A DNA stretch of 64,000 bases from Setoptus koraiensis (GCA_048013815.1 CM106586.1:23312001-23376000); one strand, 5' to 3'; counted from the first letter of the stretch, positions 1 to 64,000 are shown. The notes: generated from the letters alone by a model not told the origin. A program made the numbers and translations.

Positions 1-251
1 GGAGGATACAATTGTCTAGATCATGCAAGACACCCGTAAGTGACATAACGGGCAGCTCTAGAATGACTGGAAAATAAACGAAATTGTAAACAATAAACAA
101 ACACAATCAAAATAGGAGGTTCAATATTTTGTTTAGCTTTGAATATGTACTTTTAATTACATCTATCGTGATAGTAACTGCCAATCAAGGGTCTCTTTCT
201 ATGGTGACGCTGACTGGGAAATTTCGTATTCATAGTAGCAGTAGAGCAAAA

Positions 252-2398
252 TCATGCGAATGACGCCTCTTTCGAGTTTTGAATAGCTGGAGTATTAGGT
301 GGATTCTGCTTCAATGCCAAGAACAAAACAAAACCCAAAGAGTTGACAAAACCAAAGCAGGCGAACAACCAATTCCATGCAGCTTGTGTGCCACCCTGAA
401 TTTTCAATATTTGATTGATTCCGGTAAATTAACAGATATTGTATGAGTCAATTATGCAAATCAGGGACCATCATAGAAATCTGGTATCCACTTGAAAATA
501 CTCACCATCGCATCAAAGACCAGTCCGACGCAACAACAAAACGAGGGTATGAGGCCGCAACCTATTGTATTATATACACTGAACATTGTTCCGCTGAGGC
601 CAGCCTGACTCCAGTCATCGATGATAGTGCCCATCATGACAAGCTCTGTGGCCTGTTGAAGAGACTTGTTGATTGCGAACACTATGGTTTCTCCACTATT
701 GATGAAAGTTGGCAGTATCCAAGTAATGAGAGCGCCAGTGGAAGCTAATTAGTATGTTCGGAGAACGACAACCGAATATAACAATGGGGAAAATGATTCG
801 GTCAGAATCTTAGTTGTCATGATCAACCAATTGAAGATAGAACTCATAGAGTAAAAAGACTTGAAAGACGATGATACATGTATTGTTGACGCGCTCGTTT
901 TTCTGTTGTTCTCACCTATACAATATACCAAGGATCGCGCTTTGAATCCTGACCATTTCAATTTAAGAATTAAAAATCCCAACAATTCACTCGACCATAG
1001 TATCGCCAACAATGAGGCAGACTGTATAAGAGAGCATATTAGACCAATAGACGCCATGTCCATTCCCATGATCACTCTCATATAGGTCGGCAATAGGTTA
1101 ATAAAAGAAGTTTGTGTACAATCGTAGAAAACAAAGCTCGCCATCAAGATGTAAAAGTTTCTTGAGGCAAACAACTTTTTCCACGGAGCTGACGGTGCTG
1201 ACGGCCCGCCGTTATCGGATGGTTTAAACGCTCTCTTTGACAGAATAATTTTCAATTCCTCTTGGCTGACGAGCCAGCATTCTTCTGGTGAATTTCTCAC
1301 TACTATCAACCAAAGTAACAACCAGACAGCCCCCATGAAACAAAATCCATAGAAGGCCCATGACCAGTGATAAGAGCACAGATAACTAGTGATCAACGGT
1401 GTGATTGTGGTGCCACCAATGGCGAAAAATTGCAACATCGCTACGGCTCTCGTTGTCTCGTAGGAGGGAAACCACGTATCAATCATACCTAAAGAAAATT
1501 GTTTTGATAAAAAAATTTGTGTAAATCGATTATTAGTGTCTCACCGTCATCATGTTTTAACTCTGGTAAATCAATTGGTAGTAAGTTTACAATGTTGCTG
1601 TTTTTAATTTTTATATCGATCTTACCGAAAAAAATTGGAAAACAAGCGGCCCCTCCAAGACCCATGATAAATCTCAATAACGCCACCCATTGCCAGCCGA
1701 AATACACTGCGCTTGGTATGAGAGCCATCGTAATCAGGGTGACTATTTGTGATATGATAATTGGTTTGTTAACTCCATTTTTGCCAGCCCAATGCGACAG
1801 GTAAATTTGGGGCAACTTTGAGATGGGTAGGCAAATGAGATATTGCAAACGTATTAATTAATTTTGCATAGTTACAGATGCGATTAAGTAATAAGTAAGT
1901 ATGCTCTTATTTTTAACTTACCGCATAACCGATGAAATAAACGTTGATTATTATACTTTGTACAAAGTTCGACCAAACAAATTCGCCATCGGCCGCAATA
2001 GCTATCTCCGACACTAAATTTGGATCATCTGTATCCCTTAATGGATGCTCTTCATTATCGAGAGCAGTATGATTGACCATTTTGACAATGGCCACCGTTA
2101 TTGACAGACGCAACATAAACATGAGAGCTAGGCCTGTTGAGGCCAAAAACATTACCACCCATCTGACGTGATGAAAAACTTCGTTGGGCCATTGACGTTG
2201 AGTTATGAGGCTCTTAGACAATTCAAAGGTTTCTATCGACTTTTGTCTCTCTAGTTTGCTCAATACGCTCAGTTCATTTTTTTTGATAAAACTATTTCTA
2301 AGTTCTCGACATAGGATATCTTGCATAGAACGCGTGGTCGAGTCGTTTGTTTCGTCAAATGATAAAGTGTCGTCAGTTTGAATTGAATTCATTGCCAT
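252..2398 (-). CDS. SLC17/sialin-like (inorganic phosphate cotransporter family) MFS transporter, copy 1; 5 exons: 2398-1922, 1815-1626, 1488-916, 744-506, 395-252
   Basis: ORF pieces join in frame through GT-AG introns (GCG|GTAAGT at 1921, G|GTAAG 1625, G|GTGAG 915, ATG|GTGAGT 505). TM1 reads RWVVMFLASTGLALMFMLRLSITVAIVKM with the SLC17 Arg. Other family-like motifs: GEFVWS, LRFIMGLGG, WLLLWL..V.NSPE, and C-terminal AWNWLF. Stop TGA at 252-254. Confidence 0.85.
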
Positions 2399-4167
2399 CT
2401 GGGCCAGTGTAATTGATTGATGATGAAAGAAGTATTTTTATTTTTTCTATCGAAACTGATATTATTTGTTTTGTCAACGAGGATTTCTTTCGGTCACCGA
2501 TTAGCTCAGAGTAATCGCCGCTGATTGGTCTCGATGACAGTTCATAACGACAATGACGCTAAAACTGCTATAATCACGACAAGATACTTCTAAGGAGTTT
2601 ATATAGTGGTTCAACTATTTTCCGACCAGGTCTCTTTCCATTGGTAGAGCTCGTCATCTGACTCTATTACTAACATCACATAAGTTTCTCATTTTTTATT
2701 AGCTTGACAACAAAGATCGAATGGATGCCACCATAATTTAATATAAATATTGATGATTTCTGCAGGTCACCATTAGGGATCCCGGTAAACAATAATAAAA
2801 CAAATATATATTTATAATTCATGGCGCCAATCAGAGAATGATCAAATAAATTCTCTCATCACGATTTGTCATCTGATGTAATGACGCCAATTCATTTAGT
2901 AACTATGGGGGAGCAATTCAGAGTCCCACTTTTTATCGTGCATGGCAACTTGATGGAGAGCTTAACTTTTAATCCATTGCAAACGAGAATTGTTGTTTAT
3001 CATTATTGGCGCTCTTGAAAAACGAGCCCATTCGAAACCATTTGTAACCGCATTACATGTACTCATTTTGTGGCCACCATTGTTGCCAACATGTTGTTTT
3101 TGTCTGATTTTTCTAGGGGTCTAGCTCTCTGAAGCGTTTGATACACTTGTCTGAGCGGTGTTGTGGCATGGTTGAAACTTTCGTGACTTTTCGTTCACAT
3201 GTCGACATGCTCAATTCTCTTTGGTTATACCTTTGGTATGCGCGTCAGCACGTTGAAAAGTAACTTGTCGAACGCACTCATTGTTGCAGACTGATCACGT
3301 GGAAATGTCACTTGACTGAGGGAAACAGAAGATTCGTTCTAGTTGTCAGAACATTACCGGATTGTTCTTTTAAGTACACAAAAGAGCCTGATGTTCGAAA
3401 AGTGCCGATTGAATGAGAGAATCAGAATAACGAGTCTTGTCTGCAAGATAACAGCCAATCAAAACCAATGGACCTAGCACGATTGCGCAAGCAAACATCA
3501 GTGGCTAGATGTCAGCAGCAAGCGAACCAGAATTAAAAAAAAACTTTGCACTAACATGTAAGGTCATAGAGACCCTGCTATACCATAGGTAGATCTACCA
3601 GTTTAAGGTGTCTAACTTGGCAAGTCAGGATGAAACGTAATGAATAACACTAGTAATGTGCTCATCGCCCTTGTTCGTGCTGACAAATCGAGCTTGTCCC
3701 TACCGGAATTGACAATGGATTATGAGGGCAACATCGAATTTGGAATGTATCGAGTTTGAGAAAATGCACCGGAAAGACGAGAGGAAGTCCTGCGCAACAC
3801 TTATCGACCCGGTCCGATTATCTGCAACCAATGGACAGATTTTTTTTCTCCGATTTTTCGAGATCAATGCAAATGGAGATAATAATGATCATAGTTGATC
3901 TGCGTATTATTTAAATATTCATGTAAGCAAATGTATTTTAGCATATAAATAATGTTGGAAAATATTCTGAGTTTTTAGCCTCTGTAAGTTTACTGATGAT
4001 TTTCTGAACCGTATTTGTTGATTCAATCAAGTTGTAATTGTATTTCTACGTGGGCCCAGTCAGATTTTGCAGTTTCCGGGCCCATGGTTCAGCCATAATT
4101 GGCCAATACCCGAATAATTCTACTTTTTACATAGTGTTTCAAACGCAAGGTCACACTCATGAACATT

Positions 4168-6266
4168 TTATGGGAGCGAGGTCTCTTTGGATTTTAGATC
4201 AACTGGACTAGCCGGCAGAGTATGTTTCAGTGCTAAAAATATAATAAAACCAAGCGAGTTGACAAAACCGTACCACGCAAACAACCAATTCCAAGCCTCT
4301 TCCGTTCCACCCTTCATTCATATTGTACAATATATCGACACAAGATATGGATTTTTTTTTTGATATGTGAATTTTCAGAGAAAACAGAACAAAACATTCC
4401 TTTCGAGCACTGTACTATACATACCATCTTGTCGAAAACTAGTCCAACCGTGCAACCAAACAAGGGACATATGCCACACGAAATAGTATTATAAACGCTG
4501 AACATAATTCCGCTCAGGCCGACTTTTCCCCAATCGTCTACAATGGTTCCCACCAAGACCAGTTCTGTGGCTTGATGAAGGGACTTGTTGATTGCGAATA
4601 TTATTGTTTCTCCTCCATCTACGAATGTTGGCAGTGACCAAGTGATGAGAGCACCGAGGGAGGCTGTCGCACGATATAATAGTCAGTATAAAATAGATTC
4701 AACAATTAATCAGTTTATTATCAAACCAAAATGTTATGTTGGTAAGCTGCTTGTTTGTTGTTTCTATTCACCTATGCCGTAGACTATCGTTCTAGCCTGG
4801 TGGCCTGACCATCTGAATTTTACCATAAGAAATTCCAACAATTCACTGGACCATATTGTCGCCAACAAAGAAGCAGACTGAACTAGACAGGCAATTTGAC
4901 CTATGGATTTTATGTGCATGCCCATTATCACTCTCATATAGGTGGGCATAAAATTTAAAAAAGACGCTTGTGTATTATCGTAAAAAGTATAACTGGCCAT
5001 CAATATGTAAAAGTTTCTAGAGAGGAACAACTTTTTCCAGGGCGCTGAGGGCACTAGCGATGCGCCGTTATTAGACGGTTTAAACGCTCGCTCTGACATA
5101 ATAATTTTCAATTCTTCTTGACTAACGAGCCAGCAATTCTCTGGCGAATTTCTGGCCAAAATCAACCAAAGTAACAACCAGACAGTTCCGATCATGCAAG
5201 ATCCGTAGAATGCCCACGACCAATCGTAAGAGCAAAGGTAACTTGTGATCAATGGATTGAGTGATTTGCCGGCAATGCCAAAAAATTGCAAAAGTGCTAT
5301 CGCTCGCATTCTCTCATGCGACGGTAGCCAGATATCGATCATACCTGAACAGAAGATTATTTGTTTATTAGTCTGTTGATCGGTTGATAATTAGAAAAAT
5401 CAGAAAGAGACGGCTAATTGCAGCAGTTTTAGCTTACCGATAAAAAGTGGGTAGCAAGCAGCGCCTCCGAGGCCCGTGATAAATCGTAACACGGCCACCA
5501 ATTGCCAGTTCATGCGGGCAGCAATCGGTATGAGAGCCGTGCAAATGAGCGATACAATTTGCGATATTATGATTGGTTTGTTGAATCCGTTTTGGCCAGC
5601 CCAGTGCGACAAGTAAATTTGGGGCAACTTGACGTTCAATCAATAGATTCATTTAGATTTAGCAAACAATGAGATTAGTCAATTTTTTCTTGTGTCACGT
5701 TATCATTATCATTTCTGCCATCAAGTGTGCGCCAACCAATGACGAATCCACTAATTTTCCGTACTTACCGCATAACCAATGAAATAGACATTGATTATCA
5801 AACTCTGTACAAAGTTCGTCCAGACAAATTCACCATCAGTACTGACCCAATCAGACTGTCCCAAATCGCCCAGATCTTCGCCTGGATGTTCCATCATATA
5901 GAGGGCAGTCTGATTGACCATTTTGACGATGGTCACCGTTATCGACAGACGCAATAGGTACATGAGGGCCAAACCGGAACCGGCTAAAAACATGAGCAAC
6001 CACCTCACATGATGAAAAACTTTGTTTGGCCATTGGCGTTCGCAAAGAAGCCTCTTCGAAAGTTCGAAAGTTTCCACTGATTCCTGTACCTTCGCCACTA
6101 TATTCGATGGGTCTTTTTTTCGCCTAGCTATGCTATTCCTGAGCTCTTTGCATAAAATATCTGGCATCGATCTGGTGGTCAAATCATCTAGATCGGCACA
6201 TGAGGTTGTATCGTCATACATGATAGGATTCATTGAGATTCGGGCAAAATTTAAGCTTGGTGCCAA
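4168..6266 (-). CDS. SLC17/sialin-like MFS transporter, copy 2; 5 exons: 6266-5769, 5627-5438, 5344-4772, 4663-4425, 4311-4168
   Basis: Paralog of copy 1 with the same four intron positions and phases. The spliced frame is open to TAA at 4168-4170. The start could be 6266 or the next Met (MNPIMY). Confidence 0.85.
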
Positions 6267-7214
6267 TCACTGCAATTTATCTACAATGGGCTTCTTTAGC
6301 AGTCTCTTTAACCGTCTGGAAACTGTGGGCGTCAACAGTGAATGATGATCATTTTCTATGGCTCGTTCAATTATGACAAACTTGACAAAATTGTTGGGCG
6401 ATAAATATTTTAGCCCACGTTTATATAGCAATCGGATGATTATAATTTAGCTCAGATTTATTCTGATTAATGATTAAGATGATGGAGCTACTACAAACTA
6501 TTCGGCACACTATTTTTATTAGCTCGACAACAGCAATTTCGTTAGCTCGTCAACAGAATTGTTCGCCACAAGGCTACAATGATGTTTCCCAGATATTTCG
6601 AACTACAATAAAATAATCAGTGTGCTCGCCATTGTCTATTTAACTCACAAACAACTTGTTGACAGCAATCAAAATGTCTTTCTCCAATATGAATATGATC
6701 AATATGATAGATGATATTAATTTAACTTGCTTTTGGAGTCTTTGAGGGGGAGTCTCATATAGTCTCATGCATGTTCTCTTGTGTGTCATGGTCGAAAGGC
6801 TTAACTCACACACTTTTAATCCACAATTAACAGCAATTATTTACAAGAGAGAACGTTGTTTACTATCAGTTGTTGCCATGGGCAAGTTACCGAGGCATTA
6901 CGGCTCATTCAATCATTGCTGATTTTTTTGTTTGTGTGTTTTTATTTTAGGCCCCCGACATTGCTGACATCTTTGTTGGAAGCCTCCGAAAAAATGTTTC
7001 CATGACATTTCTCGTCAGCCCAAATAGCGTCAAATAGACGTAAATAAAACTGAAATGACACTTTCTGGTTCCCAGAGTGTCTAAGAAACATCCTCGTAAT
7101 GATGGCGAGTTGTCAGCAAACACTGGCCACATCGCGAACTGCTATAGCTTTGATCCTGTTCTCTATAAATGAATGAACCCCTTAACGCCGAACGGTCAAA
7201 AAGCGGGGTCTGGG

Positions 7215-7525
7215 TCGCTTATTCGACTGGCAAAATGTCGACAGTGCATTGGTTCGACAGTACGAATTTTCGACAAAACTTCCGTTCGACAGGGGCTTTC
7301 CAGGTGTATTCTGGAGGGTTCGAATATCTTTTGAGCATAAACAAACTACCAACCAAACCAACCAACCAATTCTCTCCTGATTCCCTACAATCGATCTAAA
7401 TGGTCTTAAAAAAAGCCGAAATAGCCCTAGAATCTACCTGAAAAGCCCATGTCGAACAAAAGTGTCGATGATTCGTACTGTCGAACAAATGTACTGTCGA
7501 AATTTTGTACGTCGGGCAAGAGTAG
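7215..7525. mobile_element. MITE/foldback-like element with ~100 bp imperfect inverted arms rich in TGTCGA/TCGACA subrepeats
   Basis: The reverse complement of ~7240-7320 (…aaagcccctgtcgaac…attcgtactgtcgaaccaatgcactgtcga) matches ~7425-7500 (aaagcccatgtcgaac…attcgtactgtcgaacaaatgtactgtcga). Non-coding spacer of ~100 bp. No TSD identified; ends are approximate. Confidence 0.65.
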
Positions 7526-7879
7526 TGTCGAAAGAATGTACGTCTAACGAATGGCGATGTCCCCAAAGAGCGGGAATCAGACGGTCAAAATCGTAAAACT
7601 GGAATTCAGATGCCGACTAGACAAACAAACAAATAACTTCTAATAAAAAAATGGCCGAAATGCTTATGACAGATAGAAAATCGAAACCTGAAATACCGTT
7701 GCCCATCGTATCGGCCACTTGCCACGCTGATACGGACCATCAGTTGAACAAAATTTAGATCTCTGAATCTCGTTCGAGTCTCACCGAGATTTGCCCAGCG
7801 AGATATTCACAGAGTGAGGTCATACAACTAATGTACTAACAACTAATGATCAAATATGTCACTATCTCTTTATTTGTCC

Positions 7880-8713
7880 TCAATAATTTTGACCCAGTTC
7901 TTCTGAGAGAAATCTTTTAATTAAGCGCACCACTATATTTATCCTCGAAAAGTACGTTATTCCCAGAAGACCGTCTTTGCAACCTGAACGTGATACAATA
8001 CCATAAACTTCCCACTTGCCCTCTCGATTATATAGAGCTGGTCCACCCGAATCACCAGGGCAGCGTGAACGAGAAGTGAGAGCAAGTGTACAGAATTCAG
8101 GGCAGGGTTTACTAGAGCTAATAACACGTGTACAGAATTCAATTAAGGGGCGGATTATGCAATATTTCGAATCAATGATTTCGACAATAGCAGTCGTTGG
8201 TTTTTCATCTCTTTCTTGCGTGCCATCCCATTCGTTGTACCTAACTCTCCAGCCAGCAACGATGAGATTTGTGTCATCAACCAAGTCTTTCTCCTCCGGT
8301 GGTGGCAAACTAGCGGGTTTCACATAATTTGTCCATTGAAGTGGTTTGTCCAGTATAATTACTCCTACATCGGTGAATGTGATGTGAGTGAGAGATAAAG
8401 CTCTTCGACCTTGCTTCCCGTCGTCACTAATTGAACCGGCAAGAACATAAGTGGTGTTTGTATCATGCAGGCAATGGGCAGCTGTTAATACAGCTTGTTC
8501 ATGTATGATTGCACCACTACAACGTTTAATTTCTGTTTCGATGGCCACTAACCAAGGGAGATTTTCGTCAACGGTGATTTCTTGCCGTGGCTTATAGGGC
8601 ATCCGTTTACCCAAGGCTCTTGCGGCCCGCTGTTCGTCGGGTCCCAGAACTAAGATCACGAATAAAACGCATGATGCAACATACGAAAGTACTCTCACTT
8701 GCAAGCGAGCCAT
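7880..8713 (-). CDS. Trypsin-like (S1A) serine protease, copy 1; catalytic triad intact; intronless; probable start MARLQ at 8713
   Basis: Signal-like VLSYVASCVLFVILVLG. Motifs TAAHC (His), TDVGVIIL (Asp), CPGDSGGP (Ser) and YGIVSR. Confidence 0.85.
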   Translation of the reverse strand: MARLQVRVLSYVASCVLFVILVLGPDEQRAARALGKRMPYKPRQEITVDENLPWLVAIETEIKRCSGAIIHEQAVLTAAHCLHDTNTTYVLAGSISDDGKQGRRALSLTHITFTDVGVIILDKPLQWTNYVKPASLPPPEEKDLVDDTNLIVAGWRVRYNEWDGTQERDEKPTTAIVEIIDSKYCIIRPLIEFCTRVISSSKPCPEFCTLALTSRSRCPGDSGGPALYNREGKWEVYGIVSRSGCKDGLLGITYFSRINIVVRLIKRFLSEELGQNY

Positions 8714-10037
8714 TTCTTTCAATCTCTTCAATCTACTGAATTCACTGTCTGCTTGTCTATGTTCCAAAAGTCTCTTTTTCAAAAGTCTCTTCGTCCAGAA
8801 ATCAGTCTCTTCGCCGGAGTTTGCATCTGAAGTTGAGCGTCGATAGTGGTGATGTTTTTGAAAACATCTCGATATGTTTCCTTCGCTACACATCTAATGC
8901 AATCAATGTGTAACTTGATCAGCCATCAAAAACTATAATTTCTAGATGGATACGAACGGAGCGGCCCTCCGACGAGATGATACAGTCAGTAGTTGAAACC
9001 ACTCACAATCTGTTTTCATGAGATCTAAACGTCAGCGTGTGTTAATTGGTTTTCTCACACCTCTCTTATCTGGGCTGCTTAAAAACGACAACGATTCTGA
9101 TTATCAGAGCCAGTCGGAGGAATCGTGTGAGATTTATTTCGAGTTTCTGGCGCAAGATGTTATAGACGGGCTCGCCATGCGCTACGGAGTTGAGTCCATA
9201 TTTCAAGCTATGACGCTAGTAATTAGTGTTGGCCCGCTCAAACTCTAATCAAATTATACACGCTCGTTGGCTGCTCTTTTATTGTTGTGCTTGTGTTTTA
9301 TTAAATCAATGAAGCACCAGTGGCAAGCCAACAATAAGCTAACAGCCATCATTAGATCTGTTCGTCGCGGGCGCACGACTGTATATCACACTAATCTACT
9401 GAATGCACACAAATGTAACTCTTTCTGGCCCGACAATCATATCTAAAATTAAAATGTCGAACACTTAAAGTCGAATCTCGAATGGAATGTTGCAGGGGTA
9501 TTCACAGTTATGACTTTTTTCGAGCCGTTTCTGAGCTCGAAGTAACTTATTTCACTGCTCGCACTCACCGCCAAAACCGTACTTACAAGTACTTGTTAGT
9601 CAGACCTGTGATATGTCTCGTATCGCAGTGAAATCCAGTCTTGTGTATTGTCCTACTAATTACGAGAACTAACACCAGTCGCAACGAAACATAACCGGTT
9701 GGTCGAAAAAGTTGAGCAAGCTAGATTTGGCGCCGATTTAGCCGCTGGAAAAAACAATAATAGAAGAACAAAGCGATGATGACAAGTCAAAGATTATCAA
9801 GAGGTAGTTACTGCTCGGCGACGATGCATTAAGAGGGACGACCATTCAAAAAGAACACCAATGTCCCTCAGGAAAAAAAATGAAAAAATCTTAATAAATT
9901 CTTTCTAGTTACAACATAGTTCATGCTTCGATCGCACCTTATAATAATGCTACCGAATCGGTCTAATGTCGGTAAAGTTTTCTCGGATATTTATGAACAA
10001 CTAATGATCATATATGTCACTATCTCTTTATTTGTCC

Positions 10038-10835
10038 TCAATAATTTTGACCCAGTTCTTCTGGGAGCAATTTTTTAATCTTGTCCACCACTTTATTTAT
10101 CTTCGCAAAGTACGTTATTCCCTGAAGACTGTCTTTGCAACCTGAACGTGATACAATACCATAAACTTCAGAATTGATGCCATCTCGATAATATAGAGCT
10201 GGTCCACCCGAATCACCAGGGCAGGGTTTACTAGAGCTAATAAAACGTGTACAGAATTCATATTCTGGGCGGATTGTGCAATATGCCGGGTCAATGATTC
10301 TGACAGTAGCAGTCGTTGGTTTTTCATCTCTTTCTGGCGTGCCATCCCATTCGTTGTACCTAACTCTCCAGCCAGCAACCATGAGATATGTGCCAATTGG
10401 CAAGTCGTCCCAATCCTCCGGTGGTGGTGGCAAACTAGCGGGTTTCACATAATGTGTCCATTGTAGTGGTTTGTCCAGTATAATTACTGCTACATTGGTG
10501 AATGGGATGTGAGTGAGAGATAAAGCTCTTCGACCTTGCTTCCCGTCGTCACTAAATGAACCGGCAAGAACATAAGTGGTGTTTGTACCATGCAGGCAAT
10601 GGCCAGCTGTTAATACAGCTTGTTTATGTATGATTGCACCACTACAACGTTTAATTTCTGTTTCGATGGCCACTAACCAAGGGAGTTTTTCGTCATCGAT
10701 ATCTTGCCGTGGCTTATAGGGCATCCGTTTACCCAAGGCTCTTGCGGCCCGCTGTTCGTCGGGTCCCAGAACTAAGATCACAAATAAAACGCATGATGCA
10801 ACATACGAAAGTACTCTCACTTGCAAGCGAGCCAT
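10038..10835 (-). CDS. Trypsin-like serine protease, copy 2; catalytic Asp replaced by Asn
   Basis: TAGHC and GDSGGP are retained, but TNVAVIIL aligns to TDVGVIIL of copy 1. Confidence 0.8.
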   Translation of the reverse strand: MARLQVRVLSYVASCVLFVILVLGPDEQRAARALGKRMPYKPRQDIDDEKLPWLVAIETEIKRCSGAIIHKQAVLTAGHCLHGTNTTYVLAGSFSDDGKQGRRALSLTHIPFTNVAVIILDKPLQWTHYVKPASLPPPPEDWDDLPIGTYLMVAGWRVRYNEWDGTPERDEKPTTATVRIIDPAYCTIRPEYEFCTRFISSSKPCPGDSGGPALYYRDGINSEVYGIVSRSGCKDSLQGITYFAKINKVVDKIKKLLPEELGQNY

Positions 10836-12155
10836 TTCTTTCAATCTCTTCAATCTACTGAATTCACTGTCTGCTTGTCTATGTTTCAAAAGTCTCTCCG
10901 TCCACAAATCAGTCTCTTCGCCGGAGTTTGCATCTGAAGTTGAGCGTTGATAGTGGTGATGTTTTTGAAAACAGCTCGATATGTTTCCTTCGCAACATAT
11001 CTAATGCAATCAATGTGTAACTTGATCAGCCATCAAAAACTATAATTTCTAGATGGATACGAACGGAGCGGCTCTCCGACGAGATGATACAGTCAGTGGT
11101 TGAAACCACTCACAATCTGTTTTCATGAGATCTAAACGCCAGCGTGTGTTAATTGGTTTTCTCACACCTCTCTTATCTGGGCTGCTTAAAAACGACAACG
11201 ATTCTGATCATCAGAGCCAGTCAGAGGACTCGTGTAAAATTTATTTCGACTTTCCGGCGCAAGATGTTATAGACGGGCTCGCCATACGCTACGGAGTTTA
11301 GTCCAAATGTCAAGCTATGACGCTAGTAATTAGTGTTGGCCCGCTCAAACTCTAATCAAATTATACACGCTCGTTGGCTGCTCTTTTATTGTTGTGTTTG
11401 CGTTTTATTAAATCAATGAAGCACTAGTGGCAAGCCAACAATAAGCTTACAGCAATCATTAGATCTGTTCGTCGCGGTAGCACGACTGTATATCGCACCA
11501 ATCTACTGAATGCACACAAATGTAACTCTTTCTGGCCCGACAATCATATCTAAAATCTAAATTAAAATGTCGAACACCTAGTCGAATCTCGAATGGAATG
11601 TTGCAGGGGTATTCACAGTTATGACTTTTTTCGAGCCGTTTCTGAGCTCGAAGTAACTTATTTCACTGCTCGCACTCACCGCCAAAACCGTACTTACAAG
11701 TACTTGTTAGTCAGACCTGTGATATGTCTCGTATCGCAGTGAAATCCAGTCTTGTGTATTGTCCTACTAATTACGAGAACTAGCACCGGTCCCGACCATA
11801 CATAGCCGATTTGTCTGAAAAGTTGAGCATGCTAGATTTGGCGCCGATTTAGCCGCTGGAAAAAACAATAATAGAAGAACAAACAGATGATGAAACAAAA
11901 AGATTATCAAGAGATAGTTACTGCTCGGTGACGATGCATTAAGAGGGACCACCATTCAAAAAGAACACCAATGTCCCTCATGAAAAAAAAAATATTAATA
12001 AATTCTAGCTAGTTACATTATAGTTCATGCTTCTTTAATGAAAATGATACTGAATCGGTCTAACGTCGGTAAAGTTTTCTCGGATATTTATGAACAACTA
12101 ATGATCGTATATGTCACTATCTCTTTATTTGTCCTCAATAATTTTGACCCAGTTC

Positions 12156-12926
12156 TCATGAAAGCAATTCTTTAATCTTGTCCACCACTATATTTATCTT
12201 CGCAAAGTACGTTATTCCCTGAAGACTGTCCTTGCAACCTGAACGTGTTACAATACCATAAACTTCCCACTTGCCCTCTCGATTATATAGAGCTGGTCCA
12301 CCCGAAAGACCAGGGCAGGATTTACTAGAGCTGATAACACGTGTACAGAATTCAAATTCTGGGCGGATTATGCAATATTTCGGTTCAATGATTTCGACAA
12401 TAGCAGTTCTCACTTCTCTATCTTCGTCAAACCACCAATCATCATCAACAAGCTTCCAGCCAGCAATGACGAGATTAGTGCGATTTGGCAATGTTTTCTC
12501 CTCCGGTGGCAAACTAGCGGCTGCCACATAATTCGTGAATCGCAGTTCTCTTTTCAGTTTAATTACTCCTATATCGGTGAATTCAATTTTTGTAATAGAT
12601 GAAGCTTCTCGCTCTTGCGATCTATCTTCATCAACTGCATCGCCCGCAGTAACTTCAATATCGTCTACATCAGCCCCCCCTAGGCAACGGGCAGATGTTA
12701 ATACAGTTCGTCTACCAATGATTACACCACTACAATAGATATCGTCTGTTTCTATAAACACTAACCAAGGGATATTTCCGAGGCCGTTGTTTCTCCCCCA
12801 CTGCTGATAGGGCATCCGTTTACCAATGGCTTTTGTTGCCCGCTGTCCATCGGGTCCCAGAACTAAGATCACAAATAAAACGCATGATGCAACACACGGA
12901 AGTACTCGCACTGGTGAGGGAGCCAT
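12156..12926 (-). CDS. Serine protease homologue, copy 3; His replaced by Arg, GDSGG changed to GLSGG, 7 aa C-terminal truncation
   Basis: Motifs read TSARC, TDIGVI and CPGLSGGP. The GAA codon of copies 1 and 2 is TGA here, followed by the remnant GAA CTG GGT CAA AAT TAT TGA. Confidence 0.75.
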   Translation of the reverse strand: MAPSPVRVLPCVASCVLFVILVLGPDGQRATKAIGKRMPYQQWGRNNGLGNIPWLVFIETDDIYCSGVIIGRRTVLTSARCLGGADVDDIEVTAGDAVDEDRSQEREASSITKIEFTDIGVIKLKRELRFTNYVAAASLPPEEKTLPNRTNLVIAGWKLVDDDWWFDEDREVRTAIVEIIEPKYCIIRPEFEFCTRVISSSKSCPGLSGGPALYNREGKWEVYGIVTRSGCKDSLQGITYFAKINIVVDKIKELLS

Positions 12927-12935
12927 TTCTCTCGA

Positions 12936-13435
12936 NNNNNNNNNNNNNNNNNNNNNNNNNNNNNNNNNNNNNNNNNNNNNNNNNNNNNNNNNNNNNNNNN
13001 NNNNNNNNNNNNNNNNNNNNNNNNNNNNNNNNNNNNNNNNNNNNNNNNNNNNNNNNNNNNNNNNNNNNNNNNNNNNNNNNNNNNNNNNNNNNNNNNNNNN
13101 NNNNNNNNNNNNNNNNNNNNNNNNNNNNNNNNNNNNNNNNNNNNNNNNNNNNNNNNNNNNNNNNNNNNNNNNNNNNNNNNNNNNNNNNNNNNNNNNNNNN
13201 NNNNNNNNNNNNNNNNNNNNNNNNNNNNNNNNNNNNNNNNNNNNNNNNNNNNNNNNNNNNNNNNNNNNNNNNNNNNNNNNNNNNNNNNNNNNNNNNNNNN
13301 NNNNNNNNNNNNNNNNNNNNNNNNNNNNNNNNNNNNNNNNNNNNNNNNNNNNNNNNNNNNNNNNNNNNNNNNNNNNNNNNNNNNNNNNNNNNNNNNNNNN
13401 NNNNNNNNNNNNNNNNNNNNNNNNNNNNNNNNNNN
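12936..13435. other. Assembly gap (500 N)
   Basis: Run of N. Confidence 1.
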
Positions 13436-14651
13436 TTTAAACGTCGGCTTTTTATGTTTTTACCGATCGAAACTAATGACCATGGGCGAGGTGAGCAGAT
13501 AGAAAGTATTTTTCATCGTAGTACACTTCATATAATGAGCCTTTTTATTTATTTCGTTCATAGATATGCGATATCACGCCCCGTCTAACGCGTCTTCTAT
13601 CCTATCTAAGTCTCTAATATATTCTATGATACTCCAACAAGTGTACGTAATATGATTTAGACTGTATGTGAAATATACTGCATACGAAATGTACTTCGAT
13701 AAAAAGTACATTCTATGAAATTCACGTCGATGAAAACACCATGTCCTGCGATGGCTTAACTCCCGGCTCTTAGATTACGAGAGGAGGTGTGAACCACTCT
13801 TAAGCGGAATCTTAAGTCTGCTCTGAATGTATGGCAATCGAGCACGAAAACAAGATCTTGCCTCGAATTTCGTCTTTTCATCCACCGAATGATATACATT
13901 AATCAATATAAGTTGACGCCCCACACTACCATCCAGAGCCAACCCGGCCATGATAAGTAATGAATAGTAATAATAATTAATATAATTCTTATATAGGCTC
14001 GCCACGCTCGATATAAACATCAAGGCCAGCTCGTCAAGGTGTTTGGCAAGCTAGCTGTCTCTTGGCTCATCTAGTGGCGAGCCATTTGATGGCTGGATGC
14101 CACTAATGGCCAACTAGGCACCGCTACATCAAACACTAATTTACAAAAAACGCAACGGATGATTGCAGGATCTCAAGTCCATTGTTGATCTGTTGACCAA
14201 TACAACATTTTTCCGCCTAAAATGGCAAGAATTGTACAGTCCCACCTTGAGCCAGTTCCTCTGTGAAAGATTGCGCCACGGCATGTCTGAGGTACGCTTA
14301 TCAGTTTTTGTTTGAGAATTATAGACAACTTTGAATGGATGTGATCGTGCACAAATCATTTGTTGACATCTCCGGATGTGAACTCATTTTTATGGAACCT
14401 TTCTTTTCAACTGCATCTTTCATAATGCTTGATTTGTCTATTCATGATCGATAATCATCTTTCACTTCACTTCTTCACTTCTTGCAGTTGATTGAAAGCG
14501 TGTAATGAGCATTTTATCTTGTTTCCATTCACGTAAGCTGAACAATGTTGCAAGCCGGGAGTCGAGATTTTTCTAGAGTGGGATCCTCATAATTGATTCA
14601 CTCATCTGAGCTACACCGAGTGCTTTTTTACAGGTTTTTTTTGCATTTTAT

Positions 14652-15007
14652 TTAGAGTGGGGGGTCTTTATTTTTCGTCCATTGTGGATTTTAGCGTGGT
14701 TCATTCCAAAAAATTTAAACCATTGGATTTTATTTGGACGAAATGATTCATTCATTTTTCTTATTCTTTTTCTGATTAAACCATGGTCTAAATGGTTTTT
14801 ATTGCTAATAAAAGCCATATAATCCATAATTTCTGAGTAAAAGTCATTTCAATAAAGCCAAGAAATATTAAAAATCATTTCGTCCAAAAAGTGCCTATTT
14901 TAATCATGGTTTAAACCGAAAATGGTCTATATTCATAAAAGCCTAAAACGATTTGATCATCGCCCTTGGTTTAATTCATGATTTTAATGTAAAGACCCCC
15001 ACTCTAA
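14652..15007. mobile_element. MITE-like element (356 bp) with TIR TTAGAGTGGGGG(G)TCTTTA and flanking TTTTAT direct repeat
   Basis: 14652 ttagagtggggggtcttta pairs with 14990-15007 taaagacccccactctaa. There is an internal inverted pair tttggacgaaatgatt / aatcatttcgtccaaa. TTTTAT lies at 14646-14651 and 15008-15013. Confidence 0.6.
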
Positions 15008-15925
15008 TTTTATTCTTTCTCGAGACCCTGCCGAGCGGGACCGGAAGTTTGATTGACGGACAACAACGAGATCCCGGAAAAACACATTTTCGGGATTTTC
15101 GCAGTGAAGGGGGCAAGTTGACCGAAAGTGGGGGCGGTCAGGGTAATCATCTGGTGGACCACTGTCGGACGAAAAAACAACTATGTCTCTAAACTCACAA
15201 GGTAACCTGTTTTTTGAAATTTTAGCCCAAAAATGCAACACCCTCTTAGCGAAGCTTCGACTAAAATGCTGCACTGTCATAAAAGCCTGCCTCCTAAAAC
15301 TGCCACTGCATTTGTGCATCAAGTACATTTTCACTCGTTGATGATAAAACAAGCGAGGTTATTATTTTGTGAATTTCGAACAAATTCAGAGAAAAAAGCG
15401 GCCATTCATTCAATCGTTGCATCAAATCCATTCTTTTTCCGTTGTTTACTTGGCGAAACGGTGACCTGATAATGATGATGCATAAGCAACTTAAATGGTT
15501 CAAACAATTTTTCCACTAGAGTAACTAAATCACCAATAACCAATCACTAATGGCGTCAGCAGTTGAGAATTCTTTCCGTGGAGCCCTTTACGTTTACTCT
15601 ACTGAAGTCAGAACCGATCGTGCCAGAGACGGTCCATGTAATTCTCGAATAATCTGCAATCTCAACAACTCTGCCATTTGTTTGCAATAAACTAACTCAA
15701 AACTGATTTGGAAGTAGTTTCGACACGTTACTGATAGCCGAACAAGATGTATTCCATCAAGACCTTTGATTGGTCAATCGATTGACTATATGTATCACCA
15801 CGAGGCCTTAGTTCTCAACGAGAAATACTACATGTGAGTCACAGAGGTCTAGGAATACGAGATTTTTTCGCCGATACCACTGACCTTTATAATGCAGGTG
15901 GACTGATAGTAGGATCATTCTATGT

Positions 15926-17299
15926 TTATCTTCTCGGGGCGTTTGGAGGGGATTTGAAATACAAGACGAGGAAATAGCACAGTATCGCAAACAACACTAA
16001 CAAAATAATGGCGAGAGTAATAATCACCCATTTGTATCGCCTCTTTCTCTGTGGGTATTGAGCGACCTCGCTACATGCGAGGTTCTCAAATTCAGTTTTG
16101 TCCATTTCCTGAAAACTTTTGCCGCTGTGATAGCATGAAGCCTTGATGTTTCTGAAACTTTCTTGGTCCTTGAGAGCTTCGCAAACGTGTGAGTAGTAGC
16201 AATCAACTTGATTGGAACCATCCTCATCACTTTCATGAACGATTGTTATACCTTCACTAACCATCTGGCCCAAATCGCCCGAATGACTTTTCTCGTAACT
16301 GTTGATATCTATGGAAATCTTTAGACTTCCGTTGTTCTTCAAGTAGGAGTAAAAGTCTTCATGGAGTGCACGTTTTATGCTGCCGGTTATGTCGAGATCC
16401 TTGAACGCAATACTAATTTCTGCCGAGGTAAAATTCCCATGCTCGTAGAATTTCTGTTCAAGTGCAAGTGATCTTGGTTTTAAATCCAAGGCGGCAAATT
16501 GATTTTGATTCGATGTTCTCAGCGTGATTGTTTTAATTTTACCAAACTCCGGAACGACGATTATGGAAGAATAAGTCAAAGTTAAGTTTTCAAAACTATA
16601 GATCTGATTCATCAACTTACGGTTGAGAGACATTATGTTGAGATTTTTTTTGGCTATTTTTTTCGCATCTTCCGGCAAATGAGCACTGAAAAAAGTGAAA
16701 TCTCCAGATATATAATGTGAGAAATTAACTATCGTAATATTGATAAATAATGACCCGAAAAATTCATTGTCAGTTATATCTTCATGGAAACTCACATTTT
16801 TGAAAGTAAGATTCTTTATTCTTACTCCTTCGTACTGTTTGTAGCCTTTGAAAGTGCTTCGACTGGGATTATCTGGACCCTCAATCGTTACCTCCTCGAA
16901 AGTTATATTCTTATTATCAAAATAAATTGAGTCGTTCAATATCTTATCCAATTTGAATTGCAGATTAACTTTCAAGCTTTGATTTGCATTCTGTTTCTCT
17001 TCAATGTACAGTGAACAGTTAGTAGTAGAATCGCTGTTACCGTAGGAAGTCTTACATTGAACATCCAATTGATTGTCATTAGTATCTAAGGAGCAGATAG
17101 TATCCGCACCGAATTTACATTGCTCAGCGGATCTGGGTTTGCTCTGATATGGAGATGACTGATTGCTTAAAATCCGCACTTGTGTCTCCGAAACTTGTTG
17201 TATTGCACAATAAATTGTACCAGCTAATAGCCCAACTATAAATACAAAACCAAAGAATAAATGACCATGGCTCGTGTGATTTTGGACACGAAACATCAT
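15926..17299 (-). CDS. Orphan type I membrane protein with Cys caps and degenerate LRR-like ectodomain, paralog A (457 aa)
   Basis: N-terminal hydrophobic segment, N-cap C-x7-C-x12-C-x12-C, C-cap C-x5-C-x15-C-x19-C, TM WVIITLAIILLVLFAILCYFLVLYF and a 9 aa tail. Intronless. Confidence 0.85.
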   Translation of the reverse strand: MMFRVQNHTSHGHLFFGFVFIVGLLAGTIYCAIQQVSETQVRILSNQSSPYQSKPRSAEQCKFGADTICSLDTNDNQLDVQCKTSYGNSDSTTNCSLYIEEKQNANQSLKVNLQFKLDKILNDSIYFDNKNITFEEVTIEGPDNPSRSTFKGYKQYEGVRIKNLTFKNVSFHEDITDNEFFGSLFINITIVNFSHYISGDFTFFSAHLPEDAKKIAKKNLNIMSLNRKLMNQIYSFENLTLTYSSIIVVPEFGKIKTITLRTSNQNQFAALDLKPRSLALEQKFYEHGNFTSAEISIAFKDLDITGSIKRALHEDFYSYLKNNGSLKISIDINSYEKSHSGDLGQMVSEGITIVHESDEDGSNQVDCYYSHVCEALKDQESFRNIKASCYHSGKSFQEMDKTEFENLACSEVAQYPQRKRRYKWVIITLAIILLVLFAILCYFLVLYFKSPPNAPRR

Positions 17300-17427
17300 G
17301 GAATAGATGTTGGTTGAACAATCGAATTTTGAGTGTCGTTAAGAAAACTGGTATAATTAATTTGAGTGAAAGAGATTATAATTGTTATGCACTCATTTAG
17401 AAATGAGTATGTTGTATGTAAAAGTCA

Positions 17428-17440
17428 GCTCGTCACGAGC
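17428..17440. promoter_or_regulatory. Candidate palindromic cis-element GCTCGT-N-ACGAGC upstream of paralog A; equivalents at 19601, 22539, 23040, 31615, 32123, 35634, 38920 and, degenerate, 50117
   Basis: 13-bp interrupted palindrome about 130-160 bp 5' of the conserved start codon in all paralogs. Function is inferred only from conservation. Confidence 0.45.
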
Positions 17441-17953
17441 CCGAAAATGTATTATGCAGAAGATTTGTTGGAAGAAGTAAGGAATGTGTGTCTCGTGATC
17501 CTAATTTCTTAGTCTTTGCATTATCACCTGCAACACTGATATTGGATCGAGAATCTATACAAAAACATTCGATGCAGTGAAAATCGTGTATCACTAAATC
17601 AATGCATTCGTATATAGTCATCCATAGCAACAACGGTTAATACCCAATGATGAGGTCGTTAGATTCTGTGATCGCGGGAGGTCGGAGCTTGAGGATGAAT
17701 TTTCTCGTACCTCCGACCAACCTATATATAGGTTCATAATTCCCAGCCTCCCCTTCCTGTAACCTCCAGGTAGATCTAGGTAGGGGGCAGTCAAAATCCA
17801 GGCAGCGAAAGAAAACTTATCAACTAATGTGTCAAATGGCTGCAGTTTGTTTGTCGTCGGAGGGAAAGAGTAATGACAGTGATTACATGAATTTTATTAT
17901 TTCACTTGCGCTTGAATACGGCACAAATAAAGAATTCAACATTTGCAACATTT

Positions 17954-19465
17954 TTAATTCCTAAATGTTTTTTGAGTTGATATCGACGATATTCTTGAAG
18001 TACGCGAGATGGAAACCGGAATTCGTTGCGACTTTGCTTCTTTAACCTTTGCTCCTTTGATCTGTGCTCCCTTGACGTTTGCTCCTTTGACCTTTGCGTC
18101 CTTCTTGATAACTTTAGCATAGAGAATGTAGCCAAGGATAGCGAACAGCAATAGCAGAGCTACGGCAAGGGCGAGAAACGACAATTGCGATCTACTTGGA
18201 TTGATCGTTGTTTTGGGAGGTCCGGGCTCCTCAGTAGTCGGTTCCCGAGAATCTGGCGTAGAACTTGGGCCACGCTCGGGTTGTCTAGTGACCTCCGTAC
18301 ACGCGAGAGCCTCAAATTCTTTTATGTCCGTCTCTCGAAAACTCTTGCCACTGTGATAACATGTAGCCCAGATCTTTCTGAAACCTTTTTGTATCTTGAG
18401 AGCTTCGCAAACGTGTGAGTATTCGCAATCAACTTGATTGGAATCATCCTCATCACTTTCATGGATAATTATTATACCTTTATCAGTCATCCGACCCAGT
18501 TCTTCCGGATTACTCTTCTCGTACTTGTTAATATCTAGCGAAATCTCCAAGACCCCCTTTTTGTGTTTAACATGTTTTCTAACAATCGCTGACTCTATAC
18601 TGCCTGTTATGACGAGGCCCTTGAATGTACAATGAACTTTTGAAGGAACATCTGTAGGTCCGATAATTTGGCTCAGATCAATCACAATAACGTTGCTGCT
18701 CAATTCCAAAGTAGCAGGTTTGCCTGGATTCAATGTCCTAAACGTTAGCGATTTTTGCGTTACATAAGTGTTTGGATAAACACGTAGAATCTCTTGCAGA
18801 ACCAAATTCTCAAAGTAATAGGTCTGGCTCTCCAAGTAATAGTTGCCGGATATCTTGGATAGAGATCTTGCGACATTCTGATTATTTTGTCCGGAGATAT
18901 AATATGAAACAGCATATATTTCAATCGCATCGCTCACACCGGATATATAATCATATACGATCACATTCCTTAGCGTAAGATTCTTTATTTTTATGTCGCT
19001 GTAATTTACGTAGCCGCTAAATGTGCTGCTACTCGGATTATCTGGACCCACGATCGTGACTTCATCGAAAGATATAGATCTACTATCAAAATCCAGTAGA
19101 CCAGCTGATTCTCTGTCTAACTTGATCAGTAGATTGACTTTAAAGTTTGGATTTTCTTTCTGTCCCTGCTCAATTATTGTGGGACAGGAAAGATTGATGT
19201 TTGCCTTCGATGTTTCACACTTAACATCTATTTGATTGCCGTCTGTATTATAAGAGCAGTTAAAACCCTTGTGGAGAATACATTGCACCGTCAGCCCTTT
19301 ATTGGGTTGAGGATCTCGTTGAGCTGATCGATTCCCTGCATGGGACACTCGTATGTTCAAATCTTTCTGAACCGTACCAAAAATTGTGCATGCTACTAGG
19401 CCAGCTATAAATAAAAAACCAAGGACTGAGTGACCGTAAGTCATGTGATTTTCGGCACGAAACAT
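17954..19465 (-). CDS. Orphan type I membrane protein, paralog B (503 aa); Pro/Thr stalk and Lys-Gly-Ala repeat tail
   Basis: Same Cys caps (NQVDCEYSHVCEALK…CYHSGKSF…C), TM LSFLALAVALLLLFAILGYILYA, and a conserved MFR.. start. Confidence 0.85.
   Translation of the reverse strand: MFRAENHMTYGHSVLGFLFIAGLVACTIFGTVQKDLNIRVSHAGNRSAQRDPQPNKGLTVQCILHKGFNCSYNTDGNQIDVKCETSKANINLSCPTIIEQGQKENPNFKVNLLIKLDRESAGLLDFDSRSISFDEVTIVGPDNPSSSTFSGYVNYSDIKIKNLTLRNVIVYDYISGVSDAIEIYAVSYYISGQNNQNVARSLSKISGNYYLESQTYYFENLVLQEILRVYPNTYVTQKSLTFRTLNPGKPATLELSSNVIVIDLSQIIGPTDVPSKVHCTFKGLVITGSIESAIVRKHVKHKKGVLEISLDINKYEKSNPEELGRMTDKGIIIIHESDEDDSNQVDCEYSHVCEALKIQKGFRKIWATCYHSGKSFRETDIKEFEALACTEVTRQPERGPSSTPDSREPTTEEPGPPKTTINPSRSQLSFLALAVALLLLFAILGYILYAKVIKKDAKVKGANVKGAQIKGAKVKEAKSQRIPVSISRTSRISSISTQKTFRN
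18030..18104 (-). repeat. 15-bp coding minisatellite, 5 units, encoding KDAKV-KGANV-KGAQI-KGAKV-KEAKS in the tail of paralog B
   Basis: Units such as acctttgctcctttg on the + strand. Confidence 0.85.
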
Positions 19466-20224
19466 CTTGGGATAATTGTTCGTTGAGCAGCAGAGAAGTG
19501 ATCATCGTTGATAATAATGGTATGATTTATTTGAGTCAGTGCGATCATGATTGTTATGCACTCATGTAGAAACTAGATATATTATGCAAAGGTCGCTGAT
19601 GCTCGTGACGAGCCAGAAAATATGTTGGGCAGGCGATCATTTAGAGAAAGTTGGAGGCTCATGTCTCGTGATGCTTGCTGCTTTGTCTTTGCGTTATCTT
19701 CTGGAACTATCAAACTTGATTAAGAGATTCAAGATGCGAAACGCAAACATTCGATCCAGATAGCATCGTGTATCACTGAAACAATGTACCGGTATTTTTT
19801 TATAATCGTTAGCCATCCGCCTCAACTGCGGTCAATAATGCTTTATGATGAGGTCGGAAGATCCTGTGATCGCGGGAGGTCTGAGCTTGGAGACAAATTT
19901 TCTCGTACCTCCGACCTACTCTATATAGGTTGAGACTCCTTGACTCTCCATTCCAGTAACCTCCACGTCGATCTAGGTTGGGGTAGTCGAAATCCTGGCA
20001 GGGGAGGAAAAGTATCAACTAATGTGGCAAATTAGCTGCAGTTTGTTTGTCGTCGAAGCGATAGGGTAATGACAGTGATTACATGAATGTTATTATTTTA
20101 CTTGCGCTTGAATACGACACAAATAAGTAAGTCATAGGCTGAAACATGTCCGTGCTGCAATGACCTGGCTCAGGAATCGGCGCGTATCTGACCTGTTCGT
20201 TGTGTAACCAATCTATCGGAGCTC

Positions 20225-20460
20225 ACATAGTGGTCAACTCGAAAAATTGATCTGCCTTGCGATCGACCATAGCAATGGCCTCGTCTAAAATCGATATTCT
20301 TCATCCTGCAGCACCGGCTCGAGCAAAAGAAATAAATCGACGTTGAACGACACCGAAATTGGCATTCAACGGGACCGACAAAGATTGCAACAGGCTTCTA
20401 TTATCTAGAGGTTTTCATCGAAGGTTGCAAGAAGCATTTCGCATCGTCCAAGCTAACCCG
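20225..20460 (-). pseudogene. Highly decayed ABCC NBD2 relic 1
   Basis: 20311-20360 translates as NFGVVQRRFISFARAG versus NFSVGQRQLICLARAI in the intact ABCC. The adjacent tcgtctaaaatc..tattct matches the ILILDE (Walker B) codons. Confidence 0.6.
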
Positions 20461-20996
20461 GTTAGAGGAATGAGATCACCGAGTGTCCCGATGAGAAAGT
20501 TCAGAGAAGGTGTGTGAATTATAAATCAAGAATAGAGAATTGGTAGCTCAATCAAGGAAAAAGGTTTTATTGCTGGCACAGTGAACTCCTTGCACGGAAG
20601 AAACCTTTGTGTTATGCATCTGAGTTTGCGGACATGTATAAATATGCTCTTTTGTGGGTACAATATTTCTGGATGGGGCGCCGTTTTTCTTGCAATTGTG
20701 TGCCGATTTCGAGCGGATCGCTCTCATATTTTATGGCCAGGGCATGGGATTGAGTCCTAGGCACTATACTATTCCTCCTTGTTTCGAATCGCATCGGCTT
20801 CCAAGTATATTCACATATGTAGTTGGATAAAACTCCTAAACTCCTCAAGGATACAAAAGTGACCATCGCAGTGTTCTTGGTGCACTGTCGAGTGCCGAAT
20901 GCAATGGATTTTATCAACATTCTTGGTTGGCCACCTGTGTACATATATGTAATCGAGGAGCGTAGGTTCCAAACGAGAACAACCAATTGTGAGTTA

Positions 20997-22380
20997 TCAG
21001 CATCTAATACTAGGTGTTTTTTGCCATGATCTCAACGGTCTGTTTAAAGGGCCAGAATCGATAACTGAAACACGTTGTTTCTTTGCGTCTTGCACCGCGC
21101 CCTTTTTGATAACTTTAGCATAGAGAATGTAGCCAACGATAGTGAACAGCAATATCAGAGCCACGGCAATTGCGAGAAGTGACAATAGTAATCTACTTAG
21201 CTTAATCGACGTCCCGGGTTGTTTCGTGACCTCCGTACACGTGAGAGCCTCAAATTCACTCTGGTTCATATCTCGAAAACTCTAGCCACTGTGATAACAT
21301 GACGCTCTGATGTTTCTGAAACTTTCTTGTTTCTTGAGAGCTTCGCAAACGTGTGAGTATTCGCAATCAACTCGATTGGAATCATCCTCATCACTTTCAT
21401 GAATAATTATTATACCTCTATCAGGCATCTGACCCAGTTCTTTCGGATGATTCTTCTCGTACTTGTTAATGTCGAGGGAAATTTCCAAAATTCTTTGCGG
21501 AAGTATTCCTGTTCACCAGTAATTGCCAACTGTAGACTGCCTGTTATGACGAGGCCCTTGAACGCAAGACGTATCGTTGCTTTACTGAAGCCTAAAGCTG
21601 GATTTGGAGCAATGTTAAGAGTGTCTTTTCTTAATTCCACGGTTGCAAGTTTGTCTGGGTTCACTGTGCTTAACGTGAGCTTTTTATTCCTGACACTCCA
21701 TGAAAAAACATGTGATTGTCTTTTGGTGCTATCTAAAATCAAATCTTCGAAATAATAGGTCTGATTTGTAAGATATGGATTGTTGGATATCGCGGATACA
21801 GTTCTCACATGCCTCTCGCGTAATAGGAGGTCTCCTGCATTTTGTCCGGAGATCTAATATGAGACATCATCGATTCGAATCGACTCAAGTCCCGTTCCAC
21901 GGTCGGATAAATAATCATGTATGATCACATTTCTTAGCGTAAGTTTCTTTATTATAATAAATTTGTAATTTGCGTAGCCCATAAATGTGCCATCAGTAGG
22001 ATTATCTGGACCCTCAATCGTGACTTCTTCGAAAAATATACCTTGATTTCCAAAATCGATTGGAACATCCAATGGTCGGTTCAATTTGATTTGTAGATTA
22101 CATTTATCCCGGTTGGACCATTTTTGTAGCTGCTCGATTTCTCTCGGACACGAACGATAGTAATAAGGATCTCCCTTCACTGTTTCACATTTTACATCTA
22201 TTTGATTGTCATTTGTATCATAAGAGCAAATAATATCTGAGCCAAACATACACTGGCTCTTAGTTCGCGTTGAGATGATTGATTTTCTGCAAGAGACACT
22301 TGCTGTGTGGTACCAAAAATTGTGCATGTTGATATACTGACTACGAAAATAAAGCAAAAGACTGAGTGACCATAAGCCAT
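20997..22380 (-). pseudogene. Orphan membrane-protein paralog C, pseudogene
   Basis: 7-bp slippage deletion at ~22255 relative to paralog D, in-frame TAG at 21854-21856, frameshift at ~21490, and AAG-to-TAG at 21282-21284. Cys caps and TM are still recognisable. Confidence 0.85.
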
Positions 22381-22443
22381 TGCGATTTTTGACACGAAAC
22401 TTCTTGGAATAATTGTTCGCTGAGGACCAGAAAATCGAGTATC

Positions 22444-23450
22444 GTTGATAATAATTCTATACTCCAATTGAGTGAGTGAGATCATGATCGGTGAGCACTT
22501 TTGTAGAGACTACTATCTTTTATGTAAAGGGCAGTGATGCTCGTGACGAGCGCGAAAATATGCTTTGCAGACGATCATTTGGAGGAAATGAGTCGCGTGT
22601 GTCGCATCATGCTACATGTAACATGTTAATTTCTTTTTCGTTGCATTACACACGCTGTATCACCTGACAAATCTCTATCAGTATATGTGAAACAATTATA
22701 TCTGACAGAGAAATTAACAAGGAGATCATCAACGAGACAAAAACATCCGATCCAAAGAGAATCGTGTATATCGTGTATATCACTGAATCAATGTATTCGT
22801 TTATAGTTATCAGCAGTAATAGCGATTGTTGCTCAATACTGGGATCGTCAGATCCCATGATCGCGGAAGGTCGGGGCTTGGAAATAAAATTTCCTCTTAC
22901 ATCCCACCGACGCCCTTTATTTTAGACTTTCAACCCTTCCCTCCCGTTGATAATAGTTCTATACTCCAATTGAGTGAGTGAGATTATGATCGTTGAGCAC
23001 TCATGTAGAGACTATATCTTTTATGTAAAGGCCAGTGATGCTCGTGACGAGCCCGAAAATATGTTTTGCAGACGATCATTTAGAGAAAGTGAGTCGCGTG
23101 TGTCGCATCATGCTACATGTAACATGTTAATTTCTTCTTCGTTGCATTACACACGCTGTATCACCTGACAAATCTCTATCAGTATACAGTGTATGTGAAA
23201 CAATTATATCTGACAGAGAAATTAACAAGGAGATCATCAACGAGACAAAAACATCCGATCCAAAAAGAATCGTGTTTATCGTGTATATCACTGAATCAAT
23301 GTATTCGTTTATAGTTATCCGCAGCAATAACGATTGATGCTCAATACTGGGATCGTCAGATCCCATGATCGCGGAAGGTCGGGGCTTGGAAATAAAATTT
23401 CCTCTTACATCCCACCGACGCCCCTTATTTTGGACTTTCGAGCCTTCCCT
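22444..23450. repeat. ~503 bp tandem duplication of the upstream region of paralog C
   Basis: gttgataata.ttctatactccaattgagtgagtgag recurs at 22444 and 22947, and both units continue in near identity. Confidence 0.9.
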
Positions 23451-23958
23451 CCCACTTACATCTCTGTCGGGAGAGAGGTCTAATCCTGGTAGCAAAAATA
23501 CATGTAGATGCATCAAATGAAATATCCGATGTTTTCTGCCCTGACACTAGAAAGTATCAATAAAGAGCCTCTTCGAATCAATCATTTGTTAAACAATTTT
23601 ATCTAGCTACTGTGACACCAAATAAAACGAATAGATCCGAGAGGCCGTGATCATTCGTGTGAGCGATCGTGTGTCATACGCTTCATAACAAAACACACGA
23701 TGGTATTATTTCTAGTTAGTTGGCTTCATGCCAGTTATTTTCGTCGTGATGTTATTTATAGAACATACATTCTAAAAGTTCTGACATCCTTGGCCGATCG
23801 TATCGGTTAGCAGTCGTTGTTTTCGATTGCGCCACATACATTAAAATTTTACAGTGTAAGATTTTTAGCGAGACGCCTCCAAGAGATTATTGATTGAGCA
23901 CAGTTTTATGTGAACATTTCCCATAGATAGATTGGAAAATCAAATACCTGGATCAAAA

Positions 23959-24243
23959 ATGCCACAAATGAAGCCAGTTGCTCTAGCAACTATCTTATGC
24001 ATTGTATTGTTTGATTTGGTCTTAGCTGGTGCCTATTACGAGATAAATGATGAAGTCTGTTCAAATATCAAATTGTGGAATGATATTGACAATAATAACA
24101 ATTCTGATCAATGTCTGGATTGTTGCAGAAAGAATGATTACCAGTCTGTGGTAACCCTGCCTTACCAGAGTCATGACGGTATTCTTGAACCTCCACCAAC
24201 ATCATGTGTGTGCAAAAGACTAAAAAGACTAATCAGATACTAA
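23959..24243 (+). CDS. Small secreted 6-Cys peptide (~94 aa precursor), pattern C-x17-C-x2-CC-x26-C-x-C
   Basis: ATG at 23959, signal peptide MPQMKPVALATILCIVLFDLVLAG, six Cys in the mature part, basic tail KRLKRLIRY, and AATAAA at ~24286. Confidence 0.7.
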   Translation: MPQMKPVALATILCIVLFDLVLAGAYYEINDEVCSNIKLWNDIDNNNNSDQCLDCCRKNDYQSVVTLPYQSHDGILEPPPTSCVCKRLKRLIRY

Positions 24244-26041
24244 GCTGATTGGTTGGTGTGAAACGTCCATCGGAAAATGATACGATAATAAAAAAGTACA
24301 AAATGAAAGCATTCTAATAACAACTAACCAACCGATTGTCGCCATTTTATTTTATAAATCCTTTGTGAAAAAAACAACCGAAAACATTCTGGTTGAGCAA
24401 TAACTCTGAAAACCTTCTTTTGCACCAAACCTAAGTATCTACATAACTCATTTTTTCCTTTTCTTTCATAAAAACTGAATACAGTATGTTATCGATTTTT
24501 CATTAATTGCCCGATACCACGTCCAAGCTTGATGTTTACTAAGAACGCAACTGAATCTAATGTTAAGTAATATGTCTATGTCGTAATAGGTAGAAGAAAA
24601 CGTAAGATAATCTGAAAAACTTATTTTCGCATAAACCACGAATTCCGAGAATCGAAACTCACAAAAAATGACTTTGTTCCTTCTAATAATCATCAGTAGG
24701 GACAACAAAATCGGCGGTTAAGAATCGAGAAATTCGGTTTTTAAATGAGCAAACCCTACGATTTTTCGGTTTTTTCGTTTTTAATGAAAATTTTTATATT
24801 GAATTCCTACAACAATATCTAGTTGCAAGTTGCAACTGTCAAAGAAGAGAGCTACTGTTCACAGCAGACAGACTGGCGCCGAGTGCTGCAGTTTGAACAA
24901 CAACGCAATCAAACACTGTGTGCTGATCGCTTCAACTGACCGTCTGTCATAGCAACAACAGCACACGTTTTTAAGCATAAAATAGATGAAAATCGGCGTT
25001 TTCGGTGTTAACAAATGCGTCTCAAACGACGTATCTAGTTGTACTATATGTCGCCCTACAAATTTTCAGGACTGTATCTCCACTCGTTGTGGATCGGTTT
25101 TTAGCCGATTTTGTTGTCTCTAATCATCGGATAATACCCGAAAAGAGCTAGTTGACCGAGCAACAAGTTGTTTCGTCTTCTCTGTTGAAATTCATTCTTT
25201 TTGTCAGTGGCAGATAATACTATGAAATAAGGTTTCTCTCTAGCCGCTAGTTGAGAGCCCTATTATTTGTCTCGCTTGCAGTTGGCGTTAATCTATTCTT
25301 GGCATCGTAGTCGAGAATAGTAATAATGTGAGATTACATTACAATGTGTGTACAGTGTATGTACGGCGCTCAGATGCTAGCGGAACCGTTCGATGATGCG
25401 TATGTATCTAGGGTGGGGTTCATGTTTCCATCATCGATTCGATCGTTGTTCAAATCGGATGAGAATGCAAAAATCAAATTTTAGATTCAAACTATTGGCT
25501 TTCATGTTGGATATTAGACGATGTACAGAGCCTCACAACTCTATTATTCCATTTGGGATATTCTATATGTGCAAGAACTTTCTGCCATCGACAACGGCTA
25601 ATGTCTTCTAATCCGGATGAAGCTCGATCATAAAGAAACACGGAAATGCAAACTGAGATCGCCAAAAGCACTAATGCCGTCATCTCTCCATCGAAAGCCT
25701 CATGTGTCGTGTTGCAATGATGAGGACTAAGAGTATTGACACTAATCAAAGAATGACTAAATATGGTAACAAGTCTGACCAGCATGGCAGCCTGCCTGAA
25801 TCAAGCATGGTGGCGATGAAATTGGACAAAAAATCAAAAGCAAGATCTTGGTGCTGAAAAGTGATAAGGAAAAGTTGAGATATATGACGCATAACAGGAG
25901 GTTCCGAATGATTGTTGCTTTATTGTCCTAGCTGAACCATTTGAATAAATCTGTAACTGTTGATCTCATTTGGATGGGTAAATTATTAGATTAGTTGTGA
26001 AGTCATGGAAAAAAAATTTATTGTTAGAAAGACACCAATAG

Positions 26042-28252
26042 TTACTTACTGCTCCTAGAGGCCCTCGGTGCTGCACTGAACATTGACTCTAGCTGGTCTG
26101 AGGTGAGCTGATTGCAAGTTTGCAACATTACATGCTGCTGGTTGTCGTTACTCATGCTGTTGCCCTCATTAGATATATCATTGTCAGTTGGTGTGCTCAT
26201 CAGATTAGAGGAGCACAATACCGACGAAAAGAGTTGACGTTTTTTCGGGCATATGTGCGACATGAATTCAACAGAGGCACCCAGAAACAAAGAGTTATAT
26301 GAGGTACCAGTTAAAGTGACAATAGCACGATTAAATGTCTGAATGTCACCATCAAATGTTATCAGACCTGTCCACAGGGATCCAGACCCCAATTTATTGC
26401 CATTCAAATCGGTCAGTTTGCTCATGGTTATATCAAATTTTTGTCCACTGGTTTCATTTAGCAGCGTTAATTGTTTCACTGTTGTAATGATTGGTTCGCT
26501 ACTCCTAACAGTGGCAGTTGCCTGTGAATCGGTCGGAATATTGGTGTACAGTTTCACTTGGTAATGTTGCAGACAGTAAGATTGGGTTGCTGAATTGCCA
26601 CTATTGACATAATATGCCTCCTTGGATTGCATATTGAGACTCTTGAATATTCTGAAATTATTCCTCAACAGTCCTGCCACTAGGCCATGTTGATCAGATT
26701 GATCAAATTCCGTGCTGTTTGGCTTGAAGGCAATTTTGTTTTGAATTTTTTCTTCATATTCATCATGTCCCAAATTTATGGGAAAATTCACCAGAGTACA
26801 GCGGCTTTCGTCCGATTGACAATTACGACAAGCACCCCTGCTGAATTCGTCGTAGTTCTTGCATTGATAGGCCACCATGTGACAGTGTTCGGTTGGTTCA
26901 TATGTCATCACATTGTAAGCAACCTGATGGGAGCAGGGTGAATCCCAATTGGCGCAACCTGAAATCATTATTTCATAAGATCGTTATTGTGCGAATAAAA
27001 GAATTAGAGGTAGGCAATTGCATCAGTTGCGACAGACTTAAACAGCAACAAGTCGGAAGAGTGCAGAATGATGCGTCAAATGGCCGATTAGTGACCAGTC
27101 AAGTCACATCACTCAACAGTTATAATAATTCAGAGATAATTCACAGTTAGTATAATTCGAATGAAAACAAATCTGTAATTACCTGGTTGTAGAGAGCCCC
27201 CGTTCAGGTAGACATCTCGTGAGCCTATTTGTTGTAGTGCGCCTAATAAGCCTGAATTGGAATGGATTATGTCCACATACTGGGCATCTTTTGCATCGAT
27301 GCGATCCTTGGGATAGACCAACTGAAAGCACGGACCAGCCGGATCTAGGCCAGTGATTCGCGCCAATCTAACTCCGGCCGGTAGATTTTGTTGTAGATAT
27401 TTGCCTGCAAATCCAACAACGTGAGCACCCAAACTGTGACCAATCAAATGAGTATGGTCAAATCTGGCCCCAATCGCCTGGTTCATTCTAATGAGGAATG
27501 ATCCCAAGTAGGAGCCTAGAGTTCGCGTTGTTCCCGCAACAATACCGTAGCCTTTGATGAGACCATCGCGTTCTTTAACAAATCCATTTGGCCAATTAAA
27601 TACAAACACATTGTAGGTGGTGCTTGGCGATTTGTCTAGGACGTCTATCATCGACTGAATCCAATCGTCGCTAGCGGCCACATCGAACGCTTAATTGTAG
27701 AAACGTAATGCGAATTACAGTATAAGTTAGGGATCAATTGACACTGCACGAGAGAATGGCGGCTATCCAAACGGTCGGGTGCTTGAACGAGGCGAAGAGA
27801 GATACCGAAAAATGTTACTCACAATTGTCAAATCCGTGAGCTATCACTTTGATTGGCAGGCTAGAATTTATGTTGGCCTCTTTGAAATCTTGATTGGTGT
27901 AGCCCAATTTGAATACGTGCCTCGGTGATTTGGCATTCTGTTGGCTATTCTTGTTTTGGCCAACTTGAAAATAATAAATTTCCGGTTGTATTTTGTCCAA
28001 TGACAACTGTTTACCTTCATTTCCCAAGCATTGTTTTGTTTCGTCGAACATCCAAGCGAGACTTTGCTCCTTTTTTGATTGACCCACTACAGCACCACCA
28101 GTCAACAGAATCAACACTGGTATTATGATTAGCGTCATTGATGATGCATTTTCGATGAAGGACATTAGTCTTTTGGGCAACATGTTGATGATGAATAGAC
28201 GACCAACTTTTCTTTCTGGTCGAAAGCTGTCGAGCTCTGATTGATTGAGCAA
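26042..28252 (-). CDS. Pancreatic-lipase-family triacylglycerol lipase/phospholipase A1; 3 exons: 28252 (or a downstream Met)-27824, 27689-27183, 26958-26042
   Basis: Motifs VIAHGF, HLIGHSLGAH (Ser), ITGLDPAGP (Asp), DAQYVDIIHS and CSHQVA (His). GT-AG introns restore the frame. Signal-like segment in exon 1. Confidence 0.9.
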
Positions 28253-29399
28253 TTAAAAACTATTCACCGGTTGATTGTGAAAATGAATGGTAGACGATTC
28301 AGTTGAGTGTTGTTGTTTATATTTTCGAAACCTTGGGGGCTCGTTCGTCATCGCCAGAAATGAATACATCGTCTCTGGTATAATCAGAGACTTTCTGTTT
28401 TATTTTGCATGGTGACACAGAAAGAAAAATAAGCAGAATGATGCTATCATTCATTCCATTTGTCCATGAATAATCATGATGATGTGTGCATATATCAACC
28501 TGATGTGATTTCACGACACCATGTTTATATACAATCGCTGTTGATTTGTTATGTCTGCGATGAGGTTAATCAGGCGTGTTGGTGAATGAAATTCTTTCTC
28601 TTACGTTGACATGTAGAGGCAATAATGAATGCGAGCCCAACTATCACAGTTGCACTCGATGTAGTTAGTAGTAATAACGTAATGATATTTTGTACAATGT
28701 TAGATGCCTAAATAGATGCATTTTGTTTACCGTCAGAGCAAAGGAGTAATGGCAGTGATTATATTATTATTTTGTCTGTGCCTAAACAAGACACAAATAA
28801 ATATTTCATATATCACACTTGACTAGTTACGAGCCATTGGTTTCCAATTCGAATGTATAAACAGATATAACAGCAAGTGCAGCCGTATACGATTGTCAGG
28901 CTAGATCCTGCTTCGACGCAAATCGCGAAAATGTTTTCATTTTTGTCAGTCGCCTCTACAACTTTTTACTGTGCATTCATTGTGTTTGCTTACCATTTAT
29001 CTAGTCGTTGATAATAGACAAACCGGCTTTAGTGATTTCCGTTCAACAGACAAACAAACAAACAATTACTGTCAAGTGCAAGTTTCACAATTCTATGGTG
29101 TTAGCATGACATGGTCACCCAAGAAAAATCTCCTTAAGCTGGCCGATATTGAGAGAGTTGGCTAGTTGCAAAGGTGTGCAATTGTCTAGATGAAGTAAGC
29201 AGATTTTAGCTAATATATACATAACAACAAGTTCGATTAAATTATATATACATGCGTTGTATATATTCTCGATTGTGGACGATTAAATGGGTGCTAATGA
29301 GTTTCTGACAAAAGCGACCGAGGTATTTCTCTGCAGCATCGACATTCTTTTGGGGTCGCTATCTGGCCTGTTCTTTGTCTAACCAATCTATAGAAATTG

Positions 29400-29625
29400 A
29401 CTTGTTATGAGTGTCAACTTGGAGAATTGATTTGTTTCACGATCAACACTAGCAATGACCTCGTGTAAAATCTATATTCGGCAGCCTCAACAGTGGCTCG
29501 AGCCGAACAAATCAATTGACGCTGACCAACATTAAAATTGGACCGAGTGTCAGTGAGTTTCGGCGCGGTTGGACAGCATTCAGAGCGCGCCACAACAGAA
29601 AGCGGTAGTCATCGAATCGATTTAC
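29400..29625 (-). pseudogene. Decayed ABCC NBD2 relic 2
   Basis: 29489-29539 translates as NFNVGQRQLICSARATV; flanks align to ABCC 39350-39590 with indels. Confidence 0.8.
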
Positions 29626-30035
29626 AACGACTGGTCATCGAGGAATCCGATCAGAAAGTTCAATGAAGGTGAATGAATCAAGTCAAGAATAGAAAATTGG
29701 TAGCTCAATTAAGGAGAAGGGTTTCATTGCGAGCATGGTGAAACTGCAATTGCACGAAAGAAAGCTTTATGTTATGCATCTCAGTTTGCAAACATGTATC
29801 GATATGCTCTATAGTGGGTACAATATTTTTGGATGGATTTTCCTGATGTGGGCCAATCTCGAGCCGATCGCTTCCATATTTTATAGCCAGGGCATAGGAT
29901 TGAGTCCTAGACACTATTCCATCCCTCTTCGTTTCGCCAAATGCAATGGATTCTATCAACATTCTTCATTGGATACCTGTGTACATATATGCAATCAAGG
30001 AGTGTAATTTCCAAGCGAGAACTACCATTTGTGAG

Positions 30036-31457
30036 TTATAAACGTTGAATTCTAGGTGTTTTTTGCGATGATCTCAATGGTACCATTGAAGGACCAGAAT
30101 TGACAACTGGATCACGTTTTTGCTTTGCGTCTTGTGCCGCGTCCTTCTTAACAACTTTAGCATAGAGAATGTAACCAGCGATAGCGAACAGCAATAGTAG
30201 AGCTACGGCGATGGCGGCAAATGACAGTGGAGATCCACTCGGGTTGATCGTCGTCCCCGTCGCAGGATGTTCGGGCTTAGCACCTTGGTCATGCTCGGGT
30301 TGTCTAGTGACCTCCTTACACGTGAGATTCTCCAATTCACTCTCACTGGTCTCTTGAAAACTCTTGCCACTGTGATAACATGAAGCCCTGATCTTTCTGA
30401 AACTTTCTTGTTTCTTGAGAGCTGCGCAAACGTGTGAGTATTCGCAATCAACTTGATCAGAACCATCATCATCACTATCATGAAAGATTGTCAGACCCTT
30501 ACTAACCATTTGACCCAGTTCTTCCGGATGACTTTTCTCGTACTTGTTGATATCTAGAGAAATTTCCAAAATTCCCTTGTTGTCCAAGTATCCCTTTCCC
30601 TTAATTGCCGAGTATATACTGCCTGTTATAACGAGGCCCTTGAACGCAATACGTATTGTTGGTGGATTACCGCCTCCACCAGCAATTGGATGAATGTAAA
30701 GAGTATTATTTCTTAATTCCAAGGTGGCAAGTTTGTCTGAATTCAATGTTGTAAACGTTAACGTCTTATTCTTGCCATGCTCTGGATAAACATATATATA
30801 TCCTTGGGATTTATCTAAAACCAAATCTTCGAAATAATAGGTCTGACTCACCAAATTTACGTTATCGGATATAATTGATAAAGTTCCTGCGACATTCTGG
30901 TTATTTTGATTCTGTCCGGAGACATAATGTGAGACATAAGTTATTTTCATTGTCGAAAATGAGTCTATTTCTTTGGATAAATCTTGATAGATGATTACAT
31001 TTCTTAGCGTAAGCTTCTTTATTTTGATTCCTTTGTACTTTTCGTAGCCTCTGAATGTGCTGTTACTGGGATTATTTGGACCTTCAATTGTGACTTCTTC
31101 GAAAGATATATTTTTATCATCAAAATCGATTGGACCATTCAATATTTTATCCAGTTTGAATTGTAGATAAACTTTAAATTCTAAATTAGCACTCTGTTTC
31201 TGCTCAATTATGTTCGCGCACAGTAAATTTGTATAAGAATCTCCTTTGAATATTGAACATTTTACATCTATTTGATTGTCATTTGTATCATACTCGCAAA
31301 TAATATTTGAGCCAAACATACACTGCACACTGGCTCTTAGTTCGCGTTGAGATGATTGATTTTCTGCAAGATACACTTGCTGTGTGGTACCAAAAATTGT
31401 GCATGTTGATATACTGACTACGAAAATAAAGCAAAAGACTGAGTGACCATAAGCCAT
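30036..31457 (-). CDS. Orphan type I membrane protein, paralog D; probable start MAYGHS at 31457
   Basis: Open frame with both Cys caps, stalk and TM. The ancestral ATG of MFRV is AAG here and out of frame by one base. Confidence 0.8.
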   Translation of the reverse strand: MAYGHSVFCFIFVVSISTCTIFGTTQQVYLAENQSSQRELRASVQCMFGSNIICEYDTNDNQIDVKCSIFKGDSYTNLLCANIIEQKQSANLEFKVYLQFKLDKILNGPIDFDDKNISFEEVTIEGPNNPSNSTFRGYEKYKGIKIKKLTLRNVIIYQDLSKEIDSFSTMKITYVSHYVSGQNQNNQNVAGTLSIISDNVNLVSQTYYFEDLVLDKSQGYIYVYPEHGKNKTLTFTTLNSDKLATLELRNNTLYIHPIAGGGGNPPTIRIAFKGLVITGSIYSAIKGKGYLDNKGILEISLDINKYEKSHPEELGQMVSKGLTIFHDSDDDGSDQVDCEYSHVCAALKKQESFRKIRASCYHSGKSFQETSESELENLTCKEVTRQPEHDQGAKPEHPATGTTINPSGSPLSFAAIAVALLLLFAIAGYILYAKVVKKDAAQDAKQKRDPVVNSGPSMVPLRSSQKTPRIQRL

Positions 31458-32734
31458 TGCGATTTTTGACACGAAACTTCTTGGAATAATTGTTCGCTGA
31501 GGACCAGAAAATCGAGTATCGTTGATAATAATTCTATACTTCAATTGAGTGAGTGAGATTATGATCGTTGAGCACTCATGTAGAGACTATATCTTTTATG
31601 TAAATGGCAGTGATGCTCGTGACGAGCCCGAAAATATGTTTTGCAGACGATAATTTAGAGAAAGTGAGTCGCGTGTGTCGCATCATGCTACATGTAACAT
31701 GTTAATTTCTTTTTCGTTGCATTACACACGCTGTATCACCTGACAAATCTCTATCAGTATACAGTGTATGTGAAACAATCATATCTGACAGAGAAATTAA
31801 CAAGGAGATCATCAACGAGACAAAAACATCCGATCCAAAAAGAATCGTGTTTATCGTGTATATCACTGAATCAATGTATTCGTTTATAGTTATCAGCAGT
31901 AATAGCGATTGTTGCTCAATACTGGGATCGTCAGATCCCATGATCGCGGAAGGTCGGGGCTTGGAAATAAAATTTCCTCTTACATCCCACCGACGCCCTT
32001 TATTTTAGACTTTCAACCCTTCCCTCCCGTTGATAATAGTTCTATACTTCAATTGAGTGAGTGAGATTATGATCGTTGGGCACTCATGTAGAGACTATAT
32101 CTTTTATGTAAAGGGCAGTGATGCTCGTGACGAGCGCGAAAATATGTTTTGCAGACGATCATTTCGAGAAAGTTAGAGGCTCATGTCTCGTGATGCTTGC
32201 TGCTTTGTGTTTGCGTTATCTTCTGGAACTATCAAACTTGATTGAGAGATTCAAGAATCTAGACGAAAACATTTGATCCAGATATCGTCGTGTATCACTG
32301 AATCAATGTATTTGTTTATAATCATTAGCCTTCTGCCTCAATCTCAATCGATAATATTCAATGATGCGATCGTTAGATTCTGTGATCGCGGGAGATCGGA
32401 GCTTAGGGATGAATTTCCTCGTACCTCCATCCTACTCTAGATAGGTCCAGGCATCTTAACCGTCCGTTCAAGTAACCGCTAAGTGGTTCTAGGTGGGGGA
32501 GAGGTCGCAATCCCGACAGCAAGAGAAAACGCACCAACTGATGTGTTAAATGGCAGCAGTTTGTTTGTTGTTGGAGCGAAAGAGTTATGGCACTGATTAC
32601 ATGTGTGTCATTATTTTGTCTGTGCTTAAACGCTTCACAAATAAACATTTCCTAGATCGGGATATACGCTGCATCGACGTATTTGGGGAATGATATCTGG
32701 CCTGTTCTTTGTCTAGCCAAACTATCGGAACCGA

Positions 32735-33055
32735 CTGATGGTGGTCAACTTGAAGAATTCATCGGTCTCGCGATCAACATTGGCACTGGCTTTGTCGTAA
32801 ATCTATATTCTATAGCTTTCAACAGTGGCTCGAGCCAAACAAATCAATTGACGTTGCTAACCAGCGCTAAAATTGGCTTCAGTTTCAATCATTACTAATA
32901 ATAGTACTTCTCAGTTTCACAGCATTCCGAGCGTGCTATAACGAACTGTCGCTGTAATCATCAAATTGATCTAGTTTTCTCCGTCGCTCCCAGTGAATAA
33001 ATTTAATAAATTTAATATTGGCTCCTCTGGAATATCACTGAAGTTTCTTCGTAAC
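32735..33055 (-). pseudogene. Decayed ABCC NBD2 relic 3
   Basis: 32821-32874 translates as NFSAG*QRQLICLARATV. Around 33015-33055 it matches the LRKKISIIPQEPIL codons. Confidence 0.85.
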
Positions 33056-33965
33056 TCAGTGGAGCCTACGAATCCAGACGTAGGCCTACCTAGAACGACC
33101 AACTTCACATTCAGAGAGGACAGGGTGCCATTGGATTACTGCATCCTTCCATGGCCAATAGCAGCGATGGCGGTCAATATTCACTGACGATATTCTAGGG
33201 TGTGACGATCGGTGGATGTCGGGCGATCCTCGGCCCCGAGATAATTGAGAAGTAAATACCAACAATCTCTAGCGTCCCGTTATGCAGGTCCTAGGTTGAT
33301 AATAAAGAATACATGTATCGGCATATTTGAATGTTATTTGCTCAAGATACTTTTTTTGTTCATTTCAAAGGTCCCAACCATGTAGAGTGGCAGGCAACAG
33401 GTCTGTGCCATGCAGCAGAATCGGGAGTTCAATAGTTGAATATATAACTTCGTTGTATATATCGATGGAACAGTGATGAGGGGTCACTCAACGGAACGGT
33501 TTTCATCAGACTACTGCTTGCTCAATCGGAGACAATTTCTTCGCCTATATACATATATGCCACAATGTAACAGGGAATCAACTTGATTATCATGATCACA
33601 CCCATCAGTTTCTTGCACAAAGGAGGGATGCACATCTGCTCTTGAAAATATATACACATGTATCATGTTTGAGTGTAAGAAGCATCGTTTTCTCCTACTG
33701 TCTGACGGTCTTGGTATCAACAAAACTCATTCGCAGAATTGCGTCGCCTTTTATAACCAATTGTTCCAAATTTTGTAATGAGGGCTTCTCGGTTGAACCT
33801 TTATACTAATAATATCATGTAGGTCGATCGATAAACAGACTGAATAACTCAAAGATACACTGGTGACTATTTCCGGTACGCTGTCGGTCGCCGGACAAAG
33901 CAGATAGTATCAATATCTTTGGTTGGTTTATTAGGTGCATATATAAAATCAAGAAGCGAAAGTTT

Positions 33966-35486
33966 TCATTCAGCAATACTACTCGTGAGTGACAAACGTT
34001 TAAAAGAATTAGGTAAAGAAGGAGCTGAAGAATTAGGTGAAGAATGAGGTGAAGAACGAGGTGAAGAACGAGGTGAAGAACGAGGTTTCCTCCGAGACCG
34101 CGATGACCTACGGCGTGCATCGACAACTGTAGTGACAGGAAATGAGAGTCTAGGTCTTTCTTCTGGAACGATGACTTTAGGACGACTTTTGCAACAAAGT
34201 ATTAAGCACATTACAGCTATTATCACTGCAACAATAATCGAGGCGATAATCACAATCCATTTGTATTGACTCTTCGGGTATTGAGGTGCATCACTACATG
34301 CGAGATTATCAAATTCAGTTTTGTCCATATCTTGAAATTTTTTGCCACTGTGATAACATGAAGCTCTGATCTTTCTGAAACTTTCTTGTTTCTTGAGCGC
34401 TTCGCAAACGTGTGAGTATTCGCAATCAACTTGATCAGAACTAGCCTCATCACTATCATGAAAGATTGTTACACCCTTACTAACCATTTGACCCAGTTCT
34501 TCCGGATGACTTTTCTCGTACTTGTTAATATCTAGAGAAATCTCCAAAATTCCCTTGTTGTCCAAATATCCCTGTTTACCAGTAATTGCCGAGTACATTA
34601 TACTGCCTGTTATAATGAGGCCCTTGAACGCAAAACGTATTGTTGGTGGATTACCGCCTCCACCAGCAATTGGATGAATGTAAAGAGTATTATTTCTTAA
34701 TTCCAAGGTGGCAAGTTTGTCTGAATTCAATGTTGTAAACGTTAACGTCTTATTCTTGCCATGCTCTGGAGAAACATGTATATATCCTTTGAATTTATCT
34801 AAAACCAAATCTTCGAAGTGATAGGTCTGACTCACCCAATCTAAGTTGTCTGATATAATTGATAAAGTTCCTGCGACATTCGGGTTATTGTGATTCTGTC
34901 CGGAGACATAATGTGATACAGCATTTATTTTAATCGACTCGAATGATCCGCTTTCTTCATTGGATAAATCTCGAAAGATCACATTTCTTAGCGAGAGATT
35001 CTTTATTTTTATTTCTTTGTACTTTTCGTAGCCTCTAAATGTGCTGCTACTGGGATCATTTGGACCCTCAATCGTGACTTCTTCGAAAGATATAGCTTTG
35101 TCATCAAAACTAATTGGACCATTCAATATTTTATCCAGTTTGAATTGTAGATTAACTTTCAAGTTTTGATTTGCACTCTGTTTCTGTTCAATGTGCACCG
35201 GACAGTCAGCAATAGAATCGCTGTTGCCGTCTGATGTTCCGCATTTTATATTCAATCGATCATCATCTGCATCAATGGAACAGATAATCCCCGAACCGAA
35301 TTTACATTGCTCACTGGATCTTGGTTTGCGCTGATATGAAGATGATTGATTCACTGCAAGAGGTTCATGTGTATCCAAATCTTGCTGTATGGTACCAAAA
35401 ATTGTACAAGGTAATAGCACAGCTACAAATATGAAACCAAACAATGAGTGACCATAAGTGACCCTGTGATTGTGGACACGAAACAT
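33966..35486 (-). CDS. Orphan type I membrane protein, paralog E; probable start MFRVHN at 35486; Ser-Pro-Arg repeat tail
   Basis: Cys caps, TM WIVIIASIIVAVIIAVMCLILCC, and tail RRRSSRSRRKPRSSPRSSPRSSPHSSPNSS. Confidence 0.85.
   Translation of the reverse strand: MFRVHNHRVTYGHSLFGFIFVAVLLPCTIFGTIQQDLDTHEPLAVNQSSSYQRKPRSSEQCKFGSGIICSIDADDDRLNIKCGTSDGNSDSIADCPVHIEQKQSANQNLKVNLQFKLDKILNGPISFDDKAISFEEVTIEGPNDPSSSTFRGYEKYKEIKIKNLSLRNVIFRDLSNEESGSFESIKINAVSHYVSGQNHNNPNVAGTLSIISDNLDWVSQTYHFEDLVLDKFKGYIHVSPEHGKNKTLTFTTLNSDKLATLELRNNTLYIHPIAGGGGNPPTIRFAFKGLIITGSIMYSAITGKQGYLDNKGILEISLDINKYEKSHPEELGQMVSKGVTIFHDSDEASSDQVDCEYSHVCEALKKQESFRKIRASCYHSGKKFQDMDKTEFDNLACSDAPQYPKSQYKWIVIIASIIVAVIIAVMCLILCCKSRPKVIVPEERPRLSFPVTTVVDARRRSSRSRRKPRSSPRSSPRSSPHSSPNSSAPSLPNSFKRLSLTSSIAE
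34027..34086 (-). repeat. 12-bp coding tandem repeat (gaagaacgaggt-like, 5 units) encoding P[R/H/N]SS
   Basis: Directly visible at 34027-34086. Confidence 0.9.
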
Positions 35487-35809
35487 CTCGGTATATTTGC
35501 TCGCTGAACAACAGAGAAGTGAGTGTCGTTGAGAATACTGGTATGATTGATTCGAATCAGTGAGATCATGATCGTTATGCAATCAGGCAGAAATTGCATA
35601 CAGTATGTAGAATGCCAGGGGTATGTCGATGATGCTCGTGACGAGTACGAAAATATATGATACAGAAGATCAGCTGAAGAAAGAGAGATGTGTGTCTCGT
35701 GATGCTGATTGCTTAGTCACCTGGAACGATTATATTATCCGAGATTTTTCGAAATTTAGGAAGAATCTTCAGAGAGCCGAAAAGCACCTCCCTTCTGCTT
35801 GAATTGGCA

Positions 35810-37372
35810 CTACTTTAGTTCTGGCTGTATTTCCTTCTGTCTCTTGTGGTTTTTCTTGGCCAGTGACAGAAATCTCTCGTGCTGGCCCGTATTCATGGAC
35901 ATCTCATAGAAGATGCCTGTATTTGATTTGAGAAGGTCATATGGGGTATCAAATTGTTTGATTTGGCCAGAGTCCATCACAAGTACCCTGTCCGAGTCCA
36001 TAATTGTGTGCAATCTATGCGCGATAGTCAGGACAGTACAATCACGAAATTGACTTCGAATGGTTCTCTGAATGAATTGATCCGTTTCAGGATCAACATT
36101 AGCTGTGGCTTCGTCTAAAATCAATATTCTGTTGCTTCTAACAATGGCTCGAGCCAAACAAATCAATTGACGCTGACCAACACTAAAATTGGCCCCATTT
36201 TCGCTGATTTTGAATTGAAGGCCGCCTGGTGACCGCTTGGCAATTATACCCCTCAATTTCACAGCCGAACCATCTTAAGTGCCTCCTCGTCCACGATTTC
36301 GTCTTTAGTAAGCTTCTCTTGTTTTGCCCTGTTCGCTGTTACAAACATTTTCTGGGGCAATTGTCTCGACGCACGGGCCTCATCGAAGAAATCGTGGCTA
36401 TAATTGAGTGTAGTCGAGTACTCGCTCGAGGCCATAATTTCCTCTAGTGTTCCAAAGGCGTATGTGGGCGAAGCCGATCGGCTGTTTTGCATAACTAATA
36501 TCTTGGTGGCTTGATGCAAAAATTGCAACTGATGCGTAGCCAGCAAAACAGTTTTGTCTCTCAGAAATGATTGCATACAATGTTCGAATATGTGCTTGGC
36601 CACCGATGAATCCATCGCGCGAGTCGCGAACTGCATCAAACAATTTATTCATAACAAATTGAAAACATAAATAGATACCTATGGCAATGGCGCCCACTAG
36701 AGCTGGCAGCGGTCCAACATACATAGAGGCTAATATTGTAATGCAAATTGACGCCTGCAATTGGGCTACGCATAAATAGGACAAATAATAGAAGCTTGAA
36801 TCGAATTTGTTGACGTCGTTGGATAATAAATTTATTATCTGGCCGGATGTGGTCATATTAATTGACGATTGACTCAATACCAATGATTTTCTGTAAATAA
36901 TAAAGCTGCAAGCTAGTCGGCATCTCATACCCAAACGAGTTGAAGTGAATATATACGGATGCGAAGTGAATAAATATAATGCCATTAGCGTGCTCAATAG
37001 AGCACTTCTAAAGATAATTGTGTATCTATCATTATCGTTTAATTGTGTCAGCAGTTGGCGACTTAATTGATTTGAATGCAAATACATCGTTGTATGATTG
37101 TTGGCAACTGTAACAAGCGAATCGTTATTGTTATCATAATGAAAGGGTTGAATTGGAGTAGATGTTTGCTGCATTGAATGTCTAACCAGCAATTTTTGTA
37201 CATCTCTCAAAAGTAGCCTCATTGCAATAGCAATAGCAGGGCCAATGACACATTTGCTCAACATCTCCCATAGGGCACAACGAGAATAATGCCAGCCAAT
37301 CGCTTGCAATAGGGCACTTTTGAGGCTTTCACCCTGGGAGCCCCGCTTTTTCAGCTCAGATTTCCAAACAAT
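35810..37372 (-). pseudogene. Recent, internally deleted ABCC duplicate (TMD1 part + end of NBD1 + end of NBD2)
   Basis: Near-identical to ABCC ~44280-43528, then ~42275-41924, then ~39549-39096. Junctions at ~36625 and ~36265 are frameshifting, and there is no start codon. Confidence 0.95.
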
Positions 37373-38772
37373 CTGGAGTTCCCCCGAGGCGACCTACGGC
37401 GTGTATCGACAACTGAAGTGATAGGAAATGAGAGTCTAGGTCTTTCTTCTGGAACGATGTCGTTAGCACGACTTTTGCAACAAAGTATTAAGCACACTAC
37501 AGCTATTATCACTGCAACAATAATCGAGGCGATAATCACAATCCATTTGTATTGACTCTTCGGGTATTGAGGTGCATCACTACATGCGAGATTATCAAAT
37601 TCAGTTTTGTCCATATCTTGAAATTTTTTGCCACTGTGATAACATGAAGCTCTGATCTTTCTGAAACTTTCTTGTTTCTTGAGCGCTTCGCAAACGTGCG
37701 AGTATTCGCAATCAACTTGATCAGAACTAGCCTCATCACTATCATGAAAGATTGTCAGACCCTTACTAACCATTTGACCCAGTTCTTCCGGATGACTTTT
37801 CTCGTACTTGTTGATATCTAGAGAAATCTCCAAAATTCCCTTGTTGTCCAAATATCCCTGTTTACCAGTAATTGCCGAGTACATTATACTGCCTGTTATA
37901 ATGAGGCCCTTGAACGCAAAACGTATTGTTGGTGGATTACCGCCTCCACCAGGGATTGGATCAATGTGAAAAGTATTATTTCTTAATTCCAAGGTGGCAA
38001 GTTTGTCTGAATTCAATGTTGTAAACGTTAACGTCTTATTCTTGCCATGCTCTGGAGAAACATGTATATATCCTTTGGGAATATCTAAAATCAAATCTTC
38101 GAAATAATAGGTCTGACTCACCAAATTTGAGTTGCGGGATATAATTGATAAAGTTCCTGCGACATTCTGGTTATTGTGATGCTGTCCAGAGATATAATAT
38201 GAAACATCATTTATTTTAATCGACTCGAATGATCCGCTTTCTTCATTGGATAAATCTCGAAAGATCACATTTCTTAGCGAGAGATTCTTTATTTTTATTT
38301 CTTTGTACTTTTCGTAGCCTCTAAATGTGCTGCTACTGGGATCATTTGGACCCTCAATCGTGACTTCTTCGAAAGATATAGCTTTGTCATCAAAACTAAT
38401 TGGACCATTCAATATTTTATCCAGTTTGAATTGTAGATTAACTTTCAAGTTTTGATTTGCACTCTGTTTCTGTTCAATGTGCACCGGACAGTCAGCAATA
38501 GAATCGCTGTTGCCGTCTGATGTTCCGCATTTTATATTCAATCGATCATCATCTGCATCAATGGAACAGATAATCCCCGAACCGAATTTACATTGCTCAC
38601 TGGATCTTGGTTTGCGCTGATATGAAGATGATTGATTCACTGCAAGAGGTTCATGTGTATCCAAATCTTGCTGTATGGTACCAAAAATTGTACAAGGTAA
38701 TAGCACAGCTACAAATATGAAACCAAACAATGAGTGACCATAAGTGACCCTGTGATTGTGGACACGAAACAT
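37351..38772 (-). CDS. Orphan type I membrane protein, paralog F; tail truncated and fused to ABCC-derived sequence
   Basis: Nearly identical to E except for a central patch. The last codons GNLS* are ABCC KSELK codons read in another frame. Confidence 0.85.
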   Translation of the reverse strand: MFRVHNHRVTYGHSLFGFIFVAVLLPCTIFGTIQQDLDTHEPLAVNQSSSYQRKPRSSEQCKFGSGIICSIDADDDRLNIKCGTSDGNSDSIADCPVHIEQKQSANQNLKVNLQFKLDKILNGPISFDDKAISFEEVTIEGPNDPSSSTFRGYEKYKEIKIKNLSLRNVIFRDLSNEESGSFESIKINDVSYYISGQHHNNQNVAGTLSIISRNSNLVSQTYYFEDLILDIPKGYIHVSPEHGKNKTLTFTTLNSDKLATLELRNNTFHIDPIPGGGGNPPTIRFAFKGLIITGSIMYSAITGKQGYLDNKGILEISLDINKYEKSHPEELGQMVSKGLTIFHDSDEASSDQVDCEYSHVCEALKKQESFRKIRASCYHSGKKFQDMDKTEFDNLACSDAPQYPKSQYKWIVIIASIIVAVIIAVVCLILCCKSRANDIVPEERPRLSFPITSVVDTRRRSPRGNSRLFGNLS

Positions 38773-39095
38773 CTCGGTATATTTGCTCGCTGAACAACAG
38801 AGAAGTGAGTGTCGTTGAGAATACTGGTATGATTGATTCGAATCAGTGAGATCATGATCGTTATGCAATCAGGCAGAAATTGCATACAGTATGTAGAATG
38901 CCAGGGGTATGTCGATGATGCTCGTGACGAGTACGAAAATATATGATACAGAAGATCAGCTGAAGAAAGAGAGATGTGTGTCTCGTGATGCTGATTGCTT
39001 AGTCACCTGGAACGATTATATTACTCGAGATTTTTCGGGATCTAGGAAGTATACTCAGAGAGCCGAAAAGCACCTCCCTTCTGCTTGAATTGGCA

Positions 39096-42000
39096 CTACT
39101 TTGTCTCTGGCTGTATTTCCTTCTGTCTCTTGTGGTTTTTCTTGGCCAGTGACAGAAATCTCTCGTGCTGGCCCGTATTCATGGACATCTCATAGAAGAT
39201 GCCTGTATTTGATTTGAGAAGGTCATATGGGGTATCAAATTGTTTGATTTGGCCAGAGTCCATCACAAGTACCCTGTCCGAGTCCATAATTGTGTGCAAT
39301 CTATGCGCGATAGTCAGGACAGTACAATCACGAAATTGACTTCGAATGGTTCTCTGAATGAATTGATCCGTTTCAGGATCAACATTAGCTGTGGCTTCGT
39401 CTAAAATCAATATTCTGTTGCTTCTAACAATGGCTCGAGCCAAACAAATCAATTGACGCTGACCAACACTAAAATTGGCCCCATTTTCGCTGATTTTGAA
39501 TTGTAGGCCGCCAGGTGACTTGGCAATTATACCCCTCAATTTCACAGCCTTCAAAGCGTGCCACAACAAATTGTCGCTGTATTCATCGAATGGATCAAGA
39601 TTTTTTCTGACGCTTCCACTAAATAATATTGGCTCTTGTGGTATAATGCTAATTTTTTTTCGCAATACAGCTAGTGTTAACTGTTTGGTGCTGATGTCGT
39701 CAATCTTAATTGTTCCGCTGAAATCGGCCAATCTGAACAGTGCACATATAATGGACGATTTGCCCGCGCCCGTTCTTCCAACAACGCCAATTTTTTCGTG
39801 TGACCCTATTTGAAAGTTCAACTCCTTCAACACATAAGGCTCTTGTTCGAAGTAACGCAGCGACACATTCTCAAATGTTATACGGCCCTCGTTGGGCCAT
39901 TCAGTATCCGGCTTGACAAGTGACTTAAATAGCACTATGCTAGGCGACGATTTTGTATTGAGGCCCATGCGGCGTGCTCTTCCGGTAGTGTCCACTATGT
40001 TCGTCTGTTGCAATAGTGGCTCGATCAATTGAGGATGTCTTTCGCTTATTTCGCCAGTTATGTTGTCGCCTTGAATAGCTTGATCATGTTCCGATGGCAA
40101 CTTAGAGAATTTGCCAATCCTTTGCACCGAGGTCATTTGACTTTGCAGCTCTGTCAGTTGCCTGACGCCCCATTGAAGCGGACTAGGCAATAGTATCAAT
40201 TGGGATATAAGTAGACCCACTAGACTGGAGTTAGTGTTTTTGTTTAGTACGGCGCTCACCATGATGGCAATGATCATTACAAAGAAAAACACACAACTCC
40301 AATCTATGGCCACTGTCAGCCAGTGACGGCCAGCCAAGAACGTGAACCAAGCGCGCGTATGCTGATCTTGGGCCTGATCGAATTTCATCTTGATCATTTG
40401 TTGCATTTTGAATGCCCTTATTGTACACAATCCGTCTAAAGTGGTGGACAAATGCGAATATATGGGCGCCCTAAATGAGCCCTCAATTTGTTTGAAACGA
40501 ATAATGGTCCTGGTGGCGAACCAACGAAGCAGCAGCACCAATGATATGAGAATAATGATGGGCGCTAAATTGTAAATGCTAATGTAGGCGATCAATATGC
40601 ATGTGCCTATTAAATTAACTGCTATCTCAACCACGTCTATAGCGGTTGGCGGCAGCAGTTCGTCAACAATGGCCATATCAATTGAGAATACGTTCACCAG
40701 GACCCCAATGGGATTGAAATCGAAGAAGCTCATTGGTGCGTACAATATACTGGAAAATAGTTGCTTGTGCAAATTTGTTGATGCTCTCTTGCAGGCATTG
40801 AAAAATATTAGCGTTCGCATAAACGAGGCCACCAATAGGGCCAAAGCTAGACTTAAATAAATAATACAAATGGTTTGTAGCGCCAAATCGTCCAATGTTG
40901 ACGAGACATTGTCTGGTTCTGCGGTGGCCTCACTTGCAACTTCTAACTGACCCCGTACGACGGAATCGTTTAATAGAGACTGCGTTCGTTGAAGCGGAAT
41001 ATTGTTTACATTGTCGTCAATTAGCTTGCTCGAATCCACAACCGGAAGTGAGTGAGCATATCTGCTGTGTTTCCACTTGTTTTCGAGCTCATAATCTCTG
41101 TTGAATTTGTAACTAAACATAGAATCTGTCAGATAATTACCATATGCTGATAATAAATTTGAATAATAATCAGCGTTTATCTCTTGTGTCGTCGGCAGAC
41201 GCGTATTGTTAACAGATGATGGTGATTGGTGGCTGTAGATATACTGTGACGACAGCAAATATTGCTCGGCCATTTTTCTAGCTCTGTGTTGACGTTCCTC
41301 GGAATCGGTCCATATGCTGAGAAAATAATCAATCATGTTGAAAAGAATCTGGGTGATCGTATTGGCCACCATAAATATCACCACCATCAACATACTACCA
41401 GTGGCAACAACATAATACCAGTAGGTGCTACAGTCGATCGGTGGCAATTTGAGGCCATATTGATTGGACTCGAGTCGGTCATTGGTCTGGCTTGTAAGCT
41501 GTTGCTGTTTGCTAGTGTCGGTGGTGATTTTTTCGTTTGTCAGTTGCTCTGGCGTCCGTTCAGATTGTCCAGGCCTCCCTGGATCAGTTCTTGGCTCCAT
41601 TACCAGCGTATTCACCAAAACAGTGTTTCCGGTGATGTCGTTGATAGACAGATCAGACAGGGCAGGATGAACTGTGTTCTTTGGTGATGCTTGGGGCGAT
41701 TCGGCAACGTCACTACTGGTCCGATTATCTGTTGCGGTTTCTTGTCGGGTTTGTTGTCTGCTCAAATTAGAATTGCCAATCTCATTTGCGGAAATCGACC
41801 CGTTGGAATCAGTGGAATGGGTTGGCAAATTGACGCCAGCAACAGTTTGCCGTTTGTTTTTGGTCACTTTTGACACAACCATCGGCTTGAGCGCCCGCTC
41901 TGGCCTGAACGAGATCTGTGTCCGAACCATCTTAAGTGCCTCCTCGTCCACGATTTCGTCTTTAGTAAGCTTCTCTTGTTTTGCCCTGTTCGCTGTTACA

Positions 42001-44489
42001 AACATTTTCTGGGGCAATTGTCTCAACGCACGGGCCTCATCAAAGAAATCGTGACTATAATTGAGCGTAGTCGAGTACTCGCTCGAGGCCATAATTTCCT
42101 CTAGTGTTCCAAAGGCGTATGTGGGCGAAGCCGATCGGCTGTTTTGCATAACTAATATCTTGGTGGCTTGATGCAAAAATTGCAACTGATGCGTAGCCAG
42201 CAAAACAGTTTTGTCTCTCAGAAATGATTGCATACACTGTTCGAATATGTGCTTGGCCACCAATGAATCTACCGCGGACAACGGATCGTCCAAAAGATAA
42301 ATGTCAGCCTTGTGATACAAGGCTCTCGCCAGATTCACTCTGGCTCGTTGACCGCCGCTCAACGATACACCTCGCTCGCCAACAATAGTGAGATCGCCAT
42401 CGGGTAAGAGCTCAATGTCACGATCTAGCGAGCACACTCTCAGGACCTCTCTGTAACGACTGTAAGAGTCTATGGAGTCCACATCTGAACTTTTCGTGTC
42501 TAGTTTAGGCAAATTCGCACCTGGCGGAGAACGTATCTCTACTATTTGATTGTCGCTTGATATCCGTTGGCCATTTTGGGCACTAGCACTACTTGATTTG
42601 ACCGACGGTGAGCTGGCATCACTCTTGTTTGTAGCGCTGCCAGTCTCGCCAAACAGTATATTTTCTCTGAGTGTACCTGAGAATATCCAAGGCTGTTGCG
42701 ATGCATACGAAACGTGGCCATTGACCAAAATTTGGCCACTTGTAACAGGTAATTCACCCAATATTGACATGAGCAAAGATGTCTTGCCAGAGCCAATGCG
42801 GCCAACGATGAGCACAAGATCTGTGCTGTTTATATCCATACTGATATTGTTCAAAATTACATTGTTTGTGTCCATATTACTCGAAGGCGATGGCCATTTT
42901 GCTGACACGCTTTGTAATGTAATAGTTGACTCGCTAGTTGGCATTGTATTGCTGGTCGATTCATCCCGTTCGTTTGCTCGTTCTATTTTTGAGTAGCCGC
43001 TGGTGATGGATTCACTAGTTGAGCTAATTGCTGCATTCGGTGCAAGAGTTTTCGGCGAGCCACCCAATTCCGTCAGAATAATTTCACTGCCTTTTGCAAC
43101 ATTTTCGCCTTGATCTTGTCCGAGTGTTTCCCATTTTTCCTCCAATACCAAATAGTTTCTAATGCGATCCAATGAAACTAACAATTCGGAATATTGTGCT
43201 ACTGCGTAGGGAAAGAACAGCGTCAAATGGGTGCGCAAACCACTCGCCAGAGCTATTGCCGTGAAAACTTTGGCTGGATCAAATGCGTTACCTTGCAGAA
43301 CGTAAGTGACAAATATGCTCAATAATATCAGCTTTACCAGGCCATAGAATAGCGATAAATTAATTGTCCGTAACGTTATAACATTTGACATACAGGCTAG
43401 CTCTTTTTCGCGTGCCTCGTTGATGCGATTCTCAAAGGATTTTTCCCAGGCGTACATTTTGACAATTCGCATAGAATTGATCAGTTCTGTCATCGATCTC
43501 ACTCTTTCGTCCGTCTTTTGTATGGATGAGTCGCGAACTGCACCAAACAATTTATTCATAACAAATTGAAAACATAAATAGATACCTATGGCAATGGCGC
43601 CCACTAGAGCTGGCAGCGGTCCAACATACATAGAGGCTAATATTGTAATGCAAATTAACGCTTGCAATGGGGCTACGCATAAATAGGACAAATAATAGAA
43701 GCTTGAATCGAATTTGTTGACGTCGTTGGATAATAAATTTATTATCTGGCCGGATGTGGTCATATTAATTGACGATTGACTCAATTTTAATGATTTTCTG
43801 TAAATAATAAAGCTGCAAGCAAGTCGGCATCGCATACCCAAACGAGTTGAAGTGAATATATACGGATGCGAAGTGAATAAATACAATGCCATTAGCGTGC
43901 TCAATAGAGCACTTCTAAAGATAATTGTGTATCTATCATTATCGTTTAATTGTGTCAGCAGTTGGCGACTTAATTGATCTGAATGCAAATACATCGTTGT
44001 ATGATTATTGGCAACTGTAACAAGCGAATCGTTATTGTTATCATAATGAAAGGGTTGAATTGGAGTAGATGTTTGCTGCATTGAATGTATAACCATCAAT
44101 TTTTGTACATCTCTCATAAGTAGCCCCAATGTAATAGCAATAGCGGGGCCAATGACACATTTGCTCAACATCTCCCATAGGGCACAACGAAAATAATGCC
44201 AGCCAAACACTTGCAATAGGGCCCTTTTGAGGCTTGCACCCTGGGAGCCTCGCTTTTTCAGCTCAGATTTCCAAGCAAATTGTAATCTTTGGCCCAAGAG
44301 ATCTGATTTGTCATCTTTTGATATGTTGTACAGTTCATCAATGGACAAACTAGTGGGCTTCGGGCTCCTAGATAATTTGTAGTTGAGGTGCAATATCGGA
44401 AATAGCCAGCAAACAAAGTATTTCGATACGAGTCGAGCCTCGTCGTAGGGACATCCCTTGTTTGTGGATTGATTAATGTGCTCCACCAT
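39096..44489 (-). CDS. ABCC4: ABCC/MRP4-like ABC transporter, intronless, 1797 aa
   Basis: TMD1-NBD1-TMD2-NBD2 with no TMD0. NBD1 has GRIGSGKT, LSGGQRARVNLARA and IYLLDDPLSAVD. NBD2 has GRTGAGKSS, FSVGQRQL and ILILDEATANVD. The symbol denotes subfamily likeness, not proven orthology. Confidence 0.95.
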   Translation of the reverse strand: MVEHINQSTNKGCPYDEARLVSKYFVCWLFPILHLNYKLSRSPKPTSLSIDELYNISKDDKSDLLGQRLQFAWKSELKKRGSQGASLKRALLQVFGWHYFRCALWEMLSKCVIGPAIAITLGLLMRDVQKLMVIHSMQQTSTPIQPFHYDNNNDSLVTVANNHTTMYLHSDQLSRQLLTQLNDNDRYTIIFRSALLSTLMALYLFTSHPYIFTSTRLGMRCRLACSFIIYRKSLKLSQSSINMTTSGQIINLLSNDVNKFDSSFYYLSYLCVAPLQALICITILASMYVGPLPALVGAIAIGIYLCFQFVMNKLFGAVRDSSIQKTDERVRSMTELINSMRIVKMYAWEKSFENRINEAREKELACMSNVITLRTINLSLFYGLVKLILLSIFVTYVLQGNAFDPAKVFTAIALASGLRTHLTLFFPYAVAQYSELLVSLDRIRNYLVLEEKWETLGQDQGENVAKGSEIILTELGGSPKTLAPNAAISSTSESITSGYSKIERANERDESTSNTMPTSESTITLQSVSAKWPSPSSNMDTNNVILNNISMDINSTDLVLIVGRIGSGKTSLLMSILGELPVTSGQILVNGHVSYASQQPWIFSGTLRENILFGETGSATNKSDASSPSVKSSSASAQNGQRISSDNQIVEIRSPPGANLPKLDTKSSDVDSIDSYSRYREVLRVCSLDRDIELLPDGDLTIVGERGVSLSGGQRARVNLARALYHKADIYLLDDPLSAVDSLVAKHIFEQCMQSFLRDKTVLLATHQLQFLHQATKILVMQNSRSASPTYAFGTLEEIMASSEYSTTLNYSHDFFDEARALRQLPQKMFVTANRAKQEKLTKDEIVDEEALKMVRTQISFRPERALKPMVVSKVTKNKRQTVAGVNLPTHSTDSNGSISANEIGNSNLSRQQTRQETATDNRTSSDVAESPQASPKNTVHPALSDLSINDITGNTVLVNTLVMEPRTDPGRPGQSERTPEQLTNEKITTDTSKQQQLTSQTNDRLESNQYGLKLPPIDCSTYWYYVVATGSMLMVVIFMVANTITQILFNMIDYFLSIWTDSEERQHRARKMAEQYLLSSQYIYSHQSPSSVNNTRLPTTQEINADYYSNLLSAYGNYLTDSMFSYKFNRDYELENKWKHSRYAHSLPVVDSSKLIDDNVNNIPLQRTQSLLNDSVVRGQLEVASEATAEPDNVSSTLDDLALQTICIIYLSLALALLVASFMRTLIFFNACKRASTNLHKQLFSSILYAPMSFFDFNPIGVLVNVFSIDMAIVDELLPPTAIDVVEIAVNLIGTCILIAYISIYNLAPIIILISLVLLLRWFATRTIIRFKQIEGSFRAPIYSHLSTTLDGLCTIRAFKMQQMIKMKFDQAQDQHTRAWFTFLAGRHWLTVAIDWSCVFFFVMIIAIMVSAVLNKNTNSSLVGLLISQLILLPSPLQWGVRQLTELQSQMTSVQRIGKFSKLPSEHDQAIQGDNITGEISERHPQLIEPLLQQTNIVDTTGRARRMGLNTKSSPSIVLFKSLVKPDTEWPNEGRITFENVSLRYFEQEPYVLKELNFQIGSHEKIGVVGRTGAGKSSIICALFRLADFSGTIKIDDISTKQLTLAVLRKKISIIPQEPILFSGSVRKNLDPFDEYSDNLLWHALKAVKLRGIIAKSPGGLQFKISENGANFSVGQRQLICLARAIVRSNRILILDEATANVDPETDQFIQRTIRSQFRDCTVLTIAHRLHTIMDSDRVLVMDSGQIKQFDTPYDLLKSNTGIFYEMSMNTGQHERFLSLAKKNHKRQKEIQPETK

Positions 44490-44736
44490 GGCAATATTGT
44501 GTTTTACACAATAATCAGCTTACTTTTGATCCTGTGCCTACCGTTATTTGTCGTCGTTTACTAAATAATAAATGTTGAGCGAATGCGAAATTGGTCAGCG
44601 GTAGAATTTTCAATATAATGTGACTGATATTATGATCTTAGTGTTGTTGGTGGTTAATTTAGAATGCGAGTGACGAGAAAAAAAACAATGTCAAAAAATA
44701 AACAGGGTGCATAGGAGATAATGGATTATTACGTGA

Positions 44737-44784
44737 ACACACACACACACGCACACACACACACACATACACATACACACACGC
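44737..44784. repeat. (CA)n microsatellite upstream of ABCC
   Basis: Visible imperfect CA run. Confidence 0.95.
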
Positions 44785-44937
44785 AGAGATTTGTGCGACT
44801 GGACAAAACAATATTCATATCGTCTGCGTCAGACGATCACCTTTTATTAACCGTCAACGTAAGATCAAACGATTCACATGTCAGTGTGGAAAGCCTGTAA
44901 TGTTCAACTACTGACTTTCAACATGCGACTAAACAGC

Positions 44938-45085
44938 AAGAAGAGAGAAGAAGAAGAGGAAGAGAGGGAGAGGGAGAGAGGGAGAGGGAGAGAGAGAGCC
45001 AAAGAAAGAGATGGGAGGGAGAGAGAGAGAGAGCGCCAAAGAAAGAGATGGAAAGAGATTAAGAGGGACAAAGAGCGAGAGAGAC
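44938..45085. repeat. GA-rich polypurine tract
   Basis: Visible GAGA/GGGAGA runs over ~150 bp. Confidence 0.9.
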
Positions 45086-45184
45086 GGGCAATATGTGGAC
45101 AGATGCAGAGTGATTGATGCTCCGGTGTGGACTTTTTAATTAAATTGGCCCGTTATAATTGTCGATCGACGTCAATCTAATCAA

Positions 45185-45468
45185 TCATCGTCTCCCGTAA
45201 ACTGTTCCGGCTTGTTGAAACATGTTGCTCATAGCAGTTAATGGGGCTGTCGCTATAGATGGTAATCCCATAGATTGCATTGTATGTGTAATAGTTGTCA
45301 TTGGCATGGTAGCCATATTCATCATTCCTCCTACAAGTCCGGCCATGCCATCTAATGGGGTACTAACTCTATTAGTTGATTGCGTCACCACTGTACCTTG
45401 TGTGCCAGCTATACTATTTGTATTAACTGTTTGGGCCGAATGACTTGTTGAGGCGGCCGCAGCAGCGG
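45185..45468 (-). CDS. Probable terminal exon of an unassigned gene (Ala/Thr/Met-rich, low complexity)
   Basis: A long pyrimidine tract and AAG acceptor at 45469 precede an open frame AAAAASTSHSAQTVNTNSIAGTQGTVVTQ…MAGLVGGMMNMATMPM…YGRR*. The upstream exon was not identified. Confidence 0.4.
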
Positions 45469-48100
45469 CTTAGGAATCATTTCAAAAAACGACCATAGAA
45501 AGAATGAAAAAAAAAAAAAAATGAATGAATAATTATTATTGTCTGATTGTTTCATATTACTAATAGCTCAGACACTGTTGGTATTGGCACAATGTCAATT
45601 GATTGATATCTCGTTAGTTGTTATGCAAATGAGCACATTAATTGTTGCCATGTCCAATTGCTATATGTCAGTCTGTCTGTTGGCATCATTTTGTATGTCT
45701 ATCTACCTACCTCCCACCGGAACTGCCAGTACTTCTCTATTTGTCTGTATCATTACCATACATGCCAATAGTAGACAGGGTATGGGCGTCATCAATGATC
45801 TGGGCCACATTTTCACCAGTTACAATGGTCGGTAGTATCAACAACAATGGTTCAATATGGCAACCAAACCTCAAATATATATCTGGTTATATATGTGAAT
45901 CACTTGATGGGCTTCGCCTAAATCTTACACTTGAGCTAACTTACTAATTTGTAAGTTCAATATGGTCGATAATTGAAGCGACTAGTTTTGATATATTTTA
46001 TTGTTGCTCTGTAACAGTATAATATACTAGTGCTACTAGTATTGGTATTGTTATTATTATTATTATTACTAGTATTATTAATATTTGACAATATTGCTAA
46101 GCCTTTCAACTGCGGCCGTCATATATTTTGCCTTATTTGTATCATTTCTTATCGATGGCCATGTCACTCAATATCAGATACCAACACAAACACACACACA
46201 CACACACCCAGACATATACAACAGGTAGCTGCAACATAAGACTCATCTAACATAATGAAATCCTCATGGATTTTGATTTGATTAACCAACTCTAACATGG
46301 GCCAACTGATTGCTAACTCATGAGTCTTCTAACCATCATTTATCTGATAATTACTGAAGCACATCGAGTCAATCAACAACTTGAACATTTCATGCAAAGT
46401 TTTTATGTTGCAGTTTTATCTGCATGTGTAAAATGAGACTTGTTCGTCTTGAGATCTAATTTTCAATTCATACAGCTATAGTTTGTTCAACAGAATGTTC
46501 AATTCATGGAGTTTCTATTAGTGTTGAAGATGAATTTTCTGCTCAACAACACTTAAATCCATTTGGTAGATCACTCTAGATATACAACCATGAGCGCTTT
46601 CAATATATGGCTAAACTGGAGAGCATTAGATTGAGAGAGCGAGAGATGAGAAGCCATCCGATTGGCATTGATCAAACATATAACGATAAAACGTACGTAT
46701 GTGATGGTTTATAGATGCACTGCACATCAGTCGGTGATCATAGAATGCTGAATCAAAAATTGGAAATAGTTGAGACCCTTGTTTAGTTTAGACCTCGTCC
46801 TGGGCTTCAAATGCATAAGTAATGTGAAATGTATCAAAATGGAACGACAAAAAACAACAGATGTCATGATGCTGAACAACTGATAATAACCAAGTTTTTC
46901 TGCTCTGTTCATCTGAAAAAAGCCTTGGCAATTTCGAGAGCAGCTCATGTTTGAGCTGATTTCCTCGAACGAAAGCTTAGAAAATCAAAAAATTTAGAAT
47001 CTCTAATGAATGGGCACATTTAAATCCATCATTCTATTGCATAGGTTTAAAACACTTGGGCGATCTCCCAGATTATTTTTTGTTTTTTACATGTTAATCT
47101 ATCGATAAGCATAAAATCTATCGGGTTCTGGAGCGAAAGATGAAGACACCATGAACTTCCAAGACCGCTCATCCCGATTCAGTGATGAGTTTGGTTTACA
47201 AAATACTCTCACATTCTTGGATGATGCTCAAAATTTGGCTGTTGCGAGGGGGTGGATCTCTTGAGAGATCGATGCAAATCACCATCACCAAGTTTCGATC
47301 CCTCACCGAATTGCATCCTTCGTCCAACTAGATTAGTGACAAATGAAGATGGACGAACGAGGATAAATTGTCTTCGTACTAAAGACTTATTGTTACGATT
47401 TTTCATGTAATGATCTAGTGCATAGCTCTCGAGTCTTATTTTTTAGCTTCTCTTTGGTTATTGTTGTTAGAGATAGTTTTAAAATCTATCAATTTATTAA
47501 CTGTTGATTTTTCAGCTAAATTAGAAATAATCTAATCAGACATTCACAATAGAACTTGAACTATGAAGAATGTACCGCAATCCAGAAATCATTGCCATGG
47601 CATAAATTGCTCCTTTGTCTCGAAGCGATATTTACCAACTCTCATATCCCTCATTGCGCACTGGGTTACCACAATTTTCGCTATTTTTTCAATATAGATA
47701 CAACCATAATAATGATAGTTTATCTTTAGCAAACATGTTCTACCGGGGAAAAATACACAGACAGGGTGAGATTTGGAGCAAAATTTAAGTTGAGACACGT
47801 AGGATGATTTGATATGTCTCTCTTAAATTTTTGATCATCGTTTCTTATAGTCTGGCATGGCTGGCAGTTAAAACCCTTCTATCGGCGCTGATAGTGATTT
47901 GCACTCTACTGAATGTTGGCTGCTGTGGAATCTTGAAAAAAAGATTCTAATAATATTAATATAAATAAAATCTCGAAACACAAATCGACCGGCTCAAATT
48001 AAAAGGTATAATCCACAATTTATATTCGATCAATCAAATCACACATTTTCATCTACTAAATTGTTCGTTGCGTCGAGTTGAAAGTAAATAATAAAAAATC

Positions 48101-49147
48101 ATGGATAAATCAACAATAAATGAGCAAGAATTAGTCACTGATTGCGGTTCATTGGCCGCCAGAGAATGGAATAGCGACAAGTTAGGCAATAAACGGATCC
48201 TATTATTGCATGATCTGTTCGATAATAGCGGTGTGTTTGATTTATTAGTGCCCAAGTTGCAACACCAAAGTGGCCTACACATTGTAGCGCTTGATTTACC
48301 TGGTCATGGTCGCTCTCATGGTTTGCCAGTGGGTTCAATGTACTTGGACACAACAATGGTATATGCTATTAGAAAATTTGTTAAATTTATCGGCTGGCAT
48401 CAGACGGATGCATCAGATCAACAGAAGGTTGCTTCGAGTGACACTATTGATAAATTCACCATAATAGGCCACGGCGAGGGAGCGGGCCTAGCATTATTTT
48501 ATGCAAGATTGTTTCCACAAGACGTTGTGCAAATAATATCACTGGATTTTGTTAGATTGCAGATTAGTGAGTGCCGTAATCTATTGAGAGATACCGCAAC
48601 GAAAATAGAGCAAACAGTTGACATTAAGATGTCAGTTGTACGAAAGAAAAAAGAAGCAAGCTTACAATCAAACAAGTTCGAAATGGGGCCGGATATAAAT
48701 AGCAATTATAAATCAGTTCCATATGAAGATGGTGTTAAAATGACCATCGCCAATTGTTCGGTGCCAGGTGATTTGAGCGCTGAACAGGCGGCCCTGTTGG
48801 TTCGTCGTGAAAATCAGAATCCGTCTCTGTCTTCTAAGGGCGATTGCATAACAATCAAGAAGGACTATCGATTAGCTAACTATATAAACGTGAGAACTTT
48901 TGTAGAATCAACAGCAAATAATTCTGCCGTTGGTTTACAATGTCACTTGCTAGTGATTCTAGCACGGAATGGGCGCCACAAAGATGGCAAGGATCTCGAC
49001 GATCTAGAAGCTTATGTCGAAGATTATAAGAAGCATTGTGCATCGTTCGAGATAACTTGGCTGGAGGACGCGGATCACTTCTTTCCGATCAAAGAATCCA
49101 AAGAAACAGCCCGGATTATAAATCAAGCATTGAAAGTTGATTGTTAA
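48101..49147 (+). CDS. Serine hydrolase-like (SERHL/kraken-type) alpha/beta hydrolase lacking the nucleophile Ser
   Basis: Motifs RILLLHDLFDNSGVFDLL, VALDLPGHGRS, FTIIGHGEGAGL (expected GHSxG) and C-terminal DHFF. Confidence 0.8.
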   Translation: MDKSTINEQELVTDCGSLAAREWNSDKLGNKRILLLHDLFDNSGVFDLLVPKLQHQSGLHIVALDLPGHGRSHGLPVGSMYLDTTMVYAIRKFVKFIGWHQTDASDQQKVASSDTIDKFTIIGHGEGAGLALFYARLFPQDVVQIISLDFVRLQISECRNLLRDTATKIEQTVDIKMSVVRKKKEASLQSNKFEMGPDINSNYKSVPYEDGVKMTIANCSVPGDLSAEQAALLVRRENQNPSLSSKGDCITIKKDYRLANYINVRTFVESTANNSAVGLQCHLLVILARNGRHKDGKDLDDLEAYVEDYKKHCASFEITWLEDADHFFPIKESKETARIINQALKVDC

Positions 49148-49721
49148 ATTGGGAAAAGAGTCTATTATCACAATCATGGATTTCTTGCACGAAAGAAAGA
49201 TTTTTGCAGCGTATCTCTGTCGGTTGTATACATATACAATAAATTTGAGTGTAAAACCTGAACGAAGCAACCTTTTTCCCCGTTGTGTGACAATCTCTAT
49301 ATCAGCGAAACCTACTTGTATTATTGCAACTGTGTCCGCTTATATTGCTATTTATGAATAGATAAAGGAACTTGATCTATAAGAGATACATTAGTGGCTA
49401 TTGTAGTGATTCTGTCCTGGCGTCGATTGCAGAACAGATTTTCTCAAGAAGCGTTAGTTCTTAACGAGGAATTCCACTCTCCGGTCGCCGGCGTTTCGGG
49501 CCATGTCTCTTTTTAAGAGACGCAGTCGATCTCTTTTGGTCAGCCGAACTTATAATGGAGTGTACTCTCGCTGCTCTCTTCGCCGGCTGCACTGATTTGT
49601 GTGAAGCACCTAAACTGATAACTGAAGGCAACTTGCTTGGTTTCTTCGCAGGGTCCGTCGACTTGTCCGAATTGACAGCTATATCTGGAGATGTTGTAGC
49701 GCCCTGCATGGGGCCTTTTCA

Positions 49722-50330
49722 TCAGCTTTGCATAGATGAAAAATTCAAATAATGCGACATTAAGGGCATTTGGCGCCGATATGAAGATGATTGATTCCTA
49801 GGGGGCACTAGCATATCCGAATCTTGCTGCATCGCAACGAAAAATGTGCATGCCAATAGCGCAGCTATGAATGCAGAACCAAAGAATGAGTGAGCATAGG
49901 TTATGTTGCAATTTTTTATTTTTGACACGAAACTTGTTGGAACATCCGGTCTTGGAATACATTTTTGAATATCGATTAAAAAGCGAAGACTGAAAGTTGT
50001 TGAGAAAGTAATAGTATGATTAATTTGAGTCAGTGGGATTATAATTGTTATGCAATCGTGCAGAGACTAAATTCAAACGAACCTCAAATCTCGTACTTGT
50101 ATGTAAAGGCAGTGATGCCGGTGACGAGCCCGAAAATGTAACGCATGTAATGCAGAAGATCAGTTGACGAAAGTCAGAAATGTGTGTCTCGTGCACGCAC
50201 TACTAATTGCGTTTCCCTGTTTCAAGCCTATCGAGTTGGTCGCAAATCTGTCAAACAGTGCTTGTTTGACAGATTTGCAGACGTCTGAGCAGAGGCAATC
50301 AACTTGATTGGAATCATTCTCATCGCTATA
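49722..50330 (-). pseudogene. Relic seventh paralog (G) of the orphan membrane-protein family: 5' end, upstream region and a C-cap fragment
   Basis: TYAHSFFGSAFIAALLACTFFVAMQQDSD…NQSSSYRRQ matches the paralog N-termini. The upstream block 49990-50195 is homologous. gcaatcaacttgattggaatca at ~50297 is the DSNQVDC codons. Confidence 0.8.
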
Positions 50331-52060
50331 TGTGTTGAAAAGTTGATAAAACTGTTAAATGAGTGCAAACACACCCCCAGAAACAGCCCTTTTTGCACAT
50401 CCTTTGAATTTGTGTGATTAAATATTTATACACAAACTGGAAAGCAGCGAGCAGCTCCGATGAGGCTCGTGAAGTGCGAGCCGGAAAACATGTAATGCAG
50501 ACGATCGGTTGAATAGGATGATAGGAGATAAATGTACATGTACAATGTATATTCCGCCAGAGTTGTGGGATAAACACCTACAATACTCTCGCCTGATACA
50601 GCCTGTAGCATTTACTCATTAATAGTGAGCATGTGGGTAGTTCTCGTCACTGACGATTTGCCAAAAATGTCATCCAAAAGATCGGAGAAGAATGAAAAAT
50701 ACATGAGCATCGATTTCGATTTCCTGTACTATCCGCTTCCTATTATTCACCGAATCGCACCACTGAGGCTAGTTGATTGGAAACTTGAACAAATCTGTTG
50801 AAAGAGTTTTAATTACTTTTATAAAAACTGGAAGTTCGAGAGGAAGTTGTCATTGATTTGCCGTCTTTTATACACGCTGTAGAATCACGAAGCGATAACG
50901 ATTATTACTAAATGATGAAGTTACAAATTACAGTCTGAGTTGATCGCAGAATATAATTATCGCCGAGAACTTATAACTCGCTGCTTAAATCTACTCAGAT
51001 TCAGTTTTCATGAGATCAAAACGTCAGATTTTTCGGTTTCTTCGGTTTTTACCAGTCAAGATCGGCGACCAGGGGTGAAGCAGCCCTCTCTACGACCTCC
51101 TAGGTCGTAGAAAGGGGCAAGGAGTCGGGAGCTCTCCATGAGGGGGACACCGCTTCACCTCCCGAAGATTCACCAACTGACCCTCTCAGTCGACTCCTAG
51201 TTGAATCATGTTTTCAGAGAGATCATGGACGAATACTTCATTTTTTTCGGTTTTGATGACAGAAAAGGTCGAAGTTCGGTGTTTTGTTCGTGGAAACGAA
51301 TGGGGCTCAAGAGACGACGAATCTAGATAGCTCTCGAAATTATAGAGAATACGAAATTATAGAGATTTGCCATCACCGATAAGATTTCGGTTATCAACCG
51401 ATTTTGTTCTCCTTAATACATGCAATTATAATCGAATGCATGCGTGGTTTATTTATTAATATCATGAATACGAGAACTTAACTGTTGTGCTTGTCTTATA
51501 TCTGATACACTAAAGATATATCAATAAATCATCAACAAGACAATACTGATTTCTCTGTGTCTAAACTGCAATCACTGTTTGATCTGCATCCGTAAGCTAG
51601 TGTGTCGAGATAATGTTACAGTTGTAACTAACTCAGCAACCGTTGTAGCGGTTGGGAGAAGCGGCACAAGAAATATGATGATATCAAGACAAAATGAATC
51701 ACAAAAAAAAAACTTGTTATCCGAACAAGCAAAGTTACACGGACTTGTATTTACTAATTGAAAATTATCAGTCATGATTGCGTGAGATAACAGGCAGATT
51801 TCAAGATTTTTTTTATCTGTTGAGATATCCATCTCAAGAAATAGCGAGGAAATAATAGAATAAGAGCATGGGTTCGTTTATTTCTTATAATTTATTCACA
51901 TAGCCCATACCTGATTTGCAGCGCCATACATTATATTTAGCCCCTCCAAAAATCCGCTGTTCATCAACGAGCCATCAGAGCTATTATCGCTGATTATATT
52001 ATATTTTGAACTGAATAATTGGTGATATTGAAGATAAGCTGTTCAATTTACCGAACAGTC

Positions 52061-54853
52061 ATGCGACTAACATTATTGGTCATCACCTACATTTTATTGA
52101 GCATTGACATTCTTGTCGGTGGCTCACAAAGATCAGATCAGATCATCAGAAATATCCTAATGCAACAGATTGAATTAATTAGACACGGCCCCATTGGCAG
52201 GTCAGAAAATTGCTCGAGTTGCCCGTCGATCAGCAACAAGGTTAAACGCAATACAGCGGAATCCTCACATCCAATACGCAACAATAGTGAGACTAGTAAT
52301 CGAATAATTAGAGCTTCCAAGTCACGATCACAGAAATCTGTGAGCTTATATGATCAAGATACAGATTTTGTTAGCATTATCAGCGGTTTGCAACAATTTG
52401 AAAAGATAATCTATGAAGATCAATTGAAGCATCTAAACATGGTCCAATTTTATATGGCCACTTGTCCCGATTGTCAAGGATTCGCGCCGTATTTCAAATT
52501 GTTTTCTAGGGATATAAAAAAATGGAACAACATGATTAAAGTGCACACAATCAATTGTAATGACGACAGAAATATTCAGGTATGTCGTGATCATAATCCA
52601 AATATTCTGGTTCCCACAGTTCGATGGTACACATTTGGTAAGATAATGCGCATGTATAAAGATCAATTTCTAAAATCATCCAAAGATGCAGGAATCCCAA
52701 CTACTCCTACCAAACAGGACATTACTAACAACTCAGCAGTATCAGTAACAACAAATCAAAAACTCATTCCAATGCTAACGGTATCACACAGAGAATGGAT
52801 AAAAGATGCGCTCCGGGATCCAAACTCCCTGAAACACGGAACAATAGACTTCATTAATAAGATACTATACGACATAAACCAGGAAAACAATGATCTGTCT
52901 TCAGTGCGAGATCAGCTTTCTATTGAGTGGCTCCTATTGCCGAAGATAAACAAATTTGAATATATTGATGAATACTCGAAATTTATTAGCAACATTACCA
53001 ACACTCACACTTACTCAACTTGCAGTGACCACTCGGAAAGTCCTTCAAAAGATGAATTAAAGGTCATGCTGAAAGAGAGGGACGGTTTGATCAAACCAAA
53101 TCAATCTAATGATTCTCATTTGATTATAATCATCGACAATGATTTCGAAAATGAAATGGACGCTTATGTGGGCAGTACAATAGTGTTAGATTGGTCCAAG
53201 TATTTCGCTTGTAGTAATCGCCTAAAAGTAACCCATTCTAACAATCAAAAACTATTACAACAATTAATTTGGCTCAGTCTAAGTTTGGATGCTGGTCAAG
53301 TTTTTCCTGTAGACCTTCAACAAAAATTGCCCGCTTTATTCCATTTACAATACTATAGGAATGATAACAAAGAAGGTGTCATTAGTCTTCCATTATCTTG
53401 TAAGTTATTAGATCACAAAGATACCATACAAAAACATATATCATCAAAACGTAGATCAATTAATTGGAATCCAAGTTTGTATCCTCATGAAGAAGGGCTT
53501 CGATACAATTTCACTAAGAAAATATCGGACGCTATCTTAGAGAAGGCAGCGCCTTCGCTGGAATTAGATGAATCCGTTCTGTCTGAGGCAACTAGGCACA
53601 CAACGACACCAGCGCCAGTCCTATTGCCTAATGAGGGCGATGACAAGAACCCATTGCTACTCACTGATTACTACAAAATATTGTATCATATTCTCGAGAG
53701 GGATATTTGGCGCAAAAAAAATCTTGATGGCTACCAAACATTGGCTATCGCACGTCTAATTGAAGATCTGAAACGATATTTCCCATTTGAGGTTGCCAAC
53801 AGAGAAACATCAAAGATTTACATGTATATTGATGAAATGCAGCAGTTATTGCTCAATGAATTGAGTGTTGCCGTAAGATCTGTTCATTCCGACATTGATA
53901 TTGTTGCACAAAAAGATTATATAATAAGTGGAAATGGGCACAATGATAGTCATAAGTTATTGTACAAGGAATTCATGCAAAAAATTCAATTCGAATCAAT
54001 ATCTTTAGACTCAAGTTATCTTGAGCAACAAGTACTCAAGTTACAAACCAAGCGTAATATATCCTTGGAGAAAGCTGAGACTTTCAATTGGAAATATTGT
54101 TCAGGTAGCAGTGACACTTATCGGGGTTATACATGTGGCCTGTGGATATTGTTTCATACAATGCTGAGCGAAGAACATAATCACTATGAGAGTTTACTTA
54201 ATGTATCTGGCCACCATTTGCGTGCTAGATCGGTGCTTGGCACGCATGAGATGCAAATGGATCAGTGTAAGACTGACCTGCCTGAATCTGATCTATTGAC
54301 CATGAGTTCAAAACAAAAATTTGTTGATCATCGGAGCGTGCTAGCGACTATTATTAATTATGTGAGAAATTTCTTCAATTGTAACGATTGTGCCGCGCAT
54401 TTTAATTGTATGGTTCGCGAATCCATTCTAGCAGGTAGATTGAAGTTCTATGATGGTCCAAACAATGACAACCAACTAGACGAGAGCATTGATCATAATT
54501 TATGGTTTTGGGAGGCTCATAACAAAGTGAACGTTCGCACCAAAGGTACACATTCCGAAGATCCCGAACACCCCAAGAAAATAGTACCCAGCTATGAGGT
54601 GTGTCCTGAGTGTTACTTAGACAAGGCGCAGGTTGTGGTTGGCAACAATTCAGTTGGCGGCTTAGATAGATTTAATCTAGATAATCACGGTGAAAATATC
54701 GTCGGTTTCCTTGATAGTCGCTATAAAAGAGAGTTCATTGTTCACAACAATATCAACATAGAGAACAAGTTCATTGGCAAGCCCAGTAGACAGCCCGTAG
54801 TAACGTCTGGTGAACCAGACACCCCGCAACAATTTCTATCAGGACAGCAATAA
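52061..54853 (+). CDS. QSOX: Quiescin sulfhydryl oxidase, intronless; probable start MRLTLL at 52061
   Basis: Signal peptide; Trx domain VQFYMATCPDCQGFAP and INC…C. ERV domain GYTCGLWILFH, FFNCNDCAAHF, LWFWEAHNKVN and CPEC. No C-terminal TM seen. Confidence 0.92.
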   Translation: MRLTLLVITYILLSIDILVGGSQRSDQIIRNILMQQIELIRHGPIGRSENCSSCPSISNKVKRNTAESSHPIRNNSETSNRIIRASKSRSQKSVSLYDQDTDFVSIISGLQQFEKIIYEDQLKHLNMVQFYMATCPDCQGFAPYFKLFSRDIKKWNNMIKVHTINCNDDRNIQVCRDHNPNILVPTVRWYTFGKIMRMYKDQFLKSSKDAGIPTTPTKQDITNNSAVSVTTNQKLIPMLTVSHREWIKDALRDPNSLKHGTIDFINKILYDINQENNDLSSVRDQLSIEWLLLPKINKFEYIDEYSKFISNITNTHTYSTCSDHSESPSKDELKVMLKERDGLIKPNQSNDSHLIIIIDNDFENEMDAYVGSTIVLDWSKYFACSNRLKVTHSNNQKLLQQLIWLSLSLDAGQVFPVDLQQKLPALFHLQYYRNDNKEGVISLPLSCKLLDHKDTIQKHISSKRRSINWNPSLYPHEEGLRYNFTKKISDAILEKAAPSLELDESVLSEATRHTTTPAPVLLPNEGDDKNPLLLTDYYKILYHILERDIWRKKNLDGYQTLAIARLIEDLKRYFPFEVANRETSKIYMYIDEMQQLLLNELSVAVRSVHSDIDIVAQKDYIISGNGHNDSHKLLYKEFMQKIQFESISLDSSYLEQQVLKLQTKRNISLEKAETFNWKYCSGSSDTYRGYTCGLWILFHTMLSEEHNHYESLLNVSGHHLRARSVLGTHEMQMDQCKTDLPESDLLTMSSKQKFVDHRSVLATIINYVRNFFNCNDCAAHFNCMVRESILAGRLKFYDGPNNDNQLDESIDHNLWFWEAHNKVNVRTKGTHSEDPEHPKKIVPSYEVCPECYLDKAQVVVGNNSVGGLDRFNLDNHGENIVGFLDSRYKREFIVHNNINIENKFIGKPSRQPVVTSGEPDTPQQFLSGQQ

Positions 54854-56184
54854 AAAACCTTGATACGATATGTCCTCTTGATATATTGTGCGTCGGCGCT
54901 GTGGCATAGTGTGTCGTTGTGACATTTCGAGTGAAAACCCGGTACCTATCGGCAGTGGTGCAAACAGTTTATTCATTTATTTTTATTTTTTTTCTTTAAT
55001 TTTTCCAATTTTCCATATAGCGCGCGGTCGTTGATTTTTCTTGTTTATCGATGTCCGAAGATTAACAGGGTAAGGTTAAAAAGATCCTATTCCGGTGAAT
55101 CCAAAAACCTTGTTAACTTTCGATGCGCTTTTCACGCGCGGCGCCCCTTTTCCGTTCCACCACAGAACAGTGCCGATTCTAGGTCGTTTTTGTATCTATG
55201 CCTATTTTATGAAATATTAATAAAATATCAAACGAAGAAAAAATTCGGAGGGTTGCGCTGTCTGCGAAACACCGGAAAAAAATAGCGCACTACGAGCAGC
55301 AATTTTTGGGGCTTGTCACGTTCCTTTTTTTTATACATTTGTATTCCATGAAAAAGGCGTCGATACCAAAAATTTCCTCTATCGCGACTCTTCATGGTGG
55401 AACAAAGCCTGAAAAGGTAAACCTCCTGAAAATGACGCTCGGATCTGCCAAACTACTGTTTTATCTTGTTGCGAAAATTCATAGAAGTAAGAAAACACTA
55501 TTCAAAAATCCACGTTTTTTGGTAATCCTGAGAAAAGCGGATAATTCACGGGCGCATATCCCCTCTATTTTGTATGATAGCTAACGCACTAATTTTGAAA
55601 CAGAAAAACTTTGAAAAACATTGAAAAAACCTGCGCGCATCCAATAGTAAATCACATATAAGGCGCGTATGAATTCATGAAAATTGAAGACGAAAACCAA
55701 GAATATCGCAAAAAGTATGCGACTTGTGAGTTTATGATTAGTGTTTTCTCTCTCCTCGTAATCTGAGGAGTTCATAGATACCATCTTTGGTGCATAGGCG
55801 TGTAGTCGAGAAAGAGGTTTACCTTGTGAGTCGAAATTCCCCTCTGACTATATCCTATATTTGAAAATTGAAGGCAATCGAGAAAAAAAAATGGGACAAC
55901 CCCTTCAGGACTATTCGCGAATGAAGCTGATACGGATATTCACGCTTTTGTGTGCGAAAAGCTTTTGAATATTTGCACAGGCACAACGAGCATAGGGCTT
56001 ATGAAAGGACTGAGCGCGGAGCTGATTCGCGTGGACTATTCCACTCGAGGCTATTAACTGATTAATTAATTGGCTATCATAAGTGACAAATGTTGGTTGC
56101 CATACCGGGCTAATTATCTAGATTGACGATGCGATGCAATTGTCGATCGAATAGATTTGAATTGTCGTTAGTGGTGGAGCCCAG

Positions 56185-57306
56185 GTGGTGATGGCAGCAA
56201 CAAAATCAACAAACAAATCAACTAGCAAATCAAAGAGCAACACTAAATATCAGACAGCAGCCAATTTTAGTTCTAATCCTCAAATACCAATACCTCTACC
56301 ACCCATGGATCCCGTTAATTTGCCTGGCAAAGCGATAGCTGAATCTAGTAAACCATCGCGACGGCGCACATTAGAAACCACTAGACGATGGCACAAAAAT
56401 TGCTTATTAATTGTTACCGATGCTGCCAGTGGTTTTATCAGACACTTTTGTATATTTGTAATGCGTCGCTTCATCAAATATCATCAACAATGTCAACATG
56501 ACGATTTTAAAATGGTATTAATTGTGGTGACGAAGAAGACAACAAGCGAATTGGAGAGATTGCAATCGACATTACCTAAGAGTATTACTATGCACAAAAT
56601 TGAAATGGCCGATTGTAATGATATTAAATCATTTGAGACATTAGAGAAATTATTACAAAAATTAGCGCCCACATTTAATACATTACGCGATCAAGTGATA
56701 TTAGTTCATGGACCAGGCAAATTAGTGACGCATATATTAAACAGAGCAACTAGTGAAACAAGTGCAAATGATTTATCGACATTGCAAACACTGTTCAGTG
56801 AATGTGTGACTAATATTATCCGTTTAACGGCGCTCTTTCTAAAGACATTCCCAATAAGAACTGTCAACAGGAAAATAATCAATATAAATCCGTCATTTAA
56901 GGCGCGACAATGGCCCGACATGCCGGTCTCAATAGGCGACAACGATGATAAAGTCAAAGATGTAAATAGAGTGGTCAGAACTAGAACCATGAAAGGAACC
57001 TCACTGATGGTCACAGCCAAGGCGGCCAGAGAGGCTTTTTTGGCTCACGTTGCCGGCGAAGATGAGACAACGTGGTGCATTAGTTACGACCCAAGTGCCT
57101 ATCTTCTTTTTTCAGCCGAATATCTAACTCAAGAGGGAATTGTTAAAAAACCCGATGTGCTCAAAGAGGCGCTAAGGCTTATACTTAGGTCTAGTCTGAC
57201 TAGATTGCTCTTATTGATCGAAGAGGAATCATTAGATTCTGGCACAAGTTATGTCTTCGATGACCATTGGGCTCACGATCTAAACAAATATAAACATATT
57301 CTTTAG
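56185..57306 (+). CDS. Degenerate sepiapterin-reductase-like short-chain dehydrogenase
   Basis: LLIVTDAASGFIR (Rossmann-like), IININ, and AKAAREAFLAHVAGEDE..CISYDP resembling the SPR GKAARDMLF.VLA.EE…VLSYAPG. The catalytic Tyr position is Met. Start is likely ATG 56191 or 56194. Confidence 0.55.
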   Translation: MVMAATKSTNKSTSKSKSNTKYQTAANFSSNPQIPIPLPPMDPVNLPGKAIAESSKPSRRRTLETTRRWHKNCLLIVTDAASGFIRHFCIFVMRRFIKYHQQCQHDDFKMVLIVVTKKTTSELERLQSTLPKSITMHKIEMADCNDIKSFETLEKLLQKLAPTFNTLRDQVILVHGPGKLVTHILNRATSETSANDLSTLQTLFSECVTNIIRLTALFLKTFPIRTVNRKIININPSFKARQWPDMPVSIGDNDDKVKDVNRVVRTRTMKGTSLMVTAKAAREAFLAHVAGEDETTWCISYDPSAYLLFSAEYLTQEGIVKKPDVLKEALRLILRSSLTRLLLLIEEESLDSGTSYVFDDHWAHDLNKYKHIL

Positions 57307-57860
57307 AATGTGAATAAGCGCTATATACCCATCAAATGAAGGAATGGTGTCTCAACGGGGAGTGGGTCTCCGAACAAAGTTGATCATTCAAAATTGATTG
57401 GACTCATATCTATTTTTTCTGGTAGTGTTTTGTTTTGTTACTGTTCTCTGGCGTGAGAGACATTCTTCATGCTGAAGAACAGTGGTGCAAAATGTGTTCT
57501 CGTTCAAGATGCGAGAGCTAGACCTCTAGTCGACGTTTCGCAATATATATATATATATATACTACTCACAGTGATAAATGTACGCAATGCATCACAACTG
57601 CATCTATCAAATTTGAGTAGTTAGTCCGAGGCCATTCTGTTTGTCTGGAAAATTTGAGCGCGCGACTCGATTTAATCTGATGTTTGTTTTTCTCCATATT
57701 TTCCATAATTTGCTTGCTCTACAAGTTTGACACAAAAAGGCTCCCAAGCTCAACAGCATGAAAGTGAGCCAATTTCATTCCAATCAAGGTCGACACAAGC
57801 TCAAAAGATTGCCATGCATCATTAATAGTTGTTATTGTTGAACGTAGCAAAGGAAATATT

Positions 57861-58793
57861 ATGACTTCATTCGGAGATTTTTTCAGCAATACAGACAATA
57901 TAATAATAATAGGTGTTGTCTGCTTAATGCTCCTGATTCTTTGTACCTGTTGTATTTGTTGTTGTAGAAGCGACGAGGATAAACCAGTTCTTTCCGATAC
58001 ATTGGCAAGAGAGGGTGTTACAACTAGTTTAATTCTTGACGCAACTCCCTCAGTATTGGTTCAAGCCGGCCTAGCGCGTCCCTCGGAACTTGTACCAGGC
58101 CAGCAACAACAGAATGAAGGTGGTAGTCAAATTCAGCAGTCATCAGCTACATCTGGACCAACCTATAGCCAACAAACGAGTTCAATAGTACCAAGGTCAA
58201 GCCAACAAGCGAGTTCAATAATACCAAGGTCTAGCCAACAAATGAGTTCGGGAATATCAAGATCAAGCCAACAGCAGTCGTCCTACGCTAGCTCACGCCC
58301 TAGTGGCCGTCCGGCCATTATTATGGCCGATAATTTAAGTCAGATGCCCAGCGATGTGTTGGGCCAAGAACAGAAACCGTTAGTGCAAATATTAAAGGCA
58401 CAAGATAAGCAATTGAAAAGGAAAGTGAAATCATTGGAACGTCAACAAGAACAAATGAGAAATACTTATGGCAGGCCATCGTCACCCAAACAGTTAAGTT
58501 CAGTGAGTCAGCAAAACCCTCTGCCGCTTTCCTCTCAACGAAGCACACCTCAGACTATATTTTCGCAATCTGCTAGAACACAAGCGGGCTCTACTAGTGG
58601 CCCAATATCTAGCATAAAACAGCGCAGCCAGTTCTCTAAGGCTACTCCTAGCTCGCCCTCGCCAATTGTACAATCTGGCTCGGCCGCACCACCGCTCCCC
58701 CCACCTTCTGGCGCCCAAACGTCCTTCTCGAATAAAGCCAACAAAATTCGAAAGGTGCCCAGCGACAATATGTCGACCTCAATGAAACCATGA
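57861..58793 (+). CDS. Orphan single-pass membrane protein with Cys-rich juxtamembrane cluster and Ser/Gln/Pro-rich disordered tail
   Basis: 310 aa ORF; TM IIIIGVVCLMLLIL followed by CTCCICCCR, and a coiled-coil-like ILKAQDKQLKRKVKSLERQQEQMR. Confidence 0.7.
   Translation: MTSFGDFFSNTDNIIIIGVVCLMLLILCTCCICCCRSDEDKPVLSDTLAREGVTTSLILDATPSVLVQAGLARPSELVPGQQQQNEGGSQIQQSSATSGPTYSQQTSSIVPRSSQQASSIIPRSSQQMSSGISRSSQQQSSYASSRPSGRPAIIMADNLSQMPSDVLGQEQKPLVQILKAQDKQLKRKVKSLERQQEQMRNTYGRPSSPKQLSSVSQQNPLPLSSQRSTPQTIFSQSARTQAGSTSGPISSIKQRSQFSKATPSSPSPIVQSGSAAPPLPPPSGAQTSFSNKANKIRKVPSDNMSTSMKP
58167..58277 (+). repeat. 33-bp coding repeat (SQQxSSxxxRS) x3 plus a partial unit
   Basis: agccaaca recurs at 58167, 58200, 58233 and 58266. 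Confidence 0.85.
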
Positions 58794-59326
58794 TAAGATT
58801 CATCCCTTAGAAATTAGCTCGCTTATCTAACCCAATTAAACAAAATATATCCCATGTGTGTAGTCTTATTTATTCAATTAGTTAATACCTTATTAAACTG
58901 AATCTCTGCGTAAATGCATGCCCCGCAAAGGGGGCCTCTCTGACCTTCCGGCATCTTCCGAACAGTTTCAACTTGTTAGTGTTTTTTTCTTCCTTTTAGT
59001 GATCTGGTGAGGTGGGGAGGTCTTCCTTCTGCGATTCTTTTTTTTTTTTTTTAAATGAAAAATTTTTTTGTTGTCGCTCATTTGAATCGCGCGCTTCTGG
59101 CCAAGTTCTGCTGACAGTTGTTCACATGTGTGCAAACCGATAACAATTGGGGCCTTGTTTACATTTGTGTACATTTGTGCCACTGTTACATCGCACATTT
59201 GTTGCATAATTAATTTGCGTCGATCAAAACTATTACATAGCCAGGTATTTTCGCCTCACAACTAGTACATTCTGGCTCACAAACCATTTACATCGCTAGT
59301 ATTCATCATGTTTCAATTCGTTTATA

Positions 59327-59680
59327 ATGTCCAAATCCGTTGGTAGTCAGCCAGCGTCAGGTAGCAGTATTTATAAAGAATTTTGCTCAGGCATGATAGA
59401 TGAAAGTCGTGAGACTATTAGAATAATTGGTAGTATAGCCAGAAAAATATCTCGTGGTTCATCGGCGTCATCACATTGGAGTCACCATCATCCAAGCACT
59501 GTCACTAGTAGTAGTCATATTATTAGATCGGCCACTAGTGATACATTGAATCGGGCAGCCAACGATTTTTGTCTGTTGGACCCGTTATTAGATAATATAG
59601 AAAATAATCTGAACAAAGTGTGCGCACTAACCAAAATTGAAGATTTATCAGTCAAGACGTCATCCACTTCGTCCATCTGA
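59327..59680 (+). CDS. BORCS7: BLOC-1-related complex subunit 7-like protein
   Basis: IARKISRGS…SDTLNRAANDFCLLDPLLDNIENNLNKV resembles, from memory, BORCS7 LTKQVLKGSRSSELLGQAARNMVLQEDAILHSEDSLRKM. Size is compatible. Confidence 0.5.
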   Translation: MSKSVGSQPASGSSIYKEFCSGMIDESRETIRIIGSIARKISRGSSASSHWSHHHPSTVTSSSHIIRSATSDTLNRAANDFCLLDPLLDNIENNLNKVCALTKIEDLSVKTSSTSSI

Positions 59681-59850
59681 AATTGAATCTCATCTGCATC
59701 ATAATCATCAATATATCTGCGAGTTATCAATTTATACTGGCTCTCACAATCATATTGAATCTCTACAATTGTATTGTCAGGTGTTCAATTTATGTCAAAC
59801 AACCAACATTGGCGAGACTATTGTCACACCAACAATCACCATCGAACAAT

Positions 59851-60300
59851 ATGACTTCTCAGAATTTAGATCAGGTGAGTAGTAAATCGTTTAGCACAAT
59901 GTTGATGCTCTTATCGACCATCTCTTCCTAATTATGATCAAATTTCGACTTCTATCCACAGATACCTAGTGTCGATATAGAAACTGGTCGCTTCAAGTAC
60001 ATTTTGATCAAAGTGACGGACAACACAACAAAAGCAGAAAAGTATATTGTGCGTGGTTACAAATCTTGTGCCTATCATGGGGATATATTTGACAAAGTTG
60101 AGCCTACCATCACAAAACTAGGATGCAGTGCCATGTGTCCAGGCGGTGGTCGCATATTTCACGATGCTGCAGCAAAATCAATCCTGATCTATGGTTACTC
60201 CCAAGGTTTTGGACGAGCCGACCACACCATAACCCATAAACTAGTCTTGGAGAAATACCCCAACTACAAAGATATTCAATGGTCCAACGAGGGCTACTAG
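59851..60300 (+). CDS. PHPT1: 14 kDa phosphohistidine phosphatase (janus/ocnus family); exons 59851-59874 and 59962-60300
   Basis: CAG|GTGAGT donor and CACAG| acceptor (87 bp intron) give MTSQNLDQIPSVDIETGRFKYILIKV…RGY..CAYHGDIFD…CPGGGRIFHD…IYGYSQGFGRADH. Confidence 0.95.
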
Positions 60301-60642
60301 ATAAATTAGCTTCAACACATTGTATCAACTTCTGCGCTTGGATACCACTGATAGAAGATGGTGGAAAATAGACAGCCTACTTGTTAAAAACAGTAATGGG
60401 TAGTGCATGTTATCATATATATATATGCCTCTTTCACTATAGCCAAAAAACACCCATCTAACATATTGTTAGAAATACTGTGTTGAGGATTGACTAAACA
60501 AAAGGTGTTGGATATTGGTCGGCGCGCGCCTTGAATCAACTTTTGAGATTGGATCTTTGAAAAATAAATAAACACTAGAAAATTGCAATTGAAATCACTT
60601 GCTCATAATTTTTGGTTCCAAAGCTTTGATATTTATGACACT

Positions 60643-63303
60643 ATGGTTACACCACTGTTAGACAGTGACCGCGTCGCTGTTAGTGAGGCCGTCACAACAA
60701 CTGCCTTCGACTGGAGTTGCTATGAGAATCGTAATATTAGCTTGAAAAAACTCAGAAATGATGGAGTACATTTAGACACGATTCTCGAATCGTGCGATGG
60801 TGAGAAGCATGCGGTTCATTGGCAAGTAATGTCAGCACTTTGTCCCAAGGTGCTAGAATACTCTAAAAATGTAAGCAATTCAATAAATAACGATGATAGA
60901 AGACACTTCTCGATTGACCTTCATAACGGAGCAACTCGTAGAAGCTGTACAAAACCTAAATACAAATTATTATTACCTAACGATATTAACGGAAATCAAT
61001 TGGTTGCACTGATAGAATGTGCCTATTCTGGGCTAATACAATTGGACAATTTCAGTTTGATTTCCATTTACAAGATATCAATAAAATACAATATAATGGA
61101 AATAATAGACGCCTGTTGTACTTATATGATGCAAGGCTTAAATGTTTACAATTGTGTTAAATTGTTTCTGTTAGCCAAAAAACATAACCATCCGTTACAA
61201 TATGCAGCTTGGAATATGATACGATACAATTTTAGATTGATTCTATTCGTAAATCAAGATATACAATTAATACCATTGAGCTACTACGAGTCATTACTTA
61301 AAGATGATCATCTCAAAATTGAAGACGATGAAGAATTTGTTTGGGTGGCTATCGTAAGATGGTTTCAATCGCAACCATTAACTCACCAGGAGCACTTTAT
61401 GTTGTTCATCAATAACGATCGTGATCAAAATGAAACAAACAACAATAGTATTATTGATACTAATAGTATTAGAGCGTATAGTACAAAATTAGTAGGATCA
61501 ACCTCCGATACAATTACGGAACGAACAAATAAATCACTGAAATTGTCATCAACAGAAAACGGTCGAACACATTCAGAGTATCTATCAACAGCACCTATGC
61601 GCCAGTTTCCGTTTTCAGCTATTTCCAGTCAGCAAACGAATGGGGCAATAAGATGCGTTTCAAACAATGGCAAGTCATTAGACTTGATACAATTACCACA
61701 TTCACAGCAACAGGTGACAAATAGACGAAAACGACAGATTAACCAATGCGATGACGCAACCATAGATCAAGATAAGCCATATCAGATGGAGAAAAGTCAA
61801 TCATTGATGAAAGATGAAGCCAGTCTTATAAGGTTACTAAATTGTTTACGTTATGACAAGTTTCATTCACGAGAGACATTCGATTGTATTCTAGGTCATA
61901 GATTAATTAGATCCAGTTGTAACGCAACAGCATTGGTGAATATGATGCGCCAGAGTTACACGATAATTACAAACAGCTGCAATATTGTTGATGAAACAAG
62001 CAGTGTATTTGAAACTAGATTAACTACTAACGCTAACATCAATAATGCACTTATTCGAACTAGACACACCATTAATGATTCACCCAACAATCGTGGATCT
62101 CATCTGATAGAGAGGCTTATATCGTTTGTGAGAACAACAATGTCACCAAGACGAAGAACTTCCCAAATGAGAAACAATATCAAATATCAAACCAAATCAC
62201 ATTGTGGTCTCATATCGGCGCCAGCTTCAACAGGTAGTCTAATTGACCAATTTGTGAGTAGACCAAGAATACCGAGTTCGGTGGCGTTTTTGATTGGTGG
62301 CTGGCAGCATGGCATGGCCAGCAAATCAATTTGGTCCTATGATTTTGTCCACGATAGATGGTTCAAGCTAAGGTTGCGTCTACCCGAGCCTAGGGCTTAC
62401 CATTCGAGCGAATTAATCGGGGATTTAATTTATATAATTGGTGGCACAAATGGTCGCCACTATCTCGATAGTGTCGTGTGTTTTGATCCGCTCGACACGA
62501 CTAATAAAGCTGCAAATGCATCACATCATAATGTCGATAGCGATAGGGAAGAGCAAAAAATAAACTCTGCCAGTGATAAATTTATAATAAGAAAGAGCAT
62601 GTCGGAGAAGCGATGTTACCTGTCCACTGTTGTTTATTCCAATAATATATTATACGCTTTAGGTGGCCATAATGGTCGTCAGAGACTTCGAACAGCAGAA
62701 TGTTACAATATAGAGACAGATAGTTGGAATTATATAGCCGAAATGACGATAGCACGAAGTAATGCATCAGCTTGTTTGCATGATGAAAAAATATTTATTG
62801 CGGGAGGACAAATAACGGATCAATTCATACAATCTTCGGTGGAATTTTACAAGCCACAAGACGATACATGGACTTTTGTCACCCCAATGCATATACCACG
62901 AATGTCATTCGCTTTAGTATCATACAAATCCTATCTAATGGCTATTGGTGGCTGTAATGGTCTTGGTTTCACTAAAACTGTTGAACGTTTCAATGCACGT
63001 AACTCAAATTGGTCATTGTGTTCGTCCATGCTACATAAACGCTCATCGTTTGCACCTATAATAAATCAAGATAAACTAATGGTCGTTGGCGGATACAATG
63101 GCTTTGCCACTATGAAATATTGTGAATATTTCAATGTTTTGCAGGCAATACAATCGCGTCAGGGCCCCGTGAAATGGACGCAGAAATCAAATTTATTACA
63201 CAATCGTAGTGGTTTCTCTGTTTGTATAATAAGAGTATTGAGTAATGCTCATCATTACACATATCACGGTTACTCAAATGGAGAATCTAATCTACTTAAT
63301 TAA
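60643..63303 (+). CDS. BTB-BACK-Kelch protein, KLHL10-like, intronless; probable start MVTPLL at 60643
   Basis: BTB (CDGEKHAVHWQVMSALCP, LIECAYSG), BACK (LLKDDHLKIEDDEEFVWVAIVRW) and Kelch repeats (LIGGW, IYIIGG, LYALGGHNG.QRLRTAECY, IFIAGG, LMAIGG, LMVVGG). Confidence 0.9.
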   Translation: MVTPLLDSDRVAVSEAVTTTAFDWSCYENRNISLKKLRNDGVHLDTILESCDGEKHAVHWQVMSALCPKVLEYSKNVSNSINNDDRRHFSIDLHNGATRRSCTKPKYKLLLPNDINGNQLVALIECAYSGLIQLDNFSLISIYKISIKYNIMEIIDACCTYMMQGLNVYNCVKLFLLAKKHNHPLQYAAWNMIRYNFRLILFVNQDIQLIPLSYYESLLKDDHLKIEDDEEFVWVAIVRWFQSQPLTHQEHFMLFINNDRDQNETNNNSIIDTNSIRAYSTKLVGSTSDTITERTNKSLKLSSTENGRTHSEYLSTAPMRQFPFSAISSQQTNGAIRCVSNNGKSLDLIQLPHSQQQVTNRRKRQINQCDDATIDQDKPYQMEKSQSLMKDEASLIRLLNCLRYDKFHSRETFDCILGHRLIRSSCNATALVNMMRQSYTIITNSCNIVDETSSVFETRLTTNANINNALIRTRHTINDSPNNRGSHLIERLISFVRTTMSPRRRTSQMRNNIKYQTKSHCGLISAPASTGSLIDQFVSRPRIPSSVAFLIGGWQHGMASKSIWSYDFVHDRWFKLRLRLPEPRAYHSSELIGDLIYIIGGTNGRHYLDSVVCFDPLDTTNKAANASHHNVDSDREEQKINSASDKFIIRKSMSEKRCYLSTVVYSNNILYALGGHNGRQRLRTAECYNIETDSWNYIAEMTIARSNASACLHDEKIFIAGGQITDQFIQSSVEFYKPQDDTWTFVTPMHIPRMSFALVSYKSYLMAIGGCNGLGFTKTVERFNARNSNWSLCSSMLHKRSSFAPIINQDKLMVVGGYNGFATMKYCEYFNVLQAIQSRQGPVKWTQKSNLLHNRSGFSVCIIRVLSNAHHYTYHGYSNGESNLLN

Positions 63304-64000
63304 TCTCATATCAATGTCTTGTATTGTCTTGTCCATGTATAGAGAATAATGTGATTCAATAAATGCAGCTTTTTATATAGAAAAAAAAGTTGGCCATATG
63401 TTTCGACTTGGTCGTTAGTTGTAGTAGGATTAATATTGAGAAGCGGCCAGCCTCACTTACAATCACTTTAGCGACAATGGAGATATTTTACTGCTTGCCG
63501 AAAATCGATCAAATGGCTTACAAGATAAAACTATGACAGGAGATAATATACAACCGTCTTTTGTCATCGGGTGGACGTTTTTGAAAGTAATTTTTTCTAG
63601 ATTCTCTCCTTGAGTCGCTCGCCACCATTGAATTGAAAAGGATATGCGTCGCATTAATTGTCCAATTATTTCATGAATAACGAAAAAGTTTGAAAAAAAG
63701 AATAACCATTTCGACGGTCTACCGTTATAGGAACAGAGTACGAAATTGGATCTGAGTGTGCCTCAAGGGAGGTTTACTTTTTAAGAATTTTCTAATTCAT
63801 TATTGATTAATTATATCAAAAACAAACACGAATTAGCGACTATTCGACTCTTCAATTATTATTTGCTTTGTCGATTGCATGACTTTATTGAAACAGGCAG
63901 TTATGTAATCAACATGCCAACTTACGTACATGCGTGCACTACGATTGAATGGATTCGCAGATTGATCAAAATTGATCATTCTCATTATTTGTCATTATCG

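Follow-up and report, generated by a model that had tools for sequence, protein, structure and literature searches.

Type-I membrane proteins with an extracellular LRR domain, LRRNT and LRRCT caps and a short tail include 5T4/TPBG, GPIb-alpha, LINGO-1, the Nogo receptor, Connectin, Capricious and Tartan, which together served as the set for comparison. The classical LRRNT and LRRCT caps contain a close Cys pair (CxC or CxxC). A gene array in the DNA analysed here, a window of 64,000 nucleotides from the mite Setoptus koraiensis (GCA_048013815.1 CM106586.1:23312001-23376000), encodes a new, fast-evolving family of this familiar type of surface protein, with a predicted LRR-like fold. In contrast to proteins of the 5T4/TPBG type, the array family gives no match to the LRR, LRRNT or LRRCT HMMs, and its predicted turns are irregular (15–33 aa) and have no conserved position for an Asn ladder. 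Its Cys blocks are spaced C-x7-C-x12-C-x12-C and C-x5-C-x15-C-x19-C, unlike those of the classical caps. The architecture itself is very common, and the function that we infer below ties no specific role to the family.

Several other described systems invite comparison. The array proteins lack the hinge region and the 7TM domain of the glycoprotein-hormone receptors FSHR and TSHR, to which they are 8–10% identical. Compared with Toll and Toll-like ectodomains, they are much shorter (~10 turns), show no sequence similarity and are not joined to a TIR domain. Receptor L-domain proteins (EGFR, L1/L2 of the insulin receptor and the expanded nematode families) are, like the array proteins, Cys-bracketed right-handed solenoids with a single membrane pass, and many L-domain clusters are found among the family's nearest language-model neighbours (proximity 0.71–0.76); however, the family has no PF01030 match, and no L-domain chain occurs among the structural matches listed.

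Gene content and growth of the array

The genes and gene remnants of the locus, with positions counted from the first nucleotide of the window, are as follows.

15926–17299, minus strand: paralog A, 457 aa, intact, intronless
17954–19465, minus strand: paralog B, 503 aa, intact, intronless
20232–20363, minus strand: decayed piece of the ABCC tail, upstream of B, 55% identity with ABCC aa 1671–1714
20997–22485, minus strand: pseudogene C, full family length, broken by two frameshifts and two in-frame stops
30036–31457, minus strand: paralog D, 473 aa, intact, intronless, ATG at 31457
32725–33054, minus strand: decayed piece of the ABCC tail, upstream of D, 46% identity with ABCC aa 1609–1720
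33966–35486, minus strand: paralog E, 506 aa, intact, intronless, ATG at 35486
35813–37378, minus strand: ABCC fragment between F and E, made of three ABCC pieces
37351–38772, minus strand: paralog F, 473 aa, intact, intronless, ATG at 38772
39096–44489, minus strand: ABCC (MRP4-like) transporter, 1797 aa, intact, intronless, head of the array
49722–49928, minus strand: relic G, signal peptide and linker only

The five intact, intronless paralogs (A, B, D, E and F) and the broken copy C described in a first-pass annotation of this DNA are confirmed by their ORFs and lesions. It should be said that D, E and F are counted here from the first ATG, whereas the longer ORFs of that annotation begin at an upstream TTG. 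Chance falls far short of explaining five open frames, none shorter than 457 codons, with dN/dS below 1. E is 93% identical to F, D 65%, A 53% and B 50%. Pseudogene C carries at least four lesions, namely frameshifts near 22250–22267 and near 21490–21510 and in-frame stops at 21854–21856 and 21282–21284. Relic G is real as well, but it lies outside the interval 15926–38868 in which it had been placed. It matches the family at 47% identity over 64 aa (E 3e-10), has no ATG at the family start position and loses its reading frame after the linker; its 5' flank (49770–50193) also shares homology with the flanking DNA of A, E and F.

The unit of growth is the ABCC 3' tail together with a receptor gene, copied in tandem, and the intact ABCC gene, directly downstream of which F lies, gave rise to the co-duplicated tail fragments. 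E is a recent duplicate of F, with 34105–36266 corresponding to 37391–39549 at 97.6% identity. The ABCC fragment between these two genes comprises aa 69–321, 739–856 and 1648–1797 of the transporter at 93–99% identity; its 3' piece (35813–36265) is the ABCC tail within the E/F duplication unit, and its two 5' pieces (36265–37378) match internal parts of ABCC separately. Duplication is accompanied by exchange, since central ectodomain segments pass between paralogs by gene conversion and two alternative anchor modules are swapped between them. Paralog D is a mosaic, its first 150 nt being 99% identical to C, its centre 82–97% identical to E/F, and its 3' part, which encodes the stalk, TM helix and tail, B/C-like. 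Copies are also lost, as C and G attest. The birth-and-death evolution proposed earlier is evident in the recent E/F duplicate, the pseudogene and the relic, but not in pure form, as gene conversion (concerted evolution) operates too. In clean and compact form, the locus illustrates array growth through repeated copying of a neighbour's 3' end together with a gene, as well as module swapping between paralogs. In published descriptions, eriophyoid genomes are extremely streamlined and show hardly any gene-family expansions (PMC7738191; bioRxiv 10.64898/2026.08.24.746826); that this family goes on duplicating in such a genome therefore makes it likely to matter to the particular biology of the animal.

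Protein architecture and predicted fold

Each intact copy contains, in order, an N-terminal hydrophobic signal (hydropathy 2.0–2.4), a 4-Cys block, ~250 aa made up of short strands, another 4-Cys block, a lone C-terminal TM helix (2.7–3.6) followed by K/R residues, and a short tail. The family has a type-I single-pass membrane layout, with the signal peptide and the topology called by hydropathy alone. All eight cysteines, four on either side of the solenoid, are invariant among intact copies, and the last spacer of the first block is x10 in B. In these respects the first-pass annotation was accurate: its Cys spacings match exactly on recheck, including the x10 variant of B, all of its quoted strand motifs are found in the paralogs, and a signal-like N-terminus and one TM segment are present in every intact copy.

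The C-terminal parts are more variable. The first anchor module (B, C and D) consists of a stalk, a TM helix and a Lys-rich tail; the stalk of B is Pro/Ser/Thr-rich and its tail repetitive. The second (A, E and F) lacks the stalk and joins a TM helix to a basic Arg/Pro/Ser tail, which is only ~12 aa long in A and longer and Arg/Ser/Pro-rich in E. Only E and F have cysteines at the membrane edge. Pseudogene C still encodes the TM helix and tail. The tails (12–70 aa) contain no Pfam domain and form two short classes, mutually unrelated, neither of which matches a signalling-domain family. There are 13 N-x-S/T sequons in A and 5–6 in each of the other intact copies, and only three fall outside the ectodomain (in A, one within the N-terminal signal region; in E and F, one each in the cytoplasmic tail). 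In D, E and F, the first cysteine is immediately preceded by an RxxR motif.

As far as sequence searches go, the family is an orphan, with no named family and no sequence relative found. Whole proteins give no match to an LRR family, PF01030 or TIR in Pfam at E ≤ 1, and ectodomains and isolated caps give none to LRR, LRRNT (PF01462), LRRCT (PF01463) or PF01030 at E ≤ 10. DXP_redisom_C, Collectrin and DUF families, which surfaced in Pfam, were rejected as sub-threshold noise. A word-indexed search with F of 5.8 billion proteins returned zero matches, and an exhaustive search of 1.84 billion representative proteins with a five-paralog profile, which had no length filter and so covered fragments and single domains too, returned none at E ≤ 0.001. 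The profile has no match among PDB sequences at E ≤ 10, a JGI metagenome scan yielded 323 pattern matches of which 0 were confirmed, exact look-up of B found no record, and no description of the family was found in the literature. The earlier statement that no named family could be recognised is borne out, and the Pfam and PDB-sequence searches gave none of the strong matches to a known non-LRR family that the first-pass annotation had named as evidence against its own reading.

Whether the ectodomain is to be called an LRR domain depends on the definition. By the sequence definition (20–30-aa repeats with an LxxLxLxx(N/C)xL core), it does not belong to the superfamily: profile self-alignment with hhalign detects no internal repeat (E 0.63), and LxxLxL-type hydrophobic patterns are no commoner than in shuffled sequence. 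By the structural definition (a curved right-handed solenoid with a parallel strand per turn on one face), the predicted models place it there. The model of the B ectodomain has a pLDDT of 81.5 and a pTM of 0.82, and that of full-length F a pLDDT of 68 overall and ~80 in the ectodomain. In structure comparison (three VIA runs), all PDB matches listed, 50 per run, are LRR proteins, and alignments to the NgR2 and TLR4/VLR hybrid chains extend through both caps. The capped LRR-like solenoid proposed earlier is thus supported by the models and by the LRR-only composition of the matches listed. Used by itself, Foldseek found no more than weak matches of low TM in PDB and the AFDB clusters, and an Atlas shape search with the full-length F model gave nothing informative.

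Language-model features point in a similar direction. F and A, which are 53% identical, share the same top cluster in the ESM Atlas (scores 0.88 and 0.89, respectively; 193/256 features shared with F and likewise with A). This ~439-aa arthropod cluster, 'Right handed beta helix region' (Beta_helix 53%, LRR_8 36%), is of similar length and from the same phylum, although its members carry Pfam matches and the array proteins carry none; compared by language-model features alone, kinship with it is a lead. The next clusters for both proteins are arthropod and labelled 'LRRCT domain'. The caps are best described as LRR-cap-like by position only: four invariant cysteines do flank the solenoid on each side, as the suggested LRRNT/LRRCT resemblance implied, but the cap HMMs are silent even at E ≤ 10 and the spacing differs. 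The family does not belong to the Receptor L-domain proteins (PF01030), judging by the HMM search and the matches listed in the three VIA runs, nor to the Toll-like receptors, as the tails contain no TIR domain. As this locus shows, LRR-type surface proteins can drift wholly beyond sequence profiles yet retain a predictable fold; sequence searches in genomes of this kind therefore undercount the receptors.

Selection, function and alternative readings

Purifying selection acts on all intact copies. Frames of 457–506 codons remain open at dS up to ~1, and whole-gene dN/dS is 0.35–0.59 for old pairs; the value of 0.8 for E/F is uninformative because the pair is too young (dS 0.05). Site classes were compared by pairwise Nei-Gojobori with 4–5 paralogs and hence with low power. 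Conservation is strongest in the predicted sheet strands (dN/dS 0.16–0.29), with hydrophobic core positions at 0.08–0.23 and exposed strand positions at 0.24–0.47, and non-strand solenoid positions reach 0.44–0.66. No site class exceeds 1, and an excess of non-synonymous change at exposed strand positions, the diversifying pattern of the immune type, is not seen at this low power.

In our opinion, the array probably encodes lineage-restricted type-I membrane glycoproteins with an irregular LRR-like ectodomain set between two 4-Cys modules and with a binding role. In each protein, a cleavable signal peptide would precede an ectodomain of ~340 aa, followed by one TM helix and a short tail without catalytic function. 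The ~10 turns of 15–33 aa in the ectodomain would build an irregular right-handed solenoid of LRR-like form, with the 4-Cys modules as brackets, and the predicted structure suggests an LRR-type binding scaffold. Because strands such as ISFEEVTIEG, IKIKNLSLRNV and ILEISLDIN are most conserved, a common binding surface or partner class is probably kept, and the paralogs are set apart by their loops, stalk, tail and glycosylation (13 sequons in A versus 5–6). Such proteins may act in binding or adhesion at the cell surface, or as co-receptor subunits that signal through partners, a role that would resemble that of 5T4/TPBG, GPIb-alpha, the Nogo receptor and insect Connectin/Capricious rather than that of an autonomous immune receptor.

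The first-pass annotation went further and expected immune or host-recognition receptors, in which positive selection would diversify the ligand surface, as in VLRs, plant LRR receptors and expanded invertebrate TLRs. Tandem expansion, lineage restriction and, besides a pseudogene and a relic, a duplicate of very recent origin would all suit such receptors, as would the fairly high whole-gene dN/dS (0.35–0.8), the LRR-like predicted fold and the variable loops and glycosylation. We nevertheless consider this step unlikely, and the evidence does not sustain it: the sheet strands, exposed positions included, are the most constrained sites, no class has dN/dS above 1, gene conversion homogenises the central ectodomain rather than diversifying it, and the tails, in their two unrelated classes, have no TIR, kinase, death or ITAM-like domain. 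It is similarly improbable that the ectodomain is LRR-like in shape only, being a right-handed solenoid of another lineage (L-domain or generic beta-helix) or a newly evolved one. This would account for the silence of LRR HMMs, consensus and repeat detection, for the cap spacing, and for the several turns of the predicted models that bear two or three short strands. Moreover, 46 of the 100 nearest named language-model clusters of the B ectodomain are Receptor L-domain, and a shape search scored a bacterial beta-helix cluster (TM 0.52) no worse than a plant F-box LRR cluster (0.51). Against it, the matches listed in the VIA runs are exclusively LRR proteins and include neither a pectate-lyase-type beta-helix nor an L-domain chain of EGFR or the insulin receptor, and the two best language-model clusters of the full-length proteins are labelled LRR_8 or LRRCT.

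Two further readings seem very improbable. Were the ectodomains shed, or secreted into saliva or the gut lumen to act on the host plant or food, the RxxR of D, E and F would fit, and the Pro/Ser/Thr stalk of B and D could be cleaved; yet a strong TM helix with basic residues is found in every intact copy, and helix and tail are kept even in pseudogene C. That the ORFs are unexpressed or decaying duplicates devoid of present function is hardly credible either. One copy is dead and another a relic, E/F dN/dS is 0.8, and the read runs searched for RNA evidence gave none: X1 and X3 cover intergenic DNA like genes and are therefore genomic. However, five long frames have stayed open over considerable divergence, core positions are strongly constrained and all eight cysteines are invariant.

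The reading as surface-binding glycoproteins can be given a more specific form, which we regard as quite unlikely, in which LRR-like receptors were born, or diverged beyond recognition, in one eriophyoid lineage and act at the mite-plant interface on a plant-derived ligand. Sensing or binding would take place at sites such as stylet, gut or salivary epithelium, with ligands of a common class held by the conserved sheet and the cellular output set by the swappable stalk/tail modules. The expansion would then be active within one of the most gene-poor, contraction-dominated animal genomes.

A run from a related mite (SRR33593474) contains no family member on the two contigs that correspond to this region, a hydrolase contig (L001, 70% aa identity) that stops short of the array and an ABCC-tail contig (L002, 65%) that ends ~100 nt past the ABCC stop. 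Runs X7 and X8 contain short pieces only, some identical to the window (one of them intergenic) and others diverged; the diverged contig X3 record 14, when traced, turned out to be paralog A of the window itself.

Gene set and protein architecture

Five intact, intronless open reading frames (paralogs A, B, D, E and F) lie on the minus strand of the window within 15926-38868, together with a broken copy, C, as the first-pass annotation had held. Relic G, the remaining 5' piece of another family member, likewise exists, but it is located outside the coordinate range given for the array.

Members of the receptor-like family
15926-17299, minus strand, paralog A, intact ORF
17954-19465, minus strand, paralog B, intact ORF
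20997-22485, minus strand, copy C, spans the full family length with two frameshifts and two in-frame stops
30036-31457, minus strand, paralog D, intact ORF, first-ATG start MAYGHS...
33966-35486, minus strand, paralog E, intact ORF, first-ATG start MFRV...
37351-38772, minus strand, paralog F, intact ORF, first-ATG start MFRV...
49722-49928, minus strand, relic G, only the signal-peptide and linker part remaining

According to the family alignment, D, E and F truly start at the first ATG; the longer reading frames quoted earlier for them begin at TTG codons further upstream. Amino-acid identity to F is 93% for E, 65% for D, 53% for A and 50% for B.

The N-terminus of the intact proteins, a basic n-region with a hydrophobic core of ~17 aa, looks like a signal peptide and is separated from the first cysteine by a variable linker of 20-30 aa. 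Two 4-Cys blocks with invariant cysteines, C-x7-C-x12-C-x12-C (x10 in B) and C-x5-C-x15-C-x19-C, bracket ~250 aa of sequence where short hydrophobic strands return every 15-33 residues. On the C-terminal side, the intact copies have a TM helix and then basic residues. The cysteine spacings, strand motifs, N-terminal hydrophobic segment and single TM helix are all as first described. Sequons number 13 in A and 5-6 in each other intact protein; three fall outside the presumed ectodomain, one near the N-terminus of A, in its signal region, and one each in the cytoplasmic tails of E and F.

The membrane end occurs in two mutually unrelated versions. In B, C and D, a Pro/Ser/Thr-rich stalk leads into an LSF...LLLLFAI TM helix and a Lys-rich tail, whereas A, E and F are nearly stalkless (YKW) and have another TM helix, followed by a basic tail of the Arg/Pro/Ser type; in E and F, cysteines are found at the cytoplasmic edge of the helix. 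No Pfam domain was detected in the cytoplasmic tail of any copy.

Growth and mixing of the array

Along the coding strand, the array begins with an intronless MRP4-like transporter gene (ABCC) and continues with F, an ABCC fragment, E, a decayed ABCC tail, D, a lipase gene, C, a second decayed ABCC tail, B and A.

ABCC sequences of the array
39096-44489, minus strand, intact ABCC (MRP4-like) gene ahead of F, 1797 aa
35813-37378, minus strand, ABCC fragment ahead of E, 93-99% identity
32725-33054, minus strand, decayed ABCC tail ahead of D, 46% identity
20232-20363, minus strand, decayed ABCC tail ahead of B, 55% identity

The tail piece ahead of E is 99% identical. A unit containing the ABCC 3' end is shared by E and F (34105-36266 and 37391-39549, 97.6% identical over 2.16 kb), and the upstream flanks are duplicated as well. 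The E/F unit and the tail pieces before E, D and B together show that the array grew by repeated copying of an ABCC tail plus a receptor gene. The duplicates differ in age, since dS is 0.05 for the E-F pair and 0.46-1.1 for other pairs. It should be noted that the fragment before E consists of three non-contiguous parts (aa 69-321, 739-856 and 1648-1797) and is therefore a copy with internal deletions, not a simple tail.

Paralog D has a mosaic structure. It matches C at 99% identity over the first 150 nt and E/F at 82-97% in the centre, where dS is 0.04 as against 0.4-1.1 in the flanks, and it resembles B/C from the stalk through the TM helix to the tail. Moreover, the segment encoding ...LEISLDINKYEKS...QVDCEYSHVCEAL... 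retains 82-98% nucleotide identity in every pair examined. Taken together, these sequence comparisons show birth and death combined with gene conversion and swapping of anchor modules. The proposed birth-and-death evolution is thus borne out by the young E/F duplicate, dead C and relic G, though not as the sole mode.

A 509-bp element is present as a tandem pair upstream of C (22443-22945 and 22945-23453) and as a single copy upstream of D (31520-32028), at 94-97% identity. It could be promoter/5'UTR DNA copied along during duplication, or alternatively a small mobile element.

Orphan status, predicted fold and constraint

By sequence, and as far as these data reach, the family is an orphan, in line with the earlier failure to recognise a named family. 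Pfam searches with whole proteins, ectodomains and isolated caps gave only noise even at E<=10, and a word search of 5.8 billion proteins gave no match. A five-paralog profile had 0 matches at E<=0.001 among all 1.84 billion representatives (searched without a length filter, so that fragments and domains were covered). A profile search of all PDB sequences gave 0 at E<=10, and a metagenome scan gave 0 confirmed matches. The neighbouring hydrolase gene (48101-49147) and the ABCC tail served as positive controls for database coverage. Proteins 70% and 65% identical to them, respectively, occur in Logan assembly SRR33593474; hence the collection, from which the window's own proteins are absent, contains at least one moderately close relative.

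Structure was predicted with two AlphaFold2 models built solely from sequences of the window. For full-length F, mean pLDDT was 68 and pTM 0.64, with ectodomain blocks at ~70-90 and low values in three regions, the signal peptide, the linker and the tail. The B ectodomain, which shares 50% identity with F, gave 81.5 and 0.82 from an alignment of eight rows that included pieces of C. Both models have a three-stranded N-terminal cap, a helix, ~10 strand-bearing turns and a helical C-terminal cap, in that order, with helices on the opposite face in the C-terminal half of the turns. By language-model features, F and A independently fell nearest to the same arthropod 439-aa 'beta-helix/LRR_8' cluster (score 0.88-0.89; 193/256 features in common with each), with arthropod 'LRRCT domain' clusters following in second place. 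The B ectodomain alone had weaker, mixed neighbours, Receptor L-domain being the most numerous (46/100 nearest named). On our reading, an LRR-like capped solenoid is well supported as the predicted fold. The capped LRR-type ectodomain claimed at the outset holds in this sense, but LRR, LRRNT and LRRCT sequence tests failed, and homology to the LRR superfamily, though plausible, is unproven. A non-LRR solenoid that merely resembles LRR is, in our opinion, improbable.

Purifying selection acts on every intact copy, with whole-gene dN/dS of 0.35-0.59 in old pairs. Solenoid sites were split by the secondary structure of the model; the counts are pairwise, from four or five paralogs, and power is low. 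At this resolution, dN/dS is 0.16-0.29 in the main strands (0.08-0.23 at hydrophobic core positions, 0.24-0.47 at polar, presumably exposed ones), 0.44-0.66 in the rest of the solenoid and 0.26-0.58 in the caps. These values agree with a genuine folded solenoid and lend the model independent support.

No RNA run containing the locus was found among the runs searched. X1 and X3 have contigs over a 1.9-kb intergenic stretch at depth like that of the genes, which identifies them as DNA runs; X7 and X8 have short pieces only, some identical to the window (one intergenic) and others diverged. One diverged contig, X3 record 14, was traced and proved to be paralog A of the window itself. What sign there is of protein production is indirect and comes solely from selective constraint. 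In both DNA runs contig depth is near zero at 34661-34845, in central E, probably an assembler break where E is nearly identical to D and F.

Proposed role and neighbouring genes

We propose that the proteins are type-I membrane glycoproteins presenting an LRR-like binding scaffold, whose conserved sheet would bind one common class of partner while loops, glycans, stalk and tail vary among paralogs. Lacking a catalytic or adaptor domain, they may act as adhesion/binding proteins or co-receptor subunits. The structural and evolutionary part of this proposal is somewhat better than an even bet; the functional part is less secure. The immune or host-recognition function suggested at first found no support: a diversifying receptor of that kind is unlikely, the strands being the most constrained part, the reverse of diversifying immune-type LRR receptors, albeit at the low power of four or five paralogs. 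A shed or secreted product is very improbable, each intact copy having a TM helix, and non-functional ORFs, set beside the purifying selection, equally so.

Extracellular-LRR single-pass proteins form a very large class, whose architecture the proposed membrane proteins share; they differ from it in failing its sequence tests, in having irregular turns and a cap spacing of their own, and in lacking any detectable relative. Published eriophyoid genomes stress contraction, with very few expansions (PMC7738191; bioRxiv 10.64898/2026.08.24.746826), and a family of this kind is not mentioned in these genome papers. Genes in the window are intron-poor.

The lipase gene between C and D (26042-28252, minus strand; Pfam Lipase E 8e-35) belongs to the pancreatic lipase family and has at least one intron; past the end of the lipase domain, its C-terminal ORF of 308 aa matches neither PLAT nor any other Pfam family. 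Between C and this gene lies a 103-aa ORF (23932-24243, plus strand) whose N-terminus is hydrophobic and which contains six Cys. On L001, a syntenic contig of SRR33593474 from a related mite, a 487-aa protein kinase gene (4083-5546, minus strand) directly follows the hydrolase gene; it had no match in the window (tblastn E<=0.01), which has relic G at the corresponding place (49150-51500) instead. Three tandem minus-strand ORFs of 256-337 aa (7880-8893, 10038-10907 and 12156-12926), with an N-terminal hydrophobic anchor-like segment in common, look by their sequence like trypsin-type serine proteases; the third adjoins an assembly gap (N run ~12930-13440). Finally, two related multi-exon genes stand in tandem at 749-2398 and 4764-6266 (minus strand); their ORF pieces, rich in hydrophobic segments, look by sequence like MFS-type transporters, which would agree with the MFS mini-expansions that are among the few expansions in one eriophyoid genome (PMC7738191).
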